Shown one piece after another: positions 1-64,000 of a stretch of DNA of 64,000 bases. The number at the start of each line of letters is the position of its first letter. Position 1 is the first letter of the stretch. The notes below the pieces were generated by a model. The model searched no databases and had not been told where the DNA came from. It worked only from the letters and a program-made list of their open reading frames with translations. Source of the stretch: a virus; the IMG/VR virus record IMGVR_UViG_3300020020_000026, positions 18,287 through 82,286 of that record. The stretch is one strand, 5' to 3'. The translations under genes were made by a program, and so were the position numbers.

Positions 1-2
1 AG

Positions 3-317
3 CGCGCGGCAGAAACGGCAGCGGCAGCTCCGGTGCCGGTGGTCGAGGGCCGGATGAAGGTCGAGGGCGAAGTCCTCACGGTCAAGGAGGTCCAGGGCTT
101 CTACGGCAAGCAGACCAAGATGCTGGTGAGACACGCCAGCGGCTGGAAGGTCTGGTCAACGGTCCCCGCCAACATCGTGGACGCTGGCATCGCCAGGGGC
201 GACAGGGTCGAGTTCGTCGCAGCGATCAAAGTCTCAGACGACGATCCCAAGTTTGGGTTCGCCTCTCGGCCCGCTCAAGGCAAGGTGTTCAAAAAGGAAG
301 AGGAGCAAGCAGCATGA
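3..317 (+). CDS. Hypothetical protein, OB-fold-like C-terminus (5' partial)
   Basis: Frame open from window start; beta-rich C-terminus (GDRVEFVAAIKVSDDDPKFGFASRP). Confidence 0.6.
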   Translation, partial: RAAETAAAAPVPVVEGRMKVEGEVLTVKEVQGFYGKQTKMLVRHASGWKVWSTVPANIVDAGIARGDRVEFVAAIKVSDDDPKFGFASRPAQGKVFKKEEEQAA

Positions 318-499
318 TGATCTCAAGCGCAGCGGAGCGAGACGCAATCGGATATGCGCTCCGTCGAGCGCGGCGTGAGCGCTGTCCCGTTCTGGTCTAC
401 GTCCGCAACGGCGTCGTGTACGCGCGGGCGGAGTACGAGCCAGCGCCGGAAGGCGCGGTGGTGATCTTCAACACGGCAGAGGAGAATGCAAATGGCTAA
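314..499 (+). CDS. Hypothetical small protein
   Basis: ATGA overlap with upstream gene, AGGAG RBS. Confidence 0.6.
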   Translation: MMISSAAERDAIGYALRRARRERCPVLVYVRNGVVYARAEYEPAPEGAVVIFNTAEENANG

Positions 500-713
500 G
501 CAGAAATATCGCGAGCTGGAGGCCGACGAGCTGGAGGCGCTCAAGGTATTCGCGGCCGAGAACGGCAAGAAGTGGAAGGACGTGCTGGCGTTCAAGTATT
601 GGTACAACGCCCGCGTCTACCGCGCCAATGACGGCAAGGAGCGCCCGGCCCTGCACCGCCTGCGCAACGACCTGGGTCCGTCCTGGCTCGCTCAGTTCAA
701 GCTGGTGGCGTGA
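486..713 (+). CDS. Hypothetical small protein
   Basis: GAGGAG RBS, tightly packed operon. Confidence 0.7.
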   Translation: MQMAKQKYRELEADELEALKVFAAENGKKWKDVLAFKYWYNARVYRANDGKERPALHRLRNDLGPSWLAQFKLVA

Positions 714-970
714 TGGACGAGCCAACAACCTGGTCCGAAGAGAAGCTCGCCAAGTCCGACGAGCTGAAGCAGAAGCTGATCGAGCTGGCCGGTAAAGACC
801 CGATCTTCATGCAGCAACTGATCGAGGCCATGATGGTCTGGTTCGCCTTCAGCGCAGCGCGCCAGAGCGAGCTGGATGCCTGCTTCATCCTCGACAGCAT
901 GGCGAAGCACGCGAAGCAATTCATGCTCGGCCCCAACCTGGTTGCTGAAGGAAAGCGACAGAACAAATGA
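710..970 (+). CDS. Hypothetical protein
   Basis: Overlapping start/stop with both neighbours. Confidence 0.65.
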   Translation: MMDEPTTWSEEKLAKSDELKQKLIELAGKDPIFMQQLIEAMMVWFAFSAARQSELDACFILDSMAKHAKQFMLGPNLVAEGKRQNK

Positions 971-2046
971 AAGCCGCGCCTACACTCTGCGATGACCTCT
1001 ACCGGGCGAGCTACAGCAAGGATCGCGTGCCCGGCTGGACCGACAACGCGAAGTGGCGCGATGCTCTGCGCCGGGCAAAAAAGTTCGTCCTGGACGACGA
1101 GATGAGTACCTTCCTGGGTGAGCTGGGCACCGCCGCCTTCACGCGGGACAAGCTGTCCCTGGTGGCGCGGACCAAGACCATCGAGCATCTGCGCATGGGC
1201 GCGCGACTGCCCGGCGAGATCGTCTGGGTCGAGTACAATCTCCAGAAGTCGATGACGCGCAGCAACGAGCTGCTCGGCCGCCCGTTCGATCCGTCGCAGA
1301 CGCCAGAGAAAGAGGGCTGGCTCCTGATGCGGCATCCGCACCTGGAGACGGCGTTCATCTCGCACATCGTCACGCGAGACGTGGGCACGGACCACGGCGA
1401 CGGATTCGATACCTGGACGTTCCCGGTCGCGCTCGCCTGGACTGCCGACATGGACACGGTGATCCCGTGGCGGCCGATTCCGCTCACCGGAGCATCCGCC
1501 GCGCCGTCCGAAGTCTGCACCGGCCTGATCGGCTACAAAACGGACCGCGCCGCAATCGTCTTCAGCGACATGATCCGCACGCCGGATGCCCCGGCGGCCC
1601 TGGCCAATCTGCTCCGCGAATGGGTCGGGGTGCAAAGGAGAATGTGGGCGTTCTTCGCCTGCATCAACGACCTCCCCGTCCTGGTGACGGAGGTTAAGGC
1701 GTCGCGCGGCTTCATGGGCGCGCGGAACTACCGCAAGTTTTTAGACCATAAGACCGTCACCCTGACCGTGCCGCAGAAGCTGTACCGCAAGACCATCCGC
1801 GACGCCCTGGCGATAGCGCACCGACGCGGCGGCCCGGTTCGGGGGCACTGGCGGCAAGACTGGCGCAATCCGCTGTCCCCGCTGTGCGATCACGACTTTG
1901 GAGCCGACGAGGCGCATATGTTCTGCAACCACTGCAAGGGCAAGAAAATCTGGATTCGGGACTTCATCCGGGGCGACACGTCGCGCGGGTTTGTCACGAC
2001 GGACTTTCGGGTAACCCACCCTGTGGACAACGATACGACCACTTGA
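967..2046 (+). CDS. Hypothetical phage protein (C-terminal VRGHWR...WI motif, CxH..CxxC)
   Basis: 359-aa ORF; stop codon lies inside the repeated promoter motif. Confidence 0.8.
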   Translation: MKAAPTLCDDLYRASYSKDRVPGWTDNAKWRDALRRAKKFVLDDEMSTFLGELGTAAFTRDKLSLVARTKTIEHLRMGARLPGEIVWVEYNLQKSMTRSNELLGRPFDPSQTPEKEGWLLMRHPHLETAFISHIVTRDVGTDHGDGFDTWTFPVALAWTADMDTVIPWRPIPLTGASAAPSEVCTGLIGYKTDRAAIVFSDMIRTPDAPAALANLLREWVGVQRRMWAFFACINDLPVLVTEVKASRGFMGARNYRKFLDHKTVTLTVPQKLYRKTIRDALAIAHRRGGPVRGHWRQDWRNPLSPLCDHDFGADEAHMFCNHCKGKKIWIRDFIRGDTSRGFVTTDFRVTHPVDNDTTT

Positions 2047-2070
2047 CATATAGGGTCAGGCGTCCTAAAT
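2034..2070 (+). promoter_or_regulatory. Repeated promoter/tandem operator, copy 1
   Basis: TACGAC-CACTT-GACATA plus TAGG-N9-CCTA; CTTGAC-N17-CTAAAT. Confidence 0.8.
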
Positions 2071-2098
2071 ACTGGACATACAGCAAGGAGGAGAAAAG

Positions 2099-2503
2099 AT
2101 GGTGATGAAGTTAGGAAGCGGCACCGGGAGCCTGGTGAACCATGTACTGAGCCGGATGACCAAGGACCAGCCTGAGCCGCAACTGGGCGACGGCGCGACC
2201 TTGCTCCACTGGTCGGACCGCGAACCGGCGACCGTGATCCACGTCCAGGCGACCAAGCTGGGACTGGTGGTGGCGGTACGGGAAGATCACGCCCGGCGCA
2301 CCGACGACCGGGGCTTCTGCGAATCGCAGGACTACGAGTACACCCCCAACCCGAATGGCCGCATCCACTACTTCCGCCTGGAGCCCGGCAAGGGCTGGCG
2401 CGAGATCACCCCAGGCAAGCGCCTCAACACCTACAAGCTGACCGGCAGCGGTCAGGGCCTCCGGATCGGCGAGCGCGAGAAGTACCATGATTTCTCGTTC
2501 TGA
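2099..2503 (+). CDS. Hypothetical phage protein (GDGAT...SDR motif)
   Basis: AAGGAGGAG RBS directly behind the promoter. Confidence 0.8.
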   Translation: MVMKLGSGTGSLVNHVLSRMTKDQPEPQLGDGATLLHWSDREPATVIHVQATKLGLVVAVREDHARRTDDRGFCESQDYEYTPNPNGRIHYFRLEPGKGWREITPGKRLNTYKLTGSGQGLRIGEREKYHDFSF

Positions 2504-2693
2504 CCGCAGGACTGAGGTCCAGAAGCTCCGAGAGCGCGCCAAGTTCGGCGGGTGCCGGTGGTTTCTCAAGTGCGACAACCCGGCGACAACGACCCGGCCG
2601 CACCCGGTACTAGGCGACGTGCCGATCTGCCAGCGGTGTGCCGACAAGATGACTGCAATCGAAAACGCAACCAAGGAAAGGAATGAGAAATGA
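2487..2693 (+). CDS. Small Cys/Zn-finger-like protein
   Basis: CxxxxxC...CxxC; overlaps neighbours. Confidence 0.55.
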   Translation: MISRSDRRTEVQKLRERAKFGGCRWFLKCDNPATTTRPHPVLGDVPICQRCADKMTAIENATKERNEK

Positions 2694-2989
2694 CTGACAT
2701 CACCTCGCTAGACTTACAGGCCGCATTTCTTGATCAAGAAGTCGCTGGCATGGCCAGGGGCAGAGCCTACTGCTTCGTCGCGGTGGTCGGCTATCCCAAG
2801 GGATGGAAACTGGGCGTCGCCTTCGCCAACGAGCAGGGCTACATCGCCACGACCAAGGATTTCAAGACCGAAGCGGAAGCGCGCGACTACGCCGAGCGGA
2901 TGAACCAGCACATCGGACGTTCCGATGACGAATGCATGCGGATCGTGATCTCGACCATGGGCGGCCAGCGCTACCGCCGGGTGGCGTAA
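2690..2989 (+). CDS. Hypothetical protein
   Basis: ATGA overlap, purine-rich RBS. Confidence 0.7.
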   Translation: MTDITSLDLQAAFLDQEVAGMARGRAYCFVAVVGYPKGWKLGVAFANEQGYIATTKDFKTEAEARDYAERMNQHIGRSDDECMRIVISTMGGQRYRRVA

Positions 2990-3165
2990 TGGCAACCTGG
3001 ACATTCGAGCTGGTCTGCCCGCGCTGCGGCAAGGAGAGCCAAAGCGTAAGCGAGAACAACGATCCGCCGCCGACAGTCAATTGCGGCGACTGCCTGATGG
3101 AGGCGGTCGAGATCGTGGAATTCGAGATCGTCCGCGCAACCGTAGACGCACAAGGAAAACTCTGA
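2989..3165 (+). CDS. Small Zn-ribbon protein (CPRC...CGDC)
   Basis: TAATG-coupled start MATWTFELVCPRCG. Confidence 0.6.
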   Translation: MATWTFELVCPRCGKESQSVSENNDPPPTVNCGDCLMEAVEIVEFEIVRATVDAQGKL

Positions 3166-3524
3166 TGACACCGCGCCAATACCATGAAGCGCTGAAGGAG
3201 CTGGGCCTAACCGTCGCCAGCCAGCGAACCGCGAAGCTTCTAGGCGTCAACATCCGGCAGAGCCAACGCTATGCCAGCGGTGATGCGGAAGTCCCGGAGG
3301 CTGTCGAGCGGCTCCTGCAGATGTATGCCCTGCACGGCACCAACGAGACCAGGAAGGTGGTGAAGTGCGGCGAAGAGGAAATCGAGCTAATCCATATCGA
3401 GGACAACCTGTGGGACGCCAATTTCCCCTGGGGGACAGAGCGCGTCGTCAGCGATAGCAGCGAGCTAACCTCAACTGTTCGCGCCCGATTCAAGAAAAAG
3501 ACGGCGGCGCTCGATGCCGAATAA
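3165..3524 (+). CDS. XRE/Cro-like HTH DNA-binding protein
   Basis: YHEALKELGLT...TAKLLGVNIRQSQRYASGDAEVP; paralogous to 55250-55519. Confidence 0.7.
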   Translation: MTPRQYHEALKELGLTVASQRTAKLLGVNIRQSQRYASGDAEVPEAVERLLQMYALHGTNETRKVVKCGEEEIELIHIEDNLWDANFPWGTERVVSDSSELTSTVRARFKKKTAALDAE

Positions 3525-4002
3525 ACCGGACCTCCAGGCGCTGATCAGGAGCGCGTCGAAGAATGTGGAGATCATCTTCCGCAAGACCGGCGAGCTGCTC
3601 CCGATGTATCACGCGGTCACCAGCTACGGGCAGACGATGATCGTCCCGCAGCCCGATCCCAACAAGGACGTGTCGGTGGCGCTGATCAAGATGCTCTTCG
3701 CGGAGGAAGACGTTGCCTACTATTGCTTCATCGCCGAAGCCTGGATGCTTGCCGCCGTCAAAAATGTGCCTGCGGTGGACATCGAAAAGGTCGCGCGCCA
3801 GGGCCTGGAGTATCACCCTGACCGGCGCGAGATCATCGCCTTCTCGGCCGAGAGCCGCGACGGCCAAGCGCAGACTGCCAGGCGCTTCATCCTGCGCCCG
3901 GAGATGGGCAAGCCAACGCTGTCGCCGCTGATCATGGACAACATGGAAGGGCGCACATCGGAAGGCCGGATGGTCGGACTGCTCACAAAGGAGAAACCGT
4001 GA
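3514..4002 (+). CDS. Hypothetical phage protein
   Basis: 162-aa ORF in operon (FIAEAWM, HPDRRE motifs). Confidence 0.75.
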   Translation: MPNKPDLQALIRSASKNVEIIFRKTGELLPMYHAVTSYGQTMIVPQPDPNKDVSVALIKMLFAEEDVAYYCFIAEAWMLAAVKNVPAVDIEKVARQGLEYHPDRREIIAFSAESRDGQAQTARRFILRPEMGKPTLSPLIMDNMEGRTSEGRMVGLLTKEKP

Positions 4003-4304
4003 TGAAGTGGATTGTTGCAACTGCATTGGTTCTCACTGCCTCCGCCGCATCGGCACAGGAGAATCGCGCCCGCTACTACTACGACGGCGAGCGGCACATT
4101 GGCCCGGCGCTATCCGGCACCATGTACGACGCGGCCGGTCGCAATGTCGGAAAGACCCGCACCCACAGCGACGGCTCGACAACGATCTACGGCAACGATG
4201 GCCGCGTCATGGGGCGCAGCTCGACCGACAGCCAGGGCACGACGATCTTCTACGACGCGGCCGGGCGCAAGACAGGCACCGCTGTCCCGAATGGTGCCCG
4301 GTGA
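3999..4304 (+). CDS. Secreted protein with short beta repeats (YDAAGR)
   Basis: Signal peptide MKWIVATALVLTASAASA; repeated TxYDAxGR. Confidence 0.7.
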   Translation: MMKWIVATALVLTASAASAQENRARYYYDGERHIGPALSGTMYDAAGRNVGKTRTHSDGSTTIYGNDGRVMGRSSTDSQGTTIFYDAAGRKTGTAVPNGAR

Positions 4305-4597
4305 TGCCGCTGGATGAGGAATACATCGAGCGCCTGCAACGCGATCTGATCGCGCGCGGCAAGCTGATCGAGGCCGGGTGGGCTCGCATGCGCGCAATTG
4401 GCATCCCGCTCAGTGCGCCGCAGGCCCAGGTGGAATCAATGCGGACCGCGTTCTTCATGGGCGCGCACTATCTCTATCAAGTGCTTGAAGACCCAACAGA
4501 AGACGACGAGGGCCAGGTTCGGCTCATCGTCCAGGAGCTGGAGGCGTTCATAACGGAATTCTCGCTCCGTTATGTTCCATCAGACGGCACCGCATGA
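4304..4597 (+). CDS. Hypothetical protein
   Basis: TGATG-coupled start MPLDEEYIER. Confidence 0.65.
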   Translation: MPLDEEYIERLQRDLIARGKLIEAGWARMRAIGIPLSAPQAQVESMRTAFFMGAHYLYQVLEDPTEDDEGQVRLIVQELEAFITEFSLRYVPSDGTA

Positions 4598-4716
4598 ACT
4601 ATCGGAAGCGCCAACAGCTTGATGATGCAACCGGATTGGTCATCTTCGACTTTATCTTCACTATCATCTTCGTCCTGCTTATCATCGCCGCTGTTATTTT
4701 CTACGCGACCCTGTAA
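4594..4716 (+). CDS. Small single-TM membrane protein (40 aa)
   Basis: Read manually: MNYRKRQQLDDATGLVIFDFIFTIIFVLLIIAAVIFYATL; ATGA overlap. Confidence 0.6.
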   Translation: MNYRKRQQLDDATGLVIFDFIFTIIFVLLIIAAVIFYATL

Positions 4717-4719
4717 GGT

Positions 4720-4786
4720 CATCGACGGTAGGACAACCTGTCCTACTATCGATGAACTTTCGTTCATCAGCCAGATGCATCTGGCT
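4720..4786 (+). promoter_or_regulatory. Palindromic operator-like site and tandem hairpins upstream of the VPLPA-CTERM gene
   Basis: GTAGGACA-ACC-TGTCCTAC; GATGAAC-TTTC-GTTCATC; perfect 18-bp palindrome AGCCAGATGCATCTGGCT. Confidence 0.55.
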
Positions 4787-4803
4787 CAACAGGAGTACTT
4801 CCA

Positions 4804-5595
4804 ATGTCGCTTAAGCATTTGTTAGGAGGGCTGGCCGTACTGGCCGCCACGACACTTCCCGCCAAGGCCGTCCTTCTTGGGAACGATGCCCAAGATTGGA
4901 ACTTGGCAGGAGCGGCAACCCTGCAACTCACCAACGCAGTGCCGACAGGGCAGCAGACGAGCAACATCCCCTGCATCATCTGCGGTGCCCATCAGCCCCA
5001 ACAGCCGAATTTGCTGGGATATAACTGGTTCGGCAACACCGGCAACGCTAACACGGTCAGCTTTTTCTCGACCGCTGCAGTACCAACTGGTCCGGGTGGA
5101 CTTGCTCAGGATACACTCGGGACCGGCTACTCACTTCTGCCCGGCAGTCCGTTGTTGACGGCGTTGCAGGGCAACCTGTCGTTCACCATCGGCGTCGATG
5201 TGAACGATACCAACACGCCGCAGACGTTGGAGTCATTCTGGATTTTGAACCTGACTGACCACACCGTTTTGGCCGTGTTCTCGCCAAATCCTCTCGACGG
5301 TCAGCTACTGATCGCCGCGAACAACGGAACGGGTTTCCCCGATATGACTCTTAGCTTGTTGGGTGGCTCGCTGATCAATCTGTCGAACGTCGATCCGAAT
5401 GATACGATCCTGTTCTTCGCAAGGATCACGGGCGCGAACGACGGGCCGGACTCCTTTTTTATAGTCCCGCAAGTGCAGGCCGTTCCGCTTGGACCGGCCG
5501 CCTGGTACTTCGGTGCCGGGTTGTTCGGACTTCTCGCACTCCAAAGGCGGCGTAAGCGCAAGCTGCTTGAACAGCAAGGCGCAGTCGCAGCGTAG
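4804..5595 (+). CDS. Exported protein with VPLPA/PEP-CTERM-like sorting signal
   Basis: N-terminal signal peptide; C-terminal AVPLGPAAWYFGAGLFGLLALQRRRKRK. Confidence 0.8.
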   Translation: MSLKHLLGGLAVLAATTLPAKAVLLGNDAQDWNLAGAATLQLTNAVPTGQQTSNIPCIICGAHQPQQPNLLGYNWFGNTGNANTVSFFSTAAVPTGPGGLAQDTLGTGYSLLPGSPLLTALQGNLSFTIGVDVNDTNTPQTLESFWILNLTDHTVLAVFSPNPLDGQLLIAANNGTGFPDMTLSLLGGSLINLSNVDPNDTILFFARITGANDGPDSFFIVPQVQAVPLGPAAWYFGAGLFGLLALQRRRKRKLLEQQGAVAA

Positions 5596-5604
5596 TAAGG
5601 AAGC

Positions 5605-5646
5605 TGGGCGGCGGACCATCCCCCTGGCACCCGCCGCCCGGTTTTA
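5605..5646 (+). terminator. Intrinsic terminator
   Basis: GGGCGGCGG...CCGCCGCCC stem followed by GGTTTT. Confidence 0.55.
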
Positions 5647-5657
5647 TCAGGTGATAG

Positions 5658-5822
5658 ATGGACTTGGACAAAGTTGAGCGAGAACTACAGGCAATCGTGC
5701 GCAAAGATCAGTGGGACAAATGGTACGACAGCCTCCCTGCTGACTTGCGCGCGAAATTGTCACTCCACGACTTCAAGCGTCTCGGGGACTGTTTCAAGAC
5801 TGCGTTTCGCGTTGATGGCTAA
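5658..5822 (+). CDS. Hypothetical small protein (54 aa)
   Basis: Read manually: MDLDKVERELQAIVRKDQWDKWYDSLP... Confidence 0.5.
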   Translation: MDLDKVERELQAIVRKDQWDKWYDSLPADLRAKLSLHDFKRLGDCFKTAFRVDG

Positions 5823-5836
5823 ACAAGGAGACTGAC

Positions 5837-6127
5837 GTGACATCTATCGCCGCAATCGTGCTGGCTACGTTGCTCATCATCCCCGCATCGGCACAACAGT
5901 TGGGGGATCAGTGGAAGCACTCAAACAACAAGACCATTTACTTCAAAGATAAAATCACTGGCGATCATATCGGCTCCGGGTTCGTCGCCGGAAATCGCAT
6001 CTACATGCGCGACCGTCACAACAAGCACTATGCGACGGTCATCAAGGAATCAGACGGCACAACGAAGTGGTTCGATCCCAGCGGCCAACCGCTCGACCCG
6101 AAGACGACGATGTTTCCGGTCCAATGA
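5837..6127 (+). CDS. Secreted hypothetical protein
   Basis: AAGGAG RBS; signal peptide ending PASA. Confidence 0.7.
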   Translation: MTSIAAIVLATLLIIPASAQQLGDQWKHSNNKTIYFKDKITGDHIGSGFVAGNRIYMRDRHNKHYATVIKESDGTTKWFDPSGQPLDPKTTMFPVQ

Positions 6128-6333
6128 GCGACATGACTCTGCGCGCGTTTCACAACGGGTTGCGCCTCCTGACCAGCCTCGACCGGCACGAACTGATCGA
6201 TGGCGGCGTGATCCAGGAGGACGACGAGAAAGAGTGGGCGATCTTCCGTGAGAACCCGCACAAGTGGATGATCCTGGCGGACGACGATGAAGTCGCCGCA
6301 TTGTGGGGCGTGATGAAGAAGAGAGGCGCGTGA
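6124..6333 (+). CDS. Hypothetical protein
   Basis: ATGA overlap; MSDMTLRAFHNGLR. Confidence 0.6.
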   Translation: MSDMTLRAFHNGLRLLTSLDRHELIDGGVIQEDDEKEWAIFRENPHKWMILADDDEVAALWGVMKKRGA

Positions 6334-6446
6334 TGCGTCTCGTCCTGGTGATCGCGCTGCTCCTGTCCGGTTGCTCCAGGCACTACGAGCGGACCGATCC
6401 AATCCCGCAGTTATGCAAGGATTTGGGCAAGGGCGACTGCCGATAG
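6333..6446 (+). CDS. Small lipoprotein (37 aa)
   Basis: Read manually: MRLVLVIALLLSGC lipobox, two further Cys. Confidence 0.6.
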   Translation: MRLVLVIALLLSGCSRHYERTDPIPQLCKDLGKGDCR

Positions 6447-6480
6447 CGGCGCGGCTCGCCCTATGTTTTCCGTGTCAAGC

Positions 6481-6580
6481 ATTTTTTAAAATTCAAAATA
6501 ATCATTATGCGTCAATGGGCCATGTACGTCGTTTGGACGTATAGTCCAACTTCAGCAAAAGCCATTTGCTATAATGCCTT
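6481..6580 (+). promoter_or_regulatory. AT-rich promoter region with operator copy 2
   Basis: TACGTC-GTTTG-GACGTA at 6525-6541; TATAAT at about 6570; AT-rich tract upstream. Confidence 0.65.
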
Positions 6581-6644
6581 TGTCAGTTGGGATGAGCCCA
6601 CCTGGCAGGCTGTTTGAAATTGTAAACCAGAAAGGAAGTAACCA

Positions 6645-6791
6645 ATGGCTCACAAGCCAGTGGACGGCCCGGTCTATCTCGACTTCAAGGGATGGTTCTG
6701 GGTCGAGTGGATCGGCCAACGGTCGATCTATCACGGACCTTACCGCACGGAGGCTGACGCGAGAGCCAAGCACCAGGCGGTGAAGTCATGA
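6645..6791 (+). CDS. Hypothetical small protein (48 aa)
   Basis: AAAGGAAG RBS; MAHKPVDGPVYLDFKGWFWVEW...GPYRTEADAR. Confidence 0.6.
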   Translation: MAHKPVDGPVYLDFKGWFWVEWIGQRSIYHGPYRTEADARAKHQAVKS

Positions 6792-7267
6792 AGCACGTTG
6801 CGGACGACGGCGGTCGAAAGGCCGCCGGGTTCAAGGGCACGACCGGCGACTGCGTGGCTCGCTCCATCGCAATCGCCGCGCAGCGATCCTACAGCGAAGT
6901 CTATGACGAGCTGGCAGCGATCAACGCGCGCATGCCCAAGAGCAAGCGCCGCCGGAAGAAAGGTGCCGTAGGCAAGAAGACTGCCGCCCACGGCATCTAC
7001 ACCAGGAGCAAGCTGTTCAAGGACTACATGATCGGCTTGGGGTTCGCCTGGACGGCGACGATGCAGATCGGCAGCGGATGCAAGGTGCATCTGAAGGCCG
7101 ACGAGCTGCCGCCTGGACGGATCATCGTCGCGCTCAGCAAGCACTACGCTGCCGTGATCGACGGTGAGCTGCACGACACCTACGACTGTTCACGCGGCGA
7201 GACCCGCTGCGTGTACGGCTACTGGAAACAAAAAAAGGCCCCGGACGCGAATCCGGAGCCGATGTAA
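6788..7267 (+). CDS. Conserved phage hypothetical protein (GDCVARSIAIA; H...DGELHDT)
   Basis: 159-aa ORF; Cys/His/Asp arrangement suggests a papain-like fold (inference). Confidence 0.75.
   Translation: MKHVADDGGRKAAGFKGTTGDCVARSIAIAAQRSYSEVYDELAAINARMPKSKRRRKKGAVGKKTAAHGIYTRSKLFKDYMIGLGFAWTATMQIGSGCKVHLKADELPPGRIIVALSKHYAAVIDGELHDTYDCSRGETRCVYGYWKQKKAPDANPEPM
7230..7260 (-). terminator. Intrinsic terminator (minus strand)
   Basis: GGCTCCGGA-TTCGCG-TCCGGGGCC followed by T7 on the minus strand. Confidence 0.65.
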
Positions 7268-7295
7268 GGGGTCGTCAAGCCTCAAGCCTAACTCA

Positions 7296-7330
7296 GCCCC
7301 GCACCCAGTTGCAAGGTGCGGGGCCTTCTC
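7296..7330 (+). terminator. Hairpin, possible terminator
   Basis: GCCCCGCACC-N9-GGTGCGGGGC then CTTCTC. Confidence 0.45.
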
Positions 7331-7374
7331 ATGACCGCCGCCTGATTGGGGTCAGCACGGCCTAGCCATGATGC

Positions 7375-7479
7375 CTATCGCGGCGGGTTGGTCGGGTTGG
7401 GGTTCGGGTTCGGATTGGGGTTCGGGCTTGGATTCGGGTTCGGGTTGCCCGGATCGCCAGGCCTTTGCGCATTGCCCAT
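7375..7479 (-). CDS. 34-aa Asn-Pro repeat peptide
   Basis: MGNAQRPGDPGNPNPNPSPNPNPNPNPNPTNPPR; repeat varies mainly at third codon positions in this frame; AGGA upstream. Confidence 0.55.
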   Translation of the reverse strand: MGNAQRPGDPGNPNPNPSPNPNPNPNPNPTNPPR

Positions 7480-7662
7480 GGGCTTCGTCCTGTTCTGGTT
7501 GTGGGGTGACCAGGACAAACTCCCCAGCCAGACACCCGTTCCCAGGCCAGCGCCGCCCCATGGTGCGCTGCAGCGGACCCCTGGCTAGGGTCATACCGGC
7601 CTACCCAGAAAAACGCGCCAGCGGCCCTCTCCCAGGCCCCAACTATTTTCAATAAATCGGCA

Positions 7663-7699
7663 TACGTCCTATTGACGTATAGGCTGTTATGCCCTATCT
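7663..7699 (+). promoter_or_regulatory. Repeated promoter/tandem operator, copy 3
   Basis: TACGTC-CTATT-GACGTA plus TAGG-N9-CCTA; ATTGAC-N17-CTATCT. Confidence 0.85.
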
Positions 7700-7728
7700 C
7701 TCTGGTGTCAGGAGAGAGGAGAAGGGAA

Positions 7729-7863
7729 ATGGCCCGCTACGAAGAAATCCGCGCTGAGCTGGGACGGCTCTACGTTCTCGCGCTCGCCGCCGCCGGGTAT
7801 GAGGCCCGGATCGCCAGACTGGAGGCGGAGGCCGCAGTCATTCTTCACCTGGAGGGAATTTGA
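7729..7863 (+). CDS. Hypothetical small protein
   Basis: GAGGAG RBS behind promoter; MARYEEIRAELG. Confidence 0.6.
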   Translation: MARYEEIRAELGRLYVLALAAAGYEARIARLEAEAAVILHLEGI

Positions 7864-7864
7864 G

Positions 7865-8056
7865 ATGCACAAGAAGATCATGGCCGCCCACAGCGCCGGT
7901 TGGTTTGACGGTGCGGGTGGCAAGCCGATGGCCGCCAGCAAAGTCCCAGGATTCGCTGCCTGCGTCGCCGCCTACACGGCGGGCTGGGCCAAGGGCTGGC
8001 TCGATATGGCCAAGTACAAGGCCTTCACCGCGACGCTCGCCCCGAAGGGAGCCTGA
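7865..8056 (+). CDS. Hypothetical small protein
   Basis: GGAGG RBS; MHKKIMAAHSAGWFDG. Confidence 0.6.
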   Translation: MHKKIMAAHSAGWFDGAGGKPMAASKVPGFAACVAAYTAGWAKGWLDMAKYKAFTATLAPKGA

Positions 8057-8057
8057 C

Positions 8058-8252
8058 GTGAGAGCCCTCGAAAAAATCCTCGCCAGCGATCTGCCGGTCG
8101 CGCGCAAGATTTCAAAGCTGCAAATCCTGGCGCTCCGCGCCTTTCCAAGCAGCCCGTTCCAGAAGGCAGTGATCGCCGCCTACCAGGAGCTGGAAAGGTC
8201 AAACGTGCCGGGTCGGTCGGAGGGAGGCTCAGTTTACCGCCCGGCACGCTGA
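8058..8252 (+). CDS. Hypothetical small protein
   Basis: GGGAG RBS, GTG start. Confidence 0.5.
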   Translation: MRALEKILASDLPVARKISKLQILALRAFPSSPFQKAVIAAYQELERSNVPGRSEGGSVYRPAR

Positions 8253-8300
8253 CGGCAGAGGAAGAGGAGACTACCCCTGCAATGAAATATTTCGTGATCG

Positions 8301-8338
8301 TAGGCCCCATTGCCCTATACGTCCCCAGGACGTATATC
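8301..8338 (+). promoter_or_regulatory. Repeated promoter/tandem operator, copy 4 (site order swapped)
   Basis: TAGG-N9-CCTA (8301-8317) directly followed by TACGTC-CCCAG-GACGTA (8318-8334). Confidence 0.8.
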
Positions 8339-8365
8339 TCTGGTGTCAGGAAAGAGGAGAGAGAA

Positions 8366-8626
8366 ATGGCGAAGAAGGAAAAAGGCTGGACCGTCTATCA
8401 CGCCGGTTCGACTATGTGGGTCAAGGACTACGCGGTGAAGTCTGCCGCCGAGAAGTACGCGGCCAAGATGGGCGCGGGGTACGCGGTCACGGACGCGGTC
8501 ACCTACGCCTTCAAGGTCGTCCACATGGTCGAGAAGACCAACATGATGTCCGGAGGCAAGTACATGGAGGCCTCCAACACCCCTGGCTACATGAGCCCCG
8601 CCTCCGAAGCCTACTGGAGCATGTGA
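8366..8626 (+). CDS. Hypothetical phage protein (C-terminal TP..SP.SE.YWSM)
   Basis: GAGGAG RBS; starts MAKKEK. Confidence 0.75.
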   Translation: MAKKEKGWTVYHAGSTMWVKDYAVKSAAEKYAAKMGAGYAVTDAVTYAFKVVHMVEKTNMMSGGKYMEASNTPGYMSPASEAYWSM

Positions 8627-8811
8627 TGGCAAAGAAGGAAAAAATCGACGCGGTCGCGCTGGAGAGCGCGGCCATCGCGGCCGGTGTCTCGGAGGAGTGG
8701 CTGGGCATGTGGCGTCGCGGCGGACTGAGCAACGAGGCTCTCGCCACTCTGACATACGGCAGCAAGGCAATCCAAGCTGCCATCGATCTCAGCCACGTCA
8801 GGAGCAAGTGA
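8626..8811 (+). CDS. Hypothetical small protein
   Basis: TGATG coupling; also starts MAKKEK. Confidence 0.6.
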   Translation: MAKKEKIDAVALESAAIAAGVSEEWLGMWRRGGLSNEALATLTYGSKAIQAAIDLSHVRSK

Positions 8812-9062
8812 TGGATACCTACCAGGAGAAAGTGAACCGCTGGCGGATCATCCGCCACGAAGAGCTGCCCGAAGAACACAAGGCCGCGTACCGGCTGGAA
8901 GGGATCGATCCGGACGACAACTGGTCGCTGATCTGGTCGTTCGAAACCGAAGAGGCCGCGATCAAGTGCCTCGCCGACTGCAACGAGACAAAGGCGAAGT
9001 GGCAGACCTACCGCCTGGTCGATGGTGGCAAGGCGGAATTCATCGAAAGGGGAATCTGGTGA
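8811..9062 (+). CDS. Hypothetical protein
   Basis: AGGAG RBS, TGATG coupling. Confidence 0.65.
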   Translation: MDTYQEKVNRWRIIRHEELPEEHKAAYRLEGIDPDDNWSLIWSFETEEAAIKCLADCNETKAKWQTYRLVDGGKAEFIERGIW

Positions 9063-9280
9063 GATCGAAGCTCTACGCCACCTACGGCTTCTACAAAGTC
9101 TGGCAGCGCCCGCTCAACAAGGGCAAGGGCTTCCGCTTCGAGGTCCGCAAAGGCAACAGCGTCCTCGGAAGTTTCATGAGCCTGCTCACCGCGATGGAGG
9201 ACGCAAAGGCCCGCATGAACGCCTTCTGGGACGAGCAGGCCCGCGTCTACAACGAGCTGAAAGCGAAGGGAGAACTCTAG
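9059..9280 (+). CDS. Hypothetical protein
   Basis: GTGA overlap; last gene before the convergent late region. Confidence 0.6.
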   Translation: MRSKLYATYGFYKVWQRPLNKGKGFRFEVRKGNSVLGSFMSLLTAMEDAKARMNAFWDEQARVYNELKAKGEL

Positions 9281-9624
9281 CCCACTGGCGGCTTTTTCAC
9301 GGGGGTGCCAGGAGCGGGGACGGGAGCGTCGGGGAAGGCTAGAGCGAGGGGAGCGGCGGGAATAGCGGTGGGGATGCCGCGCTTGGCGGATTCATCGGTA
9401 CTGCTCTCTTTCACGGTCGTGCAATTCCAGCCGTGTATCCTGCACCATGCGCCCATCGGCGGAGCCGTGAGGTCGTTGCCAGCGTAGTCGGGATGGGGCC
9501 GCGCTTCATATTCGCACGGCGGCAGATTCAGCGTATGACCCACGTCCCGCTTGTCTTCGTCCTCTTCGGTCCTGGGCTTGGCCACCTTCCTGGTGGACGG
9601 CCGGGCGAATTGTCTAGGGTCCAT
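9277..9624 (-). CDS. Hypothetical Pro-rich protein
   Basis: AAGGAGAGGG RBS before MDPRQFARPS. Confidence 0.5.
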   Translation of the reverse strand: MDPRQFARPSTRKVAKPRTEEDEDKRDVGHTLNLPPCEYEARPHPDYAGNDLTAPPMGAWCRIHGWNCTTVKESSTDESAKRGIPTAIPAAPLALAFPDAPVPAPGTPVKKPPVG

Positions 9625-9835
9625 GTCCCTCTCCTTTTGATGCAGCGGCAATCTTTGCCAGCCCGTCCTCGACAGCTTGCTCGATTTTACCGATAGGACA
9701 AAGTTGCGGCCCAAACGTCGGCGGCACGTCGAACCAGTGGTGCGTATTGCACTGGAAGCACTTCCGCGCCGAGCCACTCGCAGACATCGGATTGTTCGAC
9801 ACGAAGAACTCAACGATCTCGCACTTCATGGTCAC
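9614..9835 (-). CDS. Small Cys-rich protein
   Basis: CxxC..H...CPIG; overlaps next gene. Confidence 0.5.
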   Translation of the reverse strand: MTMKCEIVEFFVSNNPMSASGSARKCFQCNTHHWFDVPPTFGPQLCPIGKIEQAVEDGLAKIAAASKGEGHGP

Positions 9836-9892
9836 CTACGTTCCGGCCGCATGATATCCGGCGTCGGCCTCAGTCTCAAATTGTAGTCTTCG

Positions 9893-10138
9893 TCACGTAC
9901 TGATGACTCCGCTGGCCGCGACGACCCGAAAGGGAAGCGGCATGCCGAGAAGCAGCGCGACGATCATGTATAGCGCGATCAGCGCCACGATGACCATGAA
10001 CACCTTCTGGATTTGATCCGGGATCGGAAAGCCGAGCCAGTTCATCAGCCAGAGGACGATCAGGCCGATCAGGACCAGGATCGCGACCGCGATTGCGATG
10101 TTGATGATGCCTAGAAGGACTGCGCCAAGCGAACCCAT
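9893..10138 (-). CDS. Two-TM membrane protein (holin candidate)
   Basis: Two hydrophobic helices; directly after the endolysins. Confidence 0.65.
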   Translation of the reverse strand: MGSLGAVLLGIINIAIAVAILVLIGLIVLWLMNWLGFPIPDQIQKVFMVIVALIALYMIVALLLGMPLPFRVVAASGVIST

Positions 10139-10150
10139 GGGCCTCTCCTA

Positions 10151-10783
10151 TTATGTGACCTGAACACCGTTGACGGTGATGATAACGTCCCCCTCGACCT
10201 CTATGTCGATGCGCGGGACGACTGCGGTTACCGGCGGCGGCTCGACCTCTTCGCCGTCAAGCGTGCCGCCCAGCTCGTTCGCCAGCGCCTCGCAGATGTC
10301 ATCGAAATTGTCCAGGTACAGCTCCGCATCGGTTTCGGAGTCCACGAAGCAGACCTCCAGCAATACACAGGGCATCTCTGTGTTATTCAGCACGTAGAGG
10401 TCGGTCCGTTTTTTGGGGCCGCGATCCAGGAGCGAACCGGCCTCGGCGATTGCCGCCGACAGCCGCGCCGCCAGCGAGGACTGCGTGACGTAGAGAACCT
10501 CGCAGCCCCTGGGCGCGTCGGTCTGTTCGAAGGCATTGAAGTGGACCGAAATATCCAATTCCCGCGTCGCGTCGTTATGGGCGTCGGTTATGCGTTCCAA
10601 ATTCTCCGACTGGCTGACGGAGACGTTGTCATGAAACACAAAAACCTCAACGCCGCGCTTCTTCAGCTCGTCCGCCAGGCGGTCGGTGACCTTGCGGGCC
10701 TCGTCCACCTCGTCAAGGATGCCGTGCGCGCCGCGAACCTTGAGGCCGTGGCCTGACGAGATAAAAATCGATTTATAGGTCAT
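10151..10783 (-). CDS. N-acetylmuramoyl-L-alanine amidase (Amidase_3)
   Basis: SSGHG, E, SVHFNA and LLEVCFVD motifs. Confidence 0.92.
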   Translation of the reverse strand: MTYKSIFISSGHGLKVRGAHGILDEVDEARKVTDRLADELKKRGVEVFVFHDNVSVSQSENLERITDAHNDATRELDISVHFNAFEQTDAPRGCEVLYVTQSSLAARLSAAIAEAGSLLDRGPKKRTDLYVLNNTEMPCVLLEVCFVDSETDAELYLDNFDDICEALANELGGTLDGEEVEPPPVTAVVPRIDIEVEGDVIITVNGVQVT

Positions 10784-11339
10784 CGTTAACCTCCACCTTC
10801 TGCGGCATCGGGTCGGGCAGCGGCACGATCACCTTGTCCGGTTTACCGTCGTAGTCCTCGTCCGCGATGTTCTGGAAGAGCAGCGCCTCGCTCGCGCGCC
10901 TGCGCACAAGCCCGGCGAGAACTTTGCCGCCGCCCTTATTCCATTTGTGGAATTCCAGCGCCGCGCCATCGAAGTTCTTCGCGTTGACCTTCTTGAGCAG
11001 GGTCGAGCCAGCCAAGGCACCGGACCCGCAATTGTATGCGAAGCTCACCAGGGCATCGAACTGCCATTGCGCCAGCTTCACCTTGACCAGGCGCTTCACG
11101 TCGGCCTCGAAGACGCGCATGTCCAGGCGAAAGGCTGCGTCGCATTGCGCCATCGACCACACCGTGCCGCTGGCGATCCGGTGACCGTTCTCACTCGTCG
11201 TGCCCCATCCGATGGTCATGACGCCAGCGGGACATTTGTACGCCGCGTAGCGATCCGGCCCGCACTTCTTCATGCAGTTTTCGAAATGCTTCACCAGATT
11301 CGCGCCAGCGCGCGACAGCGACAGACTTTCGTTTGGCAT
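10773..11339 (-). CDS. Phage lysozyme (GH24) endolysin
   Basis: FENC..AYKCPAGVMTIGWGTT, FDALVSFAYNCG, GLVRRRASE. Confidence 0.93.
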   Translation of the reverse strand: MPNESLSLSRAGANLVKHFENCMKKCGPDRYAAYKCPAGVMTIGWGTTSENGHRIASGTVWSMAQCDAAFRLDMRVFEADVKRLVKVKLAQWQFDALVSFAYNCGSGALAGSTLLKKVNAKNFDGAALEFHKWNKGGGKVLAGLVRRRASEALLFQNIADEDYDGKPDKVIVPLPDPMPQKVEVNDDL

Positions 11340-11343
11340 CTGG

Positions 11344-11577
11344 TTATCTCTGCGCCGGGGCCGGGACGATGCACTGGCTCAACAGCTTCTGCACCTCGGC
11401 CTGCATCTGCACGAACAGCTTCACATTGTCCTGGCGCTGCGAATTGAACATGGACGACTGGTAGTACAGCAACCCGATCAGCGAGAAGCTGACGACGATC
11501 AACGCCAGCACCAACGGCATGCCCTTCATCGCGTCGAGAAAACTCAACGCGGCCTGGCCTCCTGGGATGTTGCTCAT
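11344..11577 (-). CDS. Single-TM protein, lysis module (holin-like)
   Basis: TM PLVLALIVVSFSLIGLLYY, upstream of lysozyme. Confidence 0.6.
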   Translation of the reverse strand: MSNIPGGQAALSFLDAMKGMPLVLALIVVSFSLIGLLYYQSSMFNSQRQDNVKLFVQMQAEVQKLLSQCIVPAPAQR

Positions 11578-11861
11578 GGCGGTGGCTTCCCTAGGTCGCG
11601 GGTTAAGAGGGTAACGATGCGTTCGATTGAGGTTTCATTCTTTTTGATGCTCTGCTCCAGCACCGTGATTCGGTTTTGCATTTCCTGCATTCTGGCCACC
11701 GTATATTCGGCACCGCGATGTTCCATGATGTAGACTCGCGTTTCTAAACGCACCGAATATGCGAGGATCGCTGCGGCGGCTGTACCCAGCGCGACCGCCT
11801 GCGCAATGAGGAAAATAGCCAAGGCCTGGTTCTGGTGAAACCAGCTCTTGAACTCTGTCAT
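11574..11861 (-). CDS. TM plus coiled-coil protein, lysis module
   Basis: N-terminal TM followed by heptad-rich tail. Confidence 0.6.
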   Translation of the reverse strand: MTEFKSWFHQNQALAIFLIAQAVALGTAAAAILAYSVRLETRVYIMEHRGAEYTVARMQEMQNRITVLEQSIKKNETSIERIVTLLTRDLGKPPP

Positions 11862-12082
11862 GCGGGCGGAGGAGCTAGCCCGTCCTCACTGTCACCCTTT
11901 TCGGGGAACGGTGGGGGTGGCACGACCGGCGGCTTTGGTGGCGCGGGGATCGGCGGCGTTGGCTCTTGTGGCTCGTTCTGCATGGTACGGCCCTCTCTGC
12001 TGATTAAACGGGGTGCGGGGTATCCAGGCACGCAACGCTGCGGCAATTTTCGCCCGCCGTTCCTCGCAGGAGCGGCAAGCCA

Positions 12083-12529
12083 TCACGGACCGGCGACCGT
12101 CCCAATCAGGACCGCAACGTCTCCGTCTTCTATTGCAATAAGCCTGTTGCCGCCCGGCGGCAGCGTGCCGGGTTCTGGAATCAACTCGTCCAGCGCGGTC
12201 ATGAACTCCGCGTCGCCGCAGCCCAGCACCAGGTTGCCGTGCAGCTCCTGCGCGTTGACTGTACTCTTGCCCTGCCGCAGCAACGATGAGGCCTGCAAGA
12301 TCATGGCCGCCTCGTTAATCTCCAGTCCAAGCTGAATATTGTCGCCGGGGTATGCCGCGATTGTTGGGACGACAGCGCCGTTCTGCTCAAACGTCGTGAT
12401 GCCTTGGGCAATGCCCACATAAGACGAGCCAATCAAATCATACAGCGTCTCCAGGTCGGGAGAGGTGCCGTTATATTCGGTTACGACCATGTTGCCGTGC
12501 GGCGGAACCTGGCTCAGCGTCCCGATCAT
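12083..12529 (-). CDS. Hypothetical protein
   Basis: 148-aa ORF, ATGA overlaps. Confidence 0.6.
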   Translation of the reverse strand: MIGTLSQVPPHGNMVVTEYNGTSPDLETLYDLIGSSYVGIAQGITTFEQNGAVVPTIAAYPGDNIQLGLEINEAAMILQASSLLRQGKSTVNAQELHGNLVLGCGDAEFMTALDELIPEPGTLPPGGNRLIAIEDGDVAVLIGTVAGP

Positions 12530-12915
12530 GCCTTGTCCTTCAGCCGGGCCATCACCTCCGCGATGATCTCTTCTTTGAACCGCTGCTTTTCCTCTTTCTC
12601 TCTTTGTTGGTTAGCAACCACCGCCTCTTCACTCCTTTTTTTGTTCACTACCGCCTCCGCCTCAAGCCTCTCCTTCTCGACAAGCCAGGCGTCGTAATAG
12701 CTTTGGTACTCCGAGAAATCGTGGATGACCTCGTTCGGCTTGCGGGATATCGCGCCGGTTTCAGCATTGACGTTAGTCAGGAACTCGACTGAGCCGATGG
12801 TGTTGGACCACTGCACAGCGTGCTTGCCCTCGGCAACCAGGGCTGAGCAATCGATCCGACAGGCGAACCCATCGACCAGCATCGTATTGTCCCTAGCGAC
12901 TATTGTGGCGCGCAT
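12526..12915 (-). CDS. Tail fibre-associated hypothetical protein
   Basis: MRATIVARDN...HAVQW; position after fibre genes. Confidence 0.65.
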   Translation of the reverse strand: MRATIVARDNTMLVDGFACRIDCSALVAEGKHAVQWSNTIGSVEFLTNVNAETGAISRKPNEVIHDFSEYQSYYDAWLVEKERLEAEAVVNKKRSEEAVVANQQREKEEKQRFKEEIIAEVMARLKDKA

Positions 12916-13207
12916 CGATAAGCCTCCCCTGCTCGCTGGCCAAGTTAACAGCATCCTTCACGCCAGCGACGACACCGTTGCGGAATGTTTCTATGGCCGC
13001 GCCAGCCTGGCGGGTTTGCTGGGCGTTCTCGATCAACAGCATCGGCAACAGCGCGACCGCGCAGCGCCAGTCGTCAATCATTTCTTCGGTCTGTGGGTTC
13101 TTGCCGATGACGCGCGTCCACCATGGGCACTTATGGCAGACCGTCGAGGTATCCACCTTGTGCAACGGGCAGATCGTGCCTTCGTCAGCGTGTGGAATTC
13201 TTACCAT
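12893..13207 (-). CDS. Cys-rich phage protein (CPL..C..CPWW..G.NPQT...W.CA)
   Basis: Four-Cys motif of a type often found beside fibre genes. Confidence 0.75.
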   Translation of the reverse strand: MVRIPHADEGTICPLHKVDTSTVCHKCPWWTRVIGKNPQTEEMIDDWRCAVALLPMLLIENAQQTRQAGAAIETFRNGVVAGVKDAVNLASEQGRLIDARHNSR

Positions 13208-14233
13208 TTAGTTTTTGCTCCGCACATTAAGGGCCTCTAGCTCTTCGACCCTTGCCTTGAGTTCTTTGACCGCGTTGACCAGCGCAAACAAGATAGGGCC
13301 GGTATCAAGCGAACGCAGATCGGTCACCTCAACGCCATTGATGAATGCCGTCGATAGTTTCACCGTCTCAGGCATTGACACTTCAGCCTCCTGCGCAATG
13401 AGGCCGATGTATTCCTTCTGATCGACGGCCGCGCCGTAGTGCATCGACGTGTCGTATGGCGCTACACCAATATCCTTCCGCATTGGCAACGGCTTGCCAT
13501 CGTCACCCAGCTTCATCGGATTACTGGGATGCAGATCAGTCTCGTTGCCCTTGAATGTGAAGCGGACAGGCCGCAGCGCCGCAACAGCATCGAGGCTGTT
13601 GGTGTAGTCACCAATGACGTTCTTGATGCGTGCATCGGAGTAGGCAATGAATGGACCGCCAACTGTGGTGTAACAATAGTCCCCACGGAAATCCATGAAG
13701 TAGGAACCACCATAATTAAGACGAATGCCTGCCCATACACCGGGGATGTGTTCGCCCGAAATAGCGCACGCTACACCAGGGCTAAAGCTCGCAACTGTCA
13801 CCCCATAGCCGCTGCCGTACCAACCGTCACCCTGCACACCCAGACCCTGAGTGCCGCAATAAACTACCCCTGCTGATTGGAGATAAGAGGTTCCGTAAAC
13901 GGAAGGGGCCGTCAAGCTGCCCGACATCGTGTCGCCAGTCTTCGCCACCCTAGAGCTAGCGTGTGACGCACCCCACGCACTGGCGCGAGTTTCTACATAG
14001 GAAGTGTTCGCGATGTTATCGTTGCCGACTGTTGGTGGAGTCGGCACCGTCGAGTCTGATGCAAGAGCCAGCGGACCCGTCATCGTGTCGCCAGCCTTCG
14101 AAACCTTTGTATTGATATCGATTCCGATGATGACCCACTTCTCTCCGTCCCACTTATAAGAGGGAATGCCAGCAATAGGCGTCGCTGGATAGGTCTGATC
14201 GATAGTTGGCGATGCTGGAAAATCGAACGCCAT
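13208..14233 (-). CDS. Tail fibre with C-terminal Peptidase_S74 intramolecular chaperone
   Basis: SDARIKN, GLIAQE, LVNAVKEL motifs; N-terminal FDFPASP...WDGEKW adaptor. Confidence 0.85.
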   Translation of the reverse strand: MAFDFPASPTIDQTYPATPIAGIPSYKWDGEKWVIIGIDINTKVSKAGDTMTGPLALASDSTVPTPPTVGNDNIANTSYVETRASAWGASHASSRVAKTGDTMSGSLTAPSVYGTSYLQSAGVVYCGTQGLGVQGDGWYGSGYGVTVASFSPGVACAISGEHIPGVWAGIRLNYGGSYFMDFRGDYCYTTVGGPFIAYSDARIKNVIGDYTNSLDAVAALRPVRFTFKGNETDLHPSNPMKLGDDGKPLPMRKDIGVAPYDTSMHYGAAVDQKEYIGLIAQEAEVSMPETVKLSTAFINGVEVTDLRSLDTGPILFALVNAVKELKARVEELEALNVRSKN

Positions 14234-14239
14234 CAGATA

Positions 14240-14857
14240 TCAGTCCTTGCTCGCCAGTATGACATCAATATACGCCATGTTCATCGTAATCGCGTGGGTA
14301 TGCCCCCAGTTTGCACCGGCAAATCCGGTATACGTCCCGTAAACACCAGCGCCGCCACTGTCGCCATACAGCGTGTAGCTGGCACCGGAAGCATTCGGGA
14401 GTTCGTAATAGTGCTGATGGTAAGTGAGTTCGTTGCCGTCGATGGAGTGATAGCCAACAGTGCTTTGCGCCATCACTGTCGAGAACCCATTGACGCCGCC
14501 CGCCACGCCGCCCGATCCGCTGACGACTCGCAACGCCCTGTCGTTCTGGGTGACTATCTTCGTCCAGCCGGTCGGCGCTGCCGCCATGTAGAACGGCAAG
14601 ACGGTGCCCGCAGCAAAGCCGCCGGGCTTGTTGTCAACGTATTGCTTTGTCGATGCCTGCAACGCGCTCGCGGGGTCGGCGGGCAGCACCAGCGGACCCG
14701 TCATCGTGTCGCCAGCCTTTTGCACGTAGCCGGTGGAAAGGTTCACTCCTGTTGTAGCCCACTTTTCGCCGTCCCAAGTGTATTGCGGCTGACCCGCAGC
14801 CGGGGACGCCGGGTGCTTCGTGCCGATACTTGGAGAGGAAGGAAAGTCGAGCGCCAT
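14240..14857 (-). CDS. Short tail fibre with collar domain
   Basis: Same N-terminal adaptor; GTVLPFYMAAAPTGW collar; HxH motifs. Confidence 0.8.
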   Translation of the reverse strand: MALDFPSSPSIGTKHPASPAAGQPQYTWDGEKWATTGVNLSTGYVQKAGDTMTGPLVLPADPASALQASTKQYVDNKPGGFAAGTVLPFYMAAAPTGWTKIVTQNDRALRVVSGSGGVAGGVNGFSTVMAQSTVGYHSIDGNELTYHQHYYELPNASGASYTLYGDSGGAGVYGTYTGFAGANWGHTHAITMNMAYIDVILASKD

Positions 14858-14863
14858 GCTACC

Positions 14864-16249
14864 TCAATAGGGTGCAGTCGGAGGTGTGAAGTTGGCAGTC
14901 CACCGCGCTATGCCTTTGCTGATGCGAAGCTCGTCCACCAGGCCGTGCGACCACTGCTGTCCGCCGCCAGTGAGATTCCATGCACCGAGTAGCGGTGCAT
15001 GGTCGATATAAGTCGGAAGAACGCCATTTATTGCCGTGTTAATTGTTTGCTGAAGCACGCCGTCCTTAAACCCATAAAAGACGCCGTCCTTGCGGACAAC
15101 GGCGCGATGCGCCCATACACTGAGCGAGTATGTACCCAGCGAAAGGTCATTCACGATATTCCATGACGCCTGGTCGCTGGAGCTATAAAAGCGAATGTAT
15201 CCGGCGGCCTGACGATAGAACAGGAATGGTTGATAAGTTATTCCTGCACCGGACCGCACTATTATCGGACGGTTTTCTGCATCTGATGGCCAGTCCCACC
15301 AATCAATCGTGAAGTCGCCACCACCGAAATTCCAATCGTCGTCAGCCGGTATAGAAACGTAAAGGTTTGCAGTATTGAAATACGTCGAGGCGCTCCCGAA
15401 TTTTGCGGTAGGTCCATAACCGTATGAGTTGCCGCCTGTATTCGGTTTTGCATATGGCGAACTGTCCACAAACACTGTGCCCACGGCATTGGTCGGGTTG
15501 TCGAAGTGATACAGACCAACTGTATGATAAGCGGAACGATCTGGTGGGGCCGGTCCGTAGGCGCGCGACGGGGGCGTAAAGTTGGTTGTCCAACGCGCGA
15601 TGCCCTTGCTGATGCGAATCTCGTCCATGTAGCCGTGAAACCCGACTCCGGACCAATGGCCGAGTGTCAGAAGTTGGTTCGCGGGGGCCGCCAGCAATGC
15701 GGCCGATGAACTCCACGTTGCCGTCTGCACGCCGTTCTTGAAGTGATAGAACGTGCTGCCGTTGCGCACGACCGCGTAGTGAACCCATACGTTCAGATCA
15801 ATCGACCCGCAGATTGGTCCGCCAGCGATATCCCACGACGATCCGTTGCTAGACATATAAGTCTGATAGCGACCATCGTTCGTGGCGTGATTTAGGAGAA
15901 ACCCCTGAACGGCATTGTCGGCCTGCCTCCTGAAGGAAGCAGACGAGAGGGTCGAGCTAAGCCGGTATTCCCACCAATCGACCGTGAAGTCGCCACTGCC
16001 GAAGTCGAAGTCTGGGGTGTTCTTGACGAACATATAACTAGCGTTGCCGCCAGGGAAATATAGAGACGAGGTGCCGAATTTCTTTATCGAGGTATTGATC
16101 GACGCGCCGCACGGGGTCGCGACGCGCGGTGTCCCGCCAATCGAAGCGTCCATGAAGCGCGTGTCGTCAAAGTGCAGCAACAACTTTGTGTAGGCGTCGT
16201 TGCCAAACTCTTTTTGCCCCGCCAGCGTAACCGTAGTGCCGGGCATCAT
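14864..16249 (-). CDS. Tandem LamG/ConA-domain virion protein
   Basis: Two LLLHFD...GDFT(V/I)DWW...DE(I/L)RISKGIARWT.NFTPP repeats. Confidence 0.85.
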   Translation of the reverse strand: MMPGTTVTLAGQKEFGNDAYTKLLLHFDDTRFMDASIGGTPRVATPCGASINTSIKKFGTSSLYFPGGNASYMFVKNTPDFDFGSGDFTVDWWEYRLSSTLSSASFRRQADNAVQGFLLNHATNDGRYQTYMSSNGSSWDIAGGPICGSIDLNVWVHYAVVRNGSTFYHFKNGVQTATWSSSAALLAAPANQLLTLGHWSGVGFHGYMDEIRISKGIARWTTNFTPPSRAYGPAPPDRSAYHTVGLYHFDNPTNAVGTVFVDSSPYAKPNTGGNSYGYGPTAKFGSASTYFNTANLYVSIPADDDWNFGGGDFTIDWWDWPSDAENRPIIVRSGAGITYQPFLFYRQAAGYIRFYSSSDQASWNIVNDLSLGTYSLSVWAHRAVVRKDGVFYGFKDGVLQQTINTAINGVLPTYIDHAPLLGAWNLTGGGQQWSHGLVDELRISKGIARWTANFTPPTAPY

Positions 16250-18342
16250 TATTTAAAGTCCGGAGAATGCGTGCAGTAAACAGTACTCGCGTTTGACGCG
16301 AGATAGGAAATTACGTCGATCCCGCTAAGCGTCAACGTCGGCTTCACGCCACCGGAAAACTTGTAGGAGCTTCCCCAGGTCGTAATCGTCCCGGCCGCGC
16401 CCGGCGAAATGATGAAGAGGCCTTTTTGTCCAGCCTTGACGTTGGTTGGATTGGCAATGGTCCGCCCGGCACCACCCATCGTCCAGGTGAAATCAAAACC
16501 CAACGAAAAATTCGGCGTGACGGTCGAGGCGCTTTCCGTCAGCGCGACAGGGGCTGCCGCGCCCCACACCGTGTCGATAGACAGATATTTACCCGGCGCG
16601 TTGTTCGCTTGATATTCCGCGACGGTCGCTATCGGCAGATTCGGATACGGCGCGGCCATCACCCACTGCGATGATGTGCCGTCGTTGTAGTAGATATAGA
16701 GCAACCCCGTGTCGCTCTCCCACCACAGCGCACCGGCTACCGGCGACACTGGTGGCGTGTCGCTGATAACGATTGATGCACCGCCGCTGGACGCTGCCCA
16801 AGAGAGCGAGCCAGCGGTTGCGCCAGCGGTTAGAACCTTGCCGTTGTTTGTCGTGCCGGTTGCAGGGACGTGCAAATTGCCGTCGCCGGTCGGGTGAACG
16901 TAATTGTTCGCGCCGGTCGCAACGCCATCGAGCTTGGTCTTGTCCGCGCCGGTCATGAACCCGGCAGCGCCCGCCGCGACCACGTTGGCGTGGGCCGTCC
17001 CGCCGGTCCCGGCATGGGACGCAGCGAGTTTCTCGCTGTCGAGTTCCTGGATCGCCGCCTGCACGTCGGTCGCGGCGATGTTGCCAACCGGCGTAGACGG
17101 CACAAGGCTTGCTGACGAAACAACGCCCGCCGGTCCCTGCGCGCCGACATCGCCCCTTGGAATCGTCAGGTTCAGGGTCTGGGCGGGCGAGGTGCCGGTG
17201 ATGGTCGAGGCGGCGGCGCTGCCTGGTGCGCCGGTTGTTACTGTGCCGATGGCCAGCACGTTCGGCGGACCCGTTGCACCTGTGCTGCCGGTCGAGCCGG
17301 TGTTGCCGGTGTCGCCCTTGACGCCCTGAGTGCCCTGCAAGCCGCTTGGGATGCCAAGGTTCAGCGTCTGGTTTGGACTTGTGCCGGTAATGGTCGAGGT
17401 CGCAGCACCGCCTGGCGCGACCGTAGTGACCGTCCCGATGGCCAGCGTATTGGACGGTCCTGCCGGTCCCTGCCCGCCGGTACTGCCGGTCGGCCCTTGA
17501 ATGCCTTGACTGCCGGTGTCGCCCTTGACGCCCTGAATGCCCTGCAAGCCACTGGGAATACCAAGGTTGAGGGTCTGGTTCGGGCTGGTGCCGGTGATTG
17601 TCGAGGTCGCGGCTCCACCGGGAGCAACGGTGGTGACGGTGCCGACAGCCAGCGTATTTGATGGTCCTGTCGGTCCCTGCCCGCCGGTACTGCCGGTCGG
17701 TCCCGGCTCTCCTTGCTCTCCCTGCGGCCCGGTATCGCCAGGAATGCCTTGCGGCCCCGTTGGCCCCGGCGGCCCCGGAGAGGCGGCCACCCATTGCGAA
17801 CTGTTGTCGTCGCTGTAGAAGATGTACAACTGACCGCTATCGCTCTCCCACCACAGCGAACCGGAAATTGGCGAATCCGGTAGTTCGTCTGAAACCGTGA
17901 TGGTCGAGCCGCCGCCGCCGCCAGCGACCCACCCGGCATCCTTCCTGCCATAGATCAGGCCATCGATTGGTGCGTCTTCAACGATGCCCTGCGGGCCTGT
18001 CGGCCCTGGCTCTCCCTGCGGCCCCCTCGGCCCCATATCGCCGGGGATGCCTTGCGGACCCGTCTCGCCTACTGCGCCTTCCGCGCCCGTCTCGCCCATC
18101 GGTCCGCGCGGACCTTGGATCGAGCCACCCAGCACGATTGTATTGGTGTGCAGCGTCGGCACGACCAGAGGCTCGACCGAGACACCTACGGTGGTTTTGA
18201 AGCGCGGCGTCGGCGGCTCAGCCGGGGTCTTAGTTGGGGCACCTACGGTGGTTTTGGAGTGCCGCGTCGGCTCGTCCGGTGGCTTGGTCGAGCCCCCAAC
18301 GGTGGTCTTGCCCCTACCCCTTAACCCCTTGCGTTTTGCCAT
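16249..18342 (-). CDS. Collagen-like tail fibre with internal repeats
   Basis: Gxy repeats; 3x TLAxGTVTT...QTLNLxIP; 2x LWWESDxGxLYIxY. Confidence 0.8.
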   Translation of the reverse strand: MAKRKGLRGRGKTTVGGSTKPPDEPTRHSKTTVGAPTKTPAEPPTPRFKTTVGVSVEPLVVPTLHTNTIVLGGSIQGPRGPMGETGAEGAVGETGPQGIPGDMGPRGPQGEPGPTGPQGIVEDAPIDGLIYGRKDAGWVAGGGGGSTITVSDELPDSPISGSLWWESDSGQLYIFYSDDNSSQWVAASPGPPGPTGPQGIPGDTGPQGEQGEPGPTGSTGGQGPTGPSNTLAVGTVTTVAPGGAATSTITGTSPNQTLNLGIPSGLQGIQGVKGDTGSQGIQGPTGSTGGQGPAGPSNTLAIGTVTTVAPGGAATSTITGTSPNQTLNLGIPSGLQGTQGVKGDTGNTGSTGSTGATGPPNVLAIGTVTTGAPGSAAASTITGTSPAQTLNLTIPRGDVGAQGPAGVVSSASLVPSTPVGNIAATDVQAAIQELDSEKLAASHAGTGGTAHANVVAAGAAGFMTGADKTKLDGVATGANNYVHPTGDGNLHVPATGTTNNGKVLTAGATAGSLSWAASSGGASIVISDTPPVSPVAGALWWESDTGLLYIYYNDGTSSQWVMAAPYPNLPIATVAEYQANNAPGKYLSIDTVWGAAAPVALTESASTVTPNFSLGFDFTWTMGGAGRTIANPTNVKAGQKGLFIISPGAAGTITTWGSSYKFSGGVKPTLTLSGIDVISYLASNASTVYCTHSPDFK

Positions 18343-18353
18343 TCGCGCAAAAC

Positions 18354-19256
18354 TTAGTTCTTACTCGCGAGAATGACATCGATGTATTGAATGCTCATCG
18401 TGATCGGGTGGGTATGACCGTAATTGTTGCCTTGGTAATCCGTGACCATTCCATAAAAGGCGGCAGCGCCACTTACGGCGGACACCGTTAAGTCGGCCCC
18501 GAAACCATTTGGGATCACATAGTTGTGGGCGTGTCTGGTCATTTCGTTGTAGTCAACGGAGTGATAGCCAACCACGCTCTGCGCCATCACCGATGAGAAC
18601 GGATAGATGCCCGCAGCACTGCCACCGGCTCCGCTGACGACGCGCAGCGCCTTGTCGTTCTGCGTCGTGAGCTTGGTCCAAGCAGTCGGGGCCGATGCCT
18701 GGTAGAACAGCATGACCGTGCCAGCCGGGACCAGCGCCACTCCCGGCGTGCCTTGAATACCCTGCGGACCTTGCGGCCCGGTCGGACCAGTCGGTCCAAC
18801 GGGGCCAACCGGACCCTCTACAGTCGAAGCTGCGCCAACCGGCCCAACGTCGCCAGCGACACCCAAAGTCCAATTGTCGAACTCCCCCGATCCAACCGCA
18901 CGATCAAGAGAAACTTGTAGTTCCTTGACAGCGAATGTCGTGACGAGGCCTTCCATGTAATTGGCAGGCGCGTTTTTCGACACCGCGCGCACGCGGACGC
19001 CAGGCGAATAGGCGAGGTTCTCTTCGTTGAGGACCAGGGTAACGATTCCGGCCGCAGCAATCGTCGCGGTGGTACTGCTGGTCGCCAGAAAGCCCGCACC
19101 GTCCGCACCAGCGGCACCCGGTGTACCAGGCGGCCCCATCGGACCCACCAAGCCCTGAGCGCCGTCGTCACCGGCCTCGCCCTTCGGGCCGCGCGGCCCC
19201 TGGAGCGAGCTTCCAAGGGCGATGGTGTCGGTGAGCGGATTGATTTCTGTGGTCAT
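18354..19256 (-). CDS. Collagen-like tail fibre with collar domain
   Basis: Gxy repeats; C-terminus paralogous to 14240-14857. Confidence 0.8.
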   Translation of the reverse strand: MTTEINPLTDTIALGSSLQGPRGPKGEAGDDGAQGLVGPMGPPGTPGAAGADGAGFLATSSTTATIAAAGIVTLVLNEENLAYSPGVRVRAVSKNAPANYMEGLVTTFAVKELQVSLDRAVGSGEFDNWTLGVAGDVGPVGAASTVEGPVGPVGPTGPTGPQGPQGIQGTPGVALVPAGTVMLFYQASAPTAWTKLTTQNDKALRVVSGAGGSAAGIYPFSSVMAQSVVGYHSVDYNEMTRHAHNYVIPNGFGADLTVSAVSGAAAFYGMVTDYQGNNYGHTHPITMSIQYIDVILASKN

Positions 19257-19651
19257 CGCGTCGGCCCAATCGTATTGATGAAGTTGCCGCGCCAGAGGTC
19301 TTGATAAAGACCGTCAGGGGTTTTGATGATCAGGCTATGCTCGTAGGTGCCCTGGGGAATTCGTTGCAGCTCCGCGCGCAGGATGATCACCGCAAATTCC
19401 CAGAGCCCCGCCGTCTCCTGATCTTCCGGGTCGTAAATATCGATGCCGCTTTCGGTGACCAACAGCCCTGCGCTGCTGTTCAGGTCCAGAAACACCTGGT
19501 TGTCTGGCGCATTCTTGCGAATCATCATCCGCAGCGAGCATCCGGTGAAGTCGTAATAGACCGGCGGAATTGCGGTGCCTAGTTGATAGCGAAACGCCTG
19601 CGCGTAATCGGCATCGGTCCACGTTTCGATGGTCACCGTGAATGCTGTCAT
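19253..19651 (-). CDS. Fibre adaptor-like structural protein
   Basis: DFTGCSLRMMIR...GTYEHSL...LWRG. Confidence 0.6.
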   Translation of the reverse strand: MTAFTVTIETWTDADYAQAFRYQLGTAIPPVYYDFTGCSLRMMIRKNAPDNQVFLDLNSSAGLLVTESGIDIYDPEDQETAGLWEFAVIILRAELQRIPQGTYEHSLIIKTPDGLYQDLWRGNFINTIGPTR

Positions 19652-20079
19652 TTGCGTTGTGCCGCCGTGATGAAAAAGTCATCGACATCCTCGACGCCAG
19701 CATCAAGAAGGGTTTTGCTGACGCGATCATCGTTGCGGCGCAGCGATGCAGAAAACCGCCACACCGCCTCAGACTTGCGGTCCACAAACGCAAACACATC
19801 GACGCCGCGCTCAGCCAGCTCCAGGTGAGCCTGGAGCAGGCTCACCGTCTCTGGCACCCGCCTGCGCGCAACGGTTCGATCCGCCTTCTCGACCAGATCG
19901 CGGACCTCGACGCCGTAATGCAGCATCTCCTCCTTGGGATCGTAATACAGCATATGCGACATCGCGACATCGAGCGGCAACTGCCTTGAGATGTTGCTCA
20001 TCTCCGTAGGCGTGACCGGCATCTGAAGCATTTGCCTCGGACGCCTGGCCAGTTGGTCTTTGACGCTTGTTATGGCCAT
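19648..20079 (-). CDS. Hypothetical tail-associated protein
   Basis: 143-aa ORF ending FFITAAQ, a fibre-chaperone-like ending. Confidence 0.55.
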   Translation of the reverse strand: MAITSVKDQLARRPRQMLQMPVTPTEMSNISRQLPLDVAMSHMLYYDPKEEMLHYGVEVRDLVEKADRTVARRRVPETVSLLQAHLELAERGVDVFAFVDRKSEAVWRFSASLRRNDDRVSKTLLDAGVEDVDDFFITAAQRK

Positions 20080-20082
20080 GGC

Positions 20083-21294
20083 TTACAGCCCATGCCTCAC
20101 GCCGTCGATAACCACTGACGCCGCGCCGCTGCCAACGAGGTGGTGAACGTCAAAGATGGCCTGATCGCCCTCATTGTAGTATCCGATACAGGATACGCAG
20201 GCAGAGTTGCCCTGGTTGCCTGAGTGCTGCGCGTTGTTTTGCGAAAAGTAACCAGCGGGGCCGGTGATACGAACACTGTAGGCGCTCTCCGATGTCACAC
20301 CGCCATAACCCGGCATGTATCCGCTATCCATGCACATGGTCCACCAGCCGGTTTCGCCAGCACCGCATGTGAACACGCCGTCCTGGAAGTACGACGTTCG
20401 CATCGTGTTTCTGAGGTTCATGTAGCTTGGCGCGGCGCGGACCCAGGTGCTTTCCGGGACCGAGAAGAAGCCGCTCCAGCAAGCGAAGCCAGCCGCGTAC
20501 TGCGGATAGCGCACGCTCAGCATCTGCATCTTGGAGCCGTCGAAGATCACCCAAAGGATCGCGCCGGGCCTGATATCACCGTTCTGCAAATGCGCGCCGT
20601 CTGGCCAGGTAAGGTAGTAATTGCCAACGGAGTCGATTTGCAGGGTGGTTGTGGTGGTGTTGGCATGCACCGCCATGATCAGGAACGGGTCGCCAGCAAC
20701 GAGTGACGTGATCGTCGGATTGAAGGTGGCATACAAGTTGTTCGGTCCGCCGCCCGCGACCGCATAAGGAATTTTCGTCGTGTAGTTGTTGATGGTCGAG
20801 CTTACGCCGGGAGGGCCATTCCAGTTCTCGATCTGCCAGCCCGCGCCGTCGAAATTCAGGTTGAGGATTTCGCCGGTCAGGAAGTCGCCGCTCTGGCACG
20901 CCGCGCCGTTGGCGCGAATGATCGGCCACGCGCCCAGGTCATTGAGAGCTAGCGTGCTGGCACCAACGCAGTCGTATGCGACCTTGATCCGCACCACCAT
21001 TCCAAAGAACAGGGCTATTGGAGAAGGGTTGAGCGTTGCCACCAGCGCGCTCGCCGTGCCGGTGTCGAGCGCCGCATGGGTGAGCCACGGGTTGCGCTGC
21101 GTCGCCTGCCAAAGTTGCTGGAGGTTGTCGTTTGTCGGCACCATCCCGGCAAACTTGACGCTGTTGACGATCTCGCGCTGGGTAAACTCGATGCTCTCTG
21201 CCGGGATGATCGAGCCCTGGATGCCAGCGGATGGATTGCCGTTGATATAAGGTCCATCCACGCTGTTGATGCCATACGGCGGATTGTACTTAAT
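20083..21294 (-). CDS. Baseplate-attached tail fibre, probable ATT start
   Basis: AGGAGG-N5-ATT gives MKYNPPYG...YINGNP; follows the gp48-like gene. Confidence 0.8.
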   Translation of the reverse strand: MKYNPPYGINSVDGPYINGNPSAGIQGSIIPAESIEFTQREIVNSVKFAGMVPTNDNLQQLWQATQRNPWLTHAALDTGTASALVATLNPSPIALFFGMVVRIKVAYDCVGASTLALNDLGAWPIIRANGAACQSGDFLTGEILNLNFDGAGWQIENWNGPPGVSSTINNYTTKIPYAVAGGGPNNLYATFNPTITSLVAGDPFLIMAVHANTTTTTLQIDSVGNYYLTWPDGAHLQNGDIRPGAILWVIFDGSKMQMLSVRYPQYAAGFACWSGFFSVPESTWVRAAPSYMNLRNTMRTSYFQDGVFTCGAGETGWWTMCMDSGYMPGYGGVTSESAYSVRITGPAGYFSQNNAQHSGNQGNSACVSCIGYYNEGDQAIFDVHHLVGSGAASVVIDGVRHGL

Positions 21295-21312
21295 TGTTGC
21301 CTCCTATTTGAT

Positions 21313-22026
21313 TCATGGCGTGCCCTGCATCGGCCCGCCCAGTGACAGTGCAGTGAAGTCTGGGACGATGTCGGTGTGCGCCGGTTTCCAGCGTTCAAGC
21401 AAGCAAACGATCTCGGTCGGAATGCCAAACTCAAGGTGATGATCGACGCCAACCTCGCCGCCGCCAGGTCCAGCGCGAAACCACCGCAAGCTGATCTGCC
21501 CGATGTTGACGGTCCAGACGAAGCGCATCTCTGGCGGTCCGAGATACCAGCGAAAATTGTCTTCAGGAAACGGACGGGTGTCGCCAACCCTGCTGACGCC
21601 GCTCATATACGGCGCGTACTCTCGAATGACGACATCCGGGTATCCAACCCAGTCCAACAGGTCGATAAAGAACTGCCGCGATTGGCCCCCGATCATCGTC
21701 ATGATCAGGACCAACAGCTTCTGGCGCTCCGCAATCGACGTGGCCGATGGGAAGCAATCGTCGGGAAGCCCCCAGTTGCGTTCCCAGTCGGGGAGCAATT
21801 CCGTCGTCAGACGCGGATCGCTTTCCCGGTCCAGGAGATCGCAAGCCCTGCTGTCGAAAAAGCCCCAGTATTGCGCCAGCCCGTTGCAGGCCCGCTCCAG
21901 CGTCGAGCCGGGGTTCTTCGGCCACGCCTGCCCTTGCGGCAACAATGTCAGGAAAGCCTCGGCGTAGTCGTCCCCTGTTCGGCAAACGTGCCGGTCGCGC
22001 GGGAGAGGCTTGTCTGGGACTGTCAT
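21313..22026 (-). CDS. Mu gp48-like baseplate protein (DUF2313/YmfQ)
   Basis: LLPQGQAWP, ELLPDWERNWGLPD, KPAHT. Confidence 0.88.
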   Translation of the reverse strand: MTVPDKPLPRDRHVCRTGDDYAEAFLTLLPQGQAWPKNPGSTLERACNGLAQYWGFFDSRACDLLDRESDPRLTTELLPDWERNWGLPDDCFPSATSIAERQKLLVLIMTMIGGQSRQFFIDLLDWVGYPDVVIREYAPYMSGVSRVGDTRPFPEDNFRWYLGPPEMRFVWTVNIGQISLRWFRAGPGGGEVGVDHHLEFGIPTEIVCLLERWKPAHTDIVPDFTALSLGGPMQGTP

Positions 22027-23102
22027 AGAAACATGAGGTTACCGAGAACTGCCATGTAGCCCGGCGCTGGCATGATGTCGTCCTCGGCGTTGACGAGATG
22101 GAAGGAGGTCACGTTCGGCGTGTTCATGATCGCTGACGACTTCCAGGCCGCGAAGATCGTCTGGCCAGGCGTCGCCAGCCGAAGCAGCATATCCTCCAGG
22201 CTCTTCTCGATTTCGGCTTGAACCGACAAGCCGCCAGGCAACAGGTTATCGACCGTGACATGGACCGGGTGCGGAATCGGTGACATGACGAAGATATCTT
22301 TCACCGCGACCGGCCGCATGATGTCGAGGTAAGCCGCAACGTCATCGATGTCCTGTTGCAGCGGGAAGCCGCTGTTGTAGGAACGCAGCTCGTCCATCAT
22401 GAAGCGCACGGTGACGGTGCCGATCCCCATCTCCAGTGGATAGCACCAGGCCCGCGTGACGCCAGGCACGGCGAGCGCCCAGTTGATGTAGTCGTGCGCC
22501 GCCCCGCCCATCGGCGGCTGTCGAATGCGGTGCAAGACGCGGGCGCGGAGGTCGTCGTCGTTCTCGACATCGACGCCGCCGGTCATCTCTACGACGGTCA
22601 CCGTATTATCGACGCCGGGGATGGTCTCGTTCAAATCCAGGATGTCGCCCGTGGCGCGATTGCCGAGAGCCCCGGCCGACAGCGCCCGCGCCGTTGTTTC
22701 GGTCGCCGCCAGGCTGACGGTGGTTTCCGCCGTGACCTCGTAATTCATTTCGTCGGTGCCGGTCAGCCGCGCTCCCACCGGAATAACGGTGCCCTCGGTC
22801 CCGGTGAACGCGACGACACCCTCCGCGAAGGTTGCCTGCTTGCGGCCGATGGTGCCGTCAGAATTGACCAGCCAGATCGCGCCGTGCCGATCCAGCCACT
22901 CCGTCTCTGCGGTGTCGGGCAGAAGCTGCAGCGCCAGCCAGTCGATGTATTGCAGATTGAGGTGGGCAAGCGCGCCCTGGGCGTCAGACAGGACGCGAAG
23001 CACTGAGTTTGGAACGCTGGCGTCGGCACCAGGAAGCGACGCCCGGATGTTGTCCCGGACGAGCGATCTGATTTCACGAAGGCTCGGGGTACTCCAAGGC
23101 AT
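22023..23102 (-). CDS. Baseplate J / Mu gp47-like
   Basis: PDTAETEWLDRHG, GGxDVExDDDLRAR, GGAAHDY..WALAVPGV. Confidence 0.92.
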   Translation of the reverse strand: MPWSTPSLREIRSLVRDNIRASLPGADASVPNSVLRVLSDAQGALAHLNLQYIDWLALQLLPDTAETEWLDRHGAIWLVNSDGTIGRKQATFAEGVVAFTGTEGTVIPVGARLTGTDEMNYEVTAETTVSLAATETTARALSAGALGNRATGDILDLNETIPGVDNTVTVVEMTGGVDVENDDDLRARVLHRIRQPPMGGAAHDYINWALAVPGVTRAWCYPLEMGIGTVTVRFMMDELRSYNSGFPLQQDIDDVAAYLDIMRPVAVKDIFVMSPIPHPVHVTVDNLLPGGLSVQAEIEKSLEDMLLRLATPGQTIFAAWKSSAIMNTPNVTSFHLVNAEDDIMPAPGYMAVLGNLMFL

Positions 23103-23103
23103 G

Positions 23104-23610
23104 TCAGGCTCTTTCGATATCGTTCCAGAGGATTTGGAATCGCATTTCTACCGGCCTGTTCGGGCCGCGATAGATCACGACAGCCGCCTCGATACGCTCG
23201 ACGCTGCCGCGCCAGACCTCGACATCGAAGCTGGTCGCAATCCGGTTGTCTACAAAGGGCTGGATTGCCTCCCTGATGTACTGCTCGACACGGACGACGG
23301 TCGCGCCTTCCGGGTCTTCCGGCCCCACGATCTTGGAGCGCCTCAACAGCCACAGCTTGGTGCCTATCGGCCAGCCGTTGAACAAATCCTCCGCCTCCAG
23401 GTCGCCCCACCATCCGGCGCGGTCGGTGCTGTCCGGATCGGGCAGGATGTCGTCAGGAGACGCGAGCCGGTTCGTTCCAAGCGCGACGATGACAGCCGTC
23501 GCCAGCGCCTGGGTGTCGTCCAGCGTTCCGTCATCGAGCAGAAGCCAGTCGATGGGAATCGAGTATCTTGGAAAGGCGTCCGGGCTTTGAAGCAGACGGA
23601 TATCTGGCAT
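23104..23610 (-). CDS. Mu gp46-like baseplate wedge protein
   Basis: LATAVIVALGT, RAGWWGD, GTKLWLLRRSK. Confidence 0.88.
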   Translation of the reverse strand: MPDIRLLQSPDAFPRYSIPIDWLLLDDGTLDDTQALATAVIVALGTNRLASPDDILPDPDSTDRAGWWGDLEAEDLFNGWPIGTKLWLLRRSKIVGPEDPEGATVVRVEQYIREAIQPFVDNRIATSFDVEVWRGSVERIEAAVVIYRGPNRPVEMRFQILWNDIERA

Positions 23611-24632
23611 TATGTCGTCACCCTGATGAAGTCTTTGGCGCGGATGACTCCGCTGACATTGAGGTTGCCGGTTATGTTGAGGTCGCCAGTGATGAAGATG
23701 CCGTCCTCGGTGATCCTGATCTTGTCCTCAAGCGCCCGCTTGCGCGTGAGGAAAGCTTCCTGCTCTGCGCTGAGCGGCGGCGGCGATCTCTTGACGTACT
23801 CGGCAACATCAGCGTCGTCGCCCGGCGGCGGCATGGCCGTGCCAGCAAGCCACGTTCCATCGGTCGGCTTGTAAGCCTCCTTGGTGATGCGGAGGTTGCC
23901 GATGATATGCACGTCGCCGTCGAAGTAGTGCGCCCCGGCCTTGCGCTTGATTGCGGTGCCCTCCATCGCCAGCGTCTTGCCCGCCTTGGCTGAGATGTCC
24001 GCGTCGTGCGCCATGTCCATCTTCTTCTCGCCGAGATCGAGAAACCGCTTGCTCTCCTTCTCGGCCTTTTCATAGCGCTGCTTCTGGCCGGTCTTCTTCT
24101 GGTTTCCGCCGCTGGACGATGACGACGAACTGCCAGTGCCACCGCTGTCGCCCTCGGCATACTGGGTGGGTCCAGCCCCTTGCTGCTGTTGCTGTTGCTG
24201 CTCGACCTTGTGCAGCGCGATCCTGATCTTCTTGTTGTCCAGCCCGGTCAGGAAAGCGCCGTCCTTGTTGAAGTGGAATTGCTGTTGCTGGTGGTCGAAG
24301 AACGCCACGTCTCCAGGCTTCAGCTCCTTCAACCGAAAGCGCCGGTCGTCCATCACGGTCGCGACCGGAAACGATCTGTTGCCGCCCAGGAACGACAGGT
24401 AGGCCTCGGCGCATTGTTCTATCACGCCGCCTTTGCCCTTGGTCGCTGGCATGACGACGGAGGTGAAGCCGTAATTCTGCGGGCTTTCGATCTTCGAGCG
24501 GTTCTCGCCGCCCATGAACATTCCCTTCATCTCTTGCATCAAGGGATTGTCGCTGACCGAATCGACCAGAGCGCGAGCCCCGCCGCTGGTGTAAGCGGTG
24601 AACGCCTGTTGCAGTGGGTTTTGACGATGCAT
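23610..24632 (-). CDS. Mu gp45-like baseplate spike/assembly protein
   Basis: QNYGFTS, GGNRS, DDRRFR..LKPGDV; polyQ/S linker. Confidence 0.85.
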   Translation of the reverse strand: MHRQNPLQQAFTAYTSGGARALVDSVSDNPLMQEMKGMFMGGENRSKIESPQNYGFTSVVMPATKGKGGVIEQCAEAYLSFLGGNRSFPVATVMDDRRFRLKELKPGDVAFFDHQQQQFHFNKDGAFLTGLDNKKIRIALHKVEQQQQQQQGAGPTQYAEGDSGGTGSSSSSSSGGNQKKTGQKQRYEKAEKESKRFLDLGEKKMDMAHDADISAKAGKTLAMEGTAIKRKAGAHYFDGDVHIIGNLRITKEAYKPTDGTWLAGTAMPPPGDDADVAEYVKRSPPPLSAEQEAFLTRKRALEDKIRITEDGIFITGDLNITGNLNVSGVIRAKDFIRVTT

Positions 24633-24644
24633 TAAGCCCCCTCT

Positions 24645-25751
24645 TTATGTGCTGACTGTCGGGTCGGGCGGTGGCGATCCTGGCCCTTGCTGCGGGTTTC
24701 CAAGCTGGTAGAGCTTGTCGCCCAGCATCCACGGCAGGACGCACTCAAGCACTGTAATCGTGCCGCCCCTGGTGTCCTGGGTGAAGGTCGCGGTCTGTAT
24801 CTTCATGCCCATGTTCAATGGGCACATTGGCGAATAGATCATGACGTTATCGCCGGTCTGCCAAAGCGCGCCACCATCGCGCAGCCAGCCTTGCACCGTG
24901 ACGTTGCAGCGGATTTGCGTGCCGTCAGCCTGCAGCGCCTCGTAGTTGGCGCGCATCTGCGCCTCGGCGGCGTTCTTTGCCGGTTGCTCCAGGACGATCT
25001 CCTTGAAGCGATACCATCCCTTGAGGGCACCCTTTGTCCTGGCCATGATCGCGTTAACCGCAGCGCCAAACCTGTTGTCGCTAACGGCATATTGCCCGTG
25101 CAGCTTGTAGAGGCTGTACATCAGTTCGTTGGAGAAGATGCACGTCATCTTCAGGATGTTCTGGCCTTCGGTCAGTTGCTGCACGACAGGCATCGAATGT
25201 TCGCCAATCAGCAGCAAGTTGCCGAGATGGTCCGATCCCAGCGTCGCGTTACGCATGCGCGCGACTTTGTCGAGGAAGTCGAACACCAGCTCGCCAGGCT
25301 GCGATTGCAGCCGCTCAAATTTGGTCAGGTCCACCTTGCCGATGACCTTGAGCATTCCGCCTGCATCGGTCACGGCCTTCATGGCCGACTGGATAACGGT
25401 CATGTTGTCGAAATTATTCTTGTTGTCCTCGCTGGGAATGCTGGACGTAGACGCCGCCCATTGCTTACCGACACCTGACAACTGCACCCCGTGTTCGGTG
25501 CCAGCGTAGCCAACTTGCCGCTGGGTGATGATTCCGGTCACCGCGAGCTGGCCGCCAAGTCTGATTTCGCACGGGTCGCCAGGTTTGAATTTCAATTCGC
25601 GATATAGAAAATTCGAATGGGTGCCTTCAGCCGCAGTGAACCGGAATGTTGGCCACCCCTCCTGCCACCGATGCTGGACGTAAACCGATTCCCAGTCCTG
25701 AAACGATACGCCGCTAACAGTAAGCTGCGCGACCTCATGCGGGTTCGGCAT
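24645..25751 (-). CDS. Mu gpP/gp44-like baseplate hub
   Basis: QPGELVFDFL, LTEGQNI, TVQGW...LW. Confidence 0.85.
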   Translation of the reverse strand: MPNPHEVAQLTVSGVSFQDWESVYVQHRWQEGWPTFRFTAAEGTHSNFLYRELKFKPGDPCEIRLGGQLAVTGIITQRQVGYAGTEHGVQLSGVGKQWAASTSSIPSEDNKNNFDNMTVIQSAMKAVTDAGGMLKVIGKVDLTKFERLQSQPGELVFDFLDKVARMRNATLGSDHLGNLLLIGEHSMPVVQQLTEGQNILKMTCIFSNELMYSLYKLHGQYAVSDNRFGAAVNAIMARTKGALKGWYRFKEIVLEQPAKNAAEAQMRANYEALQADGTQIRCNVTVQGWLRDGGALWQTGDNVMIYSPMCPLNMGMKIQTATFTQDTRGGTITVLECVLPWMLGDKLYQLGNPQQGPGSPPPDPTVST

Positions 25752-25752
25752 T

Positions 25753-26424
25753 TCAGAACGCCAGGGCTCGTCCCTCGCGTGGCGCGAAGGCGGGATGCAC
25801 GACTTTATTCTCTGCTCTTAACTGGTCGGCCCGCCCTGCGGTGTCGTACAGCCGGTGCGACAGAACCAGGGTCGGACGCGGCTTGGCGAATCGATAGGAC
25901 AGCATTTGCGGAAGCGGATGAGCCGTCTGGTACAGGTGGAATGTCACGGCAGCGTGCAGCGTGACCAGCGCTCGATACGCCACCAGCACCATCTCGTCGG
26001 CGGCAGTCTCTTCGGCCGGGTTGAATGCTGCGTTGACCTCGTCCCGCACCTTATCGACATCCTGTCGGCTGACGAACGTCATATCGACAATGTTCATCGA
26101 CATATGCTGCAAAGCGAAACAGACGCAGCCGTTCTTGAGCAGTGTCGCGACCAGGGAGTACGGATTTTCCAGAAGAATGCGCTCCCGGATATGATTGAAC
26201 TCGCTCAGCGTCGCCCCGGTCGCCCGCGCCAGCTCGAAGCATTCGGACAGCTTTTCACCGATAGTATTGTTGGCGATGTAGCTTTCCGCCCCCGCCTTGA
26301 TGTCCCCGCAAGCACGCCGCAGAGCTGAGCCAGACATTCCCTTCTGGTCGTTCGATGTCGCGAGCAGCAAATCGGCAACAAGAGTTACAATAGCTGCGCC
26401 CTCGCTGATGTCCTGATGGATCAT
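25753..26424 (-). CDS. Mu gpN-like C-terminal half (DNA circulation/tail protein)
   Basis: PTLVLSHRLY...RADQL..EN...HPAF. Confidence 0.75.
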   Translation of the reverse strand: MIHQDISEGAAIVTLVADLLLATSNDQKGMSGSALRRACGDIKAGAESYIANNTIGEKLSECFELARATGATLSEFNHIRERILLENPYSLVATLLKNGCVCFALQHMSMNIVDMTFVSRQDVDKVRDEVNAAFNPAEETAADEMVLVAYRALVTLHAAVTFHLYQTAHPLPQMLSYRFAKPRPTLVLSHRLYDTAGRADQLRAENKVVHPAFAPREGRALAF

Positions 26425-27068
26425 GCTCCGACTTGCCCCTGGCTGGCTTCGTGGGCCTTCTTCAGCTCAGACGCGATCCAGCCTTTGTTCGCCTCGTTGA
26501 GCTGACTGACCGCATAATAGACCCCAGCCTTGCTGTTGCGTTCGCCGGTCGCGGGGGCTTTGCCGTATTCGGTAAAGCTCATATCGAATGAGCAATAGCC
26601 ACCCTGCCGGTTTTCCTCCGTGACACGATAGCGCGTGCAGACCGCCTCGATCAGCCCAAGCAGCGGCAACTGAAGAATGGCCGGGCCTTCTGTTTCCAGC
26701 GCCAGGATCAGCGCATCGCGCGCCGTGATGTAGTTCTTCTTCTGCAAAACACTTTCGCCCTCTCTCGGATAGACGACGATGTAGCCGCGCACGGTGAACT
26801 CGCGCTGGCGGCGGCCCATATCCTCGGCATACGGCAAGTCGCGCTTCGGGAATTCATGCGACACGATGCGACGTGCAGATTCGCGCACTGCTGTATCGAC
26901 ATGAAACCGCGCGTTGCGAAACTTGGCTGGCATCCACCGGCCGCGCCAGGCCTTGCCGGACTCCAGCTCCAGAATCTTGGTGGCTCTGGCGGGCCTCAAC
27001 CCTTTGCCGGATGCGACGGGTTGAGAAAGCTGTTGCGGCTGCATTGCTGGAGGAAGGACTGGAGGCAT
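26421..27068 (-). CDS. DNA circulation N-terminal domain protein (Mu gpN-like)
   Basis: FRNARFHV, HEFPKRD.PYAEDMGR. Confidence 0.88.
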   Translation of the reverse strand: MPPVLPPAMQPQQLSQPVASGKGLRPARATKILELESGKAWRGRWMPAKFRNARFHVDTAVRESARRIVSHEFPKRDLPYAEDMGRRQREFTVRGYIVVYPREGESVLQKKNYITARDALILALETEGPAILQLPLLGLIEAVCTRYRVTEENRQGGYCSFDMSFTEYGKAPATGERNSKAGVYYAVSQLNEANKGWIASELKKAHEASQGQVGA

Positions 27069-27078
27069 GAGGGGTTAC

Positions 27079-29496
27079 CTAGATGTTCTGATACAAATAA
27101 TTGTCGGCGGTGTCGTAGGCGTTCGGCCCGCTCTGGGTGTTCTGACCGGCCTCTGATCTTTGCAGCGGCGTGTTCTGGAACAGCTTCGCGCGAGCCGATC
27201 CCTTTGGCTTGGCAGGCGCTCCAACATCCACCTTAACAGTACCGTCAGCCCTAACTGACGTTGTGTCCGAGAGAGCCTTGCGGTCGAGCGCCTCACGGTC
27301 CAGGTCGCCCGGCGTGAATGGCGCGGCTTCCGGCGGTCCCGTGGGAGCATCGCCCGGCGTAAAGACCGGAGCCTCCGGTATCCCGGCGACCTTGGATTCC
27401 TGCGCGGCCTTGCTTTGCGCGTAGCGCTTCGCGCCCTGCGGCGTGAGCTGGGTGTGAAGATGCTTGCCGGTCGCGTAGCCGACTGGATTGCGCACCTCAT
27501 CTCTGAATTTGTAGTCCCGGCCCTCGACCATGCCGTGCCTCGCGAATATTTCGCGCTGCTTGGCCATCGCGGCATCGACCTGAGCCGTCGTCCTGGCCCG
27601 CGTGTCGAATGCCAGGGCCTTGGCATGGGCTGAATTCGGGTTTCTCTTTGTCAGCCTGTGATCTGGGCCGCGATAGCCGGATGTCGTCGTCATCCCGGCT
27701 TCCTGTACCTCGCCCATGATCGACTTCAGACCGGCAATCCGGTCCTTCATGCTGCCGGTGAATGGAGCCGAATCAGTTGGAGCTGAAGCTGCGCCACTAG
27801 GAGCTGGAGCCGCGCTCGGAGCCGTGCCGCCACTGCTGGGAGCTGGAGCCGCGCTCGGCGTGCCGCCGCCGCCGCTGGGAGCCGCAGTGTCGCCGCCGGT
27901 CGCCGGGGCCGCCGGTCCGCTCGGAGCTGCCGTTGTGCTGCCGCTGGAGGGTGGCTCGGACGACGGCGAAGAAGGAGCCGCAGTGCCGCCGCTGGTCGGA
28001 GCGCCGGTCGGAGCGCCGCCGGTCGGACTGCCTGCGCCGCTGCCGGTGCCTCCGCCACCAGGTGGCGAATAGCTGGCCTTCTGGACGCCGCCGCCCTGGC
28101 TTCCAGTCGAGCGATCCTCCATCCGCTCGAAGTAGTTGTTCAGCCTGTCGAGCTGGCCGGTCAGCTTCTCGGTCTGCTCGGTGTTTTGTCCGGTCTCGTC
28201 AATCAGCTCGTCGGTCGTAAAGCTGGCGGGCTGAAGCAGAGGATTCGTCTCGCCGGGCGGCGTGTAGCTTTGCGGGGTCGCGCCCGGCATGTCTGGCTGG
28301 GTCGCATCACTGCTCTTCAAGGCTCCTAGCTTGTTGAGCCCTTGAATAACCGTGATGACCTGGCCAAGCAGCGGGATACCCTTCAGCAATTCAACGAGGT
28401 TGACCCCAAGCCCAGGGAGCTGTTCATCGATGTAGGTGATGCCCCTGCCGATAGCGCCGAAGAGATCATCCGCAAGCCTCAACGCCCCAAGCAACACCGG
28501 CAATCCAGCGGAGAGGGCCGAGAACGTGATGCCCTTCAACTTGAGACTTATTTCGCCCCAGATTTCCGAAACACGTTTACCAGACGCCGCGACCTCCGCC
28601 ATCTCCCTGGCCTTCTCAGGGCTAACCGGCTTCAGCTCCAGCTCCATGCCTTCGCGCGTCTGGCCGAAATCTCCCCAGAATTGATTTGCGAGAGCCGCCG
28701 CTACGCTCTTGCCCCAACCGGCTTCCAGGGCTTGCTTCTCTAGCGCTTTGCCGTACTGCGCGATCATCTGCCGCGCCTTGGCGGGCTCGACGGCGGCTAG
28801 CTGGTTTACCCAGTTGGCATCGACGCCCTGGCTGATCAGCTTCTGACGGAGCTGCGAATTATTCTTGTACAAATCGAACTGCGCGGCCTGGATGCCCTGG
28901 AAACTTCGAGTGATCAACTCGGCCGAATGCCCAAACGCCTTCGCCTGATCCTGTGCATACTTCAGCTCGGCAAAGCTCATGCCCAGCGTGCGCGCCGTCC
29001 TGCCAAGCTGGTCCATCTCCTTGGCGAACTTGAACACCGATATGCCGTAGGCGACGGCGACCAGGCCGATAGCCGCAACGCCAATGGCAAGCCTGCCAAG
29101 GCCGACAACCGCAGCCTGCGAGACGCCGGGGATATTCTTCATCGACTCGCCAAGGCGGTTAACGCCTTCGGCTGCGTCCCACAGCCCCACCGCCAGCCTG
29201 GGCAAACCAGAGAGGCCTTGCTGGGCCGCGTTCCCCATCTGGGCCAGCGAACGGCCGGTGTCAGCAGCGTTGCGCGACAGGGCGCTCAGCTCTGTGCTGA
29301 TCGTTCGCAGCCTGGGTCCAGCGGTCAGTGCTGCGTTACCCAGAGCGGTCGCGCTGGCGGTAGCCTGCGTAAAGCTGGTCGTCATCTGACCGGCGGTCTG
29401 GGTCAGGTTCACCAGCTCGGTGCGAATTTTCGCGAGCCCAGTGGACGCATTGTCCACCAGGTTTACTGTCAATCTTAGTTCTTCAAACTCAGCCAT
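27079..29496 (-). CDS. Tape-measure-like protein 2 with M15/LAS-type peptidase cargo
   Basis: Paralog of upstream gene; TSGYR...SAH....AFD...HLH. Confidence 0.75.
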   Translation of the reverse strand: MAEFEELRLTVNLVDNASTGLAKIRTELVNLTQTAGQMTTSFTQATASATALGNAALTAGPRLRTISTELSALSRNAADTGRSLAQMGNAAQQGLSGLPRLAVGLWDAAEGVNRLGESMKNIPGVSQAAVVGLGRLAIGVAAIGLVAVAYGISVFKFAKEMDQLGRTARTLGMSFAELKYAQDQAKAFGHSAELITRSFQGIQAAQFDLYKNNSQLRQKLISQGVDANWVNQLAAVEPAKARQMIAQYGKALEKQALEAGWGKSVAAALANQFWGDFGQTREGMELELKPVSPEKAREMAEVAASGKRVSEIWGEISLKLKGITFSALSAGLPVLLGALRLADDLFGAIGRGITYIDEQLPGLGVNLVELLKGIPLLGQVITVIQGLNKLGALKSSDATQPDMPGATPQSYTPPGETNPLLQPASFTTDELIDETGQNTEQTEKLTGQLDRLNNYFERMEDRSTGSQGGGVQKASYSPPGGGGTGSGAGSPTGGAPTGAPTSGGTAAPSSPSSEPPSSGSTTAAPSGPAAPATGGDTAAPSGGGGTPSAAPAPSSGGTAPSAAPAPSGAASAPTDSAPFTGSMKDRIAGLKSIMGEVQEAGMTTTSGYRGPDHRLTKRNPNSAHAKALAFDTRARTTAQVDAAMAKQREIFARHGMVEGRDYKFRDEVRNPVGYATGKHLHTQLTPQGAKRYAQSKAAQESKVAGIPEAPVFTPGDAPTGPPEAAPFTPGDLDREALDRKALSDTTSVRADGTVKVDVGAPAKPKGSARAKLFQNTPLQRSEAGQNTQSGPNAYDTADNYLYQNI

Positions 29497-32342
29497 CAGA
29501 TTGACATCGCTTCCGGTTCAGCCACCTTCGTTGTTCTCGAAGTCTCGGTGTCCTTGAACGCACCACTGCCCTCGACCTCGACCTTAGTGCCAGTCGGCCC
29601 GGTAACCTCGGCCTTCAGCTTTCCTTTGACATCCGGCTTCTGCGAATCGGTGAGCGCGCTGCGGTCGAGTGTTGCGCGATCTGGCTCTTTCTTATTTGCA
29701 GCGACAGCGGCAGCGGCGGCGGCTGCGTCGGCGGCGGCGATCTCCTGCTCTCGCTTCTGTCTCCATGCAGCGGAGCCAGCGTAATCCAGATCGTTAAAAC
29801 GCTCTTTGTTGATATTGACGCCAACCCCACCTCGCTCGTAATTCGGGTCTCCCCTGCTGCCCTGGTCGGTGTGGCTTTTAATGACGTTGCTGCCGCCAAC
29901 CGCTTGATCGACCAGCTTGTTCATAGCTGCAGCGTAGGCCGGGTCTTTCATCAGCTCTAGATGCTTAGCCAGGTGCCCGTGTTTAACCGGCCCATAGAAG
30001 CTCTCGGACGGGCTTCTTCCCAGTATCATCTCCCTAAGCGTTTTCGGCGGCAGACCTCTCTTCGCACGAGACTCGTTAACCATCTCAGTCCGGTTCATCA
30101 GGCTTTCAACAACGGCTGGACCAGCTCCGGGATTTTCGGCGCTGAGAATCGCACCCACCAATTTTCTGGTTTCCGGGTCTTCCAATTGCTTCTTAAATCC
30201 AGCGCGCTTCGCAGCCAGAAACGCCGCCCCACCACCGCCGCTGGGAGTAGTCGCAACGCCCTCGACCCTAGCGGGACCGGCCTTGTCACCCGTCGCGACG
30301 TTGCCTTCCGCCGCTCGCTTCGCGCGCACCTCCGCGACCGTCGCGTCGCTCGCGTAGCGCAAGTCCATTCCTTTGACGCTGCGCGGCTTGACGCCGTACT
30401 GGTCGGCAAACCATGCGGTGTTCGTCTTCGGATCGTATGACCCCGGCACGATGGTCATGACGTGACCGCCGGTCTGGCCCTTGGGAGCGCGCCCGCTGTA
30501 GCTTGCGATCATGCTGCCGAAGGGACGGTTCGGATTGTTGATGTCCGCCGCCTTCTGCGCTTCACCCCAATCATTCCAGTTGGTGGCAACCTTGCTGTTC
30601 GCAGTCGGCGGCTTGAAGCCTGCCGACATCACGTACTTGGTGGCGACGATCCCGCAGGCCGGGCCACTCATCTTGTAGCCCTTGGTGTCGAACAGCTTCT
30701 TCAGCCCGGCGGTGTCACCCGCGCGACCCAGCCGCTCGACCTCCTTCATCGTCTCGGGATCGATGCCCTTGCCAGCCTGATCGACCATCCCCGCAGGACC
30801 ACCAGGACCAGCGGGACCAGAGGAACCAACCCCATAGCCGCCCGTACTTGCGCCGCCGTAACCTCCTCCGCCGCCGTAGCCGCCGCCTGCGCTGGCACCA
30901 ATGCCGCCTCCACCAGCGCCACCACCCGTGCCCTCCATGCGCTCAAAGAAAAGATTGAGCCTTTCGAGCTGACCGGTGTTCCTCTCGGTCTCGGTCGAAT
31001 TGCGGTCGGTCTCCTCGCCCAGGGTGAAGCTGGCGCGCTGGAATAGCGGACGCCCTCCACCCTCATCGCCGCCGTCGTAGCTCTGTTTGCGCCAGAACGG
31101 TTGCTGGTTCGGGCGCGTGCGGTTCGGACGAGGCGCGGGTGCGGGCTCCGCGTCGCTCTTTTGACTACCGTACCGAGAGAGCCCGTCAAGCAAAGTGATT
31201 GCTGGGCCAAGGCCCGGCACCAGCTTCAGGATGTCAACGAAGTTGACCCCGATCTTTTTCAGGTGCGCATTGACCCAGCCGATGGCCTTTCCGATGCCGG
31301 TAATGATCGGATCGATAAGTCTCAGCAACCCCAGCAAAGCCGGAAGACCGGCAGAGAGAGCCGAGAATGTCATCTTCTCCAGCTTGAGACTGATCTCGCC
31401 CCAGATAATGGAAACCTCTTTGCTCTGGTCCTCGACCCTCTTGTACTCAGCCGCCTTCGCCGGATCGTCAGCCAGCTTGATCGCCAGCTCCATATCCTCG
31501 GCGTTCTGCCCGTACTCCTGATAAAACTGGTTCATCAGGGCGGCGGCATTGCTTGCGCTCGCGCCCCTTGCCAGTGCCTGCTTCTCAAGCGCCTTGCCAT
31601 AGCGCGCGATCATCTCGCGAGCCCTGGTCGGATCGGCCAGCATGAGCTGATTGATCCAGCCCGCATCAACGCCCTGCGCCAGCAACTTCGCCCGGAGCTG
31701 AGAATTGTTTTTGTAGAGGTCGAACTGCGCAGCCTGGATGCCTGCGTAGCTGCGGATAACGCCCTCGGCCGTGTAGCCGAATGAGGTCGCCTGATCTTGC
31801 GCGCTCTTCAATTGGGCAAAGCTGATGCCCAGGGAGCGCGCCGTTCGGCCAAGCTCGACCATCTCTCTTGAGAACCGGAAGACCGACACGCCGTAAGCCG
31901 CAATCGCAACGCCAACAGCGGCGACGCCAAGAACAACACCGCCGATGGCGAGTACCGCAATCCGCGACGCTGGCACCAGCTCTCCCAGCGCAGAGCCCAT
32001 GACTTGGACGCCCTGCGCCGCGTCATACAGGCCGACAGCCATCCGTGGCAGTCCGCCGATTCCGCGATTGACCGAAAGGGCCATCTGAGCCAGCGCCTGG
32101 CCGGTCTGGGCGGCGTGACGCTGCAGATCACGCATCGCCTGATTGGCGGTGCGAACGTGAGGTGCCGCGTTTAGCGCAGCGGTGCCAAAGTTGGTGACAC
32201 CGCCAGACGCACTTCGCAGCCCTGTCGCCGCATTCGCCGCCGCTACACCCAGCCCGCCGATCTCACCGCGCAGTCTTGCAAGCCCCGCAGACGCGCTGTC
32301 TGCGAGGGTGACGGTAAGACGTAGTTCTTCAAACTCCGCCAT
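29496..32342 (-). CDS. Tape-measure-like protein 1 with CHAP-like and second hydrolase-like cargo
   Basis: Follows tail chaperone; helical N-half; ACG...GHV; AEN...VVESLMNR. Confidence 0.78.
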   Translation of the reverse strand: MAEFEELRLTVTLADSASAGLARLRGEIGGLGVAAANAATGLRSASGGVTNFGTAALNAAPHVRTANQAMRDLQRHAAQTGQALAQMALSVNRGIGGLPRMAVGLYDAAQGVQVMGSALGELVPASRIAVLAIGGVVLGVAAVGVAIAAYGVSVFRFSREMVELGRTARSLGISFAQLKSAQDQATSFGYTAEGVIRSYAGIQAAQFDLYKNNSQLRAKLLAQGVDAGWINQLMLADPTRAREMIARYGKALEKQALARGASASNAAALMNQFYQEYGQNAEDMELAIKLADDPAKAAEYKRVEDQSKEVSIIWGEISLKLEKMTFSALSAGLPALLGLLRLIDPIITGIGKAIGWVNAHLKKIGVNFVDILKLVPGLGPAITLLDGLSRYGSQKSDAEPAPAPRPNRTRPNQQPFWRKQSYDGGDEGGGRPLFQRASFTLGEETDRNSTETERNTGQLERLNLFFERMEGTGGGAGGGGIGASAGGGYGGGGGYGGASTGGYGVGSSGPAGPGGPAGMVDQAGKGIDPETMKEVERLGRAGDTAGLKKLFDTKGYKMSGPACGIVATKYVMSAGFKPPTANSKVATNWNDWGEAQKAADINNPNRPFGSMIASYSGRAPKGQTGGHVMTIVPGSYDPKTNTAWFADQYGVKPRSVKGMDLRYASDATVAEVRAKRAAEGNVATGDKAGPARVEGVATTPSGGGGAAFLAAKRAGFKKQLEDPETRKLVGAILSAENPGAGPAVVESLMNRTEMVNESRAKRGLPPKTLREMILGRSPSESFYGPVKHGHLAKHLELMKDPAYAAAMNKLVDQAVGGSNVIKSHTDQGSRGDPNYERGGVGVNINKERFNDLDYAGSAAWRQKREQEIAAADAAAAAAAVAANKKEPDRATLDRSALTDSQKPDVKGKLKAEVTGPTGTKVEVEGSGAFKDTETSRTTKVAEPEAMSI

Positions 32343-32526
32343 CGTCCATCGTCGCGCGCTCGCGTTTCTTCTGATGCGCTAGTTCGATGGTGCGCTCCAG
32401 GTGGACGCGAACCTCCGATGCAGGCATCTCAAGAAAAACGACGGGCGAGATTTTGTAGAAGTCAGCGAGCCGATAGCAGTCGAGGACCGTAGTCCCTACC
32501 ACGCTGTCGGGTCCGGGATAAAAAAA
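32329..32526 (-). CDS. Tail chaperone -1 frameshift extension (gpGT/E'-like)
   Basis: T TTT TTT at 32526-32520; -1 frame reads YPGPDSVVGTTVLDCYRLADFYKISP... to 32329. Confidence 0.75.
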   Translation of the reverse strand, partial: FFYPGPDSVVGTTVLDCYRLADFYKISPVVFLEMPASEVRVHLERTIELAHQKKRERATMDDGGV

Positions 32527-32921
32527 CCGCGTAACCGATAGGCGCAGCTATTCCAGTCCCGTGGGTCCATCGCCTCGATGAACGGAGGTAGAATGCCGGA
32601 TAGCGCCGACATCATCGTCGTCATCTTGCGCTCCAGGATGACAACGTCGCCGTCCTGGTTGACGTGACACGGATTGCCATAGCGGTTGATGTCGCCGCCG
32701 GTCGGCTCGCGGAACGACAGCTCATGCACCGTCTCCGCACCCTGGCGGACGCCGCGATGCAACAGCTTCACCTTGACCGGCCAAAGGTCTTTCGGCTGCT
32801 CAAGAACTTCCGGCTCTTCCGGCATCGGAGGCAGTTGATGCACGGGCTCGGGCGCGGGCGTCTCGGGGAGAGGCTCGGCGCGTTGCTTGACGAACCCCTC
32901 CCGGTTGCTTGGCTTGTTCAT
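32496..32921 (-). CDS. Tail assembly chaperone
   Basis: ELSFREPTGGD, MDPRDW...GFF; lies between tube and TMP. Confidence 0.85.
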   Translation of the reverse strand: MNKPSNREGFVKQRAEPLPETPAPEPVHQLPPMPEEPEVLEQPKDLWPVKVKLLHRGVRQGAETVHELSFREPTGGDINRYGNPCHVNQDGDVVILERKMTTMMSALSGILPPFIEAMDPRDWNSCAYRLRGFFIPDPTAW

Positions 32922-32945
32922 ACCCTCTCCTCTTGTCGAACGAAC

Positions 32946-33347
32946 TTATCGAGCGAATTGCTGGACCGGCGACACCGGGTTGTCGATGGCCATCTCCTCG
33001 CACCACAGGCCCTCCCAGCGCACGCGCACCTGGCCGTCGCGGGCGTTGGCTTCAAGCGCCGCCTTGCACGTTGCGCCAATCAGGCTGTACTGCCAACCGT
33101 TGGCGAGCTGCGCGACGACGTTGACATCCGTGGCCCCGTCGAGGTCTTCGAGGGCGAGCCCCCGCGTTGTCGAGATGTCACCCTCGATGAAAGGCACCCT
33201 CGGCAACTCTTGATAACCATGAACGCCATCCTGGCCAGCGAGCATCGTCCGCTCGACAGGCGAAGGGCTGACAGTGAAGTTGCCGCGCAGCGCCATCATC
33301 TGCGAGCCAACGTACAGGTATGCAATACCCGCGAATCTCTGTGCGAT
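32946..33347 (-). CDS. Tail tube protein (Mu gpM-like), probable ATC start
   Basis: AGGAGG-N5-ATC gives MAQRFAGIAYLYV...; GQDGVHGY.E.P. Confidence 0.88.
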   Translation of the reverse strand: MAQRFAGIAYLYVGSQMMALRGNFTVSPSPVERTMLAGQDGVHGYQELPRVPFIEGDISTTRGLALEDLDGATDVNVVAQLANGWQYSLIGATCKAALEANARDGQVRVRWEGLWCEEMAIDNPVSPVQQFAR

Positions 33348-33398
33348 TGTAGCCTCCTATTGTTTCGGAAGTGTCAGCGTAAGAAAGCGACGCGGGGA

Positions 33399-34967
33399 TT
33401 AACCCGCGCCACCGGCAGCAAGACGAACACCAGCTTCGCCGATGTCTCGGTCTACCCCACGGTCGTACTGGAGGCGGAACTGACTTAACACGGCAAACAC
33501 ACGTAATTGGTTAATCAGGTCCGGTGGATAGAGGACGTTGACGCGATTTGGGTTGTTCGGATCGCGCTCGACAATCAGGTTGTTCTTGAACGCGCGGGTG
33601 TCCTCGACCAGCCCGTTGTACTCATCCATCCGGTATTCCGCGACCAGTTCGGCCTTGAGAATGCCCGGCGTGACGATGGCCTGGCCGGGGCCGAAGCGGG
33701 TGCCGTCGTTGGCCAGCTTGTGCCTCGGGAATTTCGAGGTGATCGCCTGACGCTGATTGCGCATCAAGCGGGCGAGCGTCGCCAGCGTTGTCACCAGCTC
33801 GTAGGCGTCGTCGCCCTGGCCGTACAGGTTGAGCTGGTAGGTCGTCGTTTCCCGAAGGATCATCGGGGCACCTTCGCTGCCCATCTCCTGGGTCGCGATG
33901 CCGTAGCCTGCGAGAGTGTTCAGCTCCTGCCGGTTAAAGCGTTCGTGCAGCGGCGGGGCCAGGATGCCGGTGAGCGCCAGCGTCTGCAGCGGGCGCGCGG
34001 GATCGTTGGTCAGGCCGCGAGCGGCCTTGGCTGTGTAGGCCGCCGTCCACTCGTAGACCGGCGACGGGGCATCCAGCTCGACGCCCATGATGGAGGTCAC
34101 GCCGGAATTCCTGGTTTCGCCAAACGCGATCATGCTGGCGTAGTCGCCGCGCTTGGCCGAGAAGATGTGACCATAGAGCTGGCGCATCCAGCCCCAGCGG
34201 CCACTGTCACCGAAACCGTACTCGGTTTCCCAGGCGTTCAGGCTGGTGCTGTCGGTGAACGGCAGAGCAACGTATTCGAAATTGCGTTCGCCAAGATTGG
34301 AGATCGCAGTATCGAAAACCGGCACGCTCGCGCCGCCTGACATCATGCCAAGGGTGGAATAGGCGACGGTGATACCCTTCGGAAGCTCTTCGCTGCCGAT
34401 GCGGCCGTAGTGGCTGTCGCGCATATCGATGTCGTTGCCGGAAGTGCCCTTCCAATTGCACGTCAACGTGCAAACGGTCGGGCCACCCACCGATGTCACC
34501 GGCAGATCGAAGTCCTCGTTGATCGCGGCGGAGATCGCGACATGGATTTGGTTGACGGTGTCGGCCGCGCCGATGTTGACCGGCACATGGTGGCCGCCGA
34601 TGTAGAGGTGGATGGTTCCCGCCTCATGGCCACCCGCGTCCGCCGTCACGGTAATCGTGCCCGTGGCTGGGGTGCCAGCGACAGGCTCCGCGACCGGAAG
34701 GCCCCAGACTTCGTGCGCGAAATTGTTGGCGAAGAACGCCTGGAACATCAGCGCCAGGTGCGAGCCCTGGCCAAACTGCTTGTTGGCCTGGGCCTGCGTG
34801 CCAATCGGAATCGGCACATTTGGCACGCCCACGCCATCGGCGGTCATGATGCCGACAAGCAGGGCGGGCTGGCGGATCGTCCAGATGCCAGCCTTGGATG
34901 GATCGACCTCCACCCAGTAGAGCGGCAATTTCCAGTTAGCGGGAATACCGGCGAAAGAGACGGGCAT
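33399..34967 (-). CDS. Tail sheath protein (Mu gpL-like)
   Basis: FGQGSHL..M, DPARPLQTL, PRHKLANDG, DLINQLRVFA. Confidence 0.95.
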   Translation of the reverse strand: MPVSFAGIPANWKLPLYWVEVDPSKAGIWTIRQPALLVGIMTADGVGVPNVPIPIGTQAQANKQFGQGSHLALMFQAFFANNFAHEVWGLPVAEPVAGTPATGTITVTADAGGHEAGTIHLYIGGHHVPVNIGAADTVNQIHVAISAAINEDFDLPVTSVGGPTVCTLTCNWKGTSGNDIDMRDSHYGRIGSEELPKGITVAYSTLGMMSGGASVPVFDTAISNLGERNFEYVALPFTDSTSLNAWETEYGFGDSGRWGWMRQLYGHIFSAKRGDYASMIAFGETRNSGVTSIMGVELDAPSPVYEWTAAYTAKAARGLTNDPARPLQTLALTGILAPPLHERFNRQELNTLAGYGIATQEMGSEGAPMILRETTTYQLNLYGQGDDAYELVTTLATLARLMRNQRQAITSKFPRHKLANDGTRFGPGQAIVTPGILKAELVAEYRMDEYNGLVEDTRAFKNNLIVERDPNNPNRVNVLYPPDLINQLRVFAVLSQFRLQYDRGVDRDIGEAGVRLAAGGAG

Positions 34968-35015
34968 ATTGCTCTCCTTGTGTCAGTTGAAGCTGTCCAC
35001 GGATTTAATGCGGGC

Positions 35016-35480
35016 CTAGGCAGCGCCCGGCGGCGGGGTCTGCGGCGACTGTGCAGGCTTGTTGCCGTTCTTCTGCCCAACCTCCCGCTGCTGTTCGGCC
35101 TTCTTCGGCTTGTTCGCTTCCGCCTGCTCGCGCGGGTTCAGGCTTTCATCGACGGGCTTCGACTGGGCTGTGCCCGGCCCTTCAGTGCGGACAGAGCCAT
35201 CCCTGATGCGGCGGAACGTAAAGCTGTCGTTCGGCCACTCGACGGATTGATTCAGCTCGGCCTTGAAGCGGGTGCCGCTGGAGTGCCGCATCGTTGCGCG
35301 GACGGACTCGTTCGCAGCGAAGACCTTGAGCGTCTTCGGCGGCCCTTCGATCACACGCAGGCGTTTTTCGCGTGCCTCGCGGATCGCCTTGCGCGGGTTC
35401 TCAGCGGCCTTCTCTTGAGCCTGGTCCGGGGCGTTCTCGGCCACGGATGCGGGAGCTGGATTGTTTTTGGGGTCGGCCAT
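35016..35480 (-). CDS. Sheath-upstream protein (Mu gp38-like core)
   Basis: WPNDSFTFRRIRDGSV motif within low-complexity flanks. Confidence 0.65.
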   Translation of the reverse strand: MADPKNNPAPASVAENAPDQAQEKAAENPRKAIREAREKRLRVIEGPPKTLKVFAANESVRATMRHSSGTRFKAELNQSVEWPNDSFTFRRIRDGSVRTEGPGTAQSKPVDESLNPREQAEANKPKKAEQQREVGQKNGNKPAQSPQTPPPGAA

Positions 35481-36132
35481 GGCCTTCATCCTTCTGTGCT
35501 GATGGGTCAAATTCGTAGACAGTGGTGACGCGCTGCACTTCATCCGCTGGCGGCATGGTGCCGTCCGTCGCAAGCGGCACGACCTCCTCATGTATCAAGA
35601 GGAAGTCGTCCACGATGATTGGCGTGTAGTCGGCTCGATATCGAAGCGTCTGCTCATACCGCAGCTCGCTCATCGGCGTTTCGTTGTTGAGCGGCGGATG
35701 ATCCACGAACCGCCAGGAGCCGTTCCCCAATCCCTCGATCCGCACGTTGTCGGGGTTGCCGATGCCGCCCGGATAGGCGCGGGTGTCGATCATGTTCATC
35801 AGGTACTGGTCGCGCCAGAGCCGGTTCATGATCACCCAGTAGGCTTGATTGAGTTTCTCCTGGGTCGCCTCCGGGTCGTTGTTGACGATGACCACTGAGA
35901 ACCCCAGCGTCAGGCTGTGAACGAACTCGATATCGCCATGGTTCGGGTCGCCGTCCGGTGCCATGTCCTCCTTGACGAGATAGAGAGCCAGAAGAGGAAG
36001 ATGGTTCGTCATGGTCTGAAGCTGGCGGCTCTTGCGCACGGTGAAGCCGGAAAAGAACGGCGCGGTCACCAGCTTGTCCAACAGCATGTCGCGAATCACG
36101 TAGCCGTAGCTCTGCACCTCGGTGATGGTCAT
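35401..36132 (-). CDS. Tail completion/terminator-like protein
   Basis: Position and size; 243 aa. Confidence 0.65.
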   Translation of the reverse strand: MTITEVQSYGYVIRDMLLDKLVTAPFFSGFTVRKSRQLQTMTNHLPLLALYLVKEDMAPDGDPNHGDIEFVHSLTLGFSVVIVNNDPEATQEKLNQAYWVIMNRLWRDQYLMNMIDTRAYPGGIGNPDNVRIEGLGNGSWRFVDHPPLNNETPMSELRYEQTLRYRADYTPIIVDDFLLIHEEVVPLATDGTMPPADEVQRVTTVYEFDPSAQKDEGHGRPQKQSSSRIRGRERPGPGSREGR

Positions 36133-36494
36133 GACGGCTTCGCAGTCAGAACCTTGCGAAGAACCAGCGTCGTCTCGCCGCCGCCGTTGCTCTCGGTGTC
36201 GGTGATTTCGAACGTGCCAAGCGCCGCACCCGCATCGGTGTCGGCGGGAATGGTCACCTGGTCAAGTTGCTCGGGCATCACCGGGAATTCAGCGTCGCGG
36301 ATATCGACAATGGTTTGCTGATCGGAAGTGATCGCGCCATCCATCGCCGCCACGTCAACCGGCCGCGTGTCGTAAATCCCGCGCGCGGTATACGCAGGCA
36401 CGCCCGGCTGCGAGGCGCGCGGCGTGATGATGATCGCCCGCGCGAAGGTGTCGTAGTTCGGCAGGTAGACCAGCGTTGAGAAATTTATTGCCAC
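36129..36494 (-). CDS. Head-tail joining (FII-like) protein
   Basis: ARGIYD, P.Q.DQV.I, GGGETTLVL. Confidence 0.7.
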   Translation of the reverse strand: MAINFSTLVYLPNYDTFARAIIITPRASQPGVPAYTARGIYDTRPVDVAAMDGAITSDQQTIVDIRDAEFPVMPEQLDQVTIPADTDAGAALGTFEITDTESNGGGETTLVLRKVLTAKPS

Positions 36495-36841
36495 TCGATT
36501 GCCTCCATGCACATCGTCTTCATGCGGGAGAACAGTTGCTCGACCAGGACCGGCCGCAGGATCGGCCGCTTGACGCCAGCTATGCGACGCGGGGCGTTGC
36601 GCCGGGTCGCCGTGCCCTTGCTCACGCGCGGTCCGCGCGACCGGCGCGAACGCGGATAGACCAGCGTCGTCACCGACATCCAGCCGCTCTCATCGACCTT
36701 CGGGAATTTCCGCTTCATGTCCTCGCGCTGCCAGTCGAGGAAAACGGCAGGCAACTTGTCGTCCAGCTTGTTGATGCGTTCCTGCATGTCGGCAAATTGC
36801 TTCAACAGCCCGGCGGACTCGACCTTGACCTCGAATGCCAT
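36485..36841 (-). CDS. Neck/tail completion protein (basic)
   Basis: MAFEVKVES...; RPILRP motif. Confidence 0.6.
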   Translation of the reverse strand: MAFEVKVESAGLLKQFADMQERINKLDDKLPAVFLDWQREDMKRKFPKVDESGWMSVTTLVYPRSRRSRGPRVSKGTATRRNAPRRIAGVKRPILRPVLVEQLFSRMKTMCMEAIEWQ

Positions 36842-36843
36842 GG

Positions 36844-37467
36844 CTAGACCCAGAGCCTGGTGTAGTGCCCAAGCAAATTTGCGACGGTCTCCTTGGCCTG
36901 CGAGCTGACGCTTCCGCCGCTGTTGCCACTGGAGCCGCCGCTGCTCGGGTTGTGAAACATCACGCGGCTTTCCTTGTGCGAGATCATGCGCACGCCCGTG
37001 AGCGCCGCTGACGCCTGCTCGCTCTTCGACGCGCCAACCAACAGGCTGCAGCAATGCTTCAGCGCGTAGGGAGCCTCTTGCGGCAGATCAAAGCCGCCAG
37101 TGTAGGTGACAACGACCGGCTCGTTGTGACTGGAGAAGATCGAGAGTTTCCCCGATCCTTCTTCTAACTCCCAGTCGATATTGGCGAGGCCTGCAGTAGT
37201 AACGCTTTCGATGTCGTCCTCCTTCACAGGCCAGTGCGTCAGGAAGCAGCGCCGGGTGCCTTGCTCTCGCCATGTCTCCCGCACTTTCTGGCGCGCGAAC
37301 ACGCGGTTCGCCATCTCAGAAACAACTGCGGAGTTAACTTCGATCAGCCACGTCAGTTGCTCGTCGCTGGCGGCGTCGTTGATGCCAAGCGCTGTCTTCG
37401 CCTCTGCCAAGGTCATCAGCTTGAAGTCGTCCGCTGGGGTTAGGACTTTGACGGTGACATCCGCCAT
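36844..37467 (-). CDS. Head-tail connector (gp6/phiE125 gp8-like)
   Basis: LMTLAEAK..LGI, VTYTGGF.LP..AP..LK. Confidence 0.8.
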   Translation of the reverse strand: MADVTVKVLTPADDFKLMTLAEAKTALGINDAASDEQLTWLIEVNSAVVSEMANRVFARQKVRETWREQGTRRCFLTHWPVKEDDIESVTTAGLANIDWELEEGSGKLSIFSSHNEPVVVTYTGGFDLPQEAPYALKHCCSLLVGASKSEQASAALTGVRMISHKESRVMFHNPSSGGSSGNSGGSVSSQAKETVANLLGHYTRLWV

Positions 37468-37469
37468 CG

Positions 37470-38882
37470 CTACCTCGCCTCAATTTGGAACTGTTCAAAG
37501 AAGTCGCGCATCTGCAGCGGCGGCCCTTCCCGGCCATCCGCCAGGATCGGGATCGCGGTGAAATTGGCGCGGTCGATCTGCCACTTCTGGATCATGCCGG
37601 AAGCACCGGCCGGTCCCCGCTCGCCCTTCTCGCCAGCGAAGCCGCGCTCGCCCTTCGGACCCATCTTCCCCTGGCTTACCAGGAGCTGCCAGCCTGGGCC
37701 GGGGCACGGCCCTGGGGACGCCGTCTTGGCAATGAACGAAGAGCCATTGACAGCCACGATGTCCAACTCTTTGTAAGTTTCCGAATCGGAGAACAGCCCG
37801 CGAACGCGAGGGGAACATCCGTCCACGCCCCCGCGCGCGAGGCATACCCAATCCTTGCCGCTTTCCGGCGGTTCGGCGGTGTCCTTGGTCGCCTGGTAGG
37901 TCGCCCCGGACTTGGTGACGACGTTCCCCGCATAATGAACGCCCGGCTCCCAGACTTTGACGGACGGCAGCATGCCGACAGGGCCACGCTCGCCGCGCTC
38001 ACCGGGTTGGCCGGGCTCCCCGCGCGCACCGGGCAACCCCGGCTCGCCACGCAAGCCCATTTTCCCGATTACGCCGGGCAGGCCCTGATCGCCTTTCTCG
38101 CCTTTCTCGCCACGTTCGCCCTTGATGCTTAAGCCGGGCAGGCCCTGCTCGCCGCGATCCCCCTTCTCGCCGCGCTCGCCGGGTCCGCCCTGAAGGCCCT
38201 GGTCGCCCTTGACGCTGAGCCCCGGAATGCCGGGCTCACCCCGGTCACCCTTTTCGCCCCTCTCGCCCCTCTCACCGGCCGGTCCCTTGATGCTGAGCCC
38301 CGTATCGCCTTTGATGGTCAGCCCCGGCTCGCCCCTCGGGCCGCGCTCTCCCTGCTTGCCCATGAGCCCCGGAGGCCCCGCTTCGCCCCGGTCGCCACGC
38401 TCGCCCTTGATCGACAGGCCTGGTGAACCCTGATCGCCCTGCGGTCCCCGCTCGCCCTTCTCGCCGATCAAACCCTGGAGGCCCTGCGGCCCCGCCTGCC
38501 CGTCTATTCCGGCTGGCCCTTCCGGACCTACCGGCCCTGGCTCGCCGCGCTCTCCCTGGGCACCCGGCAGCCCCTGGGGGCCGATCTCGCCAGGATTTCC
38601 AGGCGCACCGTCTGCACCGGACTTGATGGTCGCAAGCTTCTCGCCCAGCGCCCGGTCAACCTTGGCCTGCAGATCGACAACGATGGCCTTCAGCTCGGCC
38701 ACGGTCGCCCGCGCCTGCGCCTCGATCAGCTCGCGCTCCTTGTCCCACTGCTTGCGGTGCTGGTGGATGACGTGAGCGAGCGCGTCGCGCAGCGCGTCAA
38801 TGGTCGCTTCTGGTATGTGCATCGGCGCGGGAAAGGGCCTCGGTGAGGGAGGTGATGATTCTGAGTTCTGTGGCAACGGCAT
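37470..38882 (-). CDS. Collagen-repeat protein adjacent to portal
   Basis: Long GxR/GEK Gxy tract; short carbohydrate-binding-like C-terminal motifs. Confidence 0.8.
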   Translation of the reverse strand: MPLPQNSESSPPSPRPFPAPMHIPEATIDALRDALAHVIHQHRKQWDKERELIEAQARATVAELKAIVVDLQAKVDRALGEKLATIKSGADGAPGNPGEIGPQGLPGAQGERGEPGPVGPEGPAGIDGQAGPQGLQGLIGEKGERGPQGDQGSPGLSIKGERGDRGEAGPPGLMGKQGERGPRGEPGLTIKGDTGLSIKGPAGERGERGEKGDRGEPGIPGLSVKGDQGLQGGPGERGEKGDRGEQGLPGLSIKGERGEKGEKGDQGLPGVIGKMGLRGEPGLPGARGEPGQPGERGERGPVGMLPSVKVWEPGVHYAGNVVTKSGATYQATKDTAEPPESGKDWVCLARGGVDGCSPRVRGLFSDSETYKELDIVAVNGSSFIAKTASPGPCPGPGWQLLVSQGKMGPKGERGFAGEKGERGPAGASGMIQKWQIDRANFTAIPILADGREGPPLQMRDFFEQFQIEAR

Positions 38883-40284
38883 CGCTATGGTCCTTTGCCG
38901 TGATGAATTTTTTCACAGGCGGCTCGTCCTTTTCCGGCTCTTCTTTCTCGCCAGGCTTCGGCTGGTCGAGCTTTGGAGCCAGGGCCGGTGGCGCACCAGC
39001 CGCGCCTGGAGCTGCAGGCATGGCCGGGATCGCTGCAGCCGCGCTGAGCGGGACAACCTGTTGCTGCACGCGCGGCTCGTCGCCATGCTCGACAGCGTCC
39101 AGGCTCTCGGAGGCCCGCGCCTCGTTCGGGGAAAAGATGCCGCCCTGCACCGCCTGGGCGAGCGCCCCGATCCGCTCCTTGAACGCGGACCTGAGCAGCG
39201 CCTTGGTGTCGAATTCCAGGTACTCATCGGGCTGACCCTTCAGCCCAAACAGCAACCCATAGGCGTCCTCGATATGGTTGAGCGCAAAGCCCAGGCCTGA
39301 CGATATCCATTGCATCATCAGTGCTTCGGTCGAGCCGACACCCGTGCCGCTGATACCAAGCACCGCCATCGGAATCCGGAAGGCCAGGGCGATGCGCTCT
39401 TCCGGCACCTTCATCATGTTGGCCAGCTCGGCGTCCCGCGAAGGCGCGGACAGCATCGCGGGCTTCAGGCCGCCGGTCAGGATCGGCGTGCCGCCAGCCT
39501 TCAGTCCCTTCGACTGCTCTTCCCAGCGGTCGCGAATGAACTGCACCTGGTCCTTGTCCAGGATCAGGTCGGTGGTCAGCACCGCGCTCGGCCTGGCCTG
39601 GTTCATGTAGAACTGAATTTGCTGATCGTTGATCGCCTTCGACAGCATGATGTCCTGCATCGCTGAGCCAAGCGGCGTGTCCCCGACAATCGGATAGGGA
39701 TAGCGGCGGCGCGATGAGTGCAGACGGACGTGCAGCACGTCGCGCTGCGGGACGACCAGTTGCTCCTTCACCTGGCGGTCGATGATGCTGTTGCCCGCGA
39801 GCGTGTAGAAAACGTCGCCGGTCGGAGCAACCTGGGGATACGACATGGCCGAATCCATCAGGTGCAGCTCGTCAATCTCGTAACGCTCGTTGCGCAGCGC
39901 CAGCGCATAAGCATTGCCGTCATAGTACAGGTTGCGCGTCAGGTTCATCATGAAGTCTGACGGCGTCTGATAGCCGTTCGGAAAACGCAGGATGCGGGAA
40001 AGCGCGCTGGTGGTAACGCGGTCGCGCCCGTCTTTGTCGTTTGCACGCCAATGATCGCCGGGGCACATCGCAACCGTCTGGGCGTATGCCGACAGGCACG
40101 CCTCGACTATTGCGGATGTGTCGTATCCGGCGGGATTGATGCCGCTCTGCCACCAATTCCACGGCGAGTCGGCAGGCAACCAGCCGCCGGTCACCGGGAG
40201 ATGGTAGGGGCCTCGGTGAACTTCGCCCTCGCCAGCGGCCTTAAGCTGGCGAGGAGCAAAGATTCGCGAGAGAAAGTTGGCCAC
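38797..40284 (-). CDS. HK97-family portal protein
   Basis: GNAYA, DVLHVR, ARPSAVL, IALAFRIP, SPNEAR. Confidence 0.93.
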   Translation of the reverse strand: MANFLSRIFAPRQLKAAGEGEVHRGPYHLPVTGGWLPADSPWNWWQSGINPAGYDTSAIVEACLSAYAQTVAMCPGDHWRANDKDGRDRVTTSALSRILRFPNGYQTPSDFMMNLTRNLYYDGNAYALALRNERYEIDELHLMDSAMSYPQVAPTGDVFYTLAGNSIIDRQVKEQLVVPQRDVLHVRLHSSRRRYPYPIVGDTPLGSAMQDIMLSKAINDQQIQFYMNQARPSAVLTTDLILDKDQVQFIRDRWEEQSKGLKAGGTPILTGGLKPAMLSAPSRDAELANMMKVPEERIALAFRIPMAVLGISGTGVGSTEALMMQWISSGLGFALNHIEDAYGLLFGLKGQPDEYLEFDTKALLRSAFKERIGALAQAVQGGIFSPNEARASESLDAVEHGDEPRVQQQVVPLSAAAAIPAMPAAPGAAGAPPALAPKLDQPKPGEKEEPEKDEPPVKKFITAKDHSDAVATELRIITSLTEALSRADAHTRSDH

Positions 40285-40287
40285 CGA

Positions 40288-40623
40288 TCAGGACTGCGGC
40301 GTCGTGGCTCGGGTCTGATAGCCAGGCGTGCCAGGAGCAGGCTTGGCCTCCATCTGCTTCCGCCGCTCCTCGTCCTGCTGCTTCTTCTTGGCGGCGGCCT
40401 GCTGCGGATCGCCTGACCCCGGCGGCTGGAAGATCGCGTCAAGCTTGGCCTGATCGTTCTCCTCCTGCGTTGGGGTCGGCGTTTCGTGATCGTAGGCCTG
40501 CTTCACGATCTCTTCCTTGGGGCGCGGCTCGTTGAACTGGTACGGCTGCGTCCGCGCAGGATCGTTGGGACCGCTCACATCGCGGCCGTGACGCTGGTTC
40601 TGGTCTTGCTTCTGGTCGGCCAT
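40288..40623 (-). CDS. Hypothetical head-region protein (PTPTQEEND motif)
   Basis: AGGAG RBS; between capsid and portal. Confidence 0.7.
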   Translation of the reverse strand: MADQKQDQNQRHGRDVSGPNDPARTQPYQFNEPRPKEEIVKQAYDHETPTPTQEENDQAKLDAIFQPPGSGDPQQAAAKKKQQDEERRKQMEAKPAPGTPGYQTRATTPQS

Positions 40624-40674
40624 TTCAATCTCCTGGGTTGATCTTGATCGAGTAGGACACTATGTCCTGCCGTT

Positions 40675-40729
40675 GGCGAGGCGAGGCCCGGTACGGCCCG
40701 GTACGGTCAGGCGAGGCGAGGCAGGGCAG
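40675..40729. repeat. 11 tandem GGNNN pentamers
   Basis: GGCGA GGCGA GGCCC GGTAC GGCCC GGTAC GGTCA GGCGA GGCGA GGCAG GGCAG. Confidence 0.85.
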
Positions 40730-40737
40730 GCATGTTT

Positions 40738-40768
40738 GGAAGGAGGGGTTCGCCCCTCCTTCCTTTTT
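40738..40768 (+). terminator. Intrinsic terminator oriented on the plus strand
   Basis: GGAAGGAGGGG-TTCG-CCCCTCCTTCC-TTTTT. Confidence 0.75.
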
Positions 40769-40772
40769 CAGT

Positions 40773-42869
40773 CTACCAGGTCACGCCCGCCACGAATGAA
40801 ACGACACCAGCGCGGCGCATCGTCCAGTTCATCGGCAGGATGAGTCGAAGCGCCAGTGAATCCGTCTGGAACATCGAGACGGCGGGAGCCGCGACAACGC
40901 CAGGGGTTCCGGCGGTGCCGATATGCGCAGGCGAGGTGTCCTCCATGTGTAGCGTAGCTTGGTCGCTGATCTCAAACCTCGGATTGTCGCCAGAGATCGA
41001 GACGTAGTCGGCCGCGTCGAGGCACAGCACCGTACCGAGAGGCACGGTCCCGCTCTTGATCACCGGATAGCCCATCAACCGATTGTTGTTGATGTCCGTT
41101 GCGAACGGGAAGAGCCCGCCCGGCACCGGAGGCTGCACGAACCCAATCGACAGCGCCTGTTGCGGGTTCATGATGAAGACCATCGAGCGGACGTTGCCGT
41201 TGGTCGCCGTCAGGATCGAACCGGACAGCCCCTTGAGATCGCCAACGAGGGCGTTGAAGCCGCCGCCTGCGGTCGGGGTCAGGCCGACAACGCCGTTGCG
41301 CAGACCGGCGGGACGAATGGTCGTCGCCGGGTTGGCGTCGAGCAGGATGGTGTCGATGGCGATCTGCGTGTCTTCCTGGATGGCATTGCGCAGAAGGCCT
41401 TCGATGGCGGGCACGGAATGCTCGTCCATCTCCCTCGTCCAAGTCGTAATCACGGCCATCTTTTTCGGAACCATCGAAGTGGTCGTGAACGCGGCCTGAC
41501 GCACCGGGATCGGAGCGCCTTCACCGACGAACGAACCGGCCACGGTCGGCGTCGCCGCTCGGGTCGGCACGTTGATCTTGCCGTTGCGGCCGAAGCTGAG
41601 CTTGAGGCCCATCGCTGACAGCGACGGGTAGACCGAAGACGGCAGAAGGCTCGGCATCAGATCGGCATTGATCTGTTGCACCAGCTCGGCCGCCCAGCCA
41701 GCGACGGTCGTCATCGCCGGGGCGGTCGCCGCCTTCAGCGTGAGATCGCAGATGACCTTGGTGGCTTCATCTTCGCCGTAAATCTTCTGGCGAATCTGAT
41801 CGATGGTAAAGCCAGCGAAGTCCGGAGCCTTGGACAGCGCCTTGATCGTACCGGCGCGGACCAGGAACTCGATGGGGTCGATCTTCTTGGCCGGGAGGTT
41901 GAACGGCCGGGCGCTAGCGGTCGCGCGCAGGGCCACCTTGGTCTTGCCGTTGCCGTTGCCGTTGTCCTCGCTGGACTGTGCGGCCATCTGGGCCTCCGAA
42001 TCTTCCAGGGCCTTGAGCGCCAGCACCTGATCGCTGATGCGCTTGTTCAGCTCCTGGGTGGTCGCGAGATCGGCCTCGGTGACGTTCTCGTCGTCAACCT
42101 TTTCCAGATGCTCGTTCAGTTGGTCCCGCAGCGCGACAATGCGCTGTTGGGTAGCTTCGATGCGTTTCGTAAGGGGTGACATTGTCACTGTCCTTGTGTT
42201 CGGTTTCGACTTGGCTTGCCCGCCGTTGAGACCGCGACGTTCGGCGCTCTGGTCTTTCTCGTTGCCATGCCCGGCAAAGACCATTGCGACGGTGTCGCGG
42301 GAAATCTTGAGCGATTTTGCAATCGCCAGTGCGTTCGGGTTGGCCGGGATCGCGACCAGGGAGGTCTCGACCAGCTCGGCCTGTTTGAATCGGTAGCCGC
42401 CGCTGCCGTCCTTGGTGATCGGCTCCGCCACTCGCGGCAGGAAGCCGACGCTGACCGCCTTCAGAATGTCGGCCTCGATCAGCCGGTGGATTTCATCGAT
42501 CCGTTCGGAGGTGCCCAGCGGCGCTAGGCGCAGCTCGCCGCGCAGCTCGCCGTCCGCGACTTTCAGATTGTGCCACTTGCCGATTGGAAAGTTCGGATTG
42601 TGGTTGAACAGCGCGACCGGATTGCGCTTGAAGTTGACCAAGTCCCAGCCCTCGGCCTCGATGATGTCGCCCATGCGGTCCGGGCTAGCGTCCGACAGGA
42701 TGAAGGTCAGCCCGCCGACATCGGAAACGTGCGTCTTGCGGACGACCTTCTTGGCGGCGCGCTCGTCCCATTGCAGGGCGCACGCCTCCTCGTCCCCGCC
42801 ATCGCTGACGCAATGCTCCATGAATTCTTCGCGGGTATCGAAATCGTCCGGAGAGGCTTTGGTCTTCAT
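40773..42869 (-). CDS. Prohead protease (HK97/S78) fused to major capsid protein
   Basis: DRMGD, LFNH, SVGF, ETSLVAIPANPNA, then HK97 capsid (FVGEGAPIP, SMFQTDSLALR). Confidence 0.93.
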   Translation of the reverse strand: MKTKASPDDFDTREEFMEHCVSDGGDEEACALQWDERAAKKVVRKTHVSDVGGLTFILSDASPDRMGDIIEAEGWDLVNFKRNPVALFNHNPNFPIGKWHNLKVADGELRGELRLAPLGTSERIDEIHRLIEADILKAVSVGFLPRVAEPITKDGSGGYRFKQAELVETSLVAIPANPNALAIAKSLKISRDTVAMVFAGHGNEKDQSAERRGLNGGQAKSKPNTRTVTMSPLTKRIEATQQRIVALRDQLNEHLEKVDDENVTEADLATTQELNKRISDQVLALKALEDSEAQMAAQSSEDNGNGNGKTKVALRATASARPFNLPAKKIDPIEFLVRAGTIKALSKAPDFAGFTIDQIRQKIYGEDEATKVICDLTLKAATAPAMTTVAGWAAELVQQINADLMPSLLPSSVYPSLSAMGLKLSFGRNGKINVPTRAATPTVAGSFVGEGAPIPVRQAAFTTTSMVPKKMAVITTWTREMDEHSVPAIEGLLRNAIQEDTQIAIDTILLDANPATTIRPAGLRNGVVGLTPTAGGGFNALVGDLKGLSGSILTATNGNVRSMVFIMNPQQALSIGFVQPPVPGGLFPFATDINNNRLMGYPVIKSGTVPLGTVLCLDAADYVSISGDNPRFEISDQATLHMEDTSPAHIGTAGTPGVVAAPAVSMFQTDSLALRLILPMNWTMRRAGVVSFVAGVTW

Positions 42870-42886
42870 GACTCAATCTCCTGGTT

Positions 42887-43162
42887 CTATTTCGTGCGGC
42901 ACTTCAGCGTGCAAGTTTGTTCGCGCGTGCGCCCGGCCGCAGTCGTGATCCGGTTGATCAGTGCGTAATTTTCGCCAGCCGATCCGCCTGACAGCCAGAT
43001 CGTCGTTGTGCTGTCGTCAAACATATCGACGCCTTTGCTGACTCCGGTTGGCACGGTCCACGTCGAGGTGCTGATGACATCGCCAGCCAGCGGCTTGGTC
43101 CAATCAACGACGTAGTCCAGTACTTCGTCCGGGTCTTTCGGGTCGTCCCAGCTCTTCGCCAT
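42887..43162 (-). CDS. Phage adaptor-like structural protein (KDP.E.LDY..DW)
   Basis: KDPDEVLDYVVDW...WLSGG..G..Y...NRITT..GR. Confidence 0.75.
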   Translation of the reverse strand: MAKSWDDPKDPDEVLDYVVDWTKPLAGDVISTSTWTVPTGVSKGVDMFDDSTTTIWLSGGSAGENYALINRITTAAGRTREQTCTLKCRTK

Positions 43163-43173
43163 TCGCTATTCTC

Positions 43174-44763
43174 CTAAGCTGCGACCGGCAGACCGCCGCC
43201 TCCGACATCGATGTCGCGGTCGTCTGCCGCGACGGTGATCACCCGGCTTGCTGCCGTGACGACGAGAGTCCGGTTGCTCGCCGCGACGGCGATGATCCGG
43301 CCGCTTGCCGTGATTTCCATCGTGCGGTCGCTGGCGGCGACAGTGATAATCTGGCCGACAGTAGTCGGCGTGACGAACACCTCGCCCAGACCGGACACCG
43401 TGGCTGGCTGCGCCTGCAGGACACCGAAGCCTTCCTGCCGTTGCGTGCCGTAGACCGTGGCCGGTCGCGCGGCTGGTGCGCCAACGCCAACCGATCCGGA
43501 TATGCCCTGGCCTGCGACGGCGGCCACGCCCGCGTGTGCTGCGCCCGCGCCTGTCCACGCGCCCGCGCCCGTGCCGCTGACCAGGGCCACTGAGGCGACG
43601 AGCGTGCCGCTGGCGATCCATCGTATTGAGCCGGTGCCGGTGACCGTGTGGGGCGCGGCGACCAGGGTGCCGGTGCCGTGCCACCTGGCTGAGCCAAACC
43701 CACCCAGCAATGCCTTCGCCGATACCAGGGTGCCGGTGCCAAACGACACCGACAGGCCGGTGGCTGCAATGATCGAGTGCTGCGTCGCGAGCGCGACTGT
43801 GCCGGTCGATGACGACTTGCCGCTGCCGGTGACGACCGAAGGCTGCGCAATGACTGTGCCGATTCCGGCACCGACAATACCGCCACCACCGGAGACGACA
43901 GAGGCTTGCGCAACCAGGGTGCCGGTGCCGGTCGATGACGACTTGCCGACAAACGCAGCGGTGTCCGCCGCTTCAATCGCCGCCAGGGTGGCGCGAAATT
44001 CGACCTTGCCTATGAAGCTCGCGGCATCGGCCGTCTCGACGGCCACCAGCGGACCGCTGAAGACCGTATTGACAACGCTACCGGAGAAACTTGCGACATC
44101 CGCCGCTTCGATCCTTGCCAGCGTGCCGGTGACGATGACCTTGCCAGCGAACGCGGCGGTGTCTGCCGCCTCCGTTGCCGCCAGCGGCCCCCGGACCTCG
44201 ACCTTGCCCGCGAATGTCGCGGCGTCTGACGCCTCAACAGCAACAAGCGGGCCGGTAGCGACGGCAGCCGCCCCGCTGCCGAGAAAGAGCGCTGTATCGG
44301 CCCCTTCGGTAACCGCCAGCGAACCGACGACGGAACTTATGCCGGTGAGGCTTGCGGTGTCCGCTGCCTCGATAACGGCAAGCGTGCCGCGCGTCTCTAT
44401 CTTGCCTGCGAAGCTTGCCGTATCCCCGGCTTCGAGAACGACCAGGGGGCCGCGTACCTCGACCTTGCCTGCGAGGCTCGCGATGTCAGCCGCCTCGACA
44501 ACCGCCAGCGTCCCGCGTGTCTCGACCGTGCCGGTGAATACCGCGCTGTCGGCCGCTTCGGTGACGGCCAGGGTGCCGCTTGTCCGGACCTCGCCCGCGA
44601 GGCTCGCAGTATCCGCCGCCTCCGCTGCCACCAGGGTGCCGGTGACTGCGGCAGCGACTTCTCCAACGACGCCGGAAAGCTCGACCCAGGAGACAACGAC
44701 GCGAGTGTCCCCGGCCACCGCCGGGGCACCGGCTCGCCCAAAGAACAGTTTGAATTGAGCCAT
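43174..44763 (-). CDS. Repetitive Ala/Gly/Thr-rich virion fibre-like protein
   Basis: About 11 copies of a ~21-aa G(T/P)LxxxEAADTAxFxG repeat. Confidence 0.75.
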   Translation of the reverse strand: MAQFKLFFGRAGAPAVAGDTRVVVSWVELSGVVGEVAAAVTGTLVAAEAADTASLAGEVRTSGTLAVTEAADSAVFTGTVETRGTLAVVEAADIASLAGKVEVRGPLVVLEAGDTASFAGKIETRGTLAVIEAADTASLTGISSVVGSLAVTEGADTALFLGSGAAAVATGPLVAVEASDAATFAGKVEVRGPLAATEAADTAAFAGKVIVTGTLARIEAADVASFSGSVVNTVFSGPLVAVETADAASFIGKVEFRATLAAIEAADTAAFVGKSSSTGTGTLVAQASVVSGGGGIVGAGIGTVIAQPSVVTGSGKSSSTGTVALATQHSIIAATGLSVSFGTGTLVSAKALLGGFGSARWHGTGTLVAAPHTVTGTGSIRWIASGTLVASVALVSGTGAGAWTGAGAAHAGVAAVAGQGISGSVGVGAPAARPATVYGTQRQEGFGVLQAQPATVSGLGEVFVTPTTVGQIITVAASDRTMEITASGRIIAVAASNRTLVVTAASRVITVAADDRDIDVGGGGLPVAA

Positions 44764-44766
44764 CGG

Positions 44767-45081
44767 CTAGGCCGTAGTCGGAATGGACAGAACGAAGTCC
44801 GCCCACTCCTTCGGCACCGTCTGATCTATGCCAACGATGCTCACGACATCCGCATTCATCTCGGTTGCCGACAGCGTGATCTTGACCAGCACCGATCCCG
44901 CTGGCGTGACCACCGGCAACGTCGCCAGGTCCGTCAACGCGCCGCCGTCCTTGCTCACCTTCCAATCGCCGCTGGCAATCGCTGGATCGACTTTGAAGCT
45001 CGCACCGTCAGACGTGCTGGCAAGCGCAACGTATAGAACAAAGTCCTCATTCTTGACCGGCGGGTTATACGGCGCTGCCAT
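44767..45081 (-). CDS. Hypothetical structural protein
   Basis: GDWKVSKDGG....L..LP, LSATEMNAD. Confidence 0.7.
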   Translation of the reverse strand: MAAPYNPPVKNEDFVLYVALASTSDGASFKVDPAIASGDWKVSKDGGALTDLATLPVVTPAGSVLVKITLSATEMNADVVSIVGIDQTVPKEWADFVLSIPTTA

Positions 45082-45084
45082 TGG

Positions 45085-46035
45085 CTACATCCCTATCCCA
45101 AACATCGCCTGCGATTGCGTGCCTTCGCCGTAACTGATCACCCAGATTTCGCCGCGCCCGCCGTTGCCGCCGTTGCCCGCAAAACCGCCATTGGTGCCTG
45201 CGCCGCCCCCACCGCCACCACCGCCGGGAGCGCCGCCGTCGCCACCGACGCCCGTCACAGGACTGCCTGAGCCGCCGCCACCGCCGCCCGATCCGGGATA
45301 ACCATAGCCGGGATAACCCGGAGCGCCGTTGCCGCCTGTCGTGCCACCCGCCGCCGCCAAGCCCAGACGATTTCGCCCGCCAGCACCGCCTGCCCAGTCG
45401 CCCGGCGTGCCCTTGCCACCACCACCGCCACCGCCAGCGCCGCCAGCCACCGCGTCGCCACCAATAAATCCCACTGAACCAGCCCCCGGCGATGCCCCGC
45501 CGCCCGCGCCGCCGAAGGGTCCGACGTTATTGGTGCCGTTTGTCGAGCCGCTGACGACGCCACCGTTGAAGCCCGCAGCACCCTGCGTACCTGTGCCTAG
45601 TCCGCCATTGCTGGCCAGCCCCGCGCCGCCACCACCGCATATCGTTGCGGTCAGCGATCCGCCCGCACCACCGCCGCCGTTGTACGCTGTGAGGTCAACG
45701 CCATTGATGGAGAACCTCGTTGGCGTGCCGCCGCCGGTCCCCGGCGACCCGGCGGTGGTGTCTGTCGCGGCTCCGTTGCCCCCGGTGCCGCCCGGCGAAA
45801 CCGTATAGGTTTCGGTCGCCGCGAACATTGCCGCCGGATAAGTCCTATCGATGAACGCTCCACCGCCCCCACCAGCGCCGCCCGATGCCGCCGACGCTGC
45901 CGCGTCTTTTGCCCCGCCGCCGCCCGGTCCGCCGCCGCCTATCAAGATCAGGCGAATGGTTTGTGCCCACGGCTCCTTCGTCCATGTCGCCGCGCTCCCG
46001 GTCGTGAACTTTTCGACTTTGATCATTACGGTCAC
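45085..46035 (-). CDS. Glycine-rich virion protein
   Basis: FT.....WTK, IGGGGxGGGG, GGxGxxGxI.V. Confidence 0.75.
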   Translation of the reverse strand: MTVMIKVEKFTTGSAATWTKEPWAQTIRLILIGGGGPGGGGAKDAAASAASGGAGGGGGAFIDRTYPAAMFAATETYTVSPGGTGGNGAATDTTAGSPGTGGGTPTRFSINGVDLTAYNGGGGAGGSLTATICGGGGAGLASNGGLGTGTQGAAGFNGGVVSGSTNGTNNVGPFGGAGGGASPGAGSVGFIGGDAVAGGAGGGGGGGKGTPGDWAGGAGGRNRLGLAAAGGTTGGNGAPGYPGYGYPGSGGGGGGSGSPVTGVGGDGGAPGGGGGGGGAGTNGGFAGNGGNGGRGEIWVISYGEGTQSQAMFGIGM

Positions 46036-46958
46036 CCGTCAGTGATGGCGATAACAATGCCACCACCGCCGTCGCCGCCAATGCCCGGCGTGAATGCGCT
46101 GATCGTTGCGCCTCCACCTCCTCCGCCGCCGCCGGGGAAGCCGCCATTTCCGCCGTTGCCGCCCTCGCTATTGCGTGCCGTTCCGCCGCTGCCGCCGCTG
46201 CCCGCATAGCCAAACAGGCCGGGTAGTCCACGATTGCCGCCGACACTCGGTGTAGGGCTGATGTCCGCACCGCTGATTGTTACGCCGCCGAGAATTGAAA
46301 ACATTCCAGCCAAGCCACCGGCAGCGCCCGCGCTGTATGCAGGAGCAGATGTCTTGCCGCCACCGGCACCACCACCTCCGCCACCCGTGGCGCTGCGCTG
46401 ACCAGCGCCGCCAGCCGCACCGGCAGCGGCGGCGAGCCCGCCAGAGGCCCCGCCTAGACCAGTGTTCGCTTGTCCAGACGCGCCGCCAACTGTGCCTGCG
46501 GTCCCTCCCGTTGCGCTGGTTGCGTCACCGCCAGCCGATAGCAAGCCCGCGCCGCCACCACCGCCCGCTGCGAGCGCGGTCGCGCTGCCACCCGCACCGC
46601 CACCGCCGCCATACGCGCGATGCTCGTAAACCACATTGCCACCGAATGCGGAGTAACCACCACCGCCGCCGTGACCACCGCCGGACCCCGTACCGGGTGT
46701 GCCGCCCGCGCCAGCGGCACCGGCAACGTAGGGTTCCGTCGCCCCAAGCTCGCTGGTGAGAAAGATTGCCTCCAACCTGAATGCGCCACCACCACCGCCA
46801 CCGGCACCGGCAGCAACGCCAGACGCTTGAACATCGCCGCCACCACCGCCGCCCCCGGCCCCGATCAGGATCACGCGCGTGATGCCGTTGGGATCGGCGT
46901 TCGCTGGTTTGACCCAGTTGCCCGATCCTGACGTGAAGGCTTGGATGCTAAAGGCCAT
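46032..46958 (-). CDS. Glycine-rich virion protein (paralog)
   Basis: Same architecture as 45085-46035. Confidence 0.75.
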   Translation of the reverse strand: MAFSIQAFTSGSGNWVKPANADPNGITRVILIGAGGGGGGGDVQASGVAAGAGGGGGGAFRLEAIFLTSELGATEPYVAGAAGAGGTPGTGSGGGHGGGGGYSAFGGNVVYEHRAYGGGGGAGGSATALAAGGGGGAGLLSAGGDATSATGGTAGTVGGASGQANTGLGGASGGLAAAAGAAGGAGQRSATGGGGGGAGGGKTSAPAYSAGAAGGLAGMFSILGGVTISGADISPTPSVGGNRGLPGLFGYAGSGGSGGTARNSEGGNGGNGGFPGGGGGGGGATISAFTPGIGGDGGGGIVIAITDG

Positions 46959-48202
46959 TACTCGACGGCCTTCTTGTAGCGATAGCTCAATTTCACTGGC
47001 TCCTCGATACCGGCCGAAGGGTTGCTGAGCGGGGCTCGATAGACGTGGCCACTGTTGTCGTCCAACTCGATGAACAGGTTTCCGAAATTACTGATCGCTG
47101 CGAACTGCGGCGCGGTCAGCGTCTGCTCTGCGGTTACGAACGTGTCGCCAATATCGGTGTGCGTCCACTCGGCAATCTCGGTCGAGCCTTCGAGCAGGCG
47201 CACCGAAAGATCGGCGCTCACGATCAGAGGCGACTGGATGAAGTCGGCGTCGTTGGCGCTCGCCTCGTCTATCGCCTGGTAGATGTTGCTGGTGCCACCG
47301 GAATGATCGGTCCAGCCATTCAACGCCGTGTCGCCGTCAGGGCGCAGATAATCCAGGGCGAGGCTGTCCGATACATCGCCAACAAATGACGCAGTGTCTT
47401 CGGCCTCGACCGCAACAAGCGGTCCGCTGAAAACCTGGTTGGCAACGGTGCCGTTGAACAGCGCAACGTCCGCCGCCTCGGTCGCCGCCAGCGGCCCCGC
47501 GCTCGTAACCGTCCCAACAAACGCCGCGATGTCCGCCGTCTCGACAACGGCCAGCGGCCCGGTAGCTGGCGCATAAACGTAGTCTGTTGTTACGAACGAG
47601 GCCTGATAGAACTGCGCGGTGCAGGAGTTGCTGGTGCCAACCGTCGTCGTCAGCCACTCGACCTGAAGAAACAGATACTCGTTTGTCAGCACGACTTGCG
47701 GCGCGGCCCACGTCACCGTGGAATTGTAGGTTGTCGTCGTCGTTGACAGCGTGATGATCGTGCCAACCAGCGTCGCTGAAGTCAGCTTGCGAGCGCTGGA
47801 CCCGTCAGCATTAACCGAAGCCCACATGATGCAGCGGACGCGACCGGCATTCGATGCCGCGCCGGTCCGCATGCCGAAGGTGAAATTCCAATTGCCCGCC
47901 GCGAACGTGCCGTTGAGCGGAGCATCGGATCGGAATGAATCGCCAGCCGTCGTCGCGGCGTTGCCGGTGCCCGGAACGGGGCGGGTCTGGGCGTCGATCC
48001 AGCTCGCCGCCTGCGCCACGGTCGAGCGCGCGGTAGCGCCGATGCGCCCGCGCCAGTACGGCGTCGTGATCGCGGTCTTGGCAACTGTCCAGCCGAAGGC
48101 GCTGAGCGCACCGGCAGGCGCGGTGCCGTTATCCTGGACCTTGCCAAACCAGTCTGGCGCGGTGGCTGCGGTGTTCAGCAGATAGATGGTCTGGATCGCC
48201 AT
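46958..48202 (-). CDS. Structural protein with EAADxAxFxG repeats
   Basis: Shares repeat with 43174-44763; LRPDGD motif. Confidence 0.7.
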   Translation of the reverse strand: MAIQTIYLLNTAATAPDWFGKVQDNGTAPAGALSAFGWTVAKTAITTPYWRGRIGATARSTVAQAASWIDAQTRPVPGTGNAATTAGDSFRSDAPLNGTFAAGNWNFTFGMRTGAASNAGRVRCIMWASVNADGSSARKLTSATLVGTIITLSTTTTTYNSTVTWAAPQVVLTNEYLFLQVEWLTTTVGTSNSCTAQFYQASFVTTDYVYAPATGPLAVVETADIAAFVGTVTSAGPLAATEAADVALFNGTVANQVFSGPLVAVEAEDTASFVGDVSDSLALDYLRPDGDTALNGWTDHSGGTSNIYQAIDEASANDADFIQSPLIVSADLSVRLLEGSTEIAEWTHTDIGDTFVTAEQTLTAPQFAAISNFGNLFIELDDNSGHVYRAPLSNPSAGIEEPVKLSYRYKKAVE

Positions 48203-48451
48203 CTAGTCCACCCAGGCGAAGCTGAAGGTGCAGCGGTCGTAATCCTTGATATGAACCGGGTCGCTCGGCCACACTGAACACCCGCGCGCCCAGTAGGTAT
48301 CGACCGTGCCGTGGATCGAGCAGAGCCGCTCGCCGCCAGCTTCGGGTTTCAAATACGGACAGGCACCGTCATGCTGTTCGGGCAAGCCGTCAATGCCGCC
48401 TCGGCAGCATTGGCCGCAGCGGCAACATTCGCCAGACCGCACCCATGCCAT
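48203..48451 (-). CDS. CxxCxxCC (YkgJ-like) Cys-cluster protein
   Basis: CCRCGQCC...CPYL...CSIH...CSVWP. Confidence 0.7.
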   Translation of the reverse strand: MAWVRSGECCRCGQCCRGGIDGLPEQHDGACPYLKPEAGGERLCSIHGTVDTYWARGCSVWPSDPVHIKDYDRCTFSFAWVD

Positions 48452-48455
48452 GCTC

Positions 48456-48839
48456 TCATGCCGCGTGCTGGATCGTGCCGCTCGTCAGCGTGACAGTCTG
48501 ACCGGCCGAGATGGTGGTGCTGTTGAGCTGGATGTCGCCCGTGCCGACGCCAACCGTGAGGCCCTGGACAACAACCGTGCCGGTGCTGTCCTTGATGCGC
48601 GCGATGGCCGCCGTGCCGGAATTGTCCGCCGCCGTGTCGGTCATGCCCGGCGTGTTGTCGAAGGTGAGCATGTCACCCGACACTGTTGCGCTCGGGTCTT
48701 GCAACGTGATGGTTGCCAGCACCAGCGCATAAGCCGCCGTGCAAATCTCGATGTAGCCCGCCGCAGGACCGCCATCGATAGCGGTGACGACCGCGTTCAT
48801 GCGAGTGGTTTTGAGTGCAGCACTGTAGTTAACCGCCAA
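48456..48839 (-). CDS. Small structural protein (paralog A)
   Basis: AGGAGG-TTG start; ARIKDSTG, GDIQLNS. Confidence 0.75.
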   Translation of the reverse strand: MAVNYSAALKTTRMNAVVTAIDGGPAAGYIEICTAAYALVLATITLQDPSATVSGDMLTFDNTPGMTDTAADNSGTAAIARIKDSTGTVVVQGLTVGVGTGDIQLNSTTISAGQTVTLTSGTIQHAA

Positions 48840-48854
48840 GGTCGCCTCCTTTGA

Positions 48855-49232
48855 TTAAGCCGGTGCCGCGTATGTCATCGATGTCAACGACACTTGCTGC
48901 CCGGCCGAGATGTTGACGCTGTTCAACTGGATATCGCCGCCGCCGCCGGTCGCCGTAACTGAGCAAGCGAACACCTCGACGCCGGTACTGTCTTTCGCGC
49001 GTGCCTTGGCGATGGTGCCGCCGGTCGCGCTGGCATCGGCCACGATGGGGTTGGCAGTTGCCACGCCACTGACCGCAGCGGCGAACGCCGGATCGGCGAA
49101 CGTCAGCGTCGCGACCTCCACGTCGCCTGCGGTCTGAAATTCGAGCGTGCCTGGCCCGGACCCGGCGTCGATGCGCAGCACGACGAGATTTGCGATAGCG
49201 GTTCGAACGACAGCGGGATGAGTTACCGCCAT
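48855..49232 (-). CDS. Small structural protein (paralog B)
   Basis: ARAKDSTG, GDIQLNS. Confidence 0.75.
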   Translation of the reverse strand: MAVTHPAVVRTAIANLVVLRIDAGSGPGTLEFQTAGDVEVATLTFADPAFAAAVSGVATANPIVADASATGGTIAKARAKDSTGVEVFACSVTATGGGGDIQLNSVNISAGQQVSLTSMTYAAPA

Positions 49233-49235
49233 GAG

Positions 49236-49445
49236 TTACTCCCTTCCGATGACGGCGGAATCAGCCCCGCCCAATACGATCAGCCCGGCCTCGATCCAGT
49301 CCGGTATCAGCGAGCGCAGCAAGCGATCCTCGGCGCTGGCCAGGTAGGTGAGCCCGGCGACGTACTCGCTGTGCGTCGCCTCGCTATAGAAGCTTTCGAC
49401 CACGGTGAAGCTGGCCGGGCCGTTGAACAGGGCGATTTCAGCCAC
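49236..49445 (-). CDS. Hypothetical protein
   Basis: AGGAG RBS; first gene of the minus-strand unit left of the inserted block. Confidence 0.6.
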   Translation of the reverse strand: MAEIALFNGPASFTVVESFYSEATHSEYVAGLTYLASAEDRLLRSLIPDWIEAGLIVLGGADSAVIGRE

Positions 49446-49507
49446 GGCTAATTTCTCCTGTGCTTTCAGCGGGTTGCGCCCACAGAAAAAAGATCGAAAA
49501 TAGTTGC

Positions 49508-49544
49508 TATGTCCCCTTGACGTATAGGCTCACTTGCCCTATGT
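49508..49544 (+). promoter_or_regulatory. Repeated promoter/tandem operator, copy 5
   Basis: TATGTC-CCCTT-GACGTA plus TAGG-N9-CCTA; CTTGAC-N17-CTATGT. Confidence 0.88.
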
Positions 49545-49654
49545 AGGGGATGGAAGGAACGGAGCGCCTCCCCCGCCCTCGGGAGCCACGCGAGACTAGG
49601 GGCAGAAACGCCCGGCCAGAGCGGTAAATCTGGCCTCCAATTCGGAGGCACAAA

Positions 49655-50128
49655 ATGACCCGGAAACTTCTCTTCGAGAGCAAGACATGCTCCCGCTGCG
49701 GCGGAAGCGGCAAGTTCTCCTGGTGCCAGATGCACGGCGATATGTGCTTCAAGTGCCACGGCGACGGTGTGGTCCTCACCAAGAAAGGTCGCGCCGCCCA
49801 GGTCTGGCTCAACGCCAAAAAGCGGAAGCGCCTGGGCGAGGTCGCGGTCGGCGACTGGGTCTTGAGCGAAGGCATCGCAGGCTTTTCCGCTTCCTTCTGG
49901 GTCAAGATCGACGCCATCGAAGGCGCGGGCGCAGAGCTGAAAGCCACCGGCCTGAACAAGCGCGGCGAGCGGCACGGCTGGCAGGGCGACATGGAAGTCC
50001 AGATTTTCAAGGGCAAGGCCTGGGCCGCCGAGCTGGCCAAGGAAGCCCTCGCCTTCCAGGAGACGCTGACAAAAACCGGAACGGTTCGGAAGGTGAAAGC
50101 GAAAAAGAAGGAAGCGGAGGCAGCATGA
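49655..50128 (+). CDS. DnaJ-type Zn-finger (CxxCxGxG) protein
   Basis: CSRCGGSG...CFKCHGDG. Confidence 0.75.
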   Translation: MTRKLLFESKTCSRCGGSGKFSWCQMHGDMCFKCHGDGVVLTKKGRAAQVWLNAKKRKRLGEVAVGDWVLSEGIAGFSASFWVKIDAIEGAGAELKATGLNKRGERHGWQGDMEVQIFKGKAWAAELAKEALAFQETLTKTGTVRKVKAKKKEAEAA

Positions 50129-50487
50129 TCAAGGTTCGATACATCACCCTCGACGGCGTCAACAAGCTGCGCAAGTTCAAGACCCTCGCGGGCGCGCGGA
50201 AGTTCGCACTGGAATGGGTTGGCCCGCAGGATGTCGAAGGCGGCTACTACGCGGTCAGCGACGACGGGGTCGGCAAGGTCACCTGGCAGGGCTGCACCCG
50301 CCGGGAGCTATTCGGGGACAACGAACCGGACCAGATCGACGCCGCCTACAAGGCCGACAAGGCCGCGCTCGACGCCGCTTATGCCAAGGCTGTCGCCAGC
50401 GGCTCACAGGCCGACAACGAATTTTACCTCGCCCTCAAGGCTGAGTTCGACTGGACCTACGAGCCATCCAAAGGAATGAACCAATGA
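50125..50487 (+). CDS. Hypothetical protein
   Basis: GGAGG RBS; MIKVRYITLDG. Confidence 0.7.
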   Translation: MIKVRYITLDGVNKLRKFKTLAGARKFALEWVGPQDVEGGYYAVSDDGVGKVTWQGCTRRELFGDNEPDQIDAAYKADKAALDAAYAKAVASGSQADNEFYLALKAEFDWTYEPSKGMNQ

Positions 50488-50675
50488 GCCGAAACGAACC
50501 GCGACCCTGCCCATGCGGCAGCGGACTCGACAGCTACTGGCAGTTTGACGCCAGAGGAATCGAGTTGTGCCGTGCCTGCCCGAAGTGCCGGAAGGCGAAG
50601 CTGGCCCGCTACCGGAAAGAGGTGCTGACCGACAGCGCCTACCAGGCGGACGAGCCGATAGAGCCGCAGGACTGA
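50484..50675 (+). CDS. CPCGSG (SEC-C-like) Zn protein
   Basis: CPCGSG...DARGI..CRACPKC. Confidence 0.7.
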   Translation: MSRNEPRPCPCGSGLDSYWQFDARGIELCRACPKCRKAKLARYRKEVLTDSAYQADEPIEPQD

Positions 50676-50697
50676 AGTCCTGTAACATATCGTGATC

Positions 50698-50734
50698 TAC
50701 GTCCCCTGGACATATAGGTCCGATTGCCCTATAT
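50698..50734 (+). promoter_or_regulatory. Repeated promoter/tandem operator, copy 6
   Basis: TACGTC-CCCTG-GACATA plus TAGG-N9-CCTA; CTGGAC-N17-CTATAT. Confidence 0.88.
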
Positions 50735-50787
50735 GAAGGGTGAAGGGAAGGGCCGCCCCGGCCTCCCCAGTGAGAAGGAACCCCGCC

Positions 50788-51066
50788 ATGGCATTCGCCC
50801 CCTACGCAGCCTGCGTGAAGAAGATGGTTTGCGGTGGCTTCAGAACTGCCCCCGGCCATTGGTTCGAATATGCCAAGCCGGAAGCGGGCGAGTTCCTCCC
50901 CTTCCCCGGCTACGAGATGAAGGTGTTCGTCGGCCCGGTCGAGGGCGAGTTCCGGTGGGCCAAGGTCGTCGCCACCCGCGCCTACGTAGTGGTGGAAGAG
51001 GCGGCCGGTGGTGAGCCGGTGGTCGAGAAGTGGGCGATCAAGGGCCACAAAAAATACGCGGTATGA
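50788..51066 (+). CDS. Hypothetical protein
   Basis: AAGGA RBS; stop codon inside the next operator. Confidence 0.7.
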   Translation: MAFAPYAACVKKMVCGGFRTAPGHWFEYAKPEAGEFLPFPGYEMKVFVGPVEGEFRWAKVVATRAYVVVEEAAGGEPVVEKWAIKGHKKYAV

Positions 51067-51098
51067 CCCATTGACATATAGGCCTAGTTGCCCTATGT
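51062..51098 (+). promoter_or_regulatory. Repeated promoter/tandem operator, copy 7
   Basis: TATGAC-CCATT-GACATA plus TAGG-N9-CCTA; ATTGAC-N17-CTATGT. Confidence 0.85.
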
Positions 51099-51123
51099 AG
51101 GGTGTGAAGGAAGGAGACAAGTC

Positions 51124-51288
51124 ATGAAGAGCTACTGGACCTACCGCGCCGCGTCACCCACGCCGGAATATCACGAAGTGCCGGAAGGCGCTTTCAAAGG
51201 GAGCGAAAAGGAGTGGCACGCTTTCTCCCCCGGAATGCGCCGCGAGATTGTCCGCTCGTTCAAGAAAAAGATGTCTACGTCCACTTGA
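51124..51288 (+). CDS. Hypothetical small protein
   Basis: AAGGAG RBS; stop codon is the TGA of the next -35. Confidence 0.7.
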   Translation: MKSYWTYRAASPTPEYHEVPEGAFKGSEKEWHAFSPGMRREIVRSFKKKMSTST

Positions 51289-51312
51289 CATATAGGCTGA
51301 TCTGACCTATCT
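51276..51312 (+). promoter_or_regulatory. Repeated promoter/tandem operator, copy 8
   Basis: TACGTC-CACTT-GACATA plus TAGG-N9-CCTA; CTTGAC-N17-CTATCT. Confidence 0.88.
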
Positions 51313-51363
51313 ACAGTGTGAAGGGAAGCGGTGGTCGCCTCCCGAAAGAAAGGAGCCTCTCTC

Positions 51364-51777
51364 ATGTATCTCGCGGAATTCAAACCGGCCGGTGCCAAGG
51401 GCGCAGCCGCCAAATTCGAAGCGGCGCTCGTCAAGGCAATCGAGGCCGGTATGGCGGCCGGTGCCGGTAACAAACCCCGCGCCATGGTCGTCCAGGAGAT
51501 GGTCGGCATGACCAGCGAGGTCAAACAGTCCTGGTACGAGAGCGAGGGAGCCTGCGGGTTCGCTTGGGTCAACGTCGCCCCCGGCAATTCGCCCTTTGCG
51601 AACTGGTTGAAGAAAGCCGGTCTCGCCAGAAAGTCCTACTACGGCGGGGTCGATATCTGGATCAGCGACTTCGGGCAGAGCGTGGACCGCAAGGAAGCCT
51701 GCGCGAGCGCGATGGCCAAGTGCCTCCAGATGGAGCTGGGAATGTCCAGCATCTCCTCGATGAGCCGGTTGGACTAA
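51364..51777 (+). CDS. Conserved phage hypothetical protein (G.CGFAWV)
   Basis: AAGGAG RBS; CGFAWVNV...QSVDRKEA...SRLD. Confidence 0.8.
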   Translation: MYLAEFKPAGAKGAAAKFEAALVKAIEAGMAAGAGNKPRAMVVQEMVGMTSEVKQSWYESEGACGFAWVNVAPGNSPFANWLKKAGLARKSYYGGVDIWISDFGQSVDRKEACASAMAKCLQMELGMSSISSMSRLD

Positions 51778-51826
51778 CGGATCAACCAACGGGGGCCGCC
51801 CTCGCGGTCCCCAGAAAGGAACGGAA

Positions 51827-52021
51827 GTGAAGAAGCGCAAGACCAAGGCCGAGAAAATGGCCGAGATGGATGTCCAAGCCGCGATCTACGGCCTCGTCAT
51901 CCCGATGATGAGCATCCCGCCGATGTACAAAGCGATGAAGGCGGCGGCGATGGAAGGCAAGTCCAAAGCAGAGCTGCGCGCAATCGCCGCCAGCTACCCC
52001 GGAGTAAAGGAGAGCGCGTGA
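51827..52021 (+). CDS. Hypothetical small protein
   Basis: AAGGA RBS, GTG start. Confidence 0.6.
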   Translation: MKKRKTKAEKMAEMDVQAAIYGLVIPMMSIPPMYKAMKAAAMEGKSKAELRAIAASYPGVKESA

Positions 52022-52257
52022 TGCACAAGGTTGTCCCCTACGCCTACTGGCGCGACCCGGCCACCGGCCAGGCTTTCTCGATCTACACCGCCTGGAAGCC
52101 GGATGGCTGCGTCCTCGAAACCAAGGGCTACACCATCGCCTGGAGCGATGGCACCAGCGGCACCGGACGCCCGGCATTCGAAACCGAAGCCGAAGCGGAG
52201 GCCTACCTCGCCAAGGTGCCCAAGGGATTTCGCGGAATGAGCATGGTGGCGTCATGA
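52018..52257 (+). CDS. Hypothetical small protein
   Basis: AAGGAG RBS; overlaps neighbours. Confidence 0.65.
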   Translation: MMHKVVPYAYWRDPATGQAFSIYTAWKPDGCVLETKGYTIAWSDGTSGTGRPAFETEAEAEAYLAKVPKGFRGMSMVAS

Positions 52258-52442
52258 CCTACAAAGTCAGCGACATCGCCCACGAAACGCCGCGCCACGT
52301 TGTGTTGCGTGTCGCCAAGGGCTTCGAGGTTTACCAGCGCGGTACGTGCGCCATGACCCGCTGCGCCACCATCGGATTCAAGGGCGAGGAGGGACTCAAG
52401 CGCGCCGTCGCGGAAGTCGAGCGCAGGGAGAGAGCGAAGTGA
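52254..52442 (+). CDS. Hypothetical small protein
   Basis: ATGA overlap. Confidence 0.6.
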   Translation: MTYKVSDIAHETPRHVVLRVAKGFEVYQRGTCAMTRCATIGFKGEEGLKRAVAEVERRERAK

Positions 52443-52684
52443 GCCAATACGACGAAGACTTCGACGCGGGCAAGCGCGCAGCCGCGCGCGAGCTGCAGCC
52501 CCTGGTCGATGCGATCAGCGACGCGATCTTCATGTTCAACGACATCGGCAAGGCGCGACAGCTCCCCGCCACGTCCCAGGCCGTCAACCAGTACGTCCAG
52601 ATGGGCAAGCAACTGGAGCGGTGCCTGCGCCTGTCCCCGCTTCGGCATTTGATCCCAGAACGGAAAGAGGATACGTCCACTTGA
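52439..52684 (+). CDS. Hypothetical small protein
   Basis: GTGA overlap; stop codon is the TGA of the next -35. Confidence 0.6.
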   Translation: MSQYDEDFDAGKRAAARELQPLVDAISDAIFMFNDIGKARQLPATSQAVNQYVQMGKQLERCLRLSPLRHLIPERKEDTST

Positions 52685-52708
52685 CGTACAGGGCCAGGTG
52701 CCCTATAT
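52672..52708 (+). promoter_or_regulatory. Repeated promoter/tandem operator, copy 9
   Basis: TACGTC-CACTT-GACGTA plus CAGG-N9-CCTA; CTTGAC-N17-CTATAT. Confidence 0.88.
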
Positions 52709-52723
52709 CTAGTTCGAAAGGAG

Positions 52724-53233
52724 GTGGTTCCCGTGTTGGTCGAGAAGGCCCACGCCTTCGCCAAAGTGGCGCACGCGGGGGTTACGAGAATGGGCTCCGG
52801 TGAGCCCTATGTGGAACACGTCGAAAGGGTCGCCATGACGCTGACGTGGCTTGGGTTCCCTGAGCATGTCATCGCCGCCGCATACCTCCACGACGTAGTC
52901 GAGGACGCGGGCGTCAGCTCTGAGGAGCTGGCCGAGAAGTTCAGCCCGGAGGTCGCCGCCCTGGTGGCGGAGGTCACCAACCCGGTGCTGCCCAAGGCCC
53001 CAGGAAACCGCGCCTGGAGAAAGAGCGAGGAGGTCAAGCACCTCGCCAAGGCGAGCTACTACGGGGCCTCCCTGAAGCTCGCGGACATGCTGGACAACTC
53101 CAGCAACGTCAGAACCAACGCCCCGGAATTCGCAAAAACCTACCTCCCGGTGCTGGCCGCCAAGCTGGAGGTACTCGGCCACGGGCACCCGGAACTCTAC
53201 GCCAGGGTCAAGGCCAACATCACGAAAGCGTGA
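52724..53233 (+). CDS. HD-domain small alarmone hydrolase-like protein (Mesh1/SpoT HD)
   Basis: AHAG..R..SGEPY..H...VA, AAYLHDVVED, V.EVT, KLAD.LDN. Confidence 0.88.
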   Translation: MVPVLVEKAHAFAKVAHAGVTRMGSGEPYVEHVERVAMTLTWLGFPEHVIAAAYLHDVVEDAGVSSEELAEKFSPEVAALVAEVTNPVLPKAPGNRAWRKSEEVKHLAKASYYGASLKLADMLDNSSNVRTNAPEFAKTYLPVLAAKLEVLGHGHPELYARVKANITKA

Positions 53234-53235
53234 TA

Positions 53236-53272
53236 TACGTCCCCTGGACATATAGGCTTCTATGTCCTATAT
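53236..53272 (+). promoter_or_regulatory. Repeated promoter/tandem operator, copy 10
   Basis: TACGTC-CCCTG-GACATA plus TAGG-N9-CCTA; CTGGAC-N17-CTATAT. Confidence 0.88.
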
Positions 53273-53297
53273 CTCTCTTGTTGGAGAGGAGAGAGAA

Positions 53298-53387
53298 ATG
53301 ACCGCCGTGTTGAAGACCAAGACTTTCTGGGTGGAGCAAACCTTCGGATGGTTCGTCACCGCCACCTGGTTCTACTGGTTCTATTGA
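53298..53387 (+). CDS. 29-aa aromatic-rich peptide
   Basis: GAGGAG RBS; MTAVLKTKTFWVEQTFGWFVTATWFYWFY. Confidence 0.55.
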   Translation: MTAVLKTKTFWVEQTFGWFVTATWFYWFY

Positions 53388-53397
53388 GGAGGTTCGA

Positions 53398-53691
53398 ATG
53401 AACTGGAATCGCGAAGACGATCACCTGGCCACCCCGGCCGAAGCGGTCGCTGAGTTCGCCCGCAACATCGGCGGCGAGTACCCGGATCGCGCCTGGTTGC
53501 TGCACGACTGGGACGTTTGGGTCGCCAACCCCCACTACAAGGGACCACCGGTCCCGCACCCGGAAGACTACGACCCGGAGGAGGGCTCGGAAGCCCCAGG
53601 CTTCGATGATCCCTCCCGCGCGGACGAGTTCAAGTCGGACGGCCCCGCCGAGATGGACGACAACCCAGGTGACGACGAAATCCCATTTTAA
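53398..53691 (+). CDS. Acidic protein ending DDEIPF
   Basis: GAGGAGG RBS; NPHYKGPPVPHPED core; SSB-Ct-like tail. Confidence 0.75.
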   Translation: MNWNREDDHLATPAEAVAEFARNIGGEYPDRAWLLHDWDVWVANPHYKGPPVPHPEDYDPEEGSEAPGFDDPSRADEFKSDGPAEMDDNPGDDEIPF

Positions 53692-53696
53692 TTCGC

Positions 53697-53733
53697 TACG
53701 TCCCCTTGACATATAGGCTACAAAGCCCTATGT
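53697..53733 (+). promoter_or_regulatory. Repeated promoter/tandem operator, copy 11
   Basis: TACGTC-CCCTT-GACATA plus TAGG-N9-CCTA; CTTGAC-N17-CTATGT. Confidence 0.88.
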
Positions 53734-53761
53734 ATGGTGTGAGGAAAGAGGAGAAAGTCAA

Positions 53762-54331
53762 ATGCGCCGGATGATGATGCCACGCGAATCCTACTACCCC
53801 AGAGACGGCAGCGCCCGCCCGGTCGATTGCGGCGGCACCGATGCCAGCGTCTTCGTCTACGAGAAGGCCGACAAGGTCTACGCCATCGCCTTCCACGGCA
53901 AGGCCACCAAGCCAGACTGGCACCACAGCTTCCGCAAGGAAGCGGACCGCGAGGAGTACATCGCCAAGTTCATCGCCGGTCGCAAGGCCCACGCGGAGTA
54001 CATGACCAAACGCAAGGCCGAGAAAGAGAAACCGCACACGCTCAAGGTGGGCGACATCCTCTCCAGCTCCTGGGGCTACGACCAGACCAACATCGACTAC
54101 TACCAGGTGACGCGGGTGCCCGGCCCGATGTCGGTCGAGATCACGCGGATCGCCGCAGACTCCGGACCGGAGGTCGGCTTCATGACCGCCTACTGCAAGG
54201 CCGCCCCCGGCAAGTTCATCGGCAAGCCGATGATCAAGCGCGCCAACTCCACCAACTGCGTGCGGATCGCCAGCTACGCCAGCGCCTCGCCCTGGGATGG
54301 CAAAGAGGATCGCTACTCCTGGTACGCCTGA
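53762..54331 (+). CDS. Conserved phage hypothetical protein (VGDIL.SSWGYDQTN.D.YQV)
   Basis: GAGGAG RBS; 189 aa. Confidence 0.8.
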   Translation: MRRMMMPRESYYPRDGSARPVDCGGTDASVFVYEKADKVYAIAFHGKATKPDWHHSFRKEADREEYIAKFIAGRKAHAEYMTKRKAEKEKPHTLKVGDILSSSWGYDQTNIDYYQVTRVPGPMSVEITRIAADSGPEVGFMTAYCKAAPGKFIGKPMIKRANSTNCVRIASYASASPWDGKEDRYSWYA

Positions 54332-54382
54332 GCGGTTTACCAATCGTTGGTAAACCCAACCCCCGAAAGGAGAACCACTGAA

Positions 54383-54598
54383 ATGAAAACCTACCGCCTC
54401 GGCTCATCGGACTTCGTCTACGCGCCCGGCATGATCCGCTGGGCCATCAACGGGGCTCACTTCCCCAAGGACCGCCCGAAGATGGTCGAGGTCGTCGCGA
54501 GCTGGGGTGTCCCCAAGAAAGCGGCGCGGGCTCTCGTCACCGGCAAGGTGCCCTACAAGGTCGAGGGCGAAACCGTCGTCTTCAGCGTGAAGGAGTAA
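54383..54598 (+). CDS. Hypothetical small protein
   Basis: AAGGAG RBS; MKTYRLGSS. Confidence 0.65.
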   Translation: MKTYRLGSSDFVYAPGMIRWAINGAHFPKDRPKMVEVVASWGVPKKAARALVTGKVPYKVEGETVVFSVKE

Positions 54599-54602
54599 AC
54601 CA

Positions 54603-54827
54603 ATGGGCTACGCCCTCGCAACGTCTACCTGTTTCGGATGCCGCCGGTTGTTCTCGTACAATCCGGTGCGCGTCCCCAGCATCCGCGATCCGAATACCGG
54701 CACCAAGGAGCCGGTCTGCTTTAGCTGCATCACGCGCGCGAACGTGAAACGCAAGGCGAAGGGGCTCGACCCGCTGGTCCCGCACCCGATGGCCTACGAG
54801 CCGTGCGACGAATCGGAGCTGTCATGA
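54603..54827 (+). CDS. Small Zn-finger protein (CxxC..F..NP..VPS...CxxC)
   Basis: AAGGAG RBS. Confidence 0.7.
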   Translation: MGYALATSTCFGCRRLFSYNPVRVPSIRDPNTGTKEPVCFSCITRANVKRKAKGLDPLVPHPMAYEPCDESELS

Positions 54828-55009
54828 AACGTGACCCGCTTACCTCCCGCTACTCGGTCTGCCTGGTCGGCAACGGCTACTCGGTCGAGGACCGCAGGAC
54901 CGGCAAGCGCCTGGCCTACTTCGCCTCGCGCGGGGCCGCAGAGCGCGAGGCGCAGCGCCTGAGCGAGGTCGTCGTGGAAATGAAACGCAAAGAGGAGAAA
55001 AACGAATGA
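54824..55009 (+). CDS. Hypothetical small protein
   Basis: ATGA overlap. Confidence 0.6.
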   Translation: MKRDPLTSRYSVCLVGNGYSVEDRRTGKRLAYFASRGAAEREAQRLSEVVVEMKRKEEKNE

Positions 55010-55218
55010 CGCGCGTAAGGATACCCGCATACACAGACAGATTCATGATGGGCGACGCCTACGGCGAGATCGTCAAAGTGACCAAGCGCAAGGAGCGCTA
55101 CGTCGGCGTACCGTCGTCACGTTCACGAACGGACGCATACGAGATTGCCCACGTCAAACTGGACAAATCCGGCAAGACGATGAAGTTCATCCTGGACGAC
55201 TGCACGGAGGTTGATTAG
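55006..55218 (+). CDS. Hypothetical small protein
   Basis: GAGGAG RBS. Confidence 0.65.
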   Translation: MTRVRIPAYTDRFMMGDAYGEIVKVTKRKERYVGVPSSRSRTDAYEIAHVKLDKSGKTMKFILDDCTEVD

Positions 55219-55238
55219 ACGGGCATAAAGCCCTATAT
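55210..55238 (+). promoter_or_regulatory. Promoter of the HTH gene (near-leaderless)
   Basis: GTTGAT-N17-CTATAT; ATG 12 nt after the -10, no Shine-Dalgarno. Confidence 0.65.
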
Positions 55239-55249
55239 CAATCAATACC

Positions 55250-55519
55250 ATGGACCATAAAAAGTATCGTAAGGCGCTCGCCCAGCTCGACCTCACTCAG
55301 GCCGCCGCTGGCGAGATGTTCGGCGTAGGTGCCCGCACCTCCAGGCGCTGGGCTTCAGGTGATGCCAAGGTGCCGCCAACGGTGGCGATGCTCCTGGAGC
55401 TGATGATCTCCAAGCGCGTCAAACTGGAATTGAATATTCCGGTGAGCGCGGAGCGTCCGCAGGCAGAGCGACGGGTCTGGACCTTCCAGGCGAAACAGGC
55501 GGTCCATGCGATGGAATGA
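55250..55519 (+). CDS. XRE-family HTH regulator (repressor candidate)
   Basis: LDLTQAAAGEMFGVGARTSRRWASG. Confidence 0.8.
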   Translation: MDHKKYRKALAQLDLTQAAAGEMFGVGARTSRRWASGDAKVPPTVAMLLELMISKRVKLELNIPVSAERPQAERRVWTFQAKQAVHAME

Positions 55520-55746
55520 CCATGGCCGAAAAACCCGAAGTCCGTTACGGAAATTACGACGACCTGGCGTCACGTTTCGCGCCGAATGAGGCTTGGGTTC
55601 TGAACGCCAAGCGTACCAAGTGGGCGGAGACGAACGCCATCAGGCACGCGCACGTTGTCCACGAACTTTCTAAGGAAGCCTTCGAGGCCGAATTCCCTGA
55701 CGCCCCGCCGCTGCCACCGGAAGCCTTCAAAGAATCGCGCGGTTAG
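55516..55746 (+). CDS. Hypothetical small protein
   Basis: ATGA overlap; converges on the RelA/SpoT-like gene. Confidence 0.6.
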   Translation: MTMAEKPEVRYGNYDDLASRFAPNEAWVLNAKRTKWAETNAIRHAHVVHELSKEAFEAEFPDAPPLPPEAFKESRG

Positions 55747-56750
55747 CTGCGCTTCCACCGGCCGTCGATCACCTTCCAGTCGTCATCCAGGTTGTCGAGA
55801 ATCTCACCGTACAGCGCCTGCATCTTGGCATTATAGCTTGGAATATCCGGGTGTCCCTTCGGCAAGCTGCGCGAGTCTTCGTACAGCTTGTGGCCGCCGC
55901 GATTGTCCTTGGCGTCCAGCAAATCCGGGTGCGTAAGTTGCAGCTCGCCAATCAGCCCCGTCTCGCGGTCGCGGAATAACAGTGGCCGGTCGGTGTAGTG
56001 CGAATCCGGGATGGTGCGCCAGCCCTCGTCAATGATCTCATGGGTCTTGGCCAGCTCGTTCATCACCTTCTCGGCGTCGTCCGGATGGTTCAGCACGAAC
56101 GTCCCGCGCGCGGTGTCGGTGATGCGGGCTATCGATACCGGCCCGCCCGCCTCCTTCTCTTTCTCCGCCAGCTTCTCCAGGATGCGCGCGACGCCCTTCG
56201 GGTTCTCCACGACCTCGCCGGTCTTCTCGTCTATTTTTTGCGTCTTGGCTGTCGGGTTCTTGAACGTGACGCCCAGGTTTCCGGCGATCTTGTTTCCGGC
56301 TTCGGCAAAATTTGCCTGCGCTATTGGTGCGGTCCGCTGCACGTCCTCGATGGTCTTGATGGGCGATTCATTGACCCACTTGGCGCGGACCTTGCTGAAG
56401 CCATCGCTGCGCGCCTTGATGCCTGCCTTGTAGCCTGGGACCGCTGACGGCTTCTTGTCTCCGCTATCTTTGTCGTCGTCGGTTGGGCCATCGGACCAAT
56501 TGCCGTGCGTGCTTTGGTCGTGATCCCCGTGCTTCCCCAGCAACGCCATCGCGCGGCGCTTCTCGCTGGCGAACTGGCTCTTCAGCCGATCCTGCGGAGC
56601 CTTGACGCCAAACCTGATCTCGCCGTCATCGAAGATAATCTTGATCATTGTCGCTTCGTCGCGATCAACCGGCTCCAGCTCGTCGTTAATGTAGGCGATG
56701 GTCGCCTTGCGGCCGTCGATTGTCTCGTAGGTGATCATCGAACCTCCCAC
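55743..56750 (-). CDS. RelA/SpoT-like nucleotidyltransferase effector
   Basis: K...RILEK, ITDTARGTFV, HY.D, ELQL, GHKLYE; tag KHGDHDQSTHGNW. Confidence 0.72.
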   Translation of the reverse strand: MGGSMITYETIDGRKATIAYINDELEPVDRDEATMIKIIFDDGEIRFGVKAPQDRLKSQFASEKRRAMALLGKHGDHDQSTHGNWSDGPTDDDKDSGDKKPSAVPGYKAGIKARSDGFSKVRAKWVNESPIKTIEDVQRTAPIAQANFAEAGNKIAGNLGVTFKNPTAKTQKIDEKTGEVVENPKGVARILEKLAEKEKEAGGPVSIARITDTARGTFVLNHPDDAEKVMNELAKTHEIIDEGWRTIPDSHYTDRPLLFRDRETGLIGELQLTHPDLLDAKDNRGGHKLYEDSRSLPKGHPDIPSYNAKMQALYGEILDNLDDDWKVIDGRWKRS

Positions 56751-58744
56751 CGCACGCCGTCGAGAATGAAGATCGACTTGACCGGCGCGGCCAGGTTGGT
56801 GTCGCGCAGCACCTTGTCAGTTTCGGCCCAGACCTTTTCCTGGAGAGCAAACAGCCTGCGCCATCCTGCTCCGGTGTTCGCAGAGTTCTTGCCCATCTTT
56901 GCGTTCATGTAGGCGATCTCGGCCATGGTCTCATGATAGGCCAGGTTGGTATCGACGTTGCCCTTTTTCCATTCGGACCAGTAGGCCTTGCTGTAGTTGG
57001 TGATGCCGTCGTCATCTTCGAGCGACGGCATCATGTTTTGGATTTGCTGCCACTCTTCGTAGAGCGGGTACTTCGTATCGTAGGGCGGACGCAAGGTGCC
57101 GTCAGGTTTCATGACCGCAGCACTGCCGCCCCGCTTGCCCCAGTAGTACGGATGATTCGGGTCGGGCGGCGGACCGGGGTCGGCCATCACTTGCTCGGTC
57201 TCGGCCCGGTAGGTCTCCTGCAGCAACTGGAATTTACGGTGGCCGATTTCGTGAGCGGTGATGCCGCGCACGTTATCGACGTTGATCTGCTTCGTGTAGA
57301 GCGTGACGCCAGGCGAACCGAATGTGTAGCTGCCCGCGTATTTGTACGTCGCACCCGCCAACTTGAATTCCTTGTCCTCGTCGCTGTACTCGATCAGCTC
57401 CGGGTTGAAGTCGAGCTTGGTCGCGGTGGCTGATGCCAACGGCCTAACCAGCGCGCTCTCCATCGCATCGGCGGTTTGCTCGTCGGTGTAGCCGGTCGTT
57501 GACGGTACGTTACCGTCAACGTCGTCACTGCCGCCGCCATCGGTCCAACGCCCGTGTTCGTCGCGCGGGTGTTCGGCTTCGTTGTAGGCCCGGCCGCGTC
57601 GCGGCAGATCGCTGCCCTCTTCGTCCGTAGGCCGGTCGGGGCCAGGATCGTCAGCGCCCTCGGGGTGCGCCTCCTCCCATTCGGCCCTCCACATATTCAG
57701 GCAGGCGGCGACGGCGACGATCTGGTCCTTGCCCATGTCCATCAGGCGCGGAACGCATTCGTCCATGAACTCGCTGTGCGCTGAGCTGCGCTCCGACAAA
57801 AGCAAATCGCCCCGCCTTCGATAGGCGTCCAACCCCGCAAGCCTGACCTGGGGCCGCTTGATCTCTCCGCCCTCCAGGGTGGAGCCGACAGCGCCAACGC
57901 CCAGCGCCCGCTTCTTGCGGTCCTCCTCGACCCCCAGCTTGCCCTTACCCTCGGTGAAGCTTTCGGCTTCTTCAAGCAGCTTGGTAATCGGGATATCGAT
58001 TCGATAGATCGACATCTTCTTGCTGTCGGCAAGCACGTTGTTGGCGGCATCGACGCCGATTTCGGCGGCCCAGCGATGGTGGCCGTCGAGAATGTAATCG
58101 TCTTTCGAGACGAAGATCGGATTGCTGTTGTAACCGGCCGGGCTCTGTAACTTTCTGGCGATGGCAGCGACCTTGGCTCCGTTCAGCTCGTTCTGCGTTG
58201 CGCGCAAGTGCGAAGCGTACTGCTCCTCCTGCACGGCACCGTAGCCCTTCGCCTTGAGATATTCGAAAAACTGAGCGTCCTGCTCCTTGGCCAACTGCGG
58301 CATCTGCACGCGCGGGATGCCCTTGGTGTCGGCGCAAAACAGGGAGGTGGCCTTGATGGTCACCAGGCATAAATTATAGTTCGGGGCCTTCTCGCCCTTT
58401 GCGATCATGCCCTTCGAGATTTCGCCCAGCTTGTTGATCAGGACCGAAACGCCGCGTGGCTGGTCCAGCTCAACCTTGCGCCCTTCGTGCAGCGCCCGGA
58501 CTGCGTCGTAAACGTCACTGGTGTGAATCACGCCATCCTTGACGTAAGCCTGGTCCGAATAGCCGCCACCTGGGTGAGAAGCCCCATCACCGCCGTCGCT
58601 CCCGCCGCCACCGTCCGTCCATTGACCATGCTCGTCGCGCGGCTGGCTCGGGTCGAAGCGCTTGTCTTTCAGGAGCCCATCGAGAATGACGATGTCGCCG
58701 TCTTCCCAATCGTAGCGTCCTTTGTCGGGTGCCTTGTCGGTCAC
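56735..58744 (-). CDS. Polyvalent protein: ParB/Srx-like domain plus HExxH metallopeptidase-like domain
   Basis: LRATQ...PIFVS.D.YILDGHHRWAA; AHEIGH...HETMAE; two PRDEHG.WT tags. Confidence 0.75.
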   Translation of the reverse strand: MTDKAPDKGRYDWEDGDIVILDGLLKDKRFDPSQPRDEHGQWTDGGGGSDGGDGASHPGGGYSDQAYVKDGVIHTSDVYDAVRALHEGRKVELDQPRGVSVLINKLGEISKGMIAKGEKAPNYNLCLVTIKATSLFCADTKGIPRVQMPQLAKEQDAQFFEYLKAKGYGAVQEEQYASHLRATQNELNGAKVAAIARKLQSPAGYNSNPIFVSKDDYILDGHHRWAAEIGVDAANNVLADSKKMSIYRIDIPITKLLEEAESFTEGKGKLGVEEDRKKRALGVGAVGSTLEGGEIKRPQVRLAGLDAYRRRGDLLLSERSSAHSEFMDECVPRLMDMGKDQIVAVAACLNMWRAEWEEAHPEGADDPGPDRPTDEEGSDLPRRGRAYNEAEHPRDEHGRWTDGGGSDDVDGNVPSTTGYTDEQTADAMESALVRPLASATATKLDFNPELIEYSDEDKEFKLAGATYKYAGSYTFGSPGVTLYTKQINVDNVRGITAHEIGHRKFQLLQETYRAETEQVMADPGPPPDPNHPYYWGKRGGSAAVMKPDGTLRPPYDTKYPLYEEWQQIQNMMPSLEDDDGITNYSKAYWSEWKKGNVDTNLAYHETMAEIAYMNAKMGKNSANTGAGWRRLFALQEKVWAETDKVLRDTNLAAPVKSIFILDGVRWEVR

Positions 58745-59427
58745 GGCACGATCTCGACTTCGAACCGCCGGTAGCCAGACGCCGTTTTGCGCATGCTGAG
58801 AACCTTGAACCTGGTCCCCTTGTCGATCAGGATTTCAGCTTCGTGTGCGTGTTCGCGATCCACGATGGGCAGAACATTATGCCCCTTCGGCAGCTTGATC
58901 TTGATGGTGTTCTTGCTGAACGTCTCGGCAATCTTCTGCGACATCGAAGTACTGACAAAGGCCCGGTCCTCGAAAACAATCGGATCGTCGCCCGGCTCCT
59001 TGTCGCGCCACAGGTCGGAGAGCTGCTTCGACAACGTGTTGCCAACACCTCGATAGACCGTCGCGTCTTCCGTCAGGCGATGCTTGGCGATGGCGCTGCT
59101 CAGTCGCTTGGCGTGTTCGCCTGGTGGTTTGCCAGCGCGCAGACTGTTGTTGATTTTGCTGAAACCATCGGGGCCTTGATAGAATATAATCGATTTCTGC
59201 TCGTCCGGAGTCAGTAGCTTGCTGTCCTTGCCGGGATCGACCGGACTGCTTGGGCTGGCATTGCCGGTAGCCTCGTCTCCGCCGCCACCGCCCGCACCGA
59301 ATTGCCCGCCATCAGGCCCGCCTGCGGGTACGCGCGGGTGCTTGCCTTCGTCCCACTCCTTCAGAAACCGCTGCGCGCGTATCTTGGCGATGCGCCATTG
59401 CTCGCGGGCGTCGTCCGTCTCCAGCAT
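58741..59427 (-). CDS. ADP-ribosyltransferase (VIP2/Alt-like, R-S-ExE)
   Basis: INNSLR, VYRG, FVSTS, HEAEILI; tag WDEGKHPR..G...GGQF. Confidence 0.88.
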   Translation of the reverse strand: MLETDDAREQWRIAKIRAQRFLKEWDEGKHPRVPAGGPDGGQFGAGGGGGDEATGNASPSSPVDPGKDSKLLTPDEQKSIIFYQGPDGFSKINNSLRAGKPPGEHAKRLSSAIAKHRLTEDATVYRGVGNTLSKQLSDLWRDKEPGDDPIVFEDRAFVSTSMSQKIAETFSKNTIKIKLPKGHNVLPIVDREHAHEAEILIDKGTRFKVLSMRKTASGYRRFEVEIVP

Positions 59428-59783
59428 CAGGCAAGCGCGAGCTTCGAAGTGCCGATCATGTAGAACCGGCGCTCCGCCTCCTGCGGCACCGGATTCTTGC
59501 GCGTTCCAGAGCGCAGGCGAATGTAGGCCGCCATCAATAAGATGTACGGATCGACCGCTATCGCCACGCCTGGCGTCACGTTGAAGATGAACTCTTCGCC
59601 CTTGCCGTCGAACAGGTCGAGATAGTTGTCGCCCTGCGCCGAAATCAGCACCGACACCACCGCAGGGGTCCAGTCGGCCGGGCAGATCAAACCAACGATG
59701 TAGTCGGTTCCGATGGCCAGCACGTCCGATTCCGATGCGCCTGCATCAAAGGTCGGACCACTGTGAACATTGAGGATGGCCAT
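59427..59783 (-). CDS. Small beta-rich structural protein (paralog B)
   Basis: CPADWTPA.....S..G....DL.D..G.E. Confidence 0.7.
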   Translation of the reverse strand: MAILNVHSGPTFDAGASESDVLAIGTDYIVGLICPADWTPAVVSVLISAQGDNYLDLFDGKGEEFIFNVTPGVAIAVDPYILLMAAYIRLRSGTRKNPVPQEAERRFYMIGTSKLALA

Positions 59784-59785
59784 GG

Positions 59786-60139
59786 CTATGCTTCCAGCTT
59801 TTCGATAGCGACCGCGAACAACCGGCCATCTTTCTGCGGCACCGGATACTTGGCGGACCCCGATCTGAACTTGATGAAATTGATGTGCTTGGCCCACGGA
59901 TCGCGGATCATGATCGCGGAATTATCGCCGCGCACCATAACGGTAACCTCATTGCCCTCGGCATCGTACAGATCGTTGAAGCCGCTCTGGCCGTCCGTAC
60001 TGATCTGAAACGTCAGGTTGGCCGGGGTCCAGCCACCAGGGCAAGTGATCCGCACAATGTCGCCGCCCGAAATGTCGAGCGGCTCGGACAAGGACTTGCC
60101 GGGCTGAAACAGCGGGCCATCGAGGATTTGCAGCGTCAT
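59786..60139 (-). CDS. Small beta-rich structural protein (paralog A)
   Basis: CPGGWTPANLTFQISTDG...NDLYD..G.E, KFRSG. Confidence 0.75.
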   Translation of the reverse strand: MTLQILDGPLFQPGKSLSEPLDISGGDIVRITCPGGWTPANLTFQISTDGQSGFNDLYDAEGNEVTVMVRGDNSAIMIRDPWAKHINFIKFRSGSAKYPVPQKDGRLFAVAIEKLEA

Positions 60140-60215
60140 AGATTTCCCCTGTGATCAGTGTGGACAAGCGGGAAACCCGCTTTCCCCATACTTCGGTATA
60201 GGGCATGTTGTCCGC

Positions 60216-60677
60216 ATGAAACATTTCAGTTCTGAGCTGCGGCAGATGTTTCGCGACGACCTGTTCAAGACGGTCGGGCAAGCCCTGCGCAACGATATGC
60301 CGAAAGCGCTTCAGCACGCCATGATCGAGATGGTGGACGAGCGGGTGTTCGACTCGGTCGACCAAATGCTCGACCGCTTCTTCCACCAGGACGATATGGA
60401 TTGCTGGCTGTCGTTCACCCGCGATGGGCCTACCATCCTGATCGGCATGGGACCGGGCGATTGCGCCGCACAATTCTCACCGGAGCTGAGCATCGAAACC
60501 TACTTCGATGACAAGATCAGCTTCGCCGAAGAGAAGGCTGTCCTCGACCAGATCGCCGGGCTCAAGCCGTTCGTCGCCAAGCTGACCGAATCGCTGCGCT
60601 TGCTGGAGGCGCGGGCCAAGGTGTTCACCGGGCGGGTCCATGAACTGGCGAATTCCAAGGGTGCAGCCGGTCAGTAG
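60216..60677 (+). CDS. Hypothetical protein (lone plus-strand insert)
   Basis: 153-aa ORF filling the gap, opposite strand. Confidence 0.65.
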   Translation: MKHFSSELRQMFRDDLFKTVGQALRNDMPKALQHAMIEMVDERVFDSVDQMLDRFFHQDDMDCWLSFTRDGPTILIGMGPGDCAAQFSPELSIETYFDDKISFAEEKAVLDQIAGLKPFVAKLTESLRLLEARAKVFTGRVHELANSKGAAGQ

Positions 60678-61185
60678 GCCAGCCGCTTTCGTCGCACCCA
60701 GGCAGGATGCGGCCGATCCGGTTGGCCTCCTCGCGAAGAAACCACTGGCTGATCAGCCGCGCATACATCCGGATCAAGGGACGCCGCTCCGGATCGTTCC
60801 TGACCCGGTTGAGCAGCTCCTTCTTCGGGGCCATCAGCAGATAGACCTGGGCGTTGAGCTGTTCGCCCCACCAGTCGCGCAGCTTCTGGCCGGGCAATCC
60901 CATGATGACCCAGGCCGTGTGATCCGCCGGGTATTCCGACAGCCGCGCCAGGCGCTCGTTGCGCTCGGCCAGCAACAGCCCCGTAGCCTCTGGCGGCCGG
61001 TCGCGCCCGTAGCCGCGCCGCCTGGCGATCTCGTCCAGGTCGATCCTGGTGTCGCCCTTGCGCGCATTCAGGCGAACGTGCGTCGTCTTGCCGGATGCCG
61101 GGGGACCGCAGATCAAGTTGACCCGGCAACCCGGCTTCGGGAGCCGATCCGGCCGCAACAGGTCGCCGTAGGGACTGGCAACCAT
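60625..61185 (-). CDS. P-loop NTPase (AAA_33-like) with HNH-type C-terminal tail
   Basis: GPPASGKT, IDLD; C-terminal GCD..G.P.D..HPWN. Confidence 0.75.
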   Translation of the reverse strand: MVASPYGDLLRPDRLPKPGCRVNLICGPPASGKTTHVRLNARKGDTRIDLDEIARRRGYGRDRPPEATGLLLAERNERLARLSEYPADHTAWVIMGLPGQKLRDWWGEQLNAQVYLLMAPKKELLNRVRNDPERRPLIRMYARLISQWFLREEANRIGRILPGCDESGWPTDRLHPWNSPVHGPAR

Positions 61186-61196
61186 GTCACGCCGTG

Positions 61197-61388
61197 TCAC
61201 GCCGTGACTTCCTTGACCGCCCACATGACCGATTCCTCAAGCGAGGTCATCGCCAGCGCCCTATAGCGCCCCTCCTTGAGCCGGTCATAGAGCCCGTCCA
61301 GCTCCTCGGCCTTCAGCTTGATCGCGTCAATCAGCGCCTTCTCCTCGCTGGTCAGCGTGCGATAGACCGGGCGAAAACGGCTAGCCAT
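61197..61388 (-). CDS. Acb2/Tad1-like nucleotide-signal sponge candidate
   Basis: YR.LT.EEK.....IK...EEL...RY.ALA.T.LEE..MWAVK. Confidence 0.65.
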   Translation of the reverse strand: MASRFRPVYRTLTSEEKALIDAIKLKAEELDGLYDRLKEGRYRALAMTSLEESVMWAVKEVTA

Positions 61389-61457
61389 CTAGACCCCCCT
61401 GAACGGCGCGACGAAGCCAGCGGTGTACCCGCCAGCTTCGTCCCCGTTTCGACCTTG

Positions 61458-62042
61458 CTACTTCCTGCCGCGCTGGCCCTTCGACGGTGTCGGCACGTTC
61501 GCCGCATCGCCGGGCACCACGACGGCAAAGCTGACCCAGCCGGTGGTCGGCGTCCACATCGCCTTCCATTCGATCTGAGCCTTCGCGTCCTCCGGGGGCT
61601 CCGGGATCGGCGGCAAGGTGTTGTCGATGCCAGGCTGATCGCCGGGGAGCCCGGTGCCGGGGCGCGGATCGCTCGGACCCCAGATGTACACCGGCAACCA
61701 TCCGCCGCCGCCACCCGGCGGCAGGACGATGGGATGCGAAGGCTTCGGCTGATCGCCTGGTAGACCCTGATCAGGGCGCGGCTGCGATCCCGGCAAGCCT
61801 TGATCGGGGTACGGCTGATCGCCGGGCAGGCCTTGGTCCGGATGCACAGGCGCACCCGGCGGCAACGGGTAGTAGATCGGATGCGACGGGATCGGAAGGT
61901 CGCCGGGCAGCGTGTTGTCTATCTGCCCGCCCTGTCCGCCAGGCAGCGTGTTGTCGATGCCAGGCTGCGCTCCCGGCAAGCTCTGGTCAGGCCGTGCCCC
62001 AGTATCAATGGGGATGATCATCGCAAGAATACCCTTGGTCAT
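61458..62042 (-). CDS. Proline-rich repeat protein (PDQGLPG / IDNTLP)
   Basis: AAGGGGAG RBS before MTKGILA; 3x IDNTLP, 4x PDQxLPG. Confidence 0.75.
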   Translation of the reverse strand: MTKGILAMIIPIDTGARPDQSLPGAQPGIDNTLPGGQGGQIDNTLPGDLPIPSHPIYYPLPPGAPVHPDQGLPGDQPYPDQGLPGSQPRPDQGLPGDQPKPSHPIVLPPGGGGGWLPVYIWGPSDPRPGTGLPGDQPGIDNTLPPIPEPPEDAKAQIEWKAMWTPTTGWVSFAVVVPGDAANVPTPSKGQRGRK

Positions 62043-62071
62043 TTGGTTCTCCCTTTGCGGCTTTTGGCAGC

Positions 62072-63631
62072 TTAGGCGATAAGCGTGGAAACATCGACCG
62101 GGCGCATTTGCTGAGCCACTCCGACAGCCATGGCCAGCGCCACCATACCGTCGATCCGGCCGCTCGACTTGTTCTTGCTGAGCTTCCGGTTTGCATCGTC
62201 CTTGCCCTCGACCACCGCGCAGGCCGCGCACATCGACAGCACCGGATGGTTGCCGTGGACGATCAGCTTGTCGCGGATCAGCTCCTCCAGGGAGCGCAGC
62301 GCAGGCGACATCGAAACCGTGCCCTGGCCGAATTCCACGAACTTGTCCTCGATCACATTGACCGAAAATCCCGCGCGCTCCAGCCAGGGCTTGAGGTGCT
62401 GCATGTTCCAGCGGTCGAACGCCAGCTTGCGGATGTTGTAGCGATTGAACAAGTCGCGCAAATGCTTGGCGACGTACTCGTAGGTCACCGTCGTGCCCGG
62501 CGTCGTCTGCAGATACCCCTTGTCGCGCCACAGATCGTAAGGCACCCGGTCGGCGCGAGATTTCTCTGCAAGCCCTTCGGCGGGAAGCCAGAAAGTCGGT
62601 GCGCAATGCCACGCCTTACCGGCAGGCTGGCCGATAAGGACCAGGGCCGTGAGGTCCGCAACGCTGGACAAGTCCAGACCACCGTAGAGCGGGGTCGTAC
62701 CATTGAACGGCTGCACCGTGCCGCCGCACGACTTCCAGAGACTCGCCGTCACAAAAGGGTTGGAGGCTTCGACCCTCTGATTGAGAACCAGGTTCCGGAA
62801 CTCGGCCTCGCGCGCAGGCAGACGCTTGGCGTCCTGCGCCATCGCCAGAACCTCGGCCTTGTTCATGAACAGGTCGAGCGCCGGGTTCGCCGCCTTGATC
62901 GCCTTCTCGCTGAACGGGTCGTCGTCCATGTCGGCGCTGTTGATTCGCAGCACCACCTTGGGGTCCGCGCCCGATTTCGCGTCATCGATCAGGAGCGACA
63001 GAAGGTCGGCATCCGTAGGTGCCTGCGTCGAGATGATCAGGCTAAGTGGGGCCTCCTGAGCCGCCGTCGCAGTCTCCAGGGCCTCGTACAGCGAGAATCT
63101 CGGTCCTTTTACTTGGCCGAGTTCATCGTGGATGCAGAGGCTGGGGCTCAGACCGAAGGCCGTCGCCGTCTCGGCCGACAGCGCCTTGTAGACCGTCCCG
63201 ACTTCCGCGCAGTGCAACTCCCTGGCCGTCTCCTTGATGCGGATCACCTTCCGCAGGACCGGCGACATCAGCACCATCTTGCGCGCCAGATTGAAGATGA
63301 TCGAGGCCTGGTCCCGGCTCTGCGCCGCGCTGTAGAGCGAGCTGTTCGGGGTGTACTCGGGACCGCACAGGTGCAGGAGCGTGATCGCCGCGCACTCCGT
63401 CGTCTTCGCGTTCTTCCTGCCCCTGGTGATGATCGCCCGCCGGGTGCCGTGCGGGTTGTCGTAGATCGCCCGGAAGTCCTCCTTCATGAACTCCGCCATC
63501 TTCAGCGGCTTGCCTACGTTCTTGCCCTCCGGGAGGAACAGAAAACGCTCGCACCACTCGATGTTAATCTCGGCGCGGGTCTTCTTGCGCTTGGGCGTTT
63601 CACGTGAAACGTCTGTGGAAGTATCAAGCAC
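62072..63631 (-). CDS. terL: Terminase large subunit
   Basis: GRKNAKT, IHDELG, IISTQ, GLDLSS..DLTA, RIDGMVAL. Confidence 0.96.
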   Translation of the reverse strand: MLDTSTDVSRETPKRKKTRAEINIEWCERFLFLPEGKNVGKPLKMAEFMKEDFRAIYDNPHGTRRAIITRGRKNAKTTECAAITLLHLCGPEYTPNSSLYSAAQSRDQASIIFNLARKMVLMSPVLRKVIRIKETARELHCAEVGTVYKALSAETATAFGLSPSLCIHDELGQVKGPRFSLYEALETATAAQEAPLSLIISTQAPTDADLLSLLIDDAKSGADPKVVLRINSADMDDDPFSEKAIKAANPALDLFMNKAEVLAMAQDAKRLPAREAEFRNLVLNQRVEASNPFVTASLWKSCGGTVQPFNGTTPLYGGLDLSSVADLTALVLIGQPAGKAWHCAPTFWLPAEGLAEKSRADRVPYDLWRDKGYLQTTPGTTVTYEYVAKHLRDLFNRYNIRKLAFDRWNMQHLKPWLERAGFSVNVIEDKFVEFGQGTVSMSPALRSLEELIRDKLIVHGNHPVLSMCAACAVVEGKDDANRKLSKNKSSGRIDGMVALAMAVGVAQQMRPVDVSTLIA

Positions 63632-63634
63632 CGC

Positions 63635-64000
63635 TTACTGCTCCGTCAGGTGGTCGTCCCGGTCGCGCCCCTGCGCCATCCAGGGCCTGACCTCCGGGGC
63701 CGCCTCCTCCTGCTTGGCTCCTGCAACCTTGGTGGCAACTCGTTGCTGGGTCGATAGCCGCAGCTTGTCCATCAGGGTTCCCATCGCCCGGCCTTCCCGG
63801 TCGTGCATCACGGCCACCTGGTTCAAATGGGCCAGGTCTTTGGGGTTCTTGGGGTCCAGAAGACCCACCCGGAACTCCTGCAGCGCCTCGCCAAGGAACC
63901 TGGCATGGCAAATGTGGCGGCACAACTGGGCCAGGAGGGGCCACGTTTCCTTGGGGAACCAATTCGGGGGGCTAACCTCCCAGAACCGGTTCCATTCCTT
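63635..64000 (-). CDS. Terminase small subunit-like protein (5' partial)
   Basis: Directly upstream of terL; W...P..WF....PLL..LCRH, KLRLS.Q.R. Confidence 0.7.
   Translation of the reverse strand, partial: KEWNRFWEVSPPNWFPKETWPLLAQLCRHICHARFLGEALQEFRVGLLDPKNPKDLAHLNQVAVMHDREGRAMGTLMDKLRLSTQQRVATKVAGAKQEEAAPEVRPWMAQGRDRDDHLTEQ

Follow-up and report, generated by a model that had tools for sequence, protein, structure and literature searches.

Repeated promoters with probable operators in two early gene blocks

This phage DNA carries many copies of two abutting 17-bp motifs, which raises the question of what the motifs do and which protein reads them. The window analysed here comprises 64,000 nt of an 82,286-bp record (G000). 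Judged from its sequence, the record belongs to a phage from soil that has relatives among Bradyrhizobium prophages and its early genes on about 12 near-identical promoters, and a temperate-type myovirus of Bradyrhizobium-like alpha-proteobacteria is the best explanation of its nature and host. Since a gene search of the record returned no integrase, lysogeny of this phage itself is unproven. The sequence was present in none of the RNA runs searched. The initial annotation had suggested the cassette genes as possible host-takeover or anti-defence genes; a minority of them have a known function.

A motif search of the window identified 11 copies of site A (TAYGWC-N5-GACRTA), exactly where the initial annotation had placed them, against 0.01 expected by chance. 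These gave 20 strand-wise matches, nine copies being identical on both strands, and the count was reached in 0 of 100 shuffles. A twelfth copy is located at genome position 17666, 620 bases 5' of the window start. Site B (TAGG-N9-CCTA) had 10 matches in the window, compared with 0.12 expected: eight come immediately after a site A, one (8301) comes immediately before a site A and one (4729) stands alone. With a variant starting CAGG at 52689 included, the ten abutting pairs described earlier were recovered; the site A at 6525 is without a B partner. The spread had been called genome-wide, which overstates it: every site A copy is on the plus strand and confined to two early blocks, at 17.6–26.6 kb and 67.8–72.0 kb of the genome.

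The 34-bp unit formed by the two sites is situated within a near-consensus alpha-proteobacterial sigma-70 promoter, CTTGAC-N17-CTATAT, which is the sigma-70 motif of S. meliloti (PMC2873474). The right half of site A coincides with the -35 hexamer, while site B (TAGGnC-N5-GnCCTA) occupies the spacer, and its final bases also form part of the -10. The proposed fit of nine copies to this promoter held, as nine window cassettes and the out-of-window copy differ from it at no more than 2 of its 12 positions. At that threshold the whole genome contains 13 matches on the plus strand and none on the minus strand (1.4 expected by chance); 10 of the 13 are cassettes and an eleventh is the promoter of the helix-turn-helix (HTH) gene g125. 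Every cassette is oriented toward its downstream genes, which have Shine-Dalgarno leaders. The cassettes were missed by an E. coli-type sigma-70 scan, owing to the absence of T from the sixth position of their -10. The promoter fit thus supports the view of the units as promoter-plus-operator cassettes, with binding to the operators as a prediction.

Arrangement of the cassettes and their genes

The sites, cassettes and genes given below with window coordinates are on the plus strand. The first cassette in the window (A at 2034..2050, B at 2051..2067; promoter CTTGAC-N17-CTAAAT) drives g35–g42, and the TGA at 2044–2046 within it ends the open reading frame 967..2046. This operon includes g38 (3165..3524), a 119-aa Xre-like HTH protein of the F1 'a' subtype with the helix RQSQRY, which has no promoter of its own. 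A weaker promoter-like site 5' of g43 (263 aa) contains in its spacer a lone B-class perfect palindrome, TAGGACA-N3-TGTCCTA (4729..4745); a twin of this palindrome is found at genome position 1025, outside the window. The unpaired site A (6525..6541) is located in an AT-rich gap of roughly 200 bp and is a misfit to the promoter consensus (5/12 mismatches), with an extended -10-like TGCTATAAT about 25 nt 3' of it. At 7663..7696, an A-plus-B cassette (ATTGAC-N17-CTATCT) is followed by the conserved leader GGTGTCAGGAGAGAGGAGA, which precedes g51. The reversed order reported at 8301..8334 is real: site B covers the -35 (ATTGCC) and site A fills the spacer, with 3/12 mismatches. Its leader is the same as at 7663, and an ATG near 8366 is the likely true start of the gene 3' of it. 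The similar leaders noted at about 7704, 8342 and 53736 were all present.

The second early block opens with the cassette at 49508..49541, which drives g107–g109 and is divergent from the late minus-strand genes. It is followed by cassettes at 50698..50731 (driving g110), 51062..51095 (g111) and 51276..51309 (g112–g116, with F5 and F2 of the conserved core). The cassette at 52672..52705 contains the CAGG variant of site B, matches the promoter at 12/12 positions and drives a single gene, g117, encoding an HD phosphohydrolase. The four stop codons said to fall inside the motif were confirmed, the remaining three being TGA 51064–51066, which ends g110 (50788..51066), TGA 51286–51288, which ends g111 (51124..51288), and TGA 52682–52684, which ends g116 (52439..52684). 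The last two cassettes, at 53236..53269 and 53697..53730, drive g118–g119 and g120–g126. Near the end of the latter operon, g125 (55250..55519) encodes an 89-aa Xre/MqsA-like HTH protein of the F1 'b' subtype with the helix RTSRRW. Its own promoter (GTTGAT-N17-CTATAT, 55210..55238) is without site A and has a degenerate site B in the spacer, with the right half GCCCTA intact and a weak left half; this promoter is kept in seven close relatives and in the Bradyrhizobium prophage.

Conservation and phage restriction of the sites

At least 15 contigs of related phages from metagenomes have the same design, and the promoter–operator units are retained in relatives whose proteins are only about 45–80% identical. 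From 19 sources, 76 distinct sites were gathered; palindrome counts in other records were 13, 9, 8 and 6, compared with 0–2 for a control pattern. Site B in relatives is a perfect 6+5+6 palindrome (TAGGCC-N5-GGCCTA or TAGGGC-N5-GCCCTA), and the perfect arms of the G000 copies span just 4 bp. Family-wide, site A is only a partial dyad: of the 76 sites, 18 have complementary bases at pair 5–13 and 32 at pair 3–15.

This weak symmetry of site A would be expected if strong promoters had simply been copied and the dyads were by-products read by RNA polymerase alone, as would the overlap of the right halves of A and B with the -35 and -10 consensus and the retention of only the right half of B at the g125 promoter. 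However, the left halves lie outside both hexamers and mirror the right halves, so RNA polymerase alone is an insufficient explanation. Sigma-70 does not read the spacer or the region 5' of the -35 base-specifically, whereas the left halves are near-invariant across lineages at about 50% protein identity. Lone palindromes also exist away from consensus promoters, and operator class and HTH subtype vary together among records, which makes this explanation quite improbable.

MerR-type activators bind dyads within promoter spacers, and the dyads here occupy such spacers in promoters whose -10 hexamers in G000 are without T at position 6, as might suit a MerR or class II activator that switches early or middle genes on. 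The spacer is nevertheless of the optimal 17 bp, as against 19–20 bp in MerR promoters, and the hexamers match the host consensus at 10–12 of 12 positions, so a helper is not needed. Moreover, the candidate proteins come from the same promoters, which would lead to runaway positive feedback, and the units also occur in an established prophage, where early genes must stay off. An activator is therefore highly improbable.

A host transcription factor regulon exploited by the phage is scarcely credible. No supporting point was found for it, and in the 9.7-Mb genome of Bradyrhizobium sp. SRL28 all 12 exact B-type sites lie in C1:552,339-622,330, around a prophage, with zero outside; a control pattern had 32 matches in that genome. 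The confinement of the sites to one 70-kb prophage interval speaks against a host regulon. The sites are very probably operators of a phage-encoded repressor.

Operator classes and HTH subtypes in related phages

The HTH proteins encoded at 55250 and 3165 had been named as candidate binders and are still the best ones, judging from the co-occurrence of their family, F1, with the motif. Among 35 prophage loci found by capsid similarity, paired palindromes were present in only L109 and L113, and an F1 homologue was likewise present in just these two; apart from it, L113 has no early gene in common. G009, the one record that is complete, contains one operator pair and one F1 gene, the pair lying about 320 nt 5' of the gene. 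Among the loci newly found through F1 alone, the motif occurred in two of five, and L153, L154 and L155 contain F1 homologues without palindromes. The F1 family is thus likely to supply the binder of the sites. Similarity of g125 to characterised repressors is weak (MqsA, E 0.29; Aca2, E 0.61).

Two F1 subtypes are distinguished by their recognition helices, RT[SA]RR[WY] in 'b' and RQxQR[IY] in 'a'. Records with 'b' only (G005, G006, G007, G008 and L113) contained only TAGGnC sites, including 13 TAGGCC in G005 and 9 TAGGGC in G006. Two of the four 'a'-only records had only TA(C/T)GnC operators: G013, with 11 TACGnC sites and zero TAGG, and G012, with TATGAC and TACGCC sites. In G014 and G015, 'a'-like proteins occur without palindromes. 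Both operator classes were present in the records with both subtypes (G000, G002 and G010). G004, a contig 62% complete, has A-type sites, yet the sole F1 protein seen in it is of type 'b'. In the Bradyrhizobium prophage, only TAGG-class sites were seen although it encodes an 'a'-like paralogue, whose helix differs (IRHNMRIA). L070, L043 and L148 contain B only, and site A may accordingly be dispensable or have another role. This co-occurrence rests mostly on fragment records from related lineages and therefore partly reflects shared ancestry.

According to the initial annotation, a single repressor reads both sites in the manner of lambda OR1/OR2; such a protein, for example g125, would recognize a TAnGnC-N5-GnCnTA core with differing affinities. 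A and B do have the TA-G-C...G-C-TA positions in common, TAGGnC-type sites occupy both positions in L109, L113, L147 and L075, the order of the sites can be swapped (8301), and G004 combines A-type sites with a 'b' protein. On the other hand, one-subtype records hold one operator class (G005, G006, G013), all three two-subtype records hold both, and the 'a' and 'b' recognition helices differ. A single repressor is thus rather unlikely, and two paralogous repressors are preferred because the operator classes track the HTH subfamilies across lineages. The specific assignment of g38 to site A and g125 to site B has about an even chance of being correct.

Probable gene exchange at the motif

Gene gains and losses in relatives had been predicted to break at the motif, and in the comparison set beforehand to refute this, gains, losses and moves often did. 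Among the joints listed from k-mer contigs of soil and sediment, 14 of 38 joint ends lay no more than 20 nt from the motif (P about 1e-8). The motif accounts for 5.8% of the stretch, the share of joint ends expected. Among the loose ends listed, 6 of 24 lay equally close. The joints 50681->51274 and 50718->51306 reflect the absence of cassette 50698..50731 from some environmental relatives, and further examples are 53690->51275 and 53258->51123. Between assembled relatives, 38 of 247 block ends fell at the motif, where 13.2 were expected; in comparisons of diverged genomes, however, such ends favour any intergenic gap, motif or not. Related phages thus appear to swap genes at these sites.

The clustering of junctions at or inside the motif, together with its inverted repeats, could also indicate that the 34-bp units are mainly integron-like or shufflon-like sites of site-specific recombination, with a secondary promoter role. 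However, a search of G000 found neither a tyrosine nor a serine recombinase, and the junctions vary in position (at the 5' edge of A, inside the centre of B or at start codons), whereas site-specific recombination would be confined to a single crossover point. As the promoter fit is also too good for coincidence, this is extremely unlikely.

Comparison with known phage regulons

The cassette system is related to, yet differs from, known multi-operator phage regulons. The lambda OR and OL are tandem 17-bp dyad operators overlapping promoter hexamers, as here; they are, however, spacer-separated sites of one class read by CI and Cro, six per genome, in a divergent switch, whereas the present sites abut, fall into two classes and are without a divergent maintenance promoter. 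Phage P1 C1 has many dispersed, asymmetric 17-bp operators, and the repressor of Streptomyces phage phiC31 has 17-bp conserved inverted repeats of a single class. Both resemble the present system in placing the 17-bp operators of an immunity regulon at many early promoters, but neither is known to have two abutting classes joined to the -35 and spacer.

Mycobacteriophage stoperators are asymmetric, monomer-bound sites that act on elongation and lie mostly off promoters, whereas the sites here are paired 17-bp dyads, each on a promoter, and membership was rejected for this reason. A likeness to those of Cluster A (L5/Bxb1), as far as the available texts go (PMC9283540, PMC6550527), is the dozen or more sites across early regions in one immunity system, and a repressor bound between co-directional genes could halt read-through here too. 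In T4-type PeSL elements, according to PMC2839356 (see also PMC4122927), repeated strong sigma-70-like early promoters likewise stand beside small genes without a known function, and the breakpoints of insertions, deletions and replacements among relatives lie at the promoters. PeSL also contains a stem-loop acting as a terminator; none was found at the cassettes, and membership was rejected. Here, by comparison, four upstream stop codons fall inside the motif, two protein-type dyads make up what is conserved beyond the promoter, and the phage is a temperate-type alpha-proteobacterial myovirus rather than T4-like. The analogy drawn to both families therefore stands for breaks at promoters and many dispersed sites, and fails for membership in either.

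Aca2 of phage ZF40, in the available text of PMC6765145, acts on a strong near-consensus sigma-70 promoter with two inverted repeats over the -35 and -10, in operons with variable small genes first and a small HTH repressor gene last, both as here. That repressor is also made in the lysogen, as proposed for g125, whose weak PDB similarities include the MqsA HTH and Aca2, the latter not significant in sequence. The present system differs in having about 12 promoters per genome instead of one, repeats that abut gap-free in two sequence classes tracking two paralogous HTH subfamilies, and controlled genes not known as anti-CRISPRs.

Proposed mechanism

Overall, early promoters with two built-in operators, two paralogous repressors and cassette exchange form a reasonably probable reading. 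On infection, all 12 promoters would fire, and g38 and g125, made from them, would then shut them down in the fashion of Aca proteins, g125 ('b') acting on site B and the lone TAGGAC palindromes and g38 ('a') on site A. A protein dimer on either site would exclude RNA polymerase, and the bound complex between co-directional genes would also stop read-through. With merely a half-strength operator at its own promoter, g125 would regulate itself and could therefore silence the whole set in a lysogen. As the sole conserved DNA among variable small genes, the 34-bp unit could also serve as a short homology patch. The YqaJ and RecT genes encoded by the phage are a plausible source of catalysis, and related phages would thereby exchange, gain and lose promoter-plus-gene cassettes at this unit.

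Abutting probable operator sites coincide with the predicted early promoters

All 11 window positions at which the initial annotation had placed site A, the 17-mer TAYGWC-N5-GACRTA, were reproduced exactly against a chance expectation of 0.01. The second 17-mer, TAGG-N9-CCTA (site B), was present in 10 copies compared with 0.12 expected; eight were located directly 3' of a site A and one (8301) directly 5' of it, and the copy at 4729 was solitary. The B partner at 52689 begins with CAGG, and the site A at 6525 lacks a B partner. A twelfth 34-bp cassette was found at genome position 17666, 620 bases upstream of the window start, and a weight matrix derived from the cassette copies detected no further site above background. 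All cassettes are on the + strand and fall in the two blocks of small + strand genes at genome 17.6-26.6 kb and 67.8-72.0 kb; the 40-kb late block between these early blocks is on the - strand. The four upstream stop codons falling within the motif and the similar downstream leaders were likewise as the initial annotation had given them.

The promoter CTTGAC-N17-CTATAT corresponds to the alpha-proteobacterial sigma-70 consensus, as described in PMC2873474. Allowing at most two mismatches in 12, it matched the + strand of the genome 13 times and the - strand never (1.4 expected by chance); ten of these matches were cassettes and one was a separate promoter ahead of g125, a gene for a predicted small Xre-like HTH protein. 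Both hexamers at 17-nt spacing were present in these ten cassettes with 0-2 mismatches in 12. Accordingly, 10 of the 12 copies of site A lie in a near-consensus promoter, the copy with the swapped order of sites having three mismatches and that at 6525 showing no fit. The cassettes were missed by an E. coli-type promoter scan because the sixth base of their -10 is not T; this speaks against a strictly E. coli-like promoter and leaves the host-type one unaffected. No RNA run was among the sequencing runs listed for the phage sequence. The right half of A forms the -35 (TTGACA/G followed by TA) and the right end of B the beginning of the -10, and the left halves of both sites mirror the right halves at positions that sigma-70 does not read. 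On established promoter biology, a 17-bp dyad inside the optimal 17-bp spacer of a consensus promoter would occupy the position of a repressor.

The palindromes could alternatively act in RNA, as hairpins or terminators. Folds of six cassettes were weak, at -7.6 to -13.2 kcal/mol (z -0.9 to -2.0), with no U tract and with differences between copies; positions 3 and 15 of site A showed no helix-like co-variation, and terminator-like sites were not enriched (5 against 8.0 expected, and 8 against 8.3 expected). The RNA reading was rejected on these grounds. No terminator-like site was detected between the + strand cassettes, so read-through from one cassette to the next is expected. A phage sigma factor was also rejected, since no Sigma70_r4 match was obtained in four records. 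No tRNA gene and no Rfam family were found.

As DNA sites, the two dyads differ in strength across the family. In an alignment of 76 distinct sites drawn from 19 sources, the outer four pairs of B served as the anchor and are therefore complementary by construction. Of the remaining pairs, the inner ones of B were complementary in 48 and 63 of 76 sites and the six of A in 54, 54, 32, 60, 18 and 62 of 76. A is thus a weaker dyad than B. The B sites of relatives are perfect, reading TAGGCC-N5-GGCCTA or TAGGGC-N5-GCCCTA, and those of this phage have perfect arms of 4 bp only. Three lineages (contigs L070, L043 and L148) contained B only, indicating that B is the core operator, to which A was added in particular lineages. 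Two solitary palindromes, TAGGACA-N3-TGTCCTA at window 4729 and genome 1025, are of the B class.

Several further features were observed. The unpartnered site A at 6525 lies in an AT-rich gap of 200 bp (window 6446-6645), with an extended -10-like TGCTATAAT about 25 nt downstream. A + strand promoter-like GTTGAT-N17-CTATGT occurs at window 40637-40775, antisense between two late genes, with an overlapping B-like palindrome TAGGACACTATGTCCTG followed by serial GGNNN pentamers and by a GC hairpin that has a T tract. The - strand of window 10000-49400 and 55743-63868 contained no near-consensus host-type promoter at up to two mismatches; presumably an activator or a different kind of promoter is required for the late genes. 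Some cassette leaders (window 49542-49654, 50732-50787 and 51310-51363, as well as leaders of the relatives G002, L006 and L100) carry a GC-rich stem-loop, GGGAAC...GTTCCC(GG), soon after the predicted start, which may stabilise the mRNA at its 5' end or act as a regulatory RNA element; the long 49542-49654 leader gives way to a short one in some environmental relatives (joints 49528->49655 and 49549->49655). In three low-GC IMG/VR phage contigs (L056, L083 and L092, GC 0.32-0.40), several TTGACATA-TAGG-N9-CCTA-TA promoters were found, one contig having a perfect TAGGATC-N3-GATCCTA in the spacer. These promoters could be convergent, could be read by a more distant relative of this repressor family, or could result from the way of searching.

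The phage lineage and its prophages

The record is an 82,286-bp IMG/VR virus rated 100% complete, of which the window is the last 64,000 bases; its tail sheath, fused protease-capsid protein and large terminase identify a myovirus. Neither megablast nor blastn retrieved a close relative among isolated phages, giving short baseplate matches only; the large terminase was at most 61% identical to that of any isolate, and g125 had no tblastn match among isolated phages. Alignment of the capsid yielded 35 prophage-like loci across bacterial genomes. That of Bradyrhizobium sp. SRL28 was the closest, with 71% identity in the best capsid segment and 86% in the sheath; further ones were in Bradyrhizobium, Xanthobacteraceae and Sphingomonas. 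The complete relative G002 encodes one tyrosine integrase, indicating that the lineage is temperate; no integrase was found in the present phage.

The exact 34-mer pattern had no match in 185,579 species genomes. The Bradyrhizobium prophage, whose site A belongs to the TAGG class, was for that reason missed by this pattern and was found through the capsid protein. A looser pattern matched 68 stretches of viral contigs, most with a single match, and only multi-site loci were used. To consider the palindromes as a regulon of the host, the 9.7-Mb genome of Bradyrhizobium sp. SRL28 was inspected: all 12 exact TAGGNC-N5-GNCCTA sites were confined to one 70-kb interval around the prophage, and the reversed control pattern had 32 matches. 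A host regulon was rejected on the basis of this confinement.

Genes were called by a heuristic script, by which short genes and start codons may be misplaced (the g54 call, for example, spans the 8301 cassette), and the cassette genes had no functional matches except an HD phosphohydrolase. Two other genes were observed in the window. The product of one (58741-59427, - strand) has 228 aa and an ADP-ribosyltransferase exoenzyme domain (Pfam E 6e-17); the gene is in a - strand block beside those of two large proteins without Pfam matches. The other (4804-5595), 3' of the lone 4729 palindrome, encodes 263 aa with a signal-peptide-like start and a hydrophobic basic C-terminus; it lacks a Pfam match and resembles a lysogenic-conversion 'moron'.

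A family of small HTH proteins accompanies the operators

Small Xre-like HTH proteins, termed F1, were the only DNA-binding family common to the motif-bearing records. The phage has two copies, the MqsA/Xre-like g125 (window 55250-55519) and g38 (window 3165-3524), which are 43% identical over 53 residues. In Pfam, g125 matched HTH_3, Xre-like-HTH and MqsA models, all below their cut-offs (MqsA_antitoxin at 23.7 bits, cut-off 30). It matched transcriptional regulator families in PHROGs (E 6e-5), had Xre-like HTH clusters as Atlas neighbours, and gave MqsA (E 0.29) and Aca2 (E 0.61) in a PDB profile search. A third HTH protein, g29 (HTH_3), is encoded just outside the window and is not widely shared.

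Among the 35 capsid-related prophage loci, paired palindromes were present in only two (L109 and L113), and the same two alone had an F1 homologue; in L113, F1 was the sole early gene in common. In the complete genome G009, the single operator pair precedes the single F1 gene by about 320 nt. A search led by the F1 protein gave five further contigs. Two of them, with F1 proteins 52% and 63% identical, had 3 and 5 palindromes, compared with 0.07 and 0.03 by chance, and the three more distant ones had none. We consider it probable that the F1 family is involved at the operators.

The F1 alignment separated into a 'b' group, which is g125-like with a recognition helix RT[SA]RR[WY], and an 'a' group, which is g38-like with a two-residue insertion and a recognition helix RQxQR[IY]. 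Records having 'b' only, namely G005 (13 sites), G006 (9), G007 (5), G008 (6) and L113, contained TAGGnC sites exclusively. Of the 'a'-only records, G013 had 11 TACGnC-N5-GnCGTA sites and no TAGG site, and G012 had TATGAC and TACGCC sites. The three with both proteins (the present phage, G002 and G010) had both operator classes, with A at the -35 and B in the spacer. There were exceptions. In G004, a contig 62% complete, A-type sites occurred with no F1 protein seen other than a 'b' one; a second copy in the Bradyrhizobium prophage is 'a'-like with a differing helix (IRHNMRIA), and the sites seen there were all of the TAGG class; palindromes were essentially absent from G014 and G015, which have 'a'-like proteins. 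Because of these exceptions, the mostly fragmentary records and the kinship of the lineages, the predicted assignment of g125 to B and g38 to A is an evenly balanced one. No clear rule in recognition-helix residues distinguished the 'b' proteins of TAGGCC-type from those of TAGGGC-type records.

Gene gains and losses often break at the motif

Synteny among ten sources revealed a fixed backbone with variable small genes interspersed. The capsid gene is followed by a cassette of the protein families F5-F2-(F11), a single-gene HD-hydrolase cassette with promoters on both flanks, and the terminal F1 'b' gene. Contigs of four soil or sediment runs from four studies were compared with window 48000-57000. 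Among the joints listed, 14 of 38 ends were at most 20 nt from the motif, which makes up 5.8% of the stretch (binomial P ~1e-8); 10 of 19 joints had at least one end at the motif, and six further ends were at gene starts or stops. Among the loose ends listed, 6 of 24 were at the motif. Joint 50681->51274 represents a form without the two intervening cassettes, 50718->51306 lies inside B, 53690->51275 places the 51276 cassette directly after the end of g119, and 53258->51123 sets g111 behind a copy of the 53236 promoter. The longest exact match between two cassettes of the phage is 21 nt, shorter than the 31-mer used for the contigs, which makes it unlikely that the motif caused chimeric assembly of this phage's own cassettes. 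In assembled IMG/VR relatives, 38 of 247 block ends fell at the motif, compared with 13.2 expected under a uniform null, against which any intergenic gap would be somewhat enriched. The earlier expectation that gains and losses in relatives would break at the motif was borne out by both data sets.

The phage encodes a YqaJ-like exonuclease and RecT, which may use the 34-bp unit as homology. This pair (locus L042, genome 8159-10588) lies outside the window in a + strand block at genome 8.2-17.6 kb; the block contained no operator cassettes and had no homologues in G002 or G004.

Comparison with known systems and a proposed circuit

In its working, the arrangement most closely resembles an Aca-type brake on early promoters, here multiplied to a dozen promoters. 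As in Aca-type acr operons, an HTH gene (g125) is located near the 3' end of an operon that starts from a strong promoter with inverted repeats (53697), and G009 is Aca-like in having its operator pair directly upstream of the F1 gene; membership of g125 in the Aca2 sequence family was not shown by its similarity of E 0.61. The initial annotation had drawn two further analogies, each of which held in part. Like T4-type PeSL elements, the cassettes repeat a strong sigma-70-like early promoter among small non-essential genes, bound indels and replacements among relatives, and may play the role of a recombination seam. Unlike them, they have no terminator stem-loop, with four upstream stop codons inside the motif, and are not PeSLs because the terminator is absent. 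The stoperators of Cluster A mycobacteriophages, as characterized in PMC9283540, are asymmetric 13-14 bp sites for a monomeric repressor. Many stoperators are found inside transcribed regions at a distance from promoters. The resemblance to this multi-operator immunity system stands, but the present sites are 17-bp dyads lying on promoters, and the system is for both reasons not one of stoperators. No description of the motif was found in the article texts searched, and a term search of PMC11599138, on Bradyrhizobium temperate phages, returned no mention of operators or promoters.

The regulon also resembles the multi-operator immunity systems of P1 C1 and phiC31. Judged from sequence, its distinctive features would be two abutting operator classes fused to the -35 and spacer and their apparent pairing with two paralogous mini-repressors, one or the other being present in sister lineages.

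The g38 gene lies within the operon begun at cassette 2034 and g125 near the end of that begun at 53697, so both proteins would be made by the promoters proposed as their targets. This layout agrees with the negative feedback described for Aca2 in PMC6765145. In the own promoter of g125 (55210-55238) there is no A, and B is intact in its right half and degenerate in its left; seven close metagenomic relatives and the prophage keep this arrangement. Such a promoter might remain partly on while the full operators are occupied, and partial activity would be what a maintenance repressor needs. We tentatively propose, as a possible but doubtful whole, a double lock at every early promoter, in which two paralogous mini-repressors with half-site codes TAGGnC and TAYGnC would act on abutting operators fused to the -35 and spacer. 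Sister lineages would use one lock or the other, immunity types would evolve by gain, loss and swap of operator/repressor pairs, and the 34-bp unit would serve as a RecT-type crossover patch for cassette shuffling among co-infecting relatives.

To our knowledge, almost nothing is known of phage regulation in Bradyrhizobium-like bacteria. If true, the proposal would give a compact rule for firing and then silencing the roughly 40 small genes of an early programme in phages that infect Bradyrhizobium-like soil bacteria. It would also provide a naturally occurring set of matched repressor/operator pairs (TAGGCC, TAGGGC, TACGTC and TACGCC classes) that could be used to test the divergence of HTH specificity and superinfection immunity, and candidate orthogonal switches for alpha-proteobacterial promoters. 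Furthermore, it would add a temperate-phage case of repeated regulatory motifs serving as seams of accessory-gene exchange, so far documented in T4-type phages.

What the first reader, a model, noticed from the sequence alone, without database searches (positions are those of the whole stretch)
21292..33360. Two tail genes start at non-AUG codons (AUU and AUC) within a near-identical Shine-Dalgarno context
Seen on the minus strand: AATAGGAGGCAACA-ATT-AAG-TAC-AAT-CCG (ATT at 21294, tail fibre, giving MKYNPPYG) and AATAGGAGGCTACA-ATC-GCA-CAG-AGA (ATC at 33347, tail tube, giving MAQRFAGIAYL). Both are in frame, have a perfect AGGAGG 5 nt upstream and no nearby ATG, and the two contexts match at 15 of 17 nt. 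Established: AUU starts (infC) are discriminated against by IF3. Inference: deliberate translational control of tail stoichiometry or timing, for example sensing IF3 or a phage-modified initiation machinery. This would be surprising for an abundant tube protein.
Basis: partly seen in the sequence, partly recalled or inferred. Interest (0 to 1): 0.7.

Follow-up and report, generated by a model that had tools for sequence, protein, structure and literature searches.

The report
Non-AUG starts on phage tail genes
Two tail genes of a soil phage really begin at ATT and ATC instead of ATG, behind a very strong ribosome-binding site, and the fibre gene's odd start looks like a recurring leftover of a selfish nuclease gene that once sat just upstream.

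Summary
ATT (21294-21292) and ATC (33347-33345), minus strand, sit exactly where relatives have the initiator codon. Each follows AGGAGG plus 5 nt, and the 14-nt leader AATAGGAGGCNACA occurs only at these two places in the 82-kb genome. Independent contigs of two runs of the source sample agree.

The two cases differ.
- **Tube ATC:** private to this genome. No relative read has ATH. The nearest one has the same SD with TTG.
- **Fibre ATT:** recurrent. In a sample blind to the start codon, 8 of 89 family members start at ATT, all with GGAGG(C/T)+5 nt. 6 of the 8 have an HNH homing-endonuclease gene or remnant directly upstream, against 1 of 80 canonical-start alleles. Otherwise identical phages differ only by this cassette versus weak-SD/ATG.

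In the window only an 8-codon mini-ORF remains (21316-21290). It overlaps the gp48 stop (ATGA) and the fibre start (ATTAA).

The best reading is real AUU/AUC initiation sustained by a maximal SD, with the fibre junction as a homing-endonuclease scar. IF3 sensing is untested. Earlier reports of this scan describe the same arrangement on other DNA.

The parts
33345..33347 (-). ATC, proposed initiation codon of the tail tube gene
   Evidence: It aligns with ATG/GTG/TTG in 77 of 79 relatives, and with M1 in 26 of the 26 other rows of alignment A1.
33353..33358 (-). AGGAGG Shine-Dalgarno of the tube gene, 5-nt spacer
   Evidence: Duplex energy -10.2 kcal/mol.
32946..33347 (-). Tail tube gene, 133 codons plus stop (Mu gpM type)
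   Evidence: Pfam PF10618 Tail_tube, E 7e-28, residues 3-117 on profile positions 2-116 of 117. phrog_185 tail tube. PDB 9khy_G 'Tail tube protein', E 3.6e-4, in the same N-terminal register.
33297..33299 (-). First canonical in-frame ATG of the tube frame (listed by the ORF listing), 16 codons downstream; no SD
   Evidence: SD energy -1.5.
33399..34967 (-). Tail sheath gene upstream of the tube gene; its TAA is in frame with the tube, 51 nt upstream of the ATC
   Evidence: Pfam PF04984 and PF17482; sequence.
21292..21294 (-). ATT, proposed initiation codon of the tail fibre gene
   Evidence: It aligns with the first residue of 145 of the 150 best family representatives, and with ATG or GTG in 4 of 4 close loci.
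21300..21305 (-). AGGAGG Shine-Dalgarno of the fibre gene, 5-nt spacer
   Evidence: Duplex energy -10.2.
20083..21294 (-). Tail fibre / tail protein gene, 403 codons plus stop, with the conserved N-terminus xKYNxPYG...NGNP...GS..PA...QRE
   Evidence: PHROG hits include tail protein and tail fibre families. Its homologue in Rhizobium phage RR1-A is annotated 'tail protein' and lies after 'baseplate wedge subunit'.
21259..21261 (-). GTG used by the public gene call (392-aa product P0001); no SD
21290..21316 (-). 8-codon mini-ORF, ATG AAT CAA ATA GGA GGC AAC AAT TAA (MNQIGGNN*). Its ATG overlaps the TGA of the gp48-like gene (ATGA), it reads through the SD, and its TAA overlaps the ATT (ATTAA). 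Read as a collapsed homing-endonuclease ORF.
   Evidence: L315 has the same mini-ORF (MRQTGGNN*). In L376, L289, L321, L339 and L386 full or partial HNH ORFs occupy the same slot, with the same start and end geometry.
21313..22026 (-). Mu Gp48-like baseplate gene ending ...GGPMQGTP*, upstream of the fibre junction
   Evidence: Pfam PF10076, E 1e-18. The same gene end (...MAGTP*) lies upstream of the endonuclease slot in relatives.

Best explanation
Initiator tRNA reads AUU (fibre) and AUC (tube) with a third-base mismatch, and a maximal Shine-Dalgarno (AGGAGG) at a 5-nt spacing holds the 30S subunit long enough to make up for the weak codon. This step is inferred from sequence and from what is established about near-cognate starts.

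The two cases have different histories.

(1) Fibre. The 18-nt junction between the gp48-like baseplate gene and the fibre gene is one allele of a recurrent junction cassette. In relatives the same slot holds a free-standing HNH homing-endonuclease gene (GIY-YIG-like in some). That gene starts on or next to the gp48 stop, carries the fibre's SD in its last codons, and ends at or on the fibre's ATT. Internal deletions leave remnants of 33-37 codons. In the window and in L315 only 8 codons remain. Because the SD and the start of an essential gene lie inside the cassette's 3' end, that end survives when the nuclease gene decays. Fibre translation may also be fed by termination-reinitiation through the mini-ORF (gp48 stop ATGA, then the mini-ORF, then ATTAA). 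This last step is inference only.

(2) Tube. The ATC is a change private to this genome, in a sub-lineage that already paired the same strong SD (TAGGAGGCTACA) with a weak TTG start. It is tolerated, or was compensated beforehand, by that SD. Whether its 19-nt identity with the ATC junctions of L198 and L231 means a nuclease scar here too is open.
For: **True N-termini.**
- Tube: the position of the ATC is ATG 67, GTG 6, TTG 4 in 79 readable relatives, and 2 more have an ATG three codons upstream. A2, G7 and A9 are invariant in 27 sequences. The Pfam domain starts at residue 3.
- Fibre: 145 of the 150 best representatives align from their own residue 1-3. Of 151 stored proteins, 150 begin with M, V or L, and 145 have the pattern x-[KQRLDE]-Y.
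- Between the window and its relatives the first codons differ synonymously. This is read by eye.

**No alternative start.** The downstream GTG and ATG have SD energy -1.5, against -10.2 for the ATY sites.

**Not an error.** See under the observation check.

**Compensation.**
- Tube relatives: non-ATG starts (n=9 distinct) have median SD -10.2; ATG starts (n=62) have -7.1. Mann-Whitney p=0.0011.
- Fibre family: SD at or below -10 in 12 of 12 ATY alleles, 0 of 50 ATG alleles and 6 of 11 GTG/TTG alleles.

**Recurrence.** A scan with the back-translated KYNQPYG motif leaves the start codon free. It gave 100 stretches, of which I count 89 as fibre genes: ATG 66, GTG 12, TTG 3, ATT 8. All 8 ATT alleles have GGAGG(C/T)+5 nt. 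The contig names shown for them and for three leader-scan loci carry 9 different metagenome ids.

**Cassette behaviour.**
- ATY is scattered on the tree of the N-terminal 139 residues: 10 changes for 12 rows, at least 5 of them forced by starred branches. Identical N-termini carry ATG or ATT: L290 = L339 = L386, and L308 = L321.
- L308 and L321 are identical from about 22 nt before the gp48 stop leftward, and from the base after the start codon rightward. They differ by an insert of roughly 90 nt that carries an HNH remnant, AGGAGGCAACA and ATT.

**Endonucleases.**
- The ORFs upstream of L376 (198 aa) and L289 (218 aa) are HNH (PF01844 and PF14279, above cutoff). L243 matches the GIY-YIG family PF22945 above cutoff; L226 and L201 score just below.
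- Their stops overlap the ATT or lie in the leader. They follow the same gp48-like gene end, with ATGA or GTGA overlaps in L289, L321, L315 and the window.
- tblastn with these proteins hits within 1 kb upstream of 6 of 8 ATT alleles, 1 of 66 ATG, 0 of 11 GTG and 0 of 3 TTG.
- The gap from the gp48 stop to the start has median 116 nt for ATT alleles and 12 nt for ATG alleles.

**Established background.** T4 free-standing endonuclease genes embed promoters of downstream essential genes, which favours their retention, and the mobE start overlaps the nrdA stop (PMC2988022, passages).
Against: - No expression or protein data exist for any of these loci.
- In E. coli reporters AUU and AUC give only 1-2% of AUG (bioRxiv 10.1101/063800, passages). 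That would be very low for a tube protein.
- The tube ATC is found in no relative read, and one metagenome scan for its leader with a free start codon found only the TTG contig. It could therefore be a recent, mildly harmful or even disabling change in a prophage copy.
- The window genome itself holds no endonuclease homologue (tblastn, E up to 0.01, none). The scar reading for the window rests on an 8-codon ORF and on L315.
- The endonuclease queries came from ATT loci, and 2 of the 6 ATT hits are self-hits, so the test could not see other nuclease families upstream of ATG alleles. Three canonical-start alleles also have long gaps: L347 (which holds an HNH remnant), L372 and L359.
- Five of the 12 ATY alleles were picked by their leader, so their strong SD is by construction. 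The unbiased ones are 6 distinct alleles plus the window.
- The statistics are not corrected for relatedness.
- In L243, L285 and L272 the ATY is not needed as a stop for the upstream ORF, so 'ATT makes the TAA' is not a general reason.
Confidence: 0.65

Rival explanations
1. Dedicated translational control: the AUU and AUC starts are kept by selection to make tail-fibre and tube synthesis depend on the state of the host initiation machinery (IF3 level, ppGpp, temperature), or to fix tail stoichiometry. It is compatible with a nuclease-borne origin.
For: - Non-canonical starts are selectively inhibited by raised IF3 (PMC2268962, passages). Non-AUG mRNAs are more sensitive to ppGpp, nutrient limitation and low temperature (PMC5499595, abstract).
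- The fibre ATT persists in diverged alleles with an invariant 5-nt spacing.
- The identical 14-nt leader is used only for these two genes in the genome.
Against: - The tube ATC is conserved in no relative.
- Otherwise identical fibre genes use weak-SD/ATG or strong-SD/ATT interchangeably. This suggests similar output rather than a special switch.
- There is no phage tRNA and no known RNA element, and no special RNA fold at either site (z = 0.12 and -0.31).
Confidence: 0.15
2. Loss of function: the start codons were lost by mutation in a resident, non-selected prophage copy. The proteins are then not made, or are made as N-terminally truncated products from GTG 21261 and ATG 33299.
For: - The record is a metagenomic contig. 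The closest tube homologue in a genome is a Bradyrhizobium prophage.
- The tube ATC is unique.
- The public gene call starts the fibre at GTG 21261 (P0001).
- Relatives with ATG tube starts occur in the same sample (loose ends of X2 and X3).
Against: - Both hits fall on the third base of a start codon, and both fall on genes with an SD in the strongest class of this genome (about 5 of some 90 ORFs reach -10).
- The fibre ATT with its leader is shared by at least 6 further distinct alleles whose fibre ORFs are intact (349-447 codons) and of the same length as their ATG twins.
- The downstream starts lack an SD and would remove invariant residues.
- The neighbouring tail ORFs are long and open.
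Confidence: 0.12
3. Sequencing or assembly error at 21292 and 33345.
For: Only contigs, not raw reads, could be inspected. X1 and X2 are the probable source sample.
Against: - Two separately assembled runs give 0 differences over the ATT site, and X1 gives 0 differences over the ATC site, at depth 5-9.
- Two independent errors landing on the third bases of two start codons in 82 kb is very improbable.
- The same ATT junction exists in other metagenomes.
Confidence: 0.03

Closest known systems
AUU starts of E. coli infC and pcnB; near-cognate AUU/AUC/AUA initiation in bacteria and phages
   Same: A near-cognate AUY codon is read by the initiator tRNA behind an SD. Such starts are listed as alternative initiation codons of tailed phages that gene callers miss (PMC8785237, passages). 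The N-terminal residue is still Met (10.1101/063800, passages).
   Different: - The infC AUU is conserved across bacteria and is the sensor of an autoregulatory loop. Here the tube ATC is private.
- The fibre ATT travels with a mobile junction.
- No regulator is known.
Free-standing homing endonuclease genes of T4-type phages (seg and mob genes) that embed expression signals of the downstream gene
   Same: - A promoter-less nuclease ORF sits between two conserved genes.
- Its start overlaps the upstream stop, as mobE overlaps nrdA.
- Signals for the downstream essential gene lie inside the nuclease ORF, which favours its retention.
- Sequence next to the insertion is co-converted (PMC2988022, passages).

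In relatives of the window the fibre's SD lies in the last codons of HNH or GIY-YIG-like ORFs.
   Different: - In T4 the embedded signals described are promoters. Here they are the ribosome-binding site and a non-AUG start codon.
- The window holds no nuclease gene, only an 8-codon remnant.
- Nuclease activity and target site are untested.
Start-codon / Shine-Dalgarno compensation in prokaryotes (Belinky, Rogozin, Koonin 2017)
   Same: Sub-optimal start codons go with stronger SD sequences (PMC5622118, abstract). The same graded pattern shows in both gene families here.
   Different: That study concerns GUG and UUG. Here the series extends to AUU and AUC, with complete separation from AUG alleles in the fibre family.
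Translational coupling by overlapping stop and start codons (ATGA, TAATG)
   Same: The gp48 stop overlaps the mini-ORF start (ATGA), and the mini-ORF stop overlaps the fibre start (ATTAA).
   Different: - The restart codon is AUU.
- An 8-codon relay ORF lies between the two genes.
- Dependence on upstream translation is not shown.

Membership tests
Non-canonical (AUU/AUC) bacterial initiation sites | Near-cognate codon at the position homologous to the initiator codon of relatives | tested here: met
   Tube: 77 of 79 relatives have ATG, GTG or TTG there. Fibre: 145 of 150 representatives align from residue 1-3, and 4 of 4 close loci have ATG or GTG.
Non-canonical (AUU/AUC) bacterial initiation sites | Shine-Dalgarno at working distance, and no canonical start with an SD nearby | tested here: met
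   AGGAGG plus 5 nt at both sites, energy -10.2. The next canonical starts score -1.5.
Non-canonical (AUU/AUC) bacterial initiation sites | Protein shown to begin there (N-terminal peptide, start-site ribosome profiling) | not testable with these tools
   No RNA run is listed and no proteome is available.
Regulatory non-AUG start of the infC type | The non-AUG codon is conserved across the gene's relatives | tested here: not met
   Tube: 0 ATH in 79, 20, 6, 32 and 13 relatives read; these sets overlap. Fibre: ATT in 8 of 89, scattered on the tree, so recurrent but not family-wide.
Regulatory non-AUG start of the infC type | Expression responds to IF3 level | not testable with these tools
   Needs reporter assays.
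Free-standing homing endonuclease cassette (T4 seg/mob type) | HNH or GIY-YIG nuclease ORF between two conserved genes | tested here: not met
   In the window, tblastn with five such proteins found nothing in the 82-kb genome, and only the 8-codon mini-ORF is present. In relatives the feature is met: L376 and L289 (HNH) and L243 (GIY-YIG) score above the Pfam cutoffs.
Free-standing homing endonuclease cassette (T4 seg/mob type) | Presence/absence polymorphism between otherwise near-identical genomes, with altered sequence next to the insertion | tested here: met
   L308/L321, L291/L315 and L290/L339. This concerns relatives, not the window itself.
Free-standing homing endonuclease cassette (T4 seg/mob type) | The nuclease cleaves the cassette-free allele and spares its own | not testable with these tools
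   Needs a cleavage assay.
Mu gpM-type tail tube (PF10618) | Full-length match to the family profile, next to sheath and tail-chaperone genes | tested here: met
   PF10618, E 7e-28, profile positions 2-116 of 117. Sheath (PF04984, PF17482) lies upstream and Phage_TAC_7 downstream.

The most novel reading that the evidence does not exclude
Homing-endonuclease genes that settle just upstream of conserved tail genes rewrite the host gene's initiation region on purpose. They replace the native weak-SD/ATG by their own maximal SD plus an AUU or AUC start. This change (a) destroys the nuclease's own target, which spans the conserved start of the gene. It also (b) makes translation of the essential tail gene depend on the cassette's 3' end, and perhaps on termination-reinitiation from the nuclease ORF. 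The cassette end then cannot be lost even after the nuclease decays. The window's fibre junction, and possibly its tube junction, would be such fossil 'addiction' scars. On this reading non-AUG starts of phage structural genes would largely mark past nuclease invasions.
Probability: 0.25. Interest if true: 0.8.

Novelty: new variant of a known kind. Interest (0 to 1): 0.55.

Why it matters
- **Annotation.** Gene callers truncate these proteins. The public call of the fibre begins 11 codons late. About 9% of this fibre family would be mis-annotated in the same way (8 of 89).
- **Biology.** The fibre family offers natural allele pairs on identical backgrounds, weak SD with ATG against maximal SD with ATT. 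These are ready-made material for measuring how far an SD can rescue a near-cognate start outside E. coli.
- **Evolution.** Together with three earlier reports of this scan on other phages, the result suggests that selfish nuclease genes are a regular source of non-AUG starts on phage tail genes. My literature searches listed no paper that describes this link. Subscription journals and supplements were not covered.

Tried and rejected
- **Phage-encoded decoding aid.** ARAGORN found 0 tRNA or tmRNA genes in the 82-kb genome. Rfam gave 0 matches in the window at gathering score.
- **RNA structure at the two initiation regions.** 91-nt folds are no better than shuffles, z = 0.12 and -0.31.
- **Other ATY starts in the genome.** A crude ORF table flagged 5 near-cognates with SD at or below -6 upstream of the first canonical start. 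Two are the reported sites (-10.2). The other three are CTG or ATT in weak or antisense-shadow ORFs. The table is not a proper gene call, and weaker cases could be missed.
- **First broad SD scan.** Too noisy to use.
- **Truncated tube gene calls as hidden ATY starts.** Of the 120 best tube homologues, 117 have the standard N-terminus and 3 (P0243, P0254, P0262) start later. P0262 and P0243 lie at contig ends (L114, L115), and the identical gene inside a 96-kb contig (L113) starts at ATG. P0254 was not traced.
- **Metagenome scan for the tube leader with a free start codon.** It found 1 stretch, the known TTG contig. The window's own record may be hidden by the tool.
- **No RNA holder was listed** for the stretch.
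- **Runs X3 and X4.** They hold related contigs, but the rows shown do not tell what they have at 21292 or 33345 (545 differences were not shown).
- **Tube-side endonuclease.** Nothing was found upstream of the tube start. For the ATC loci L198 and L231 the similarity of the upstream sequence to the nuclease proteins is weak (E 0.003 in a five-protein database).
- **PMC2323383** (Campylobacter Mu-like prophages, passages) deals only with TTG and GTG.
- **Slips of my own.**
  - read one codon too far upstream, so I took the start residues from the printed translations.
  - One search used a wrong offset for L085; this was fixed.
  - In one search the first 92 residues of the L201 ORF matched the gp48 region of most loci. 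They were removed and the test was repeated.
- **Rows dropped.**
  - L078, too short.
  - 5 of 37 loci (L114, L115, L142, L147, L148).
  - 6 of 19 loci had no regex match and were not read.
  - 11 of 100 matches were taken as chance (AAA x6, AGA, CGC, GAT, TAA, and ATC L348, which has a 69-codon ORF and SD -4.2).
  - one GTG locus with an ORF under 80 codons.

Full report
**What is there.**

The window is bases 18287-82286 of an 82,286-bp IMG/VR virus record, with 61% G+C. The finding lies in a Mu-type contractile-tail module on the minus strand. The genes, unless noted:

| Gene | Coordinates | Evidence |
|---|---|---|
| Sheath | 33399-34967 | PF04984, PF17482 |
| Tube | 32946-33347 | PF10618 |
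| Tail chaperone | 32496-32921 | PF10109 |
| Two long tape-measure-like ORFs | 27079-32342 | |
| Mu Gp48-like baseplate gene | 21313-22026 | PF10076 |
| Tail fibre / tail protein gene | 20083-21294 | see below |

The fibre gene has no Pfam match. Its homologue in Rhizobium phage RR1-A is annotated 'tail protein' and follows 'baseplate wedge subunit'.

Each gene has an in-frame TAG, then GAG GCN ACA, then ATT or ATC. AGGAGG lies 5 nt upstream. The 17-mers match at 15 of 17 positions.

**Are these the real N-termini?**

For the tube, 80 related viral loci were fetched out of 150 found. In the 79 that could be read, the codon aligned with the ATC is ATG 67, GTG 6 and TTG 4, and two have an ATG three codons upstream. 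Further sets, which partly overlap, gave no ATH either:

| Set | Loci read | Start codons |
|---|---|---|
| DNA pattern scan | 20 of 20 | all canonical |
| Genome loci (two named Bradyrhizobium, one Methylobacterium) | 6 of 6 | all ATG |
| Relatives of P0262 | 32 of 37 | all canonical |
| Loci from 13 of 301 genomes of the genus of the closest hit | 13 of 19 | ATG 11, GTG 2 |

Other evidence points the same way:
- In a 27-row alignment M1 is present in all rows but the window, and A2, G7 and A9 are invariant.
- The Pfam and PHROG domains begin at residue 3.
- A solved 'Tail tube protein' (PDB 9khy chain G, 118 aa) aligns in the same register: profile 5-93 on chain 6-93, E 3.6e-4.

For the fibre, a full HMMER scan of 1.84 billion representatives with the first 90 residues found 1372 relatives. 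145 of the 150 best align from their own residue 1-3. 145 of 151 stored proteins begin x-[KQRLDE]-Y. Gene callers allow only canonical starts, so these proteins cannot themselves show an ATT. The window's own public call starts at GTG 21261 (P0001, 392 aa).

The downstream canonical starts have no SD, -1.5 kcal/mol against -10.2.

**Error?**

Contigs assembled separately from two runs of one soil sample, probably the source, carry both codons unchanged (details under the observation check). Loose ends in that sample show co-occurring relatives with ATG tube starts.

**The tube case.**

The ATC is private to this genome. The window's closest tube gene by DNA (L006, 86% identity, tree unresolved) has the same leader, TAGGAGGCTACA, followed by TTG. 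L005 and L036 have similar leaders with TTG and GTG.

Among 71 distinct leader-plus-start combinations, non-ATG starts (n=9) have a median SD energy of -10.2 and ATG starts (n=62) have -7.1. One-sided Mann-Whitney p=0.0011, not corrected for relatedness. The ATC therefore arose in a sub-lineage that already paired a maximal SD with a weak start.

A metagenome scan for this leader with a free start codon found only the TTG contig.

**The fibre case turned out differently.**

It gave ATG 90, ATT 13, ATA 11 and ATC 4.
- Among the ATH hits with ORFs of 80 codons or more, four ATT cases are simply followed by ATG.
- Five cases (L201, L226, L272, L285 with ATT; L243 with ATC) are members of the same fibre family, with the ATY aligned to the family's first residue.
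- None of the 90 ATG hits is of that family (read by eye).
- Two more ATC hits (L198, L231) are phrog_644 proteins. One has a Peptidase_S74 tail-fibre chaperone domain.

To remove the selection on the leader, I scanned for the back-translated motif KYNQPYG with the start codon left free. Of 100 stretches I count 89 as fibre genes: ATG 66, GTG 12, TTG 3 and ATT 8. All 8 ATT alleles have GGAGG(C/T), a 5-nt spacer and SD energy of -10.2 to -10.9.

Over distinct alleles, SD at or below -10 is found in 12 of 12 ATY, 0 of 50 ATG and 6 of 11 GTG/TTG. Five of the 12 ATY alleles were leader-selected.

**A mobile junction.**

On a tree of the N-terminal 139 residues the ATY state is scattered. It needs 10 changes for 12 rows, at least 5 of them forced by well-supported branches. 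Identical N-termini occur with ATG and with ATT.

Pairwise alignments show what differs:
- L308 (ATG) and L321 (ATT) are 100% identical on both sides. The exception is a segment that begins about 22 nt before the gp48 stop and ends at the third base of the start codon. In L321 this segment is roughly 90 nt longer.
- L291 and L315 differ by a 10-nt against an 18-nt intergenic stretch.

The frame that reads through the SD holds nuclease ORFs or their remains:

| Loci | ORF through the SD | Assignment |
|---|---|---|
| L376, L289 | 198 and 218 aa | HNH (PF01844, PF14279, above cutoff) |
| L243 | 209 aa | GIY-YIG-like (PF22945, above cutoff) |
| L226, L201 | 217 and 304 aa | GIY-YIG-like (PF22945, just below cutoff) |
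| L339, L386, L321 | 33-37 codons | remnants that match the ends of the L376 protein |
| L315, window | 8 codons | M(R/N)Q(T/I)GGNN |

All follow the same gp48-like gene end (...MAGTP*). In L289, L321, L315 and the window the ORF's start overlaps that stop, as ATGA or GTGA. Where the second fibre codon is AAR, the ORF's TAA overlaps the ATT (ATTAA).

tblastn with the five nuclease proteins hits within 1 kb upstream of 6 of 8 ATT alleles (two are self-hits), 1 of 66 ATG (L347), 0 of 11 GTG and 0 of 3 TTG. The gap from the gp48 stop to the fibre start has a median of 116 nt for ATT alleles and 12 nt for ATG alleles. Three canonical-start alleles also have gaps above 300 nt.

The window genome has no nuclease homologue.

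**How it most likely works.**

Shown:
- the positions of the codons and the strength and spacing of the SD;
- the recurrence of the ATT junction and its link with nuclease genes;
- the allele pairs on identical backgrounds.

Inferred:
- Initiator tRNA reads AUU or AUC, and the six-base SD pairing offsets IF3's discrimination.
- Output is probably below that of ATG behind the same SD. In the fibre it is perhaps close to the weak-SD/ATG allele that it replaces.
- The junction is the surviving 3' end of a free-standing homing-endonuclease cassette. It is kept because it carries the only ribosome-binding site of an essential gene. This parallels the promoters embedded in T4 seg and mob genes (PMC2988022, passages).
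- Termination-reinitiation through the mini-ORF, and ATG-to-ATT as protection of the nuclease's own target, are hypotheses only.

The tube ATC may be plain drift buffered by a strong SD, or a second scar. Its 19-nt identity with L198 and L231 is the only hint for the latter.

**Known and new.**
- ATT and ATC are listed as alternative starts of tailed phages that gene callers miss (PMC8785237, passages).
- In E. coli only infC and pcnB are confirmed AUU starts, and AUU or AUC give 1-2% of AUG in reporters (10.1101/063800, passages).
- Context matters greatly, and rare starts may be neutral or regulatory (PMC5499595, abstract and section 23).
- A stronger SD compensates for weak starts (PMC5622118, abstract).
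- Five searches listed no paper that links homing endonucleases with AUU or AUC starts of tail genes. Supplements were closed and subscription journals are not held.

After I had reached this reading, a look-up showed that earlier agents of this scan described the same arrangement on other phages: e1-3538426, e1-3542741 and e1-137052. These are unchecked notes and not independent evidence.

**Host.**

The host is probably a member of the Rhizobiales. The tube is 94% identical to a prophage protein of a Bradyrhizobium genome. The fibre N-terminus matches only Rhizobium phages among 50,697 phage records, and both of those have ATG starts. One fibre relative is named from a Ktedonobacterales MAG, which conflicts with this.

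**Verdict.**

The finding is a real and mildly surprising pair of non-AUG starts. For the fibre gene it opens onto a recurrent, nuclease-borne initiation cassette. That cassette is the more interesting result.

Noticed in passing
window 21290-21316 (-): An 8-codon mini-ORF (MNQIGGNN*) bridges the gp48-like stop (ATGA) and the fibre start (ATTAA) and reads through the SD. L315 has the same ORF, with two changed codons, while the flanking coding DNA is much more diverged.
   Followed up: yes
L384 (viral contig), fibre junction: A GTG-start fibre allele has an analogous 6-codon mini-ORF, running from an ATGA on the gp48 stop to a TGA that overlaps the GTG start (...CC ATG AAC AGG AGG TCC GCG TGA). 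This looks like the same relay geometry with a canonical start.
   Followed up: no
L347, L372, L359 (viral contigs): Three canonical-start fibre alleles also have gaps of 312-343 nt after the gp48-like gene. L347 holds the N-terminal part of an HNH ORF but has an ATG fibre start behind a weaker SD. So not every insertion goes with ATT.
   Followed up: partly
L198 7481-7888 (+) and L231 3399-4016 (-): Two phrog_644 virion proteins (one with a Peptidase_S74 domain) start at ATC behind AATAGGAGGCTACA and continue with GC. This is the same 19 nt as at the window's tube start. Upstream of L198 lies a 59-codon start-less ORF that resembles the C-terminal repeats of the GIY-YIG-like proteins only weakly.
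   Followed up: partly
window 27079-29496 and 29496-32342 (-): Two long tape-measure-like ORFs (805 and 948 aa) abut with a one-base overlap. Whether they are paralogues or one split gene was not examined.
   Followed up: no
window 32329-32921 (-): The tail chaperone gene (PF10109) is followed by a short overlapping ORF (32329-32502). This is the usual place of a programmed frameshift in tail chaperone pairs. Not examined.
   Followed up: no
window 33335-33341, runs X2 and X3: Contigs of the same soil sample and of a sediment sample break away from the window just inside the tube gene. They continue into a different leader with an ATG start, so close relatives with a canonical tube start co-occur with this phage.
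   Followed up: no
window 48839 (-): The only other near match to the leader that precedes a long ORF is CAAAGGAGGCGACC followed by TTG (127 codons). It is another weak start behind AGGAGGC.
   Followed up: no
protein P0003: The closest named fibre relative is filed under a Ktedonobacterales MAG, while the tube's genome hits are Bradyrhizobium and other Alphaproteobacteria. Either the MAG is mis-binned or the module is shared widely.
   Followed up: no
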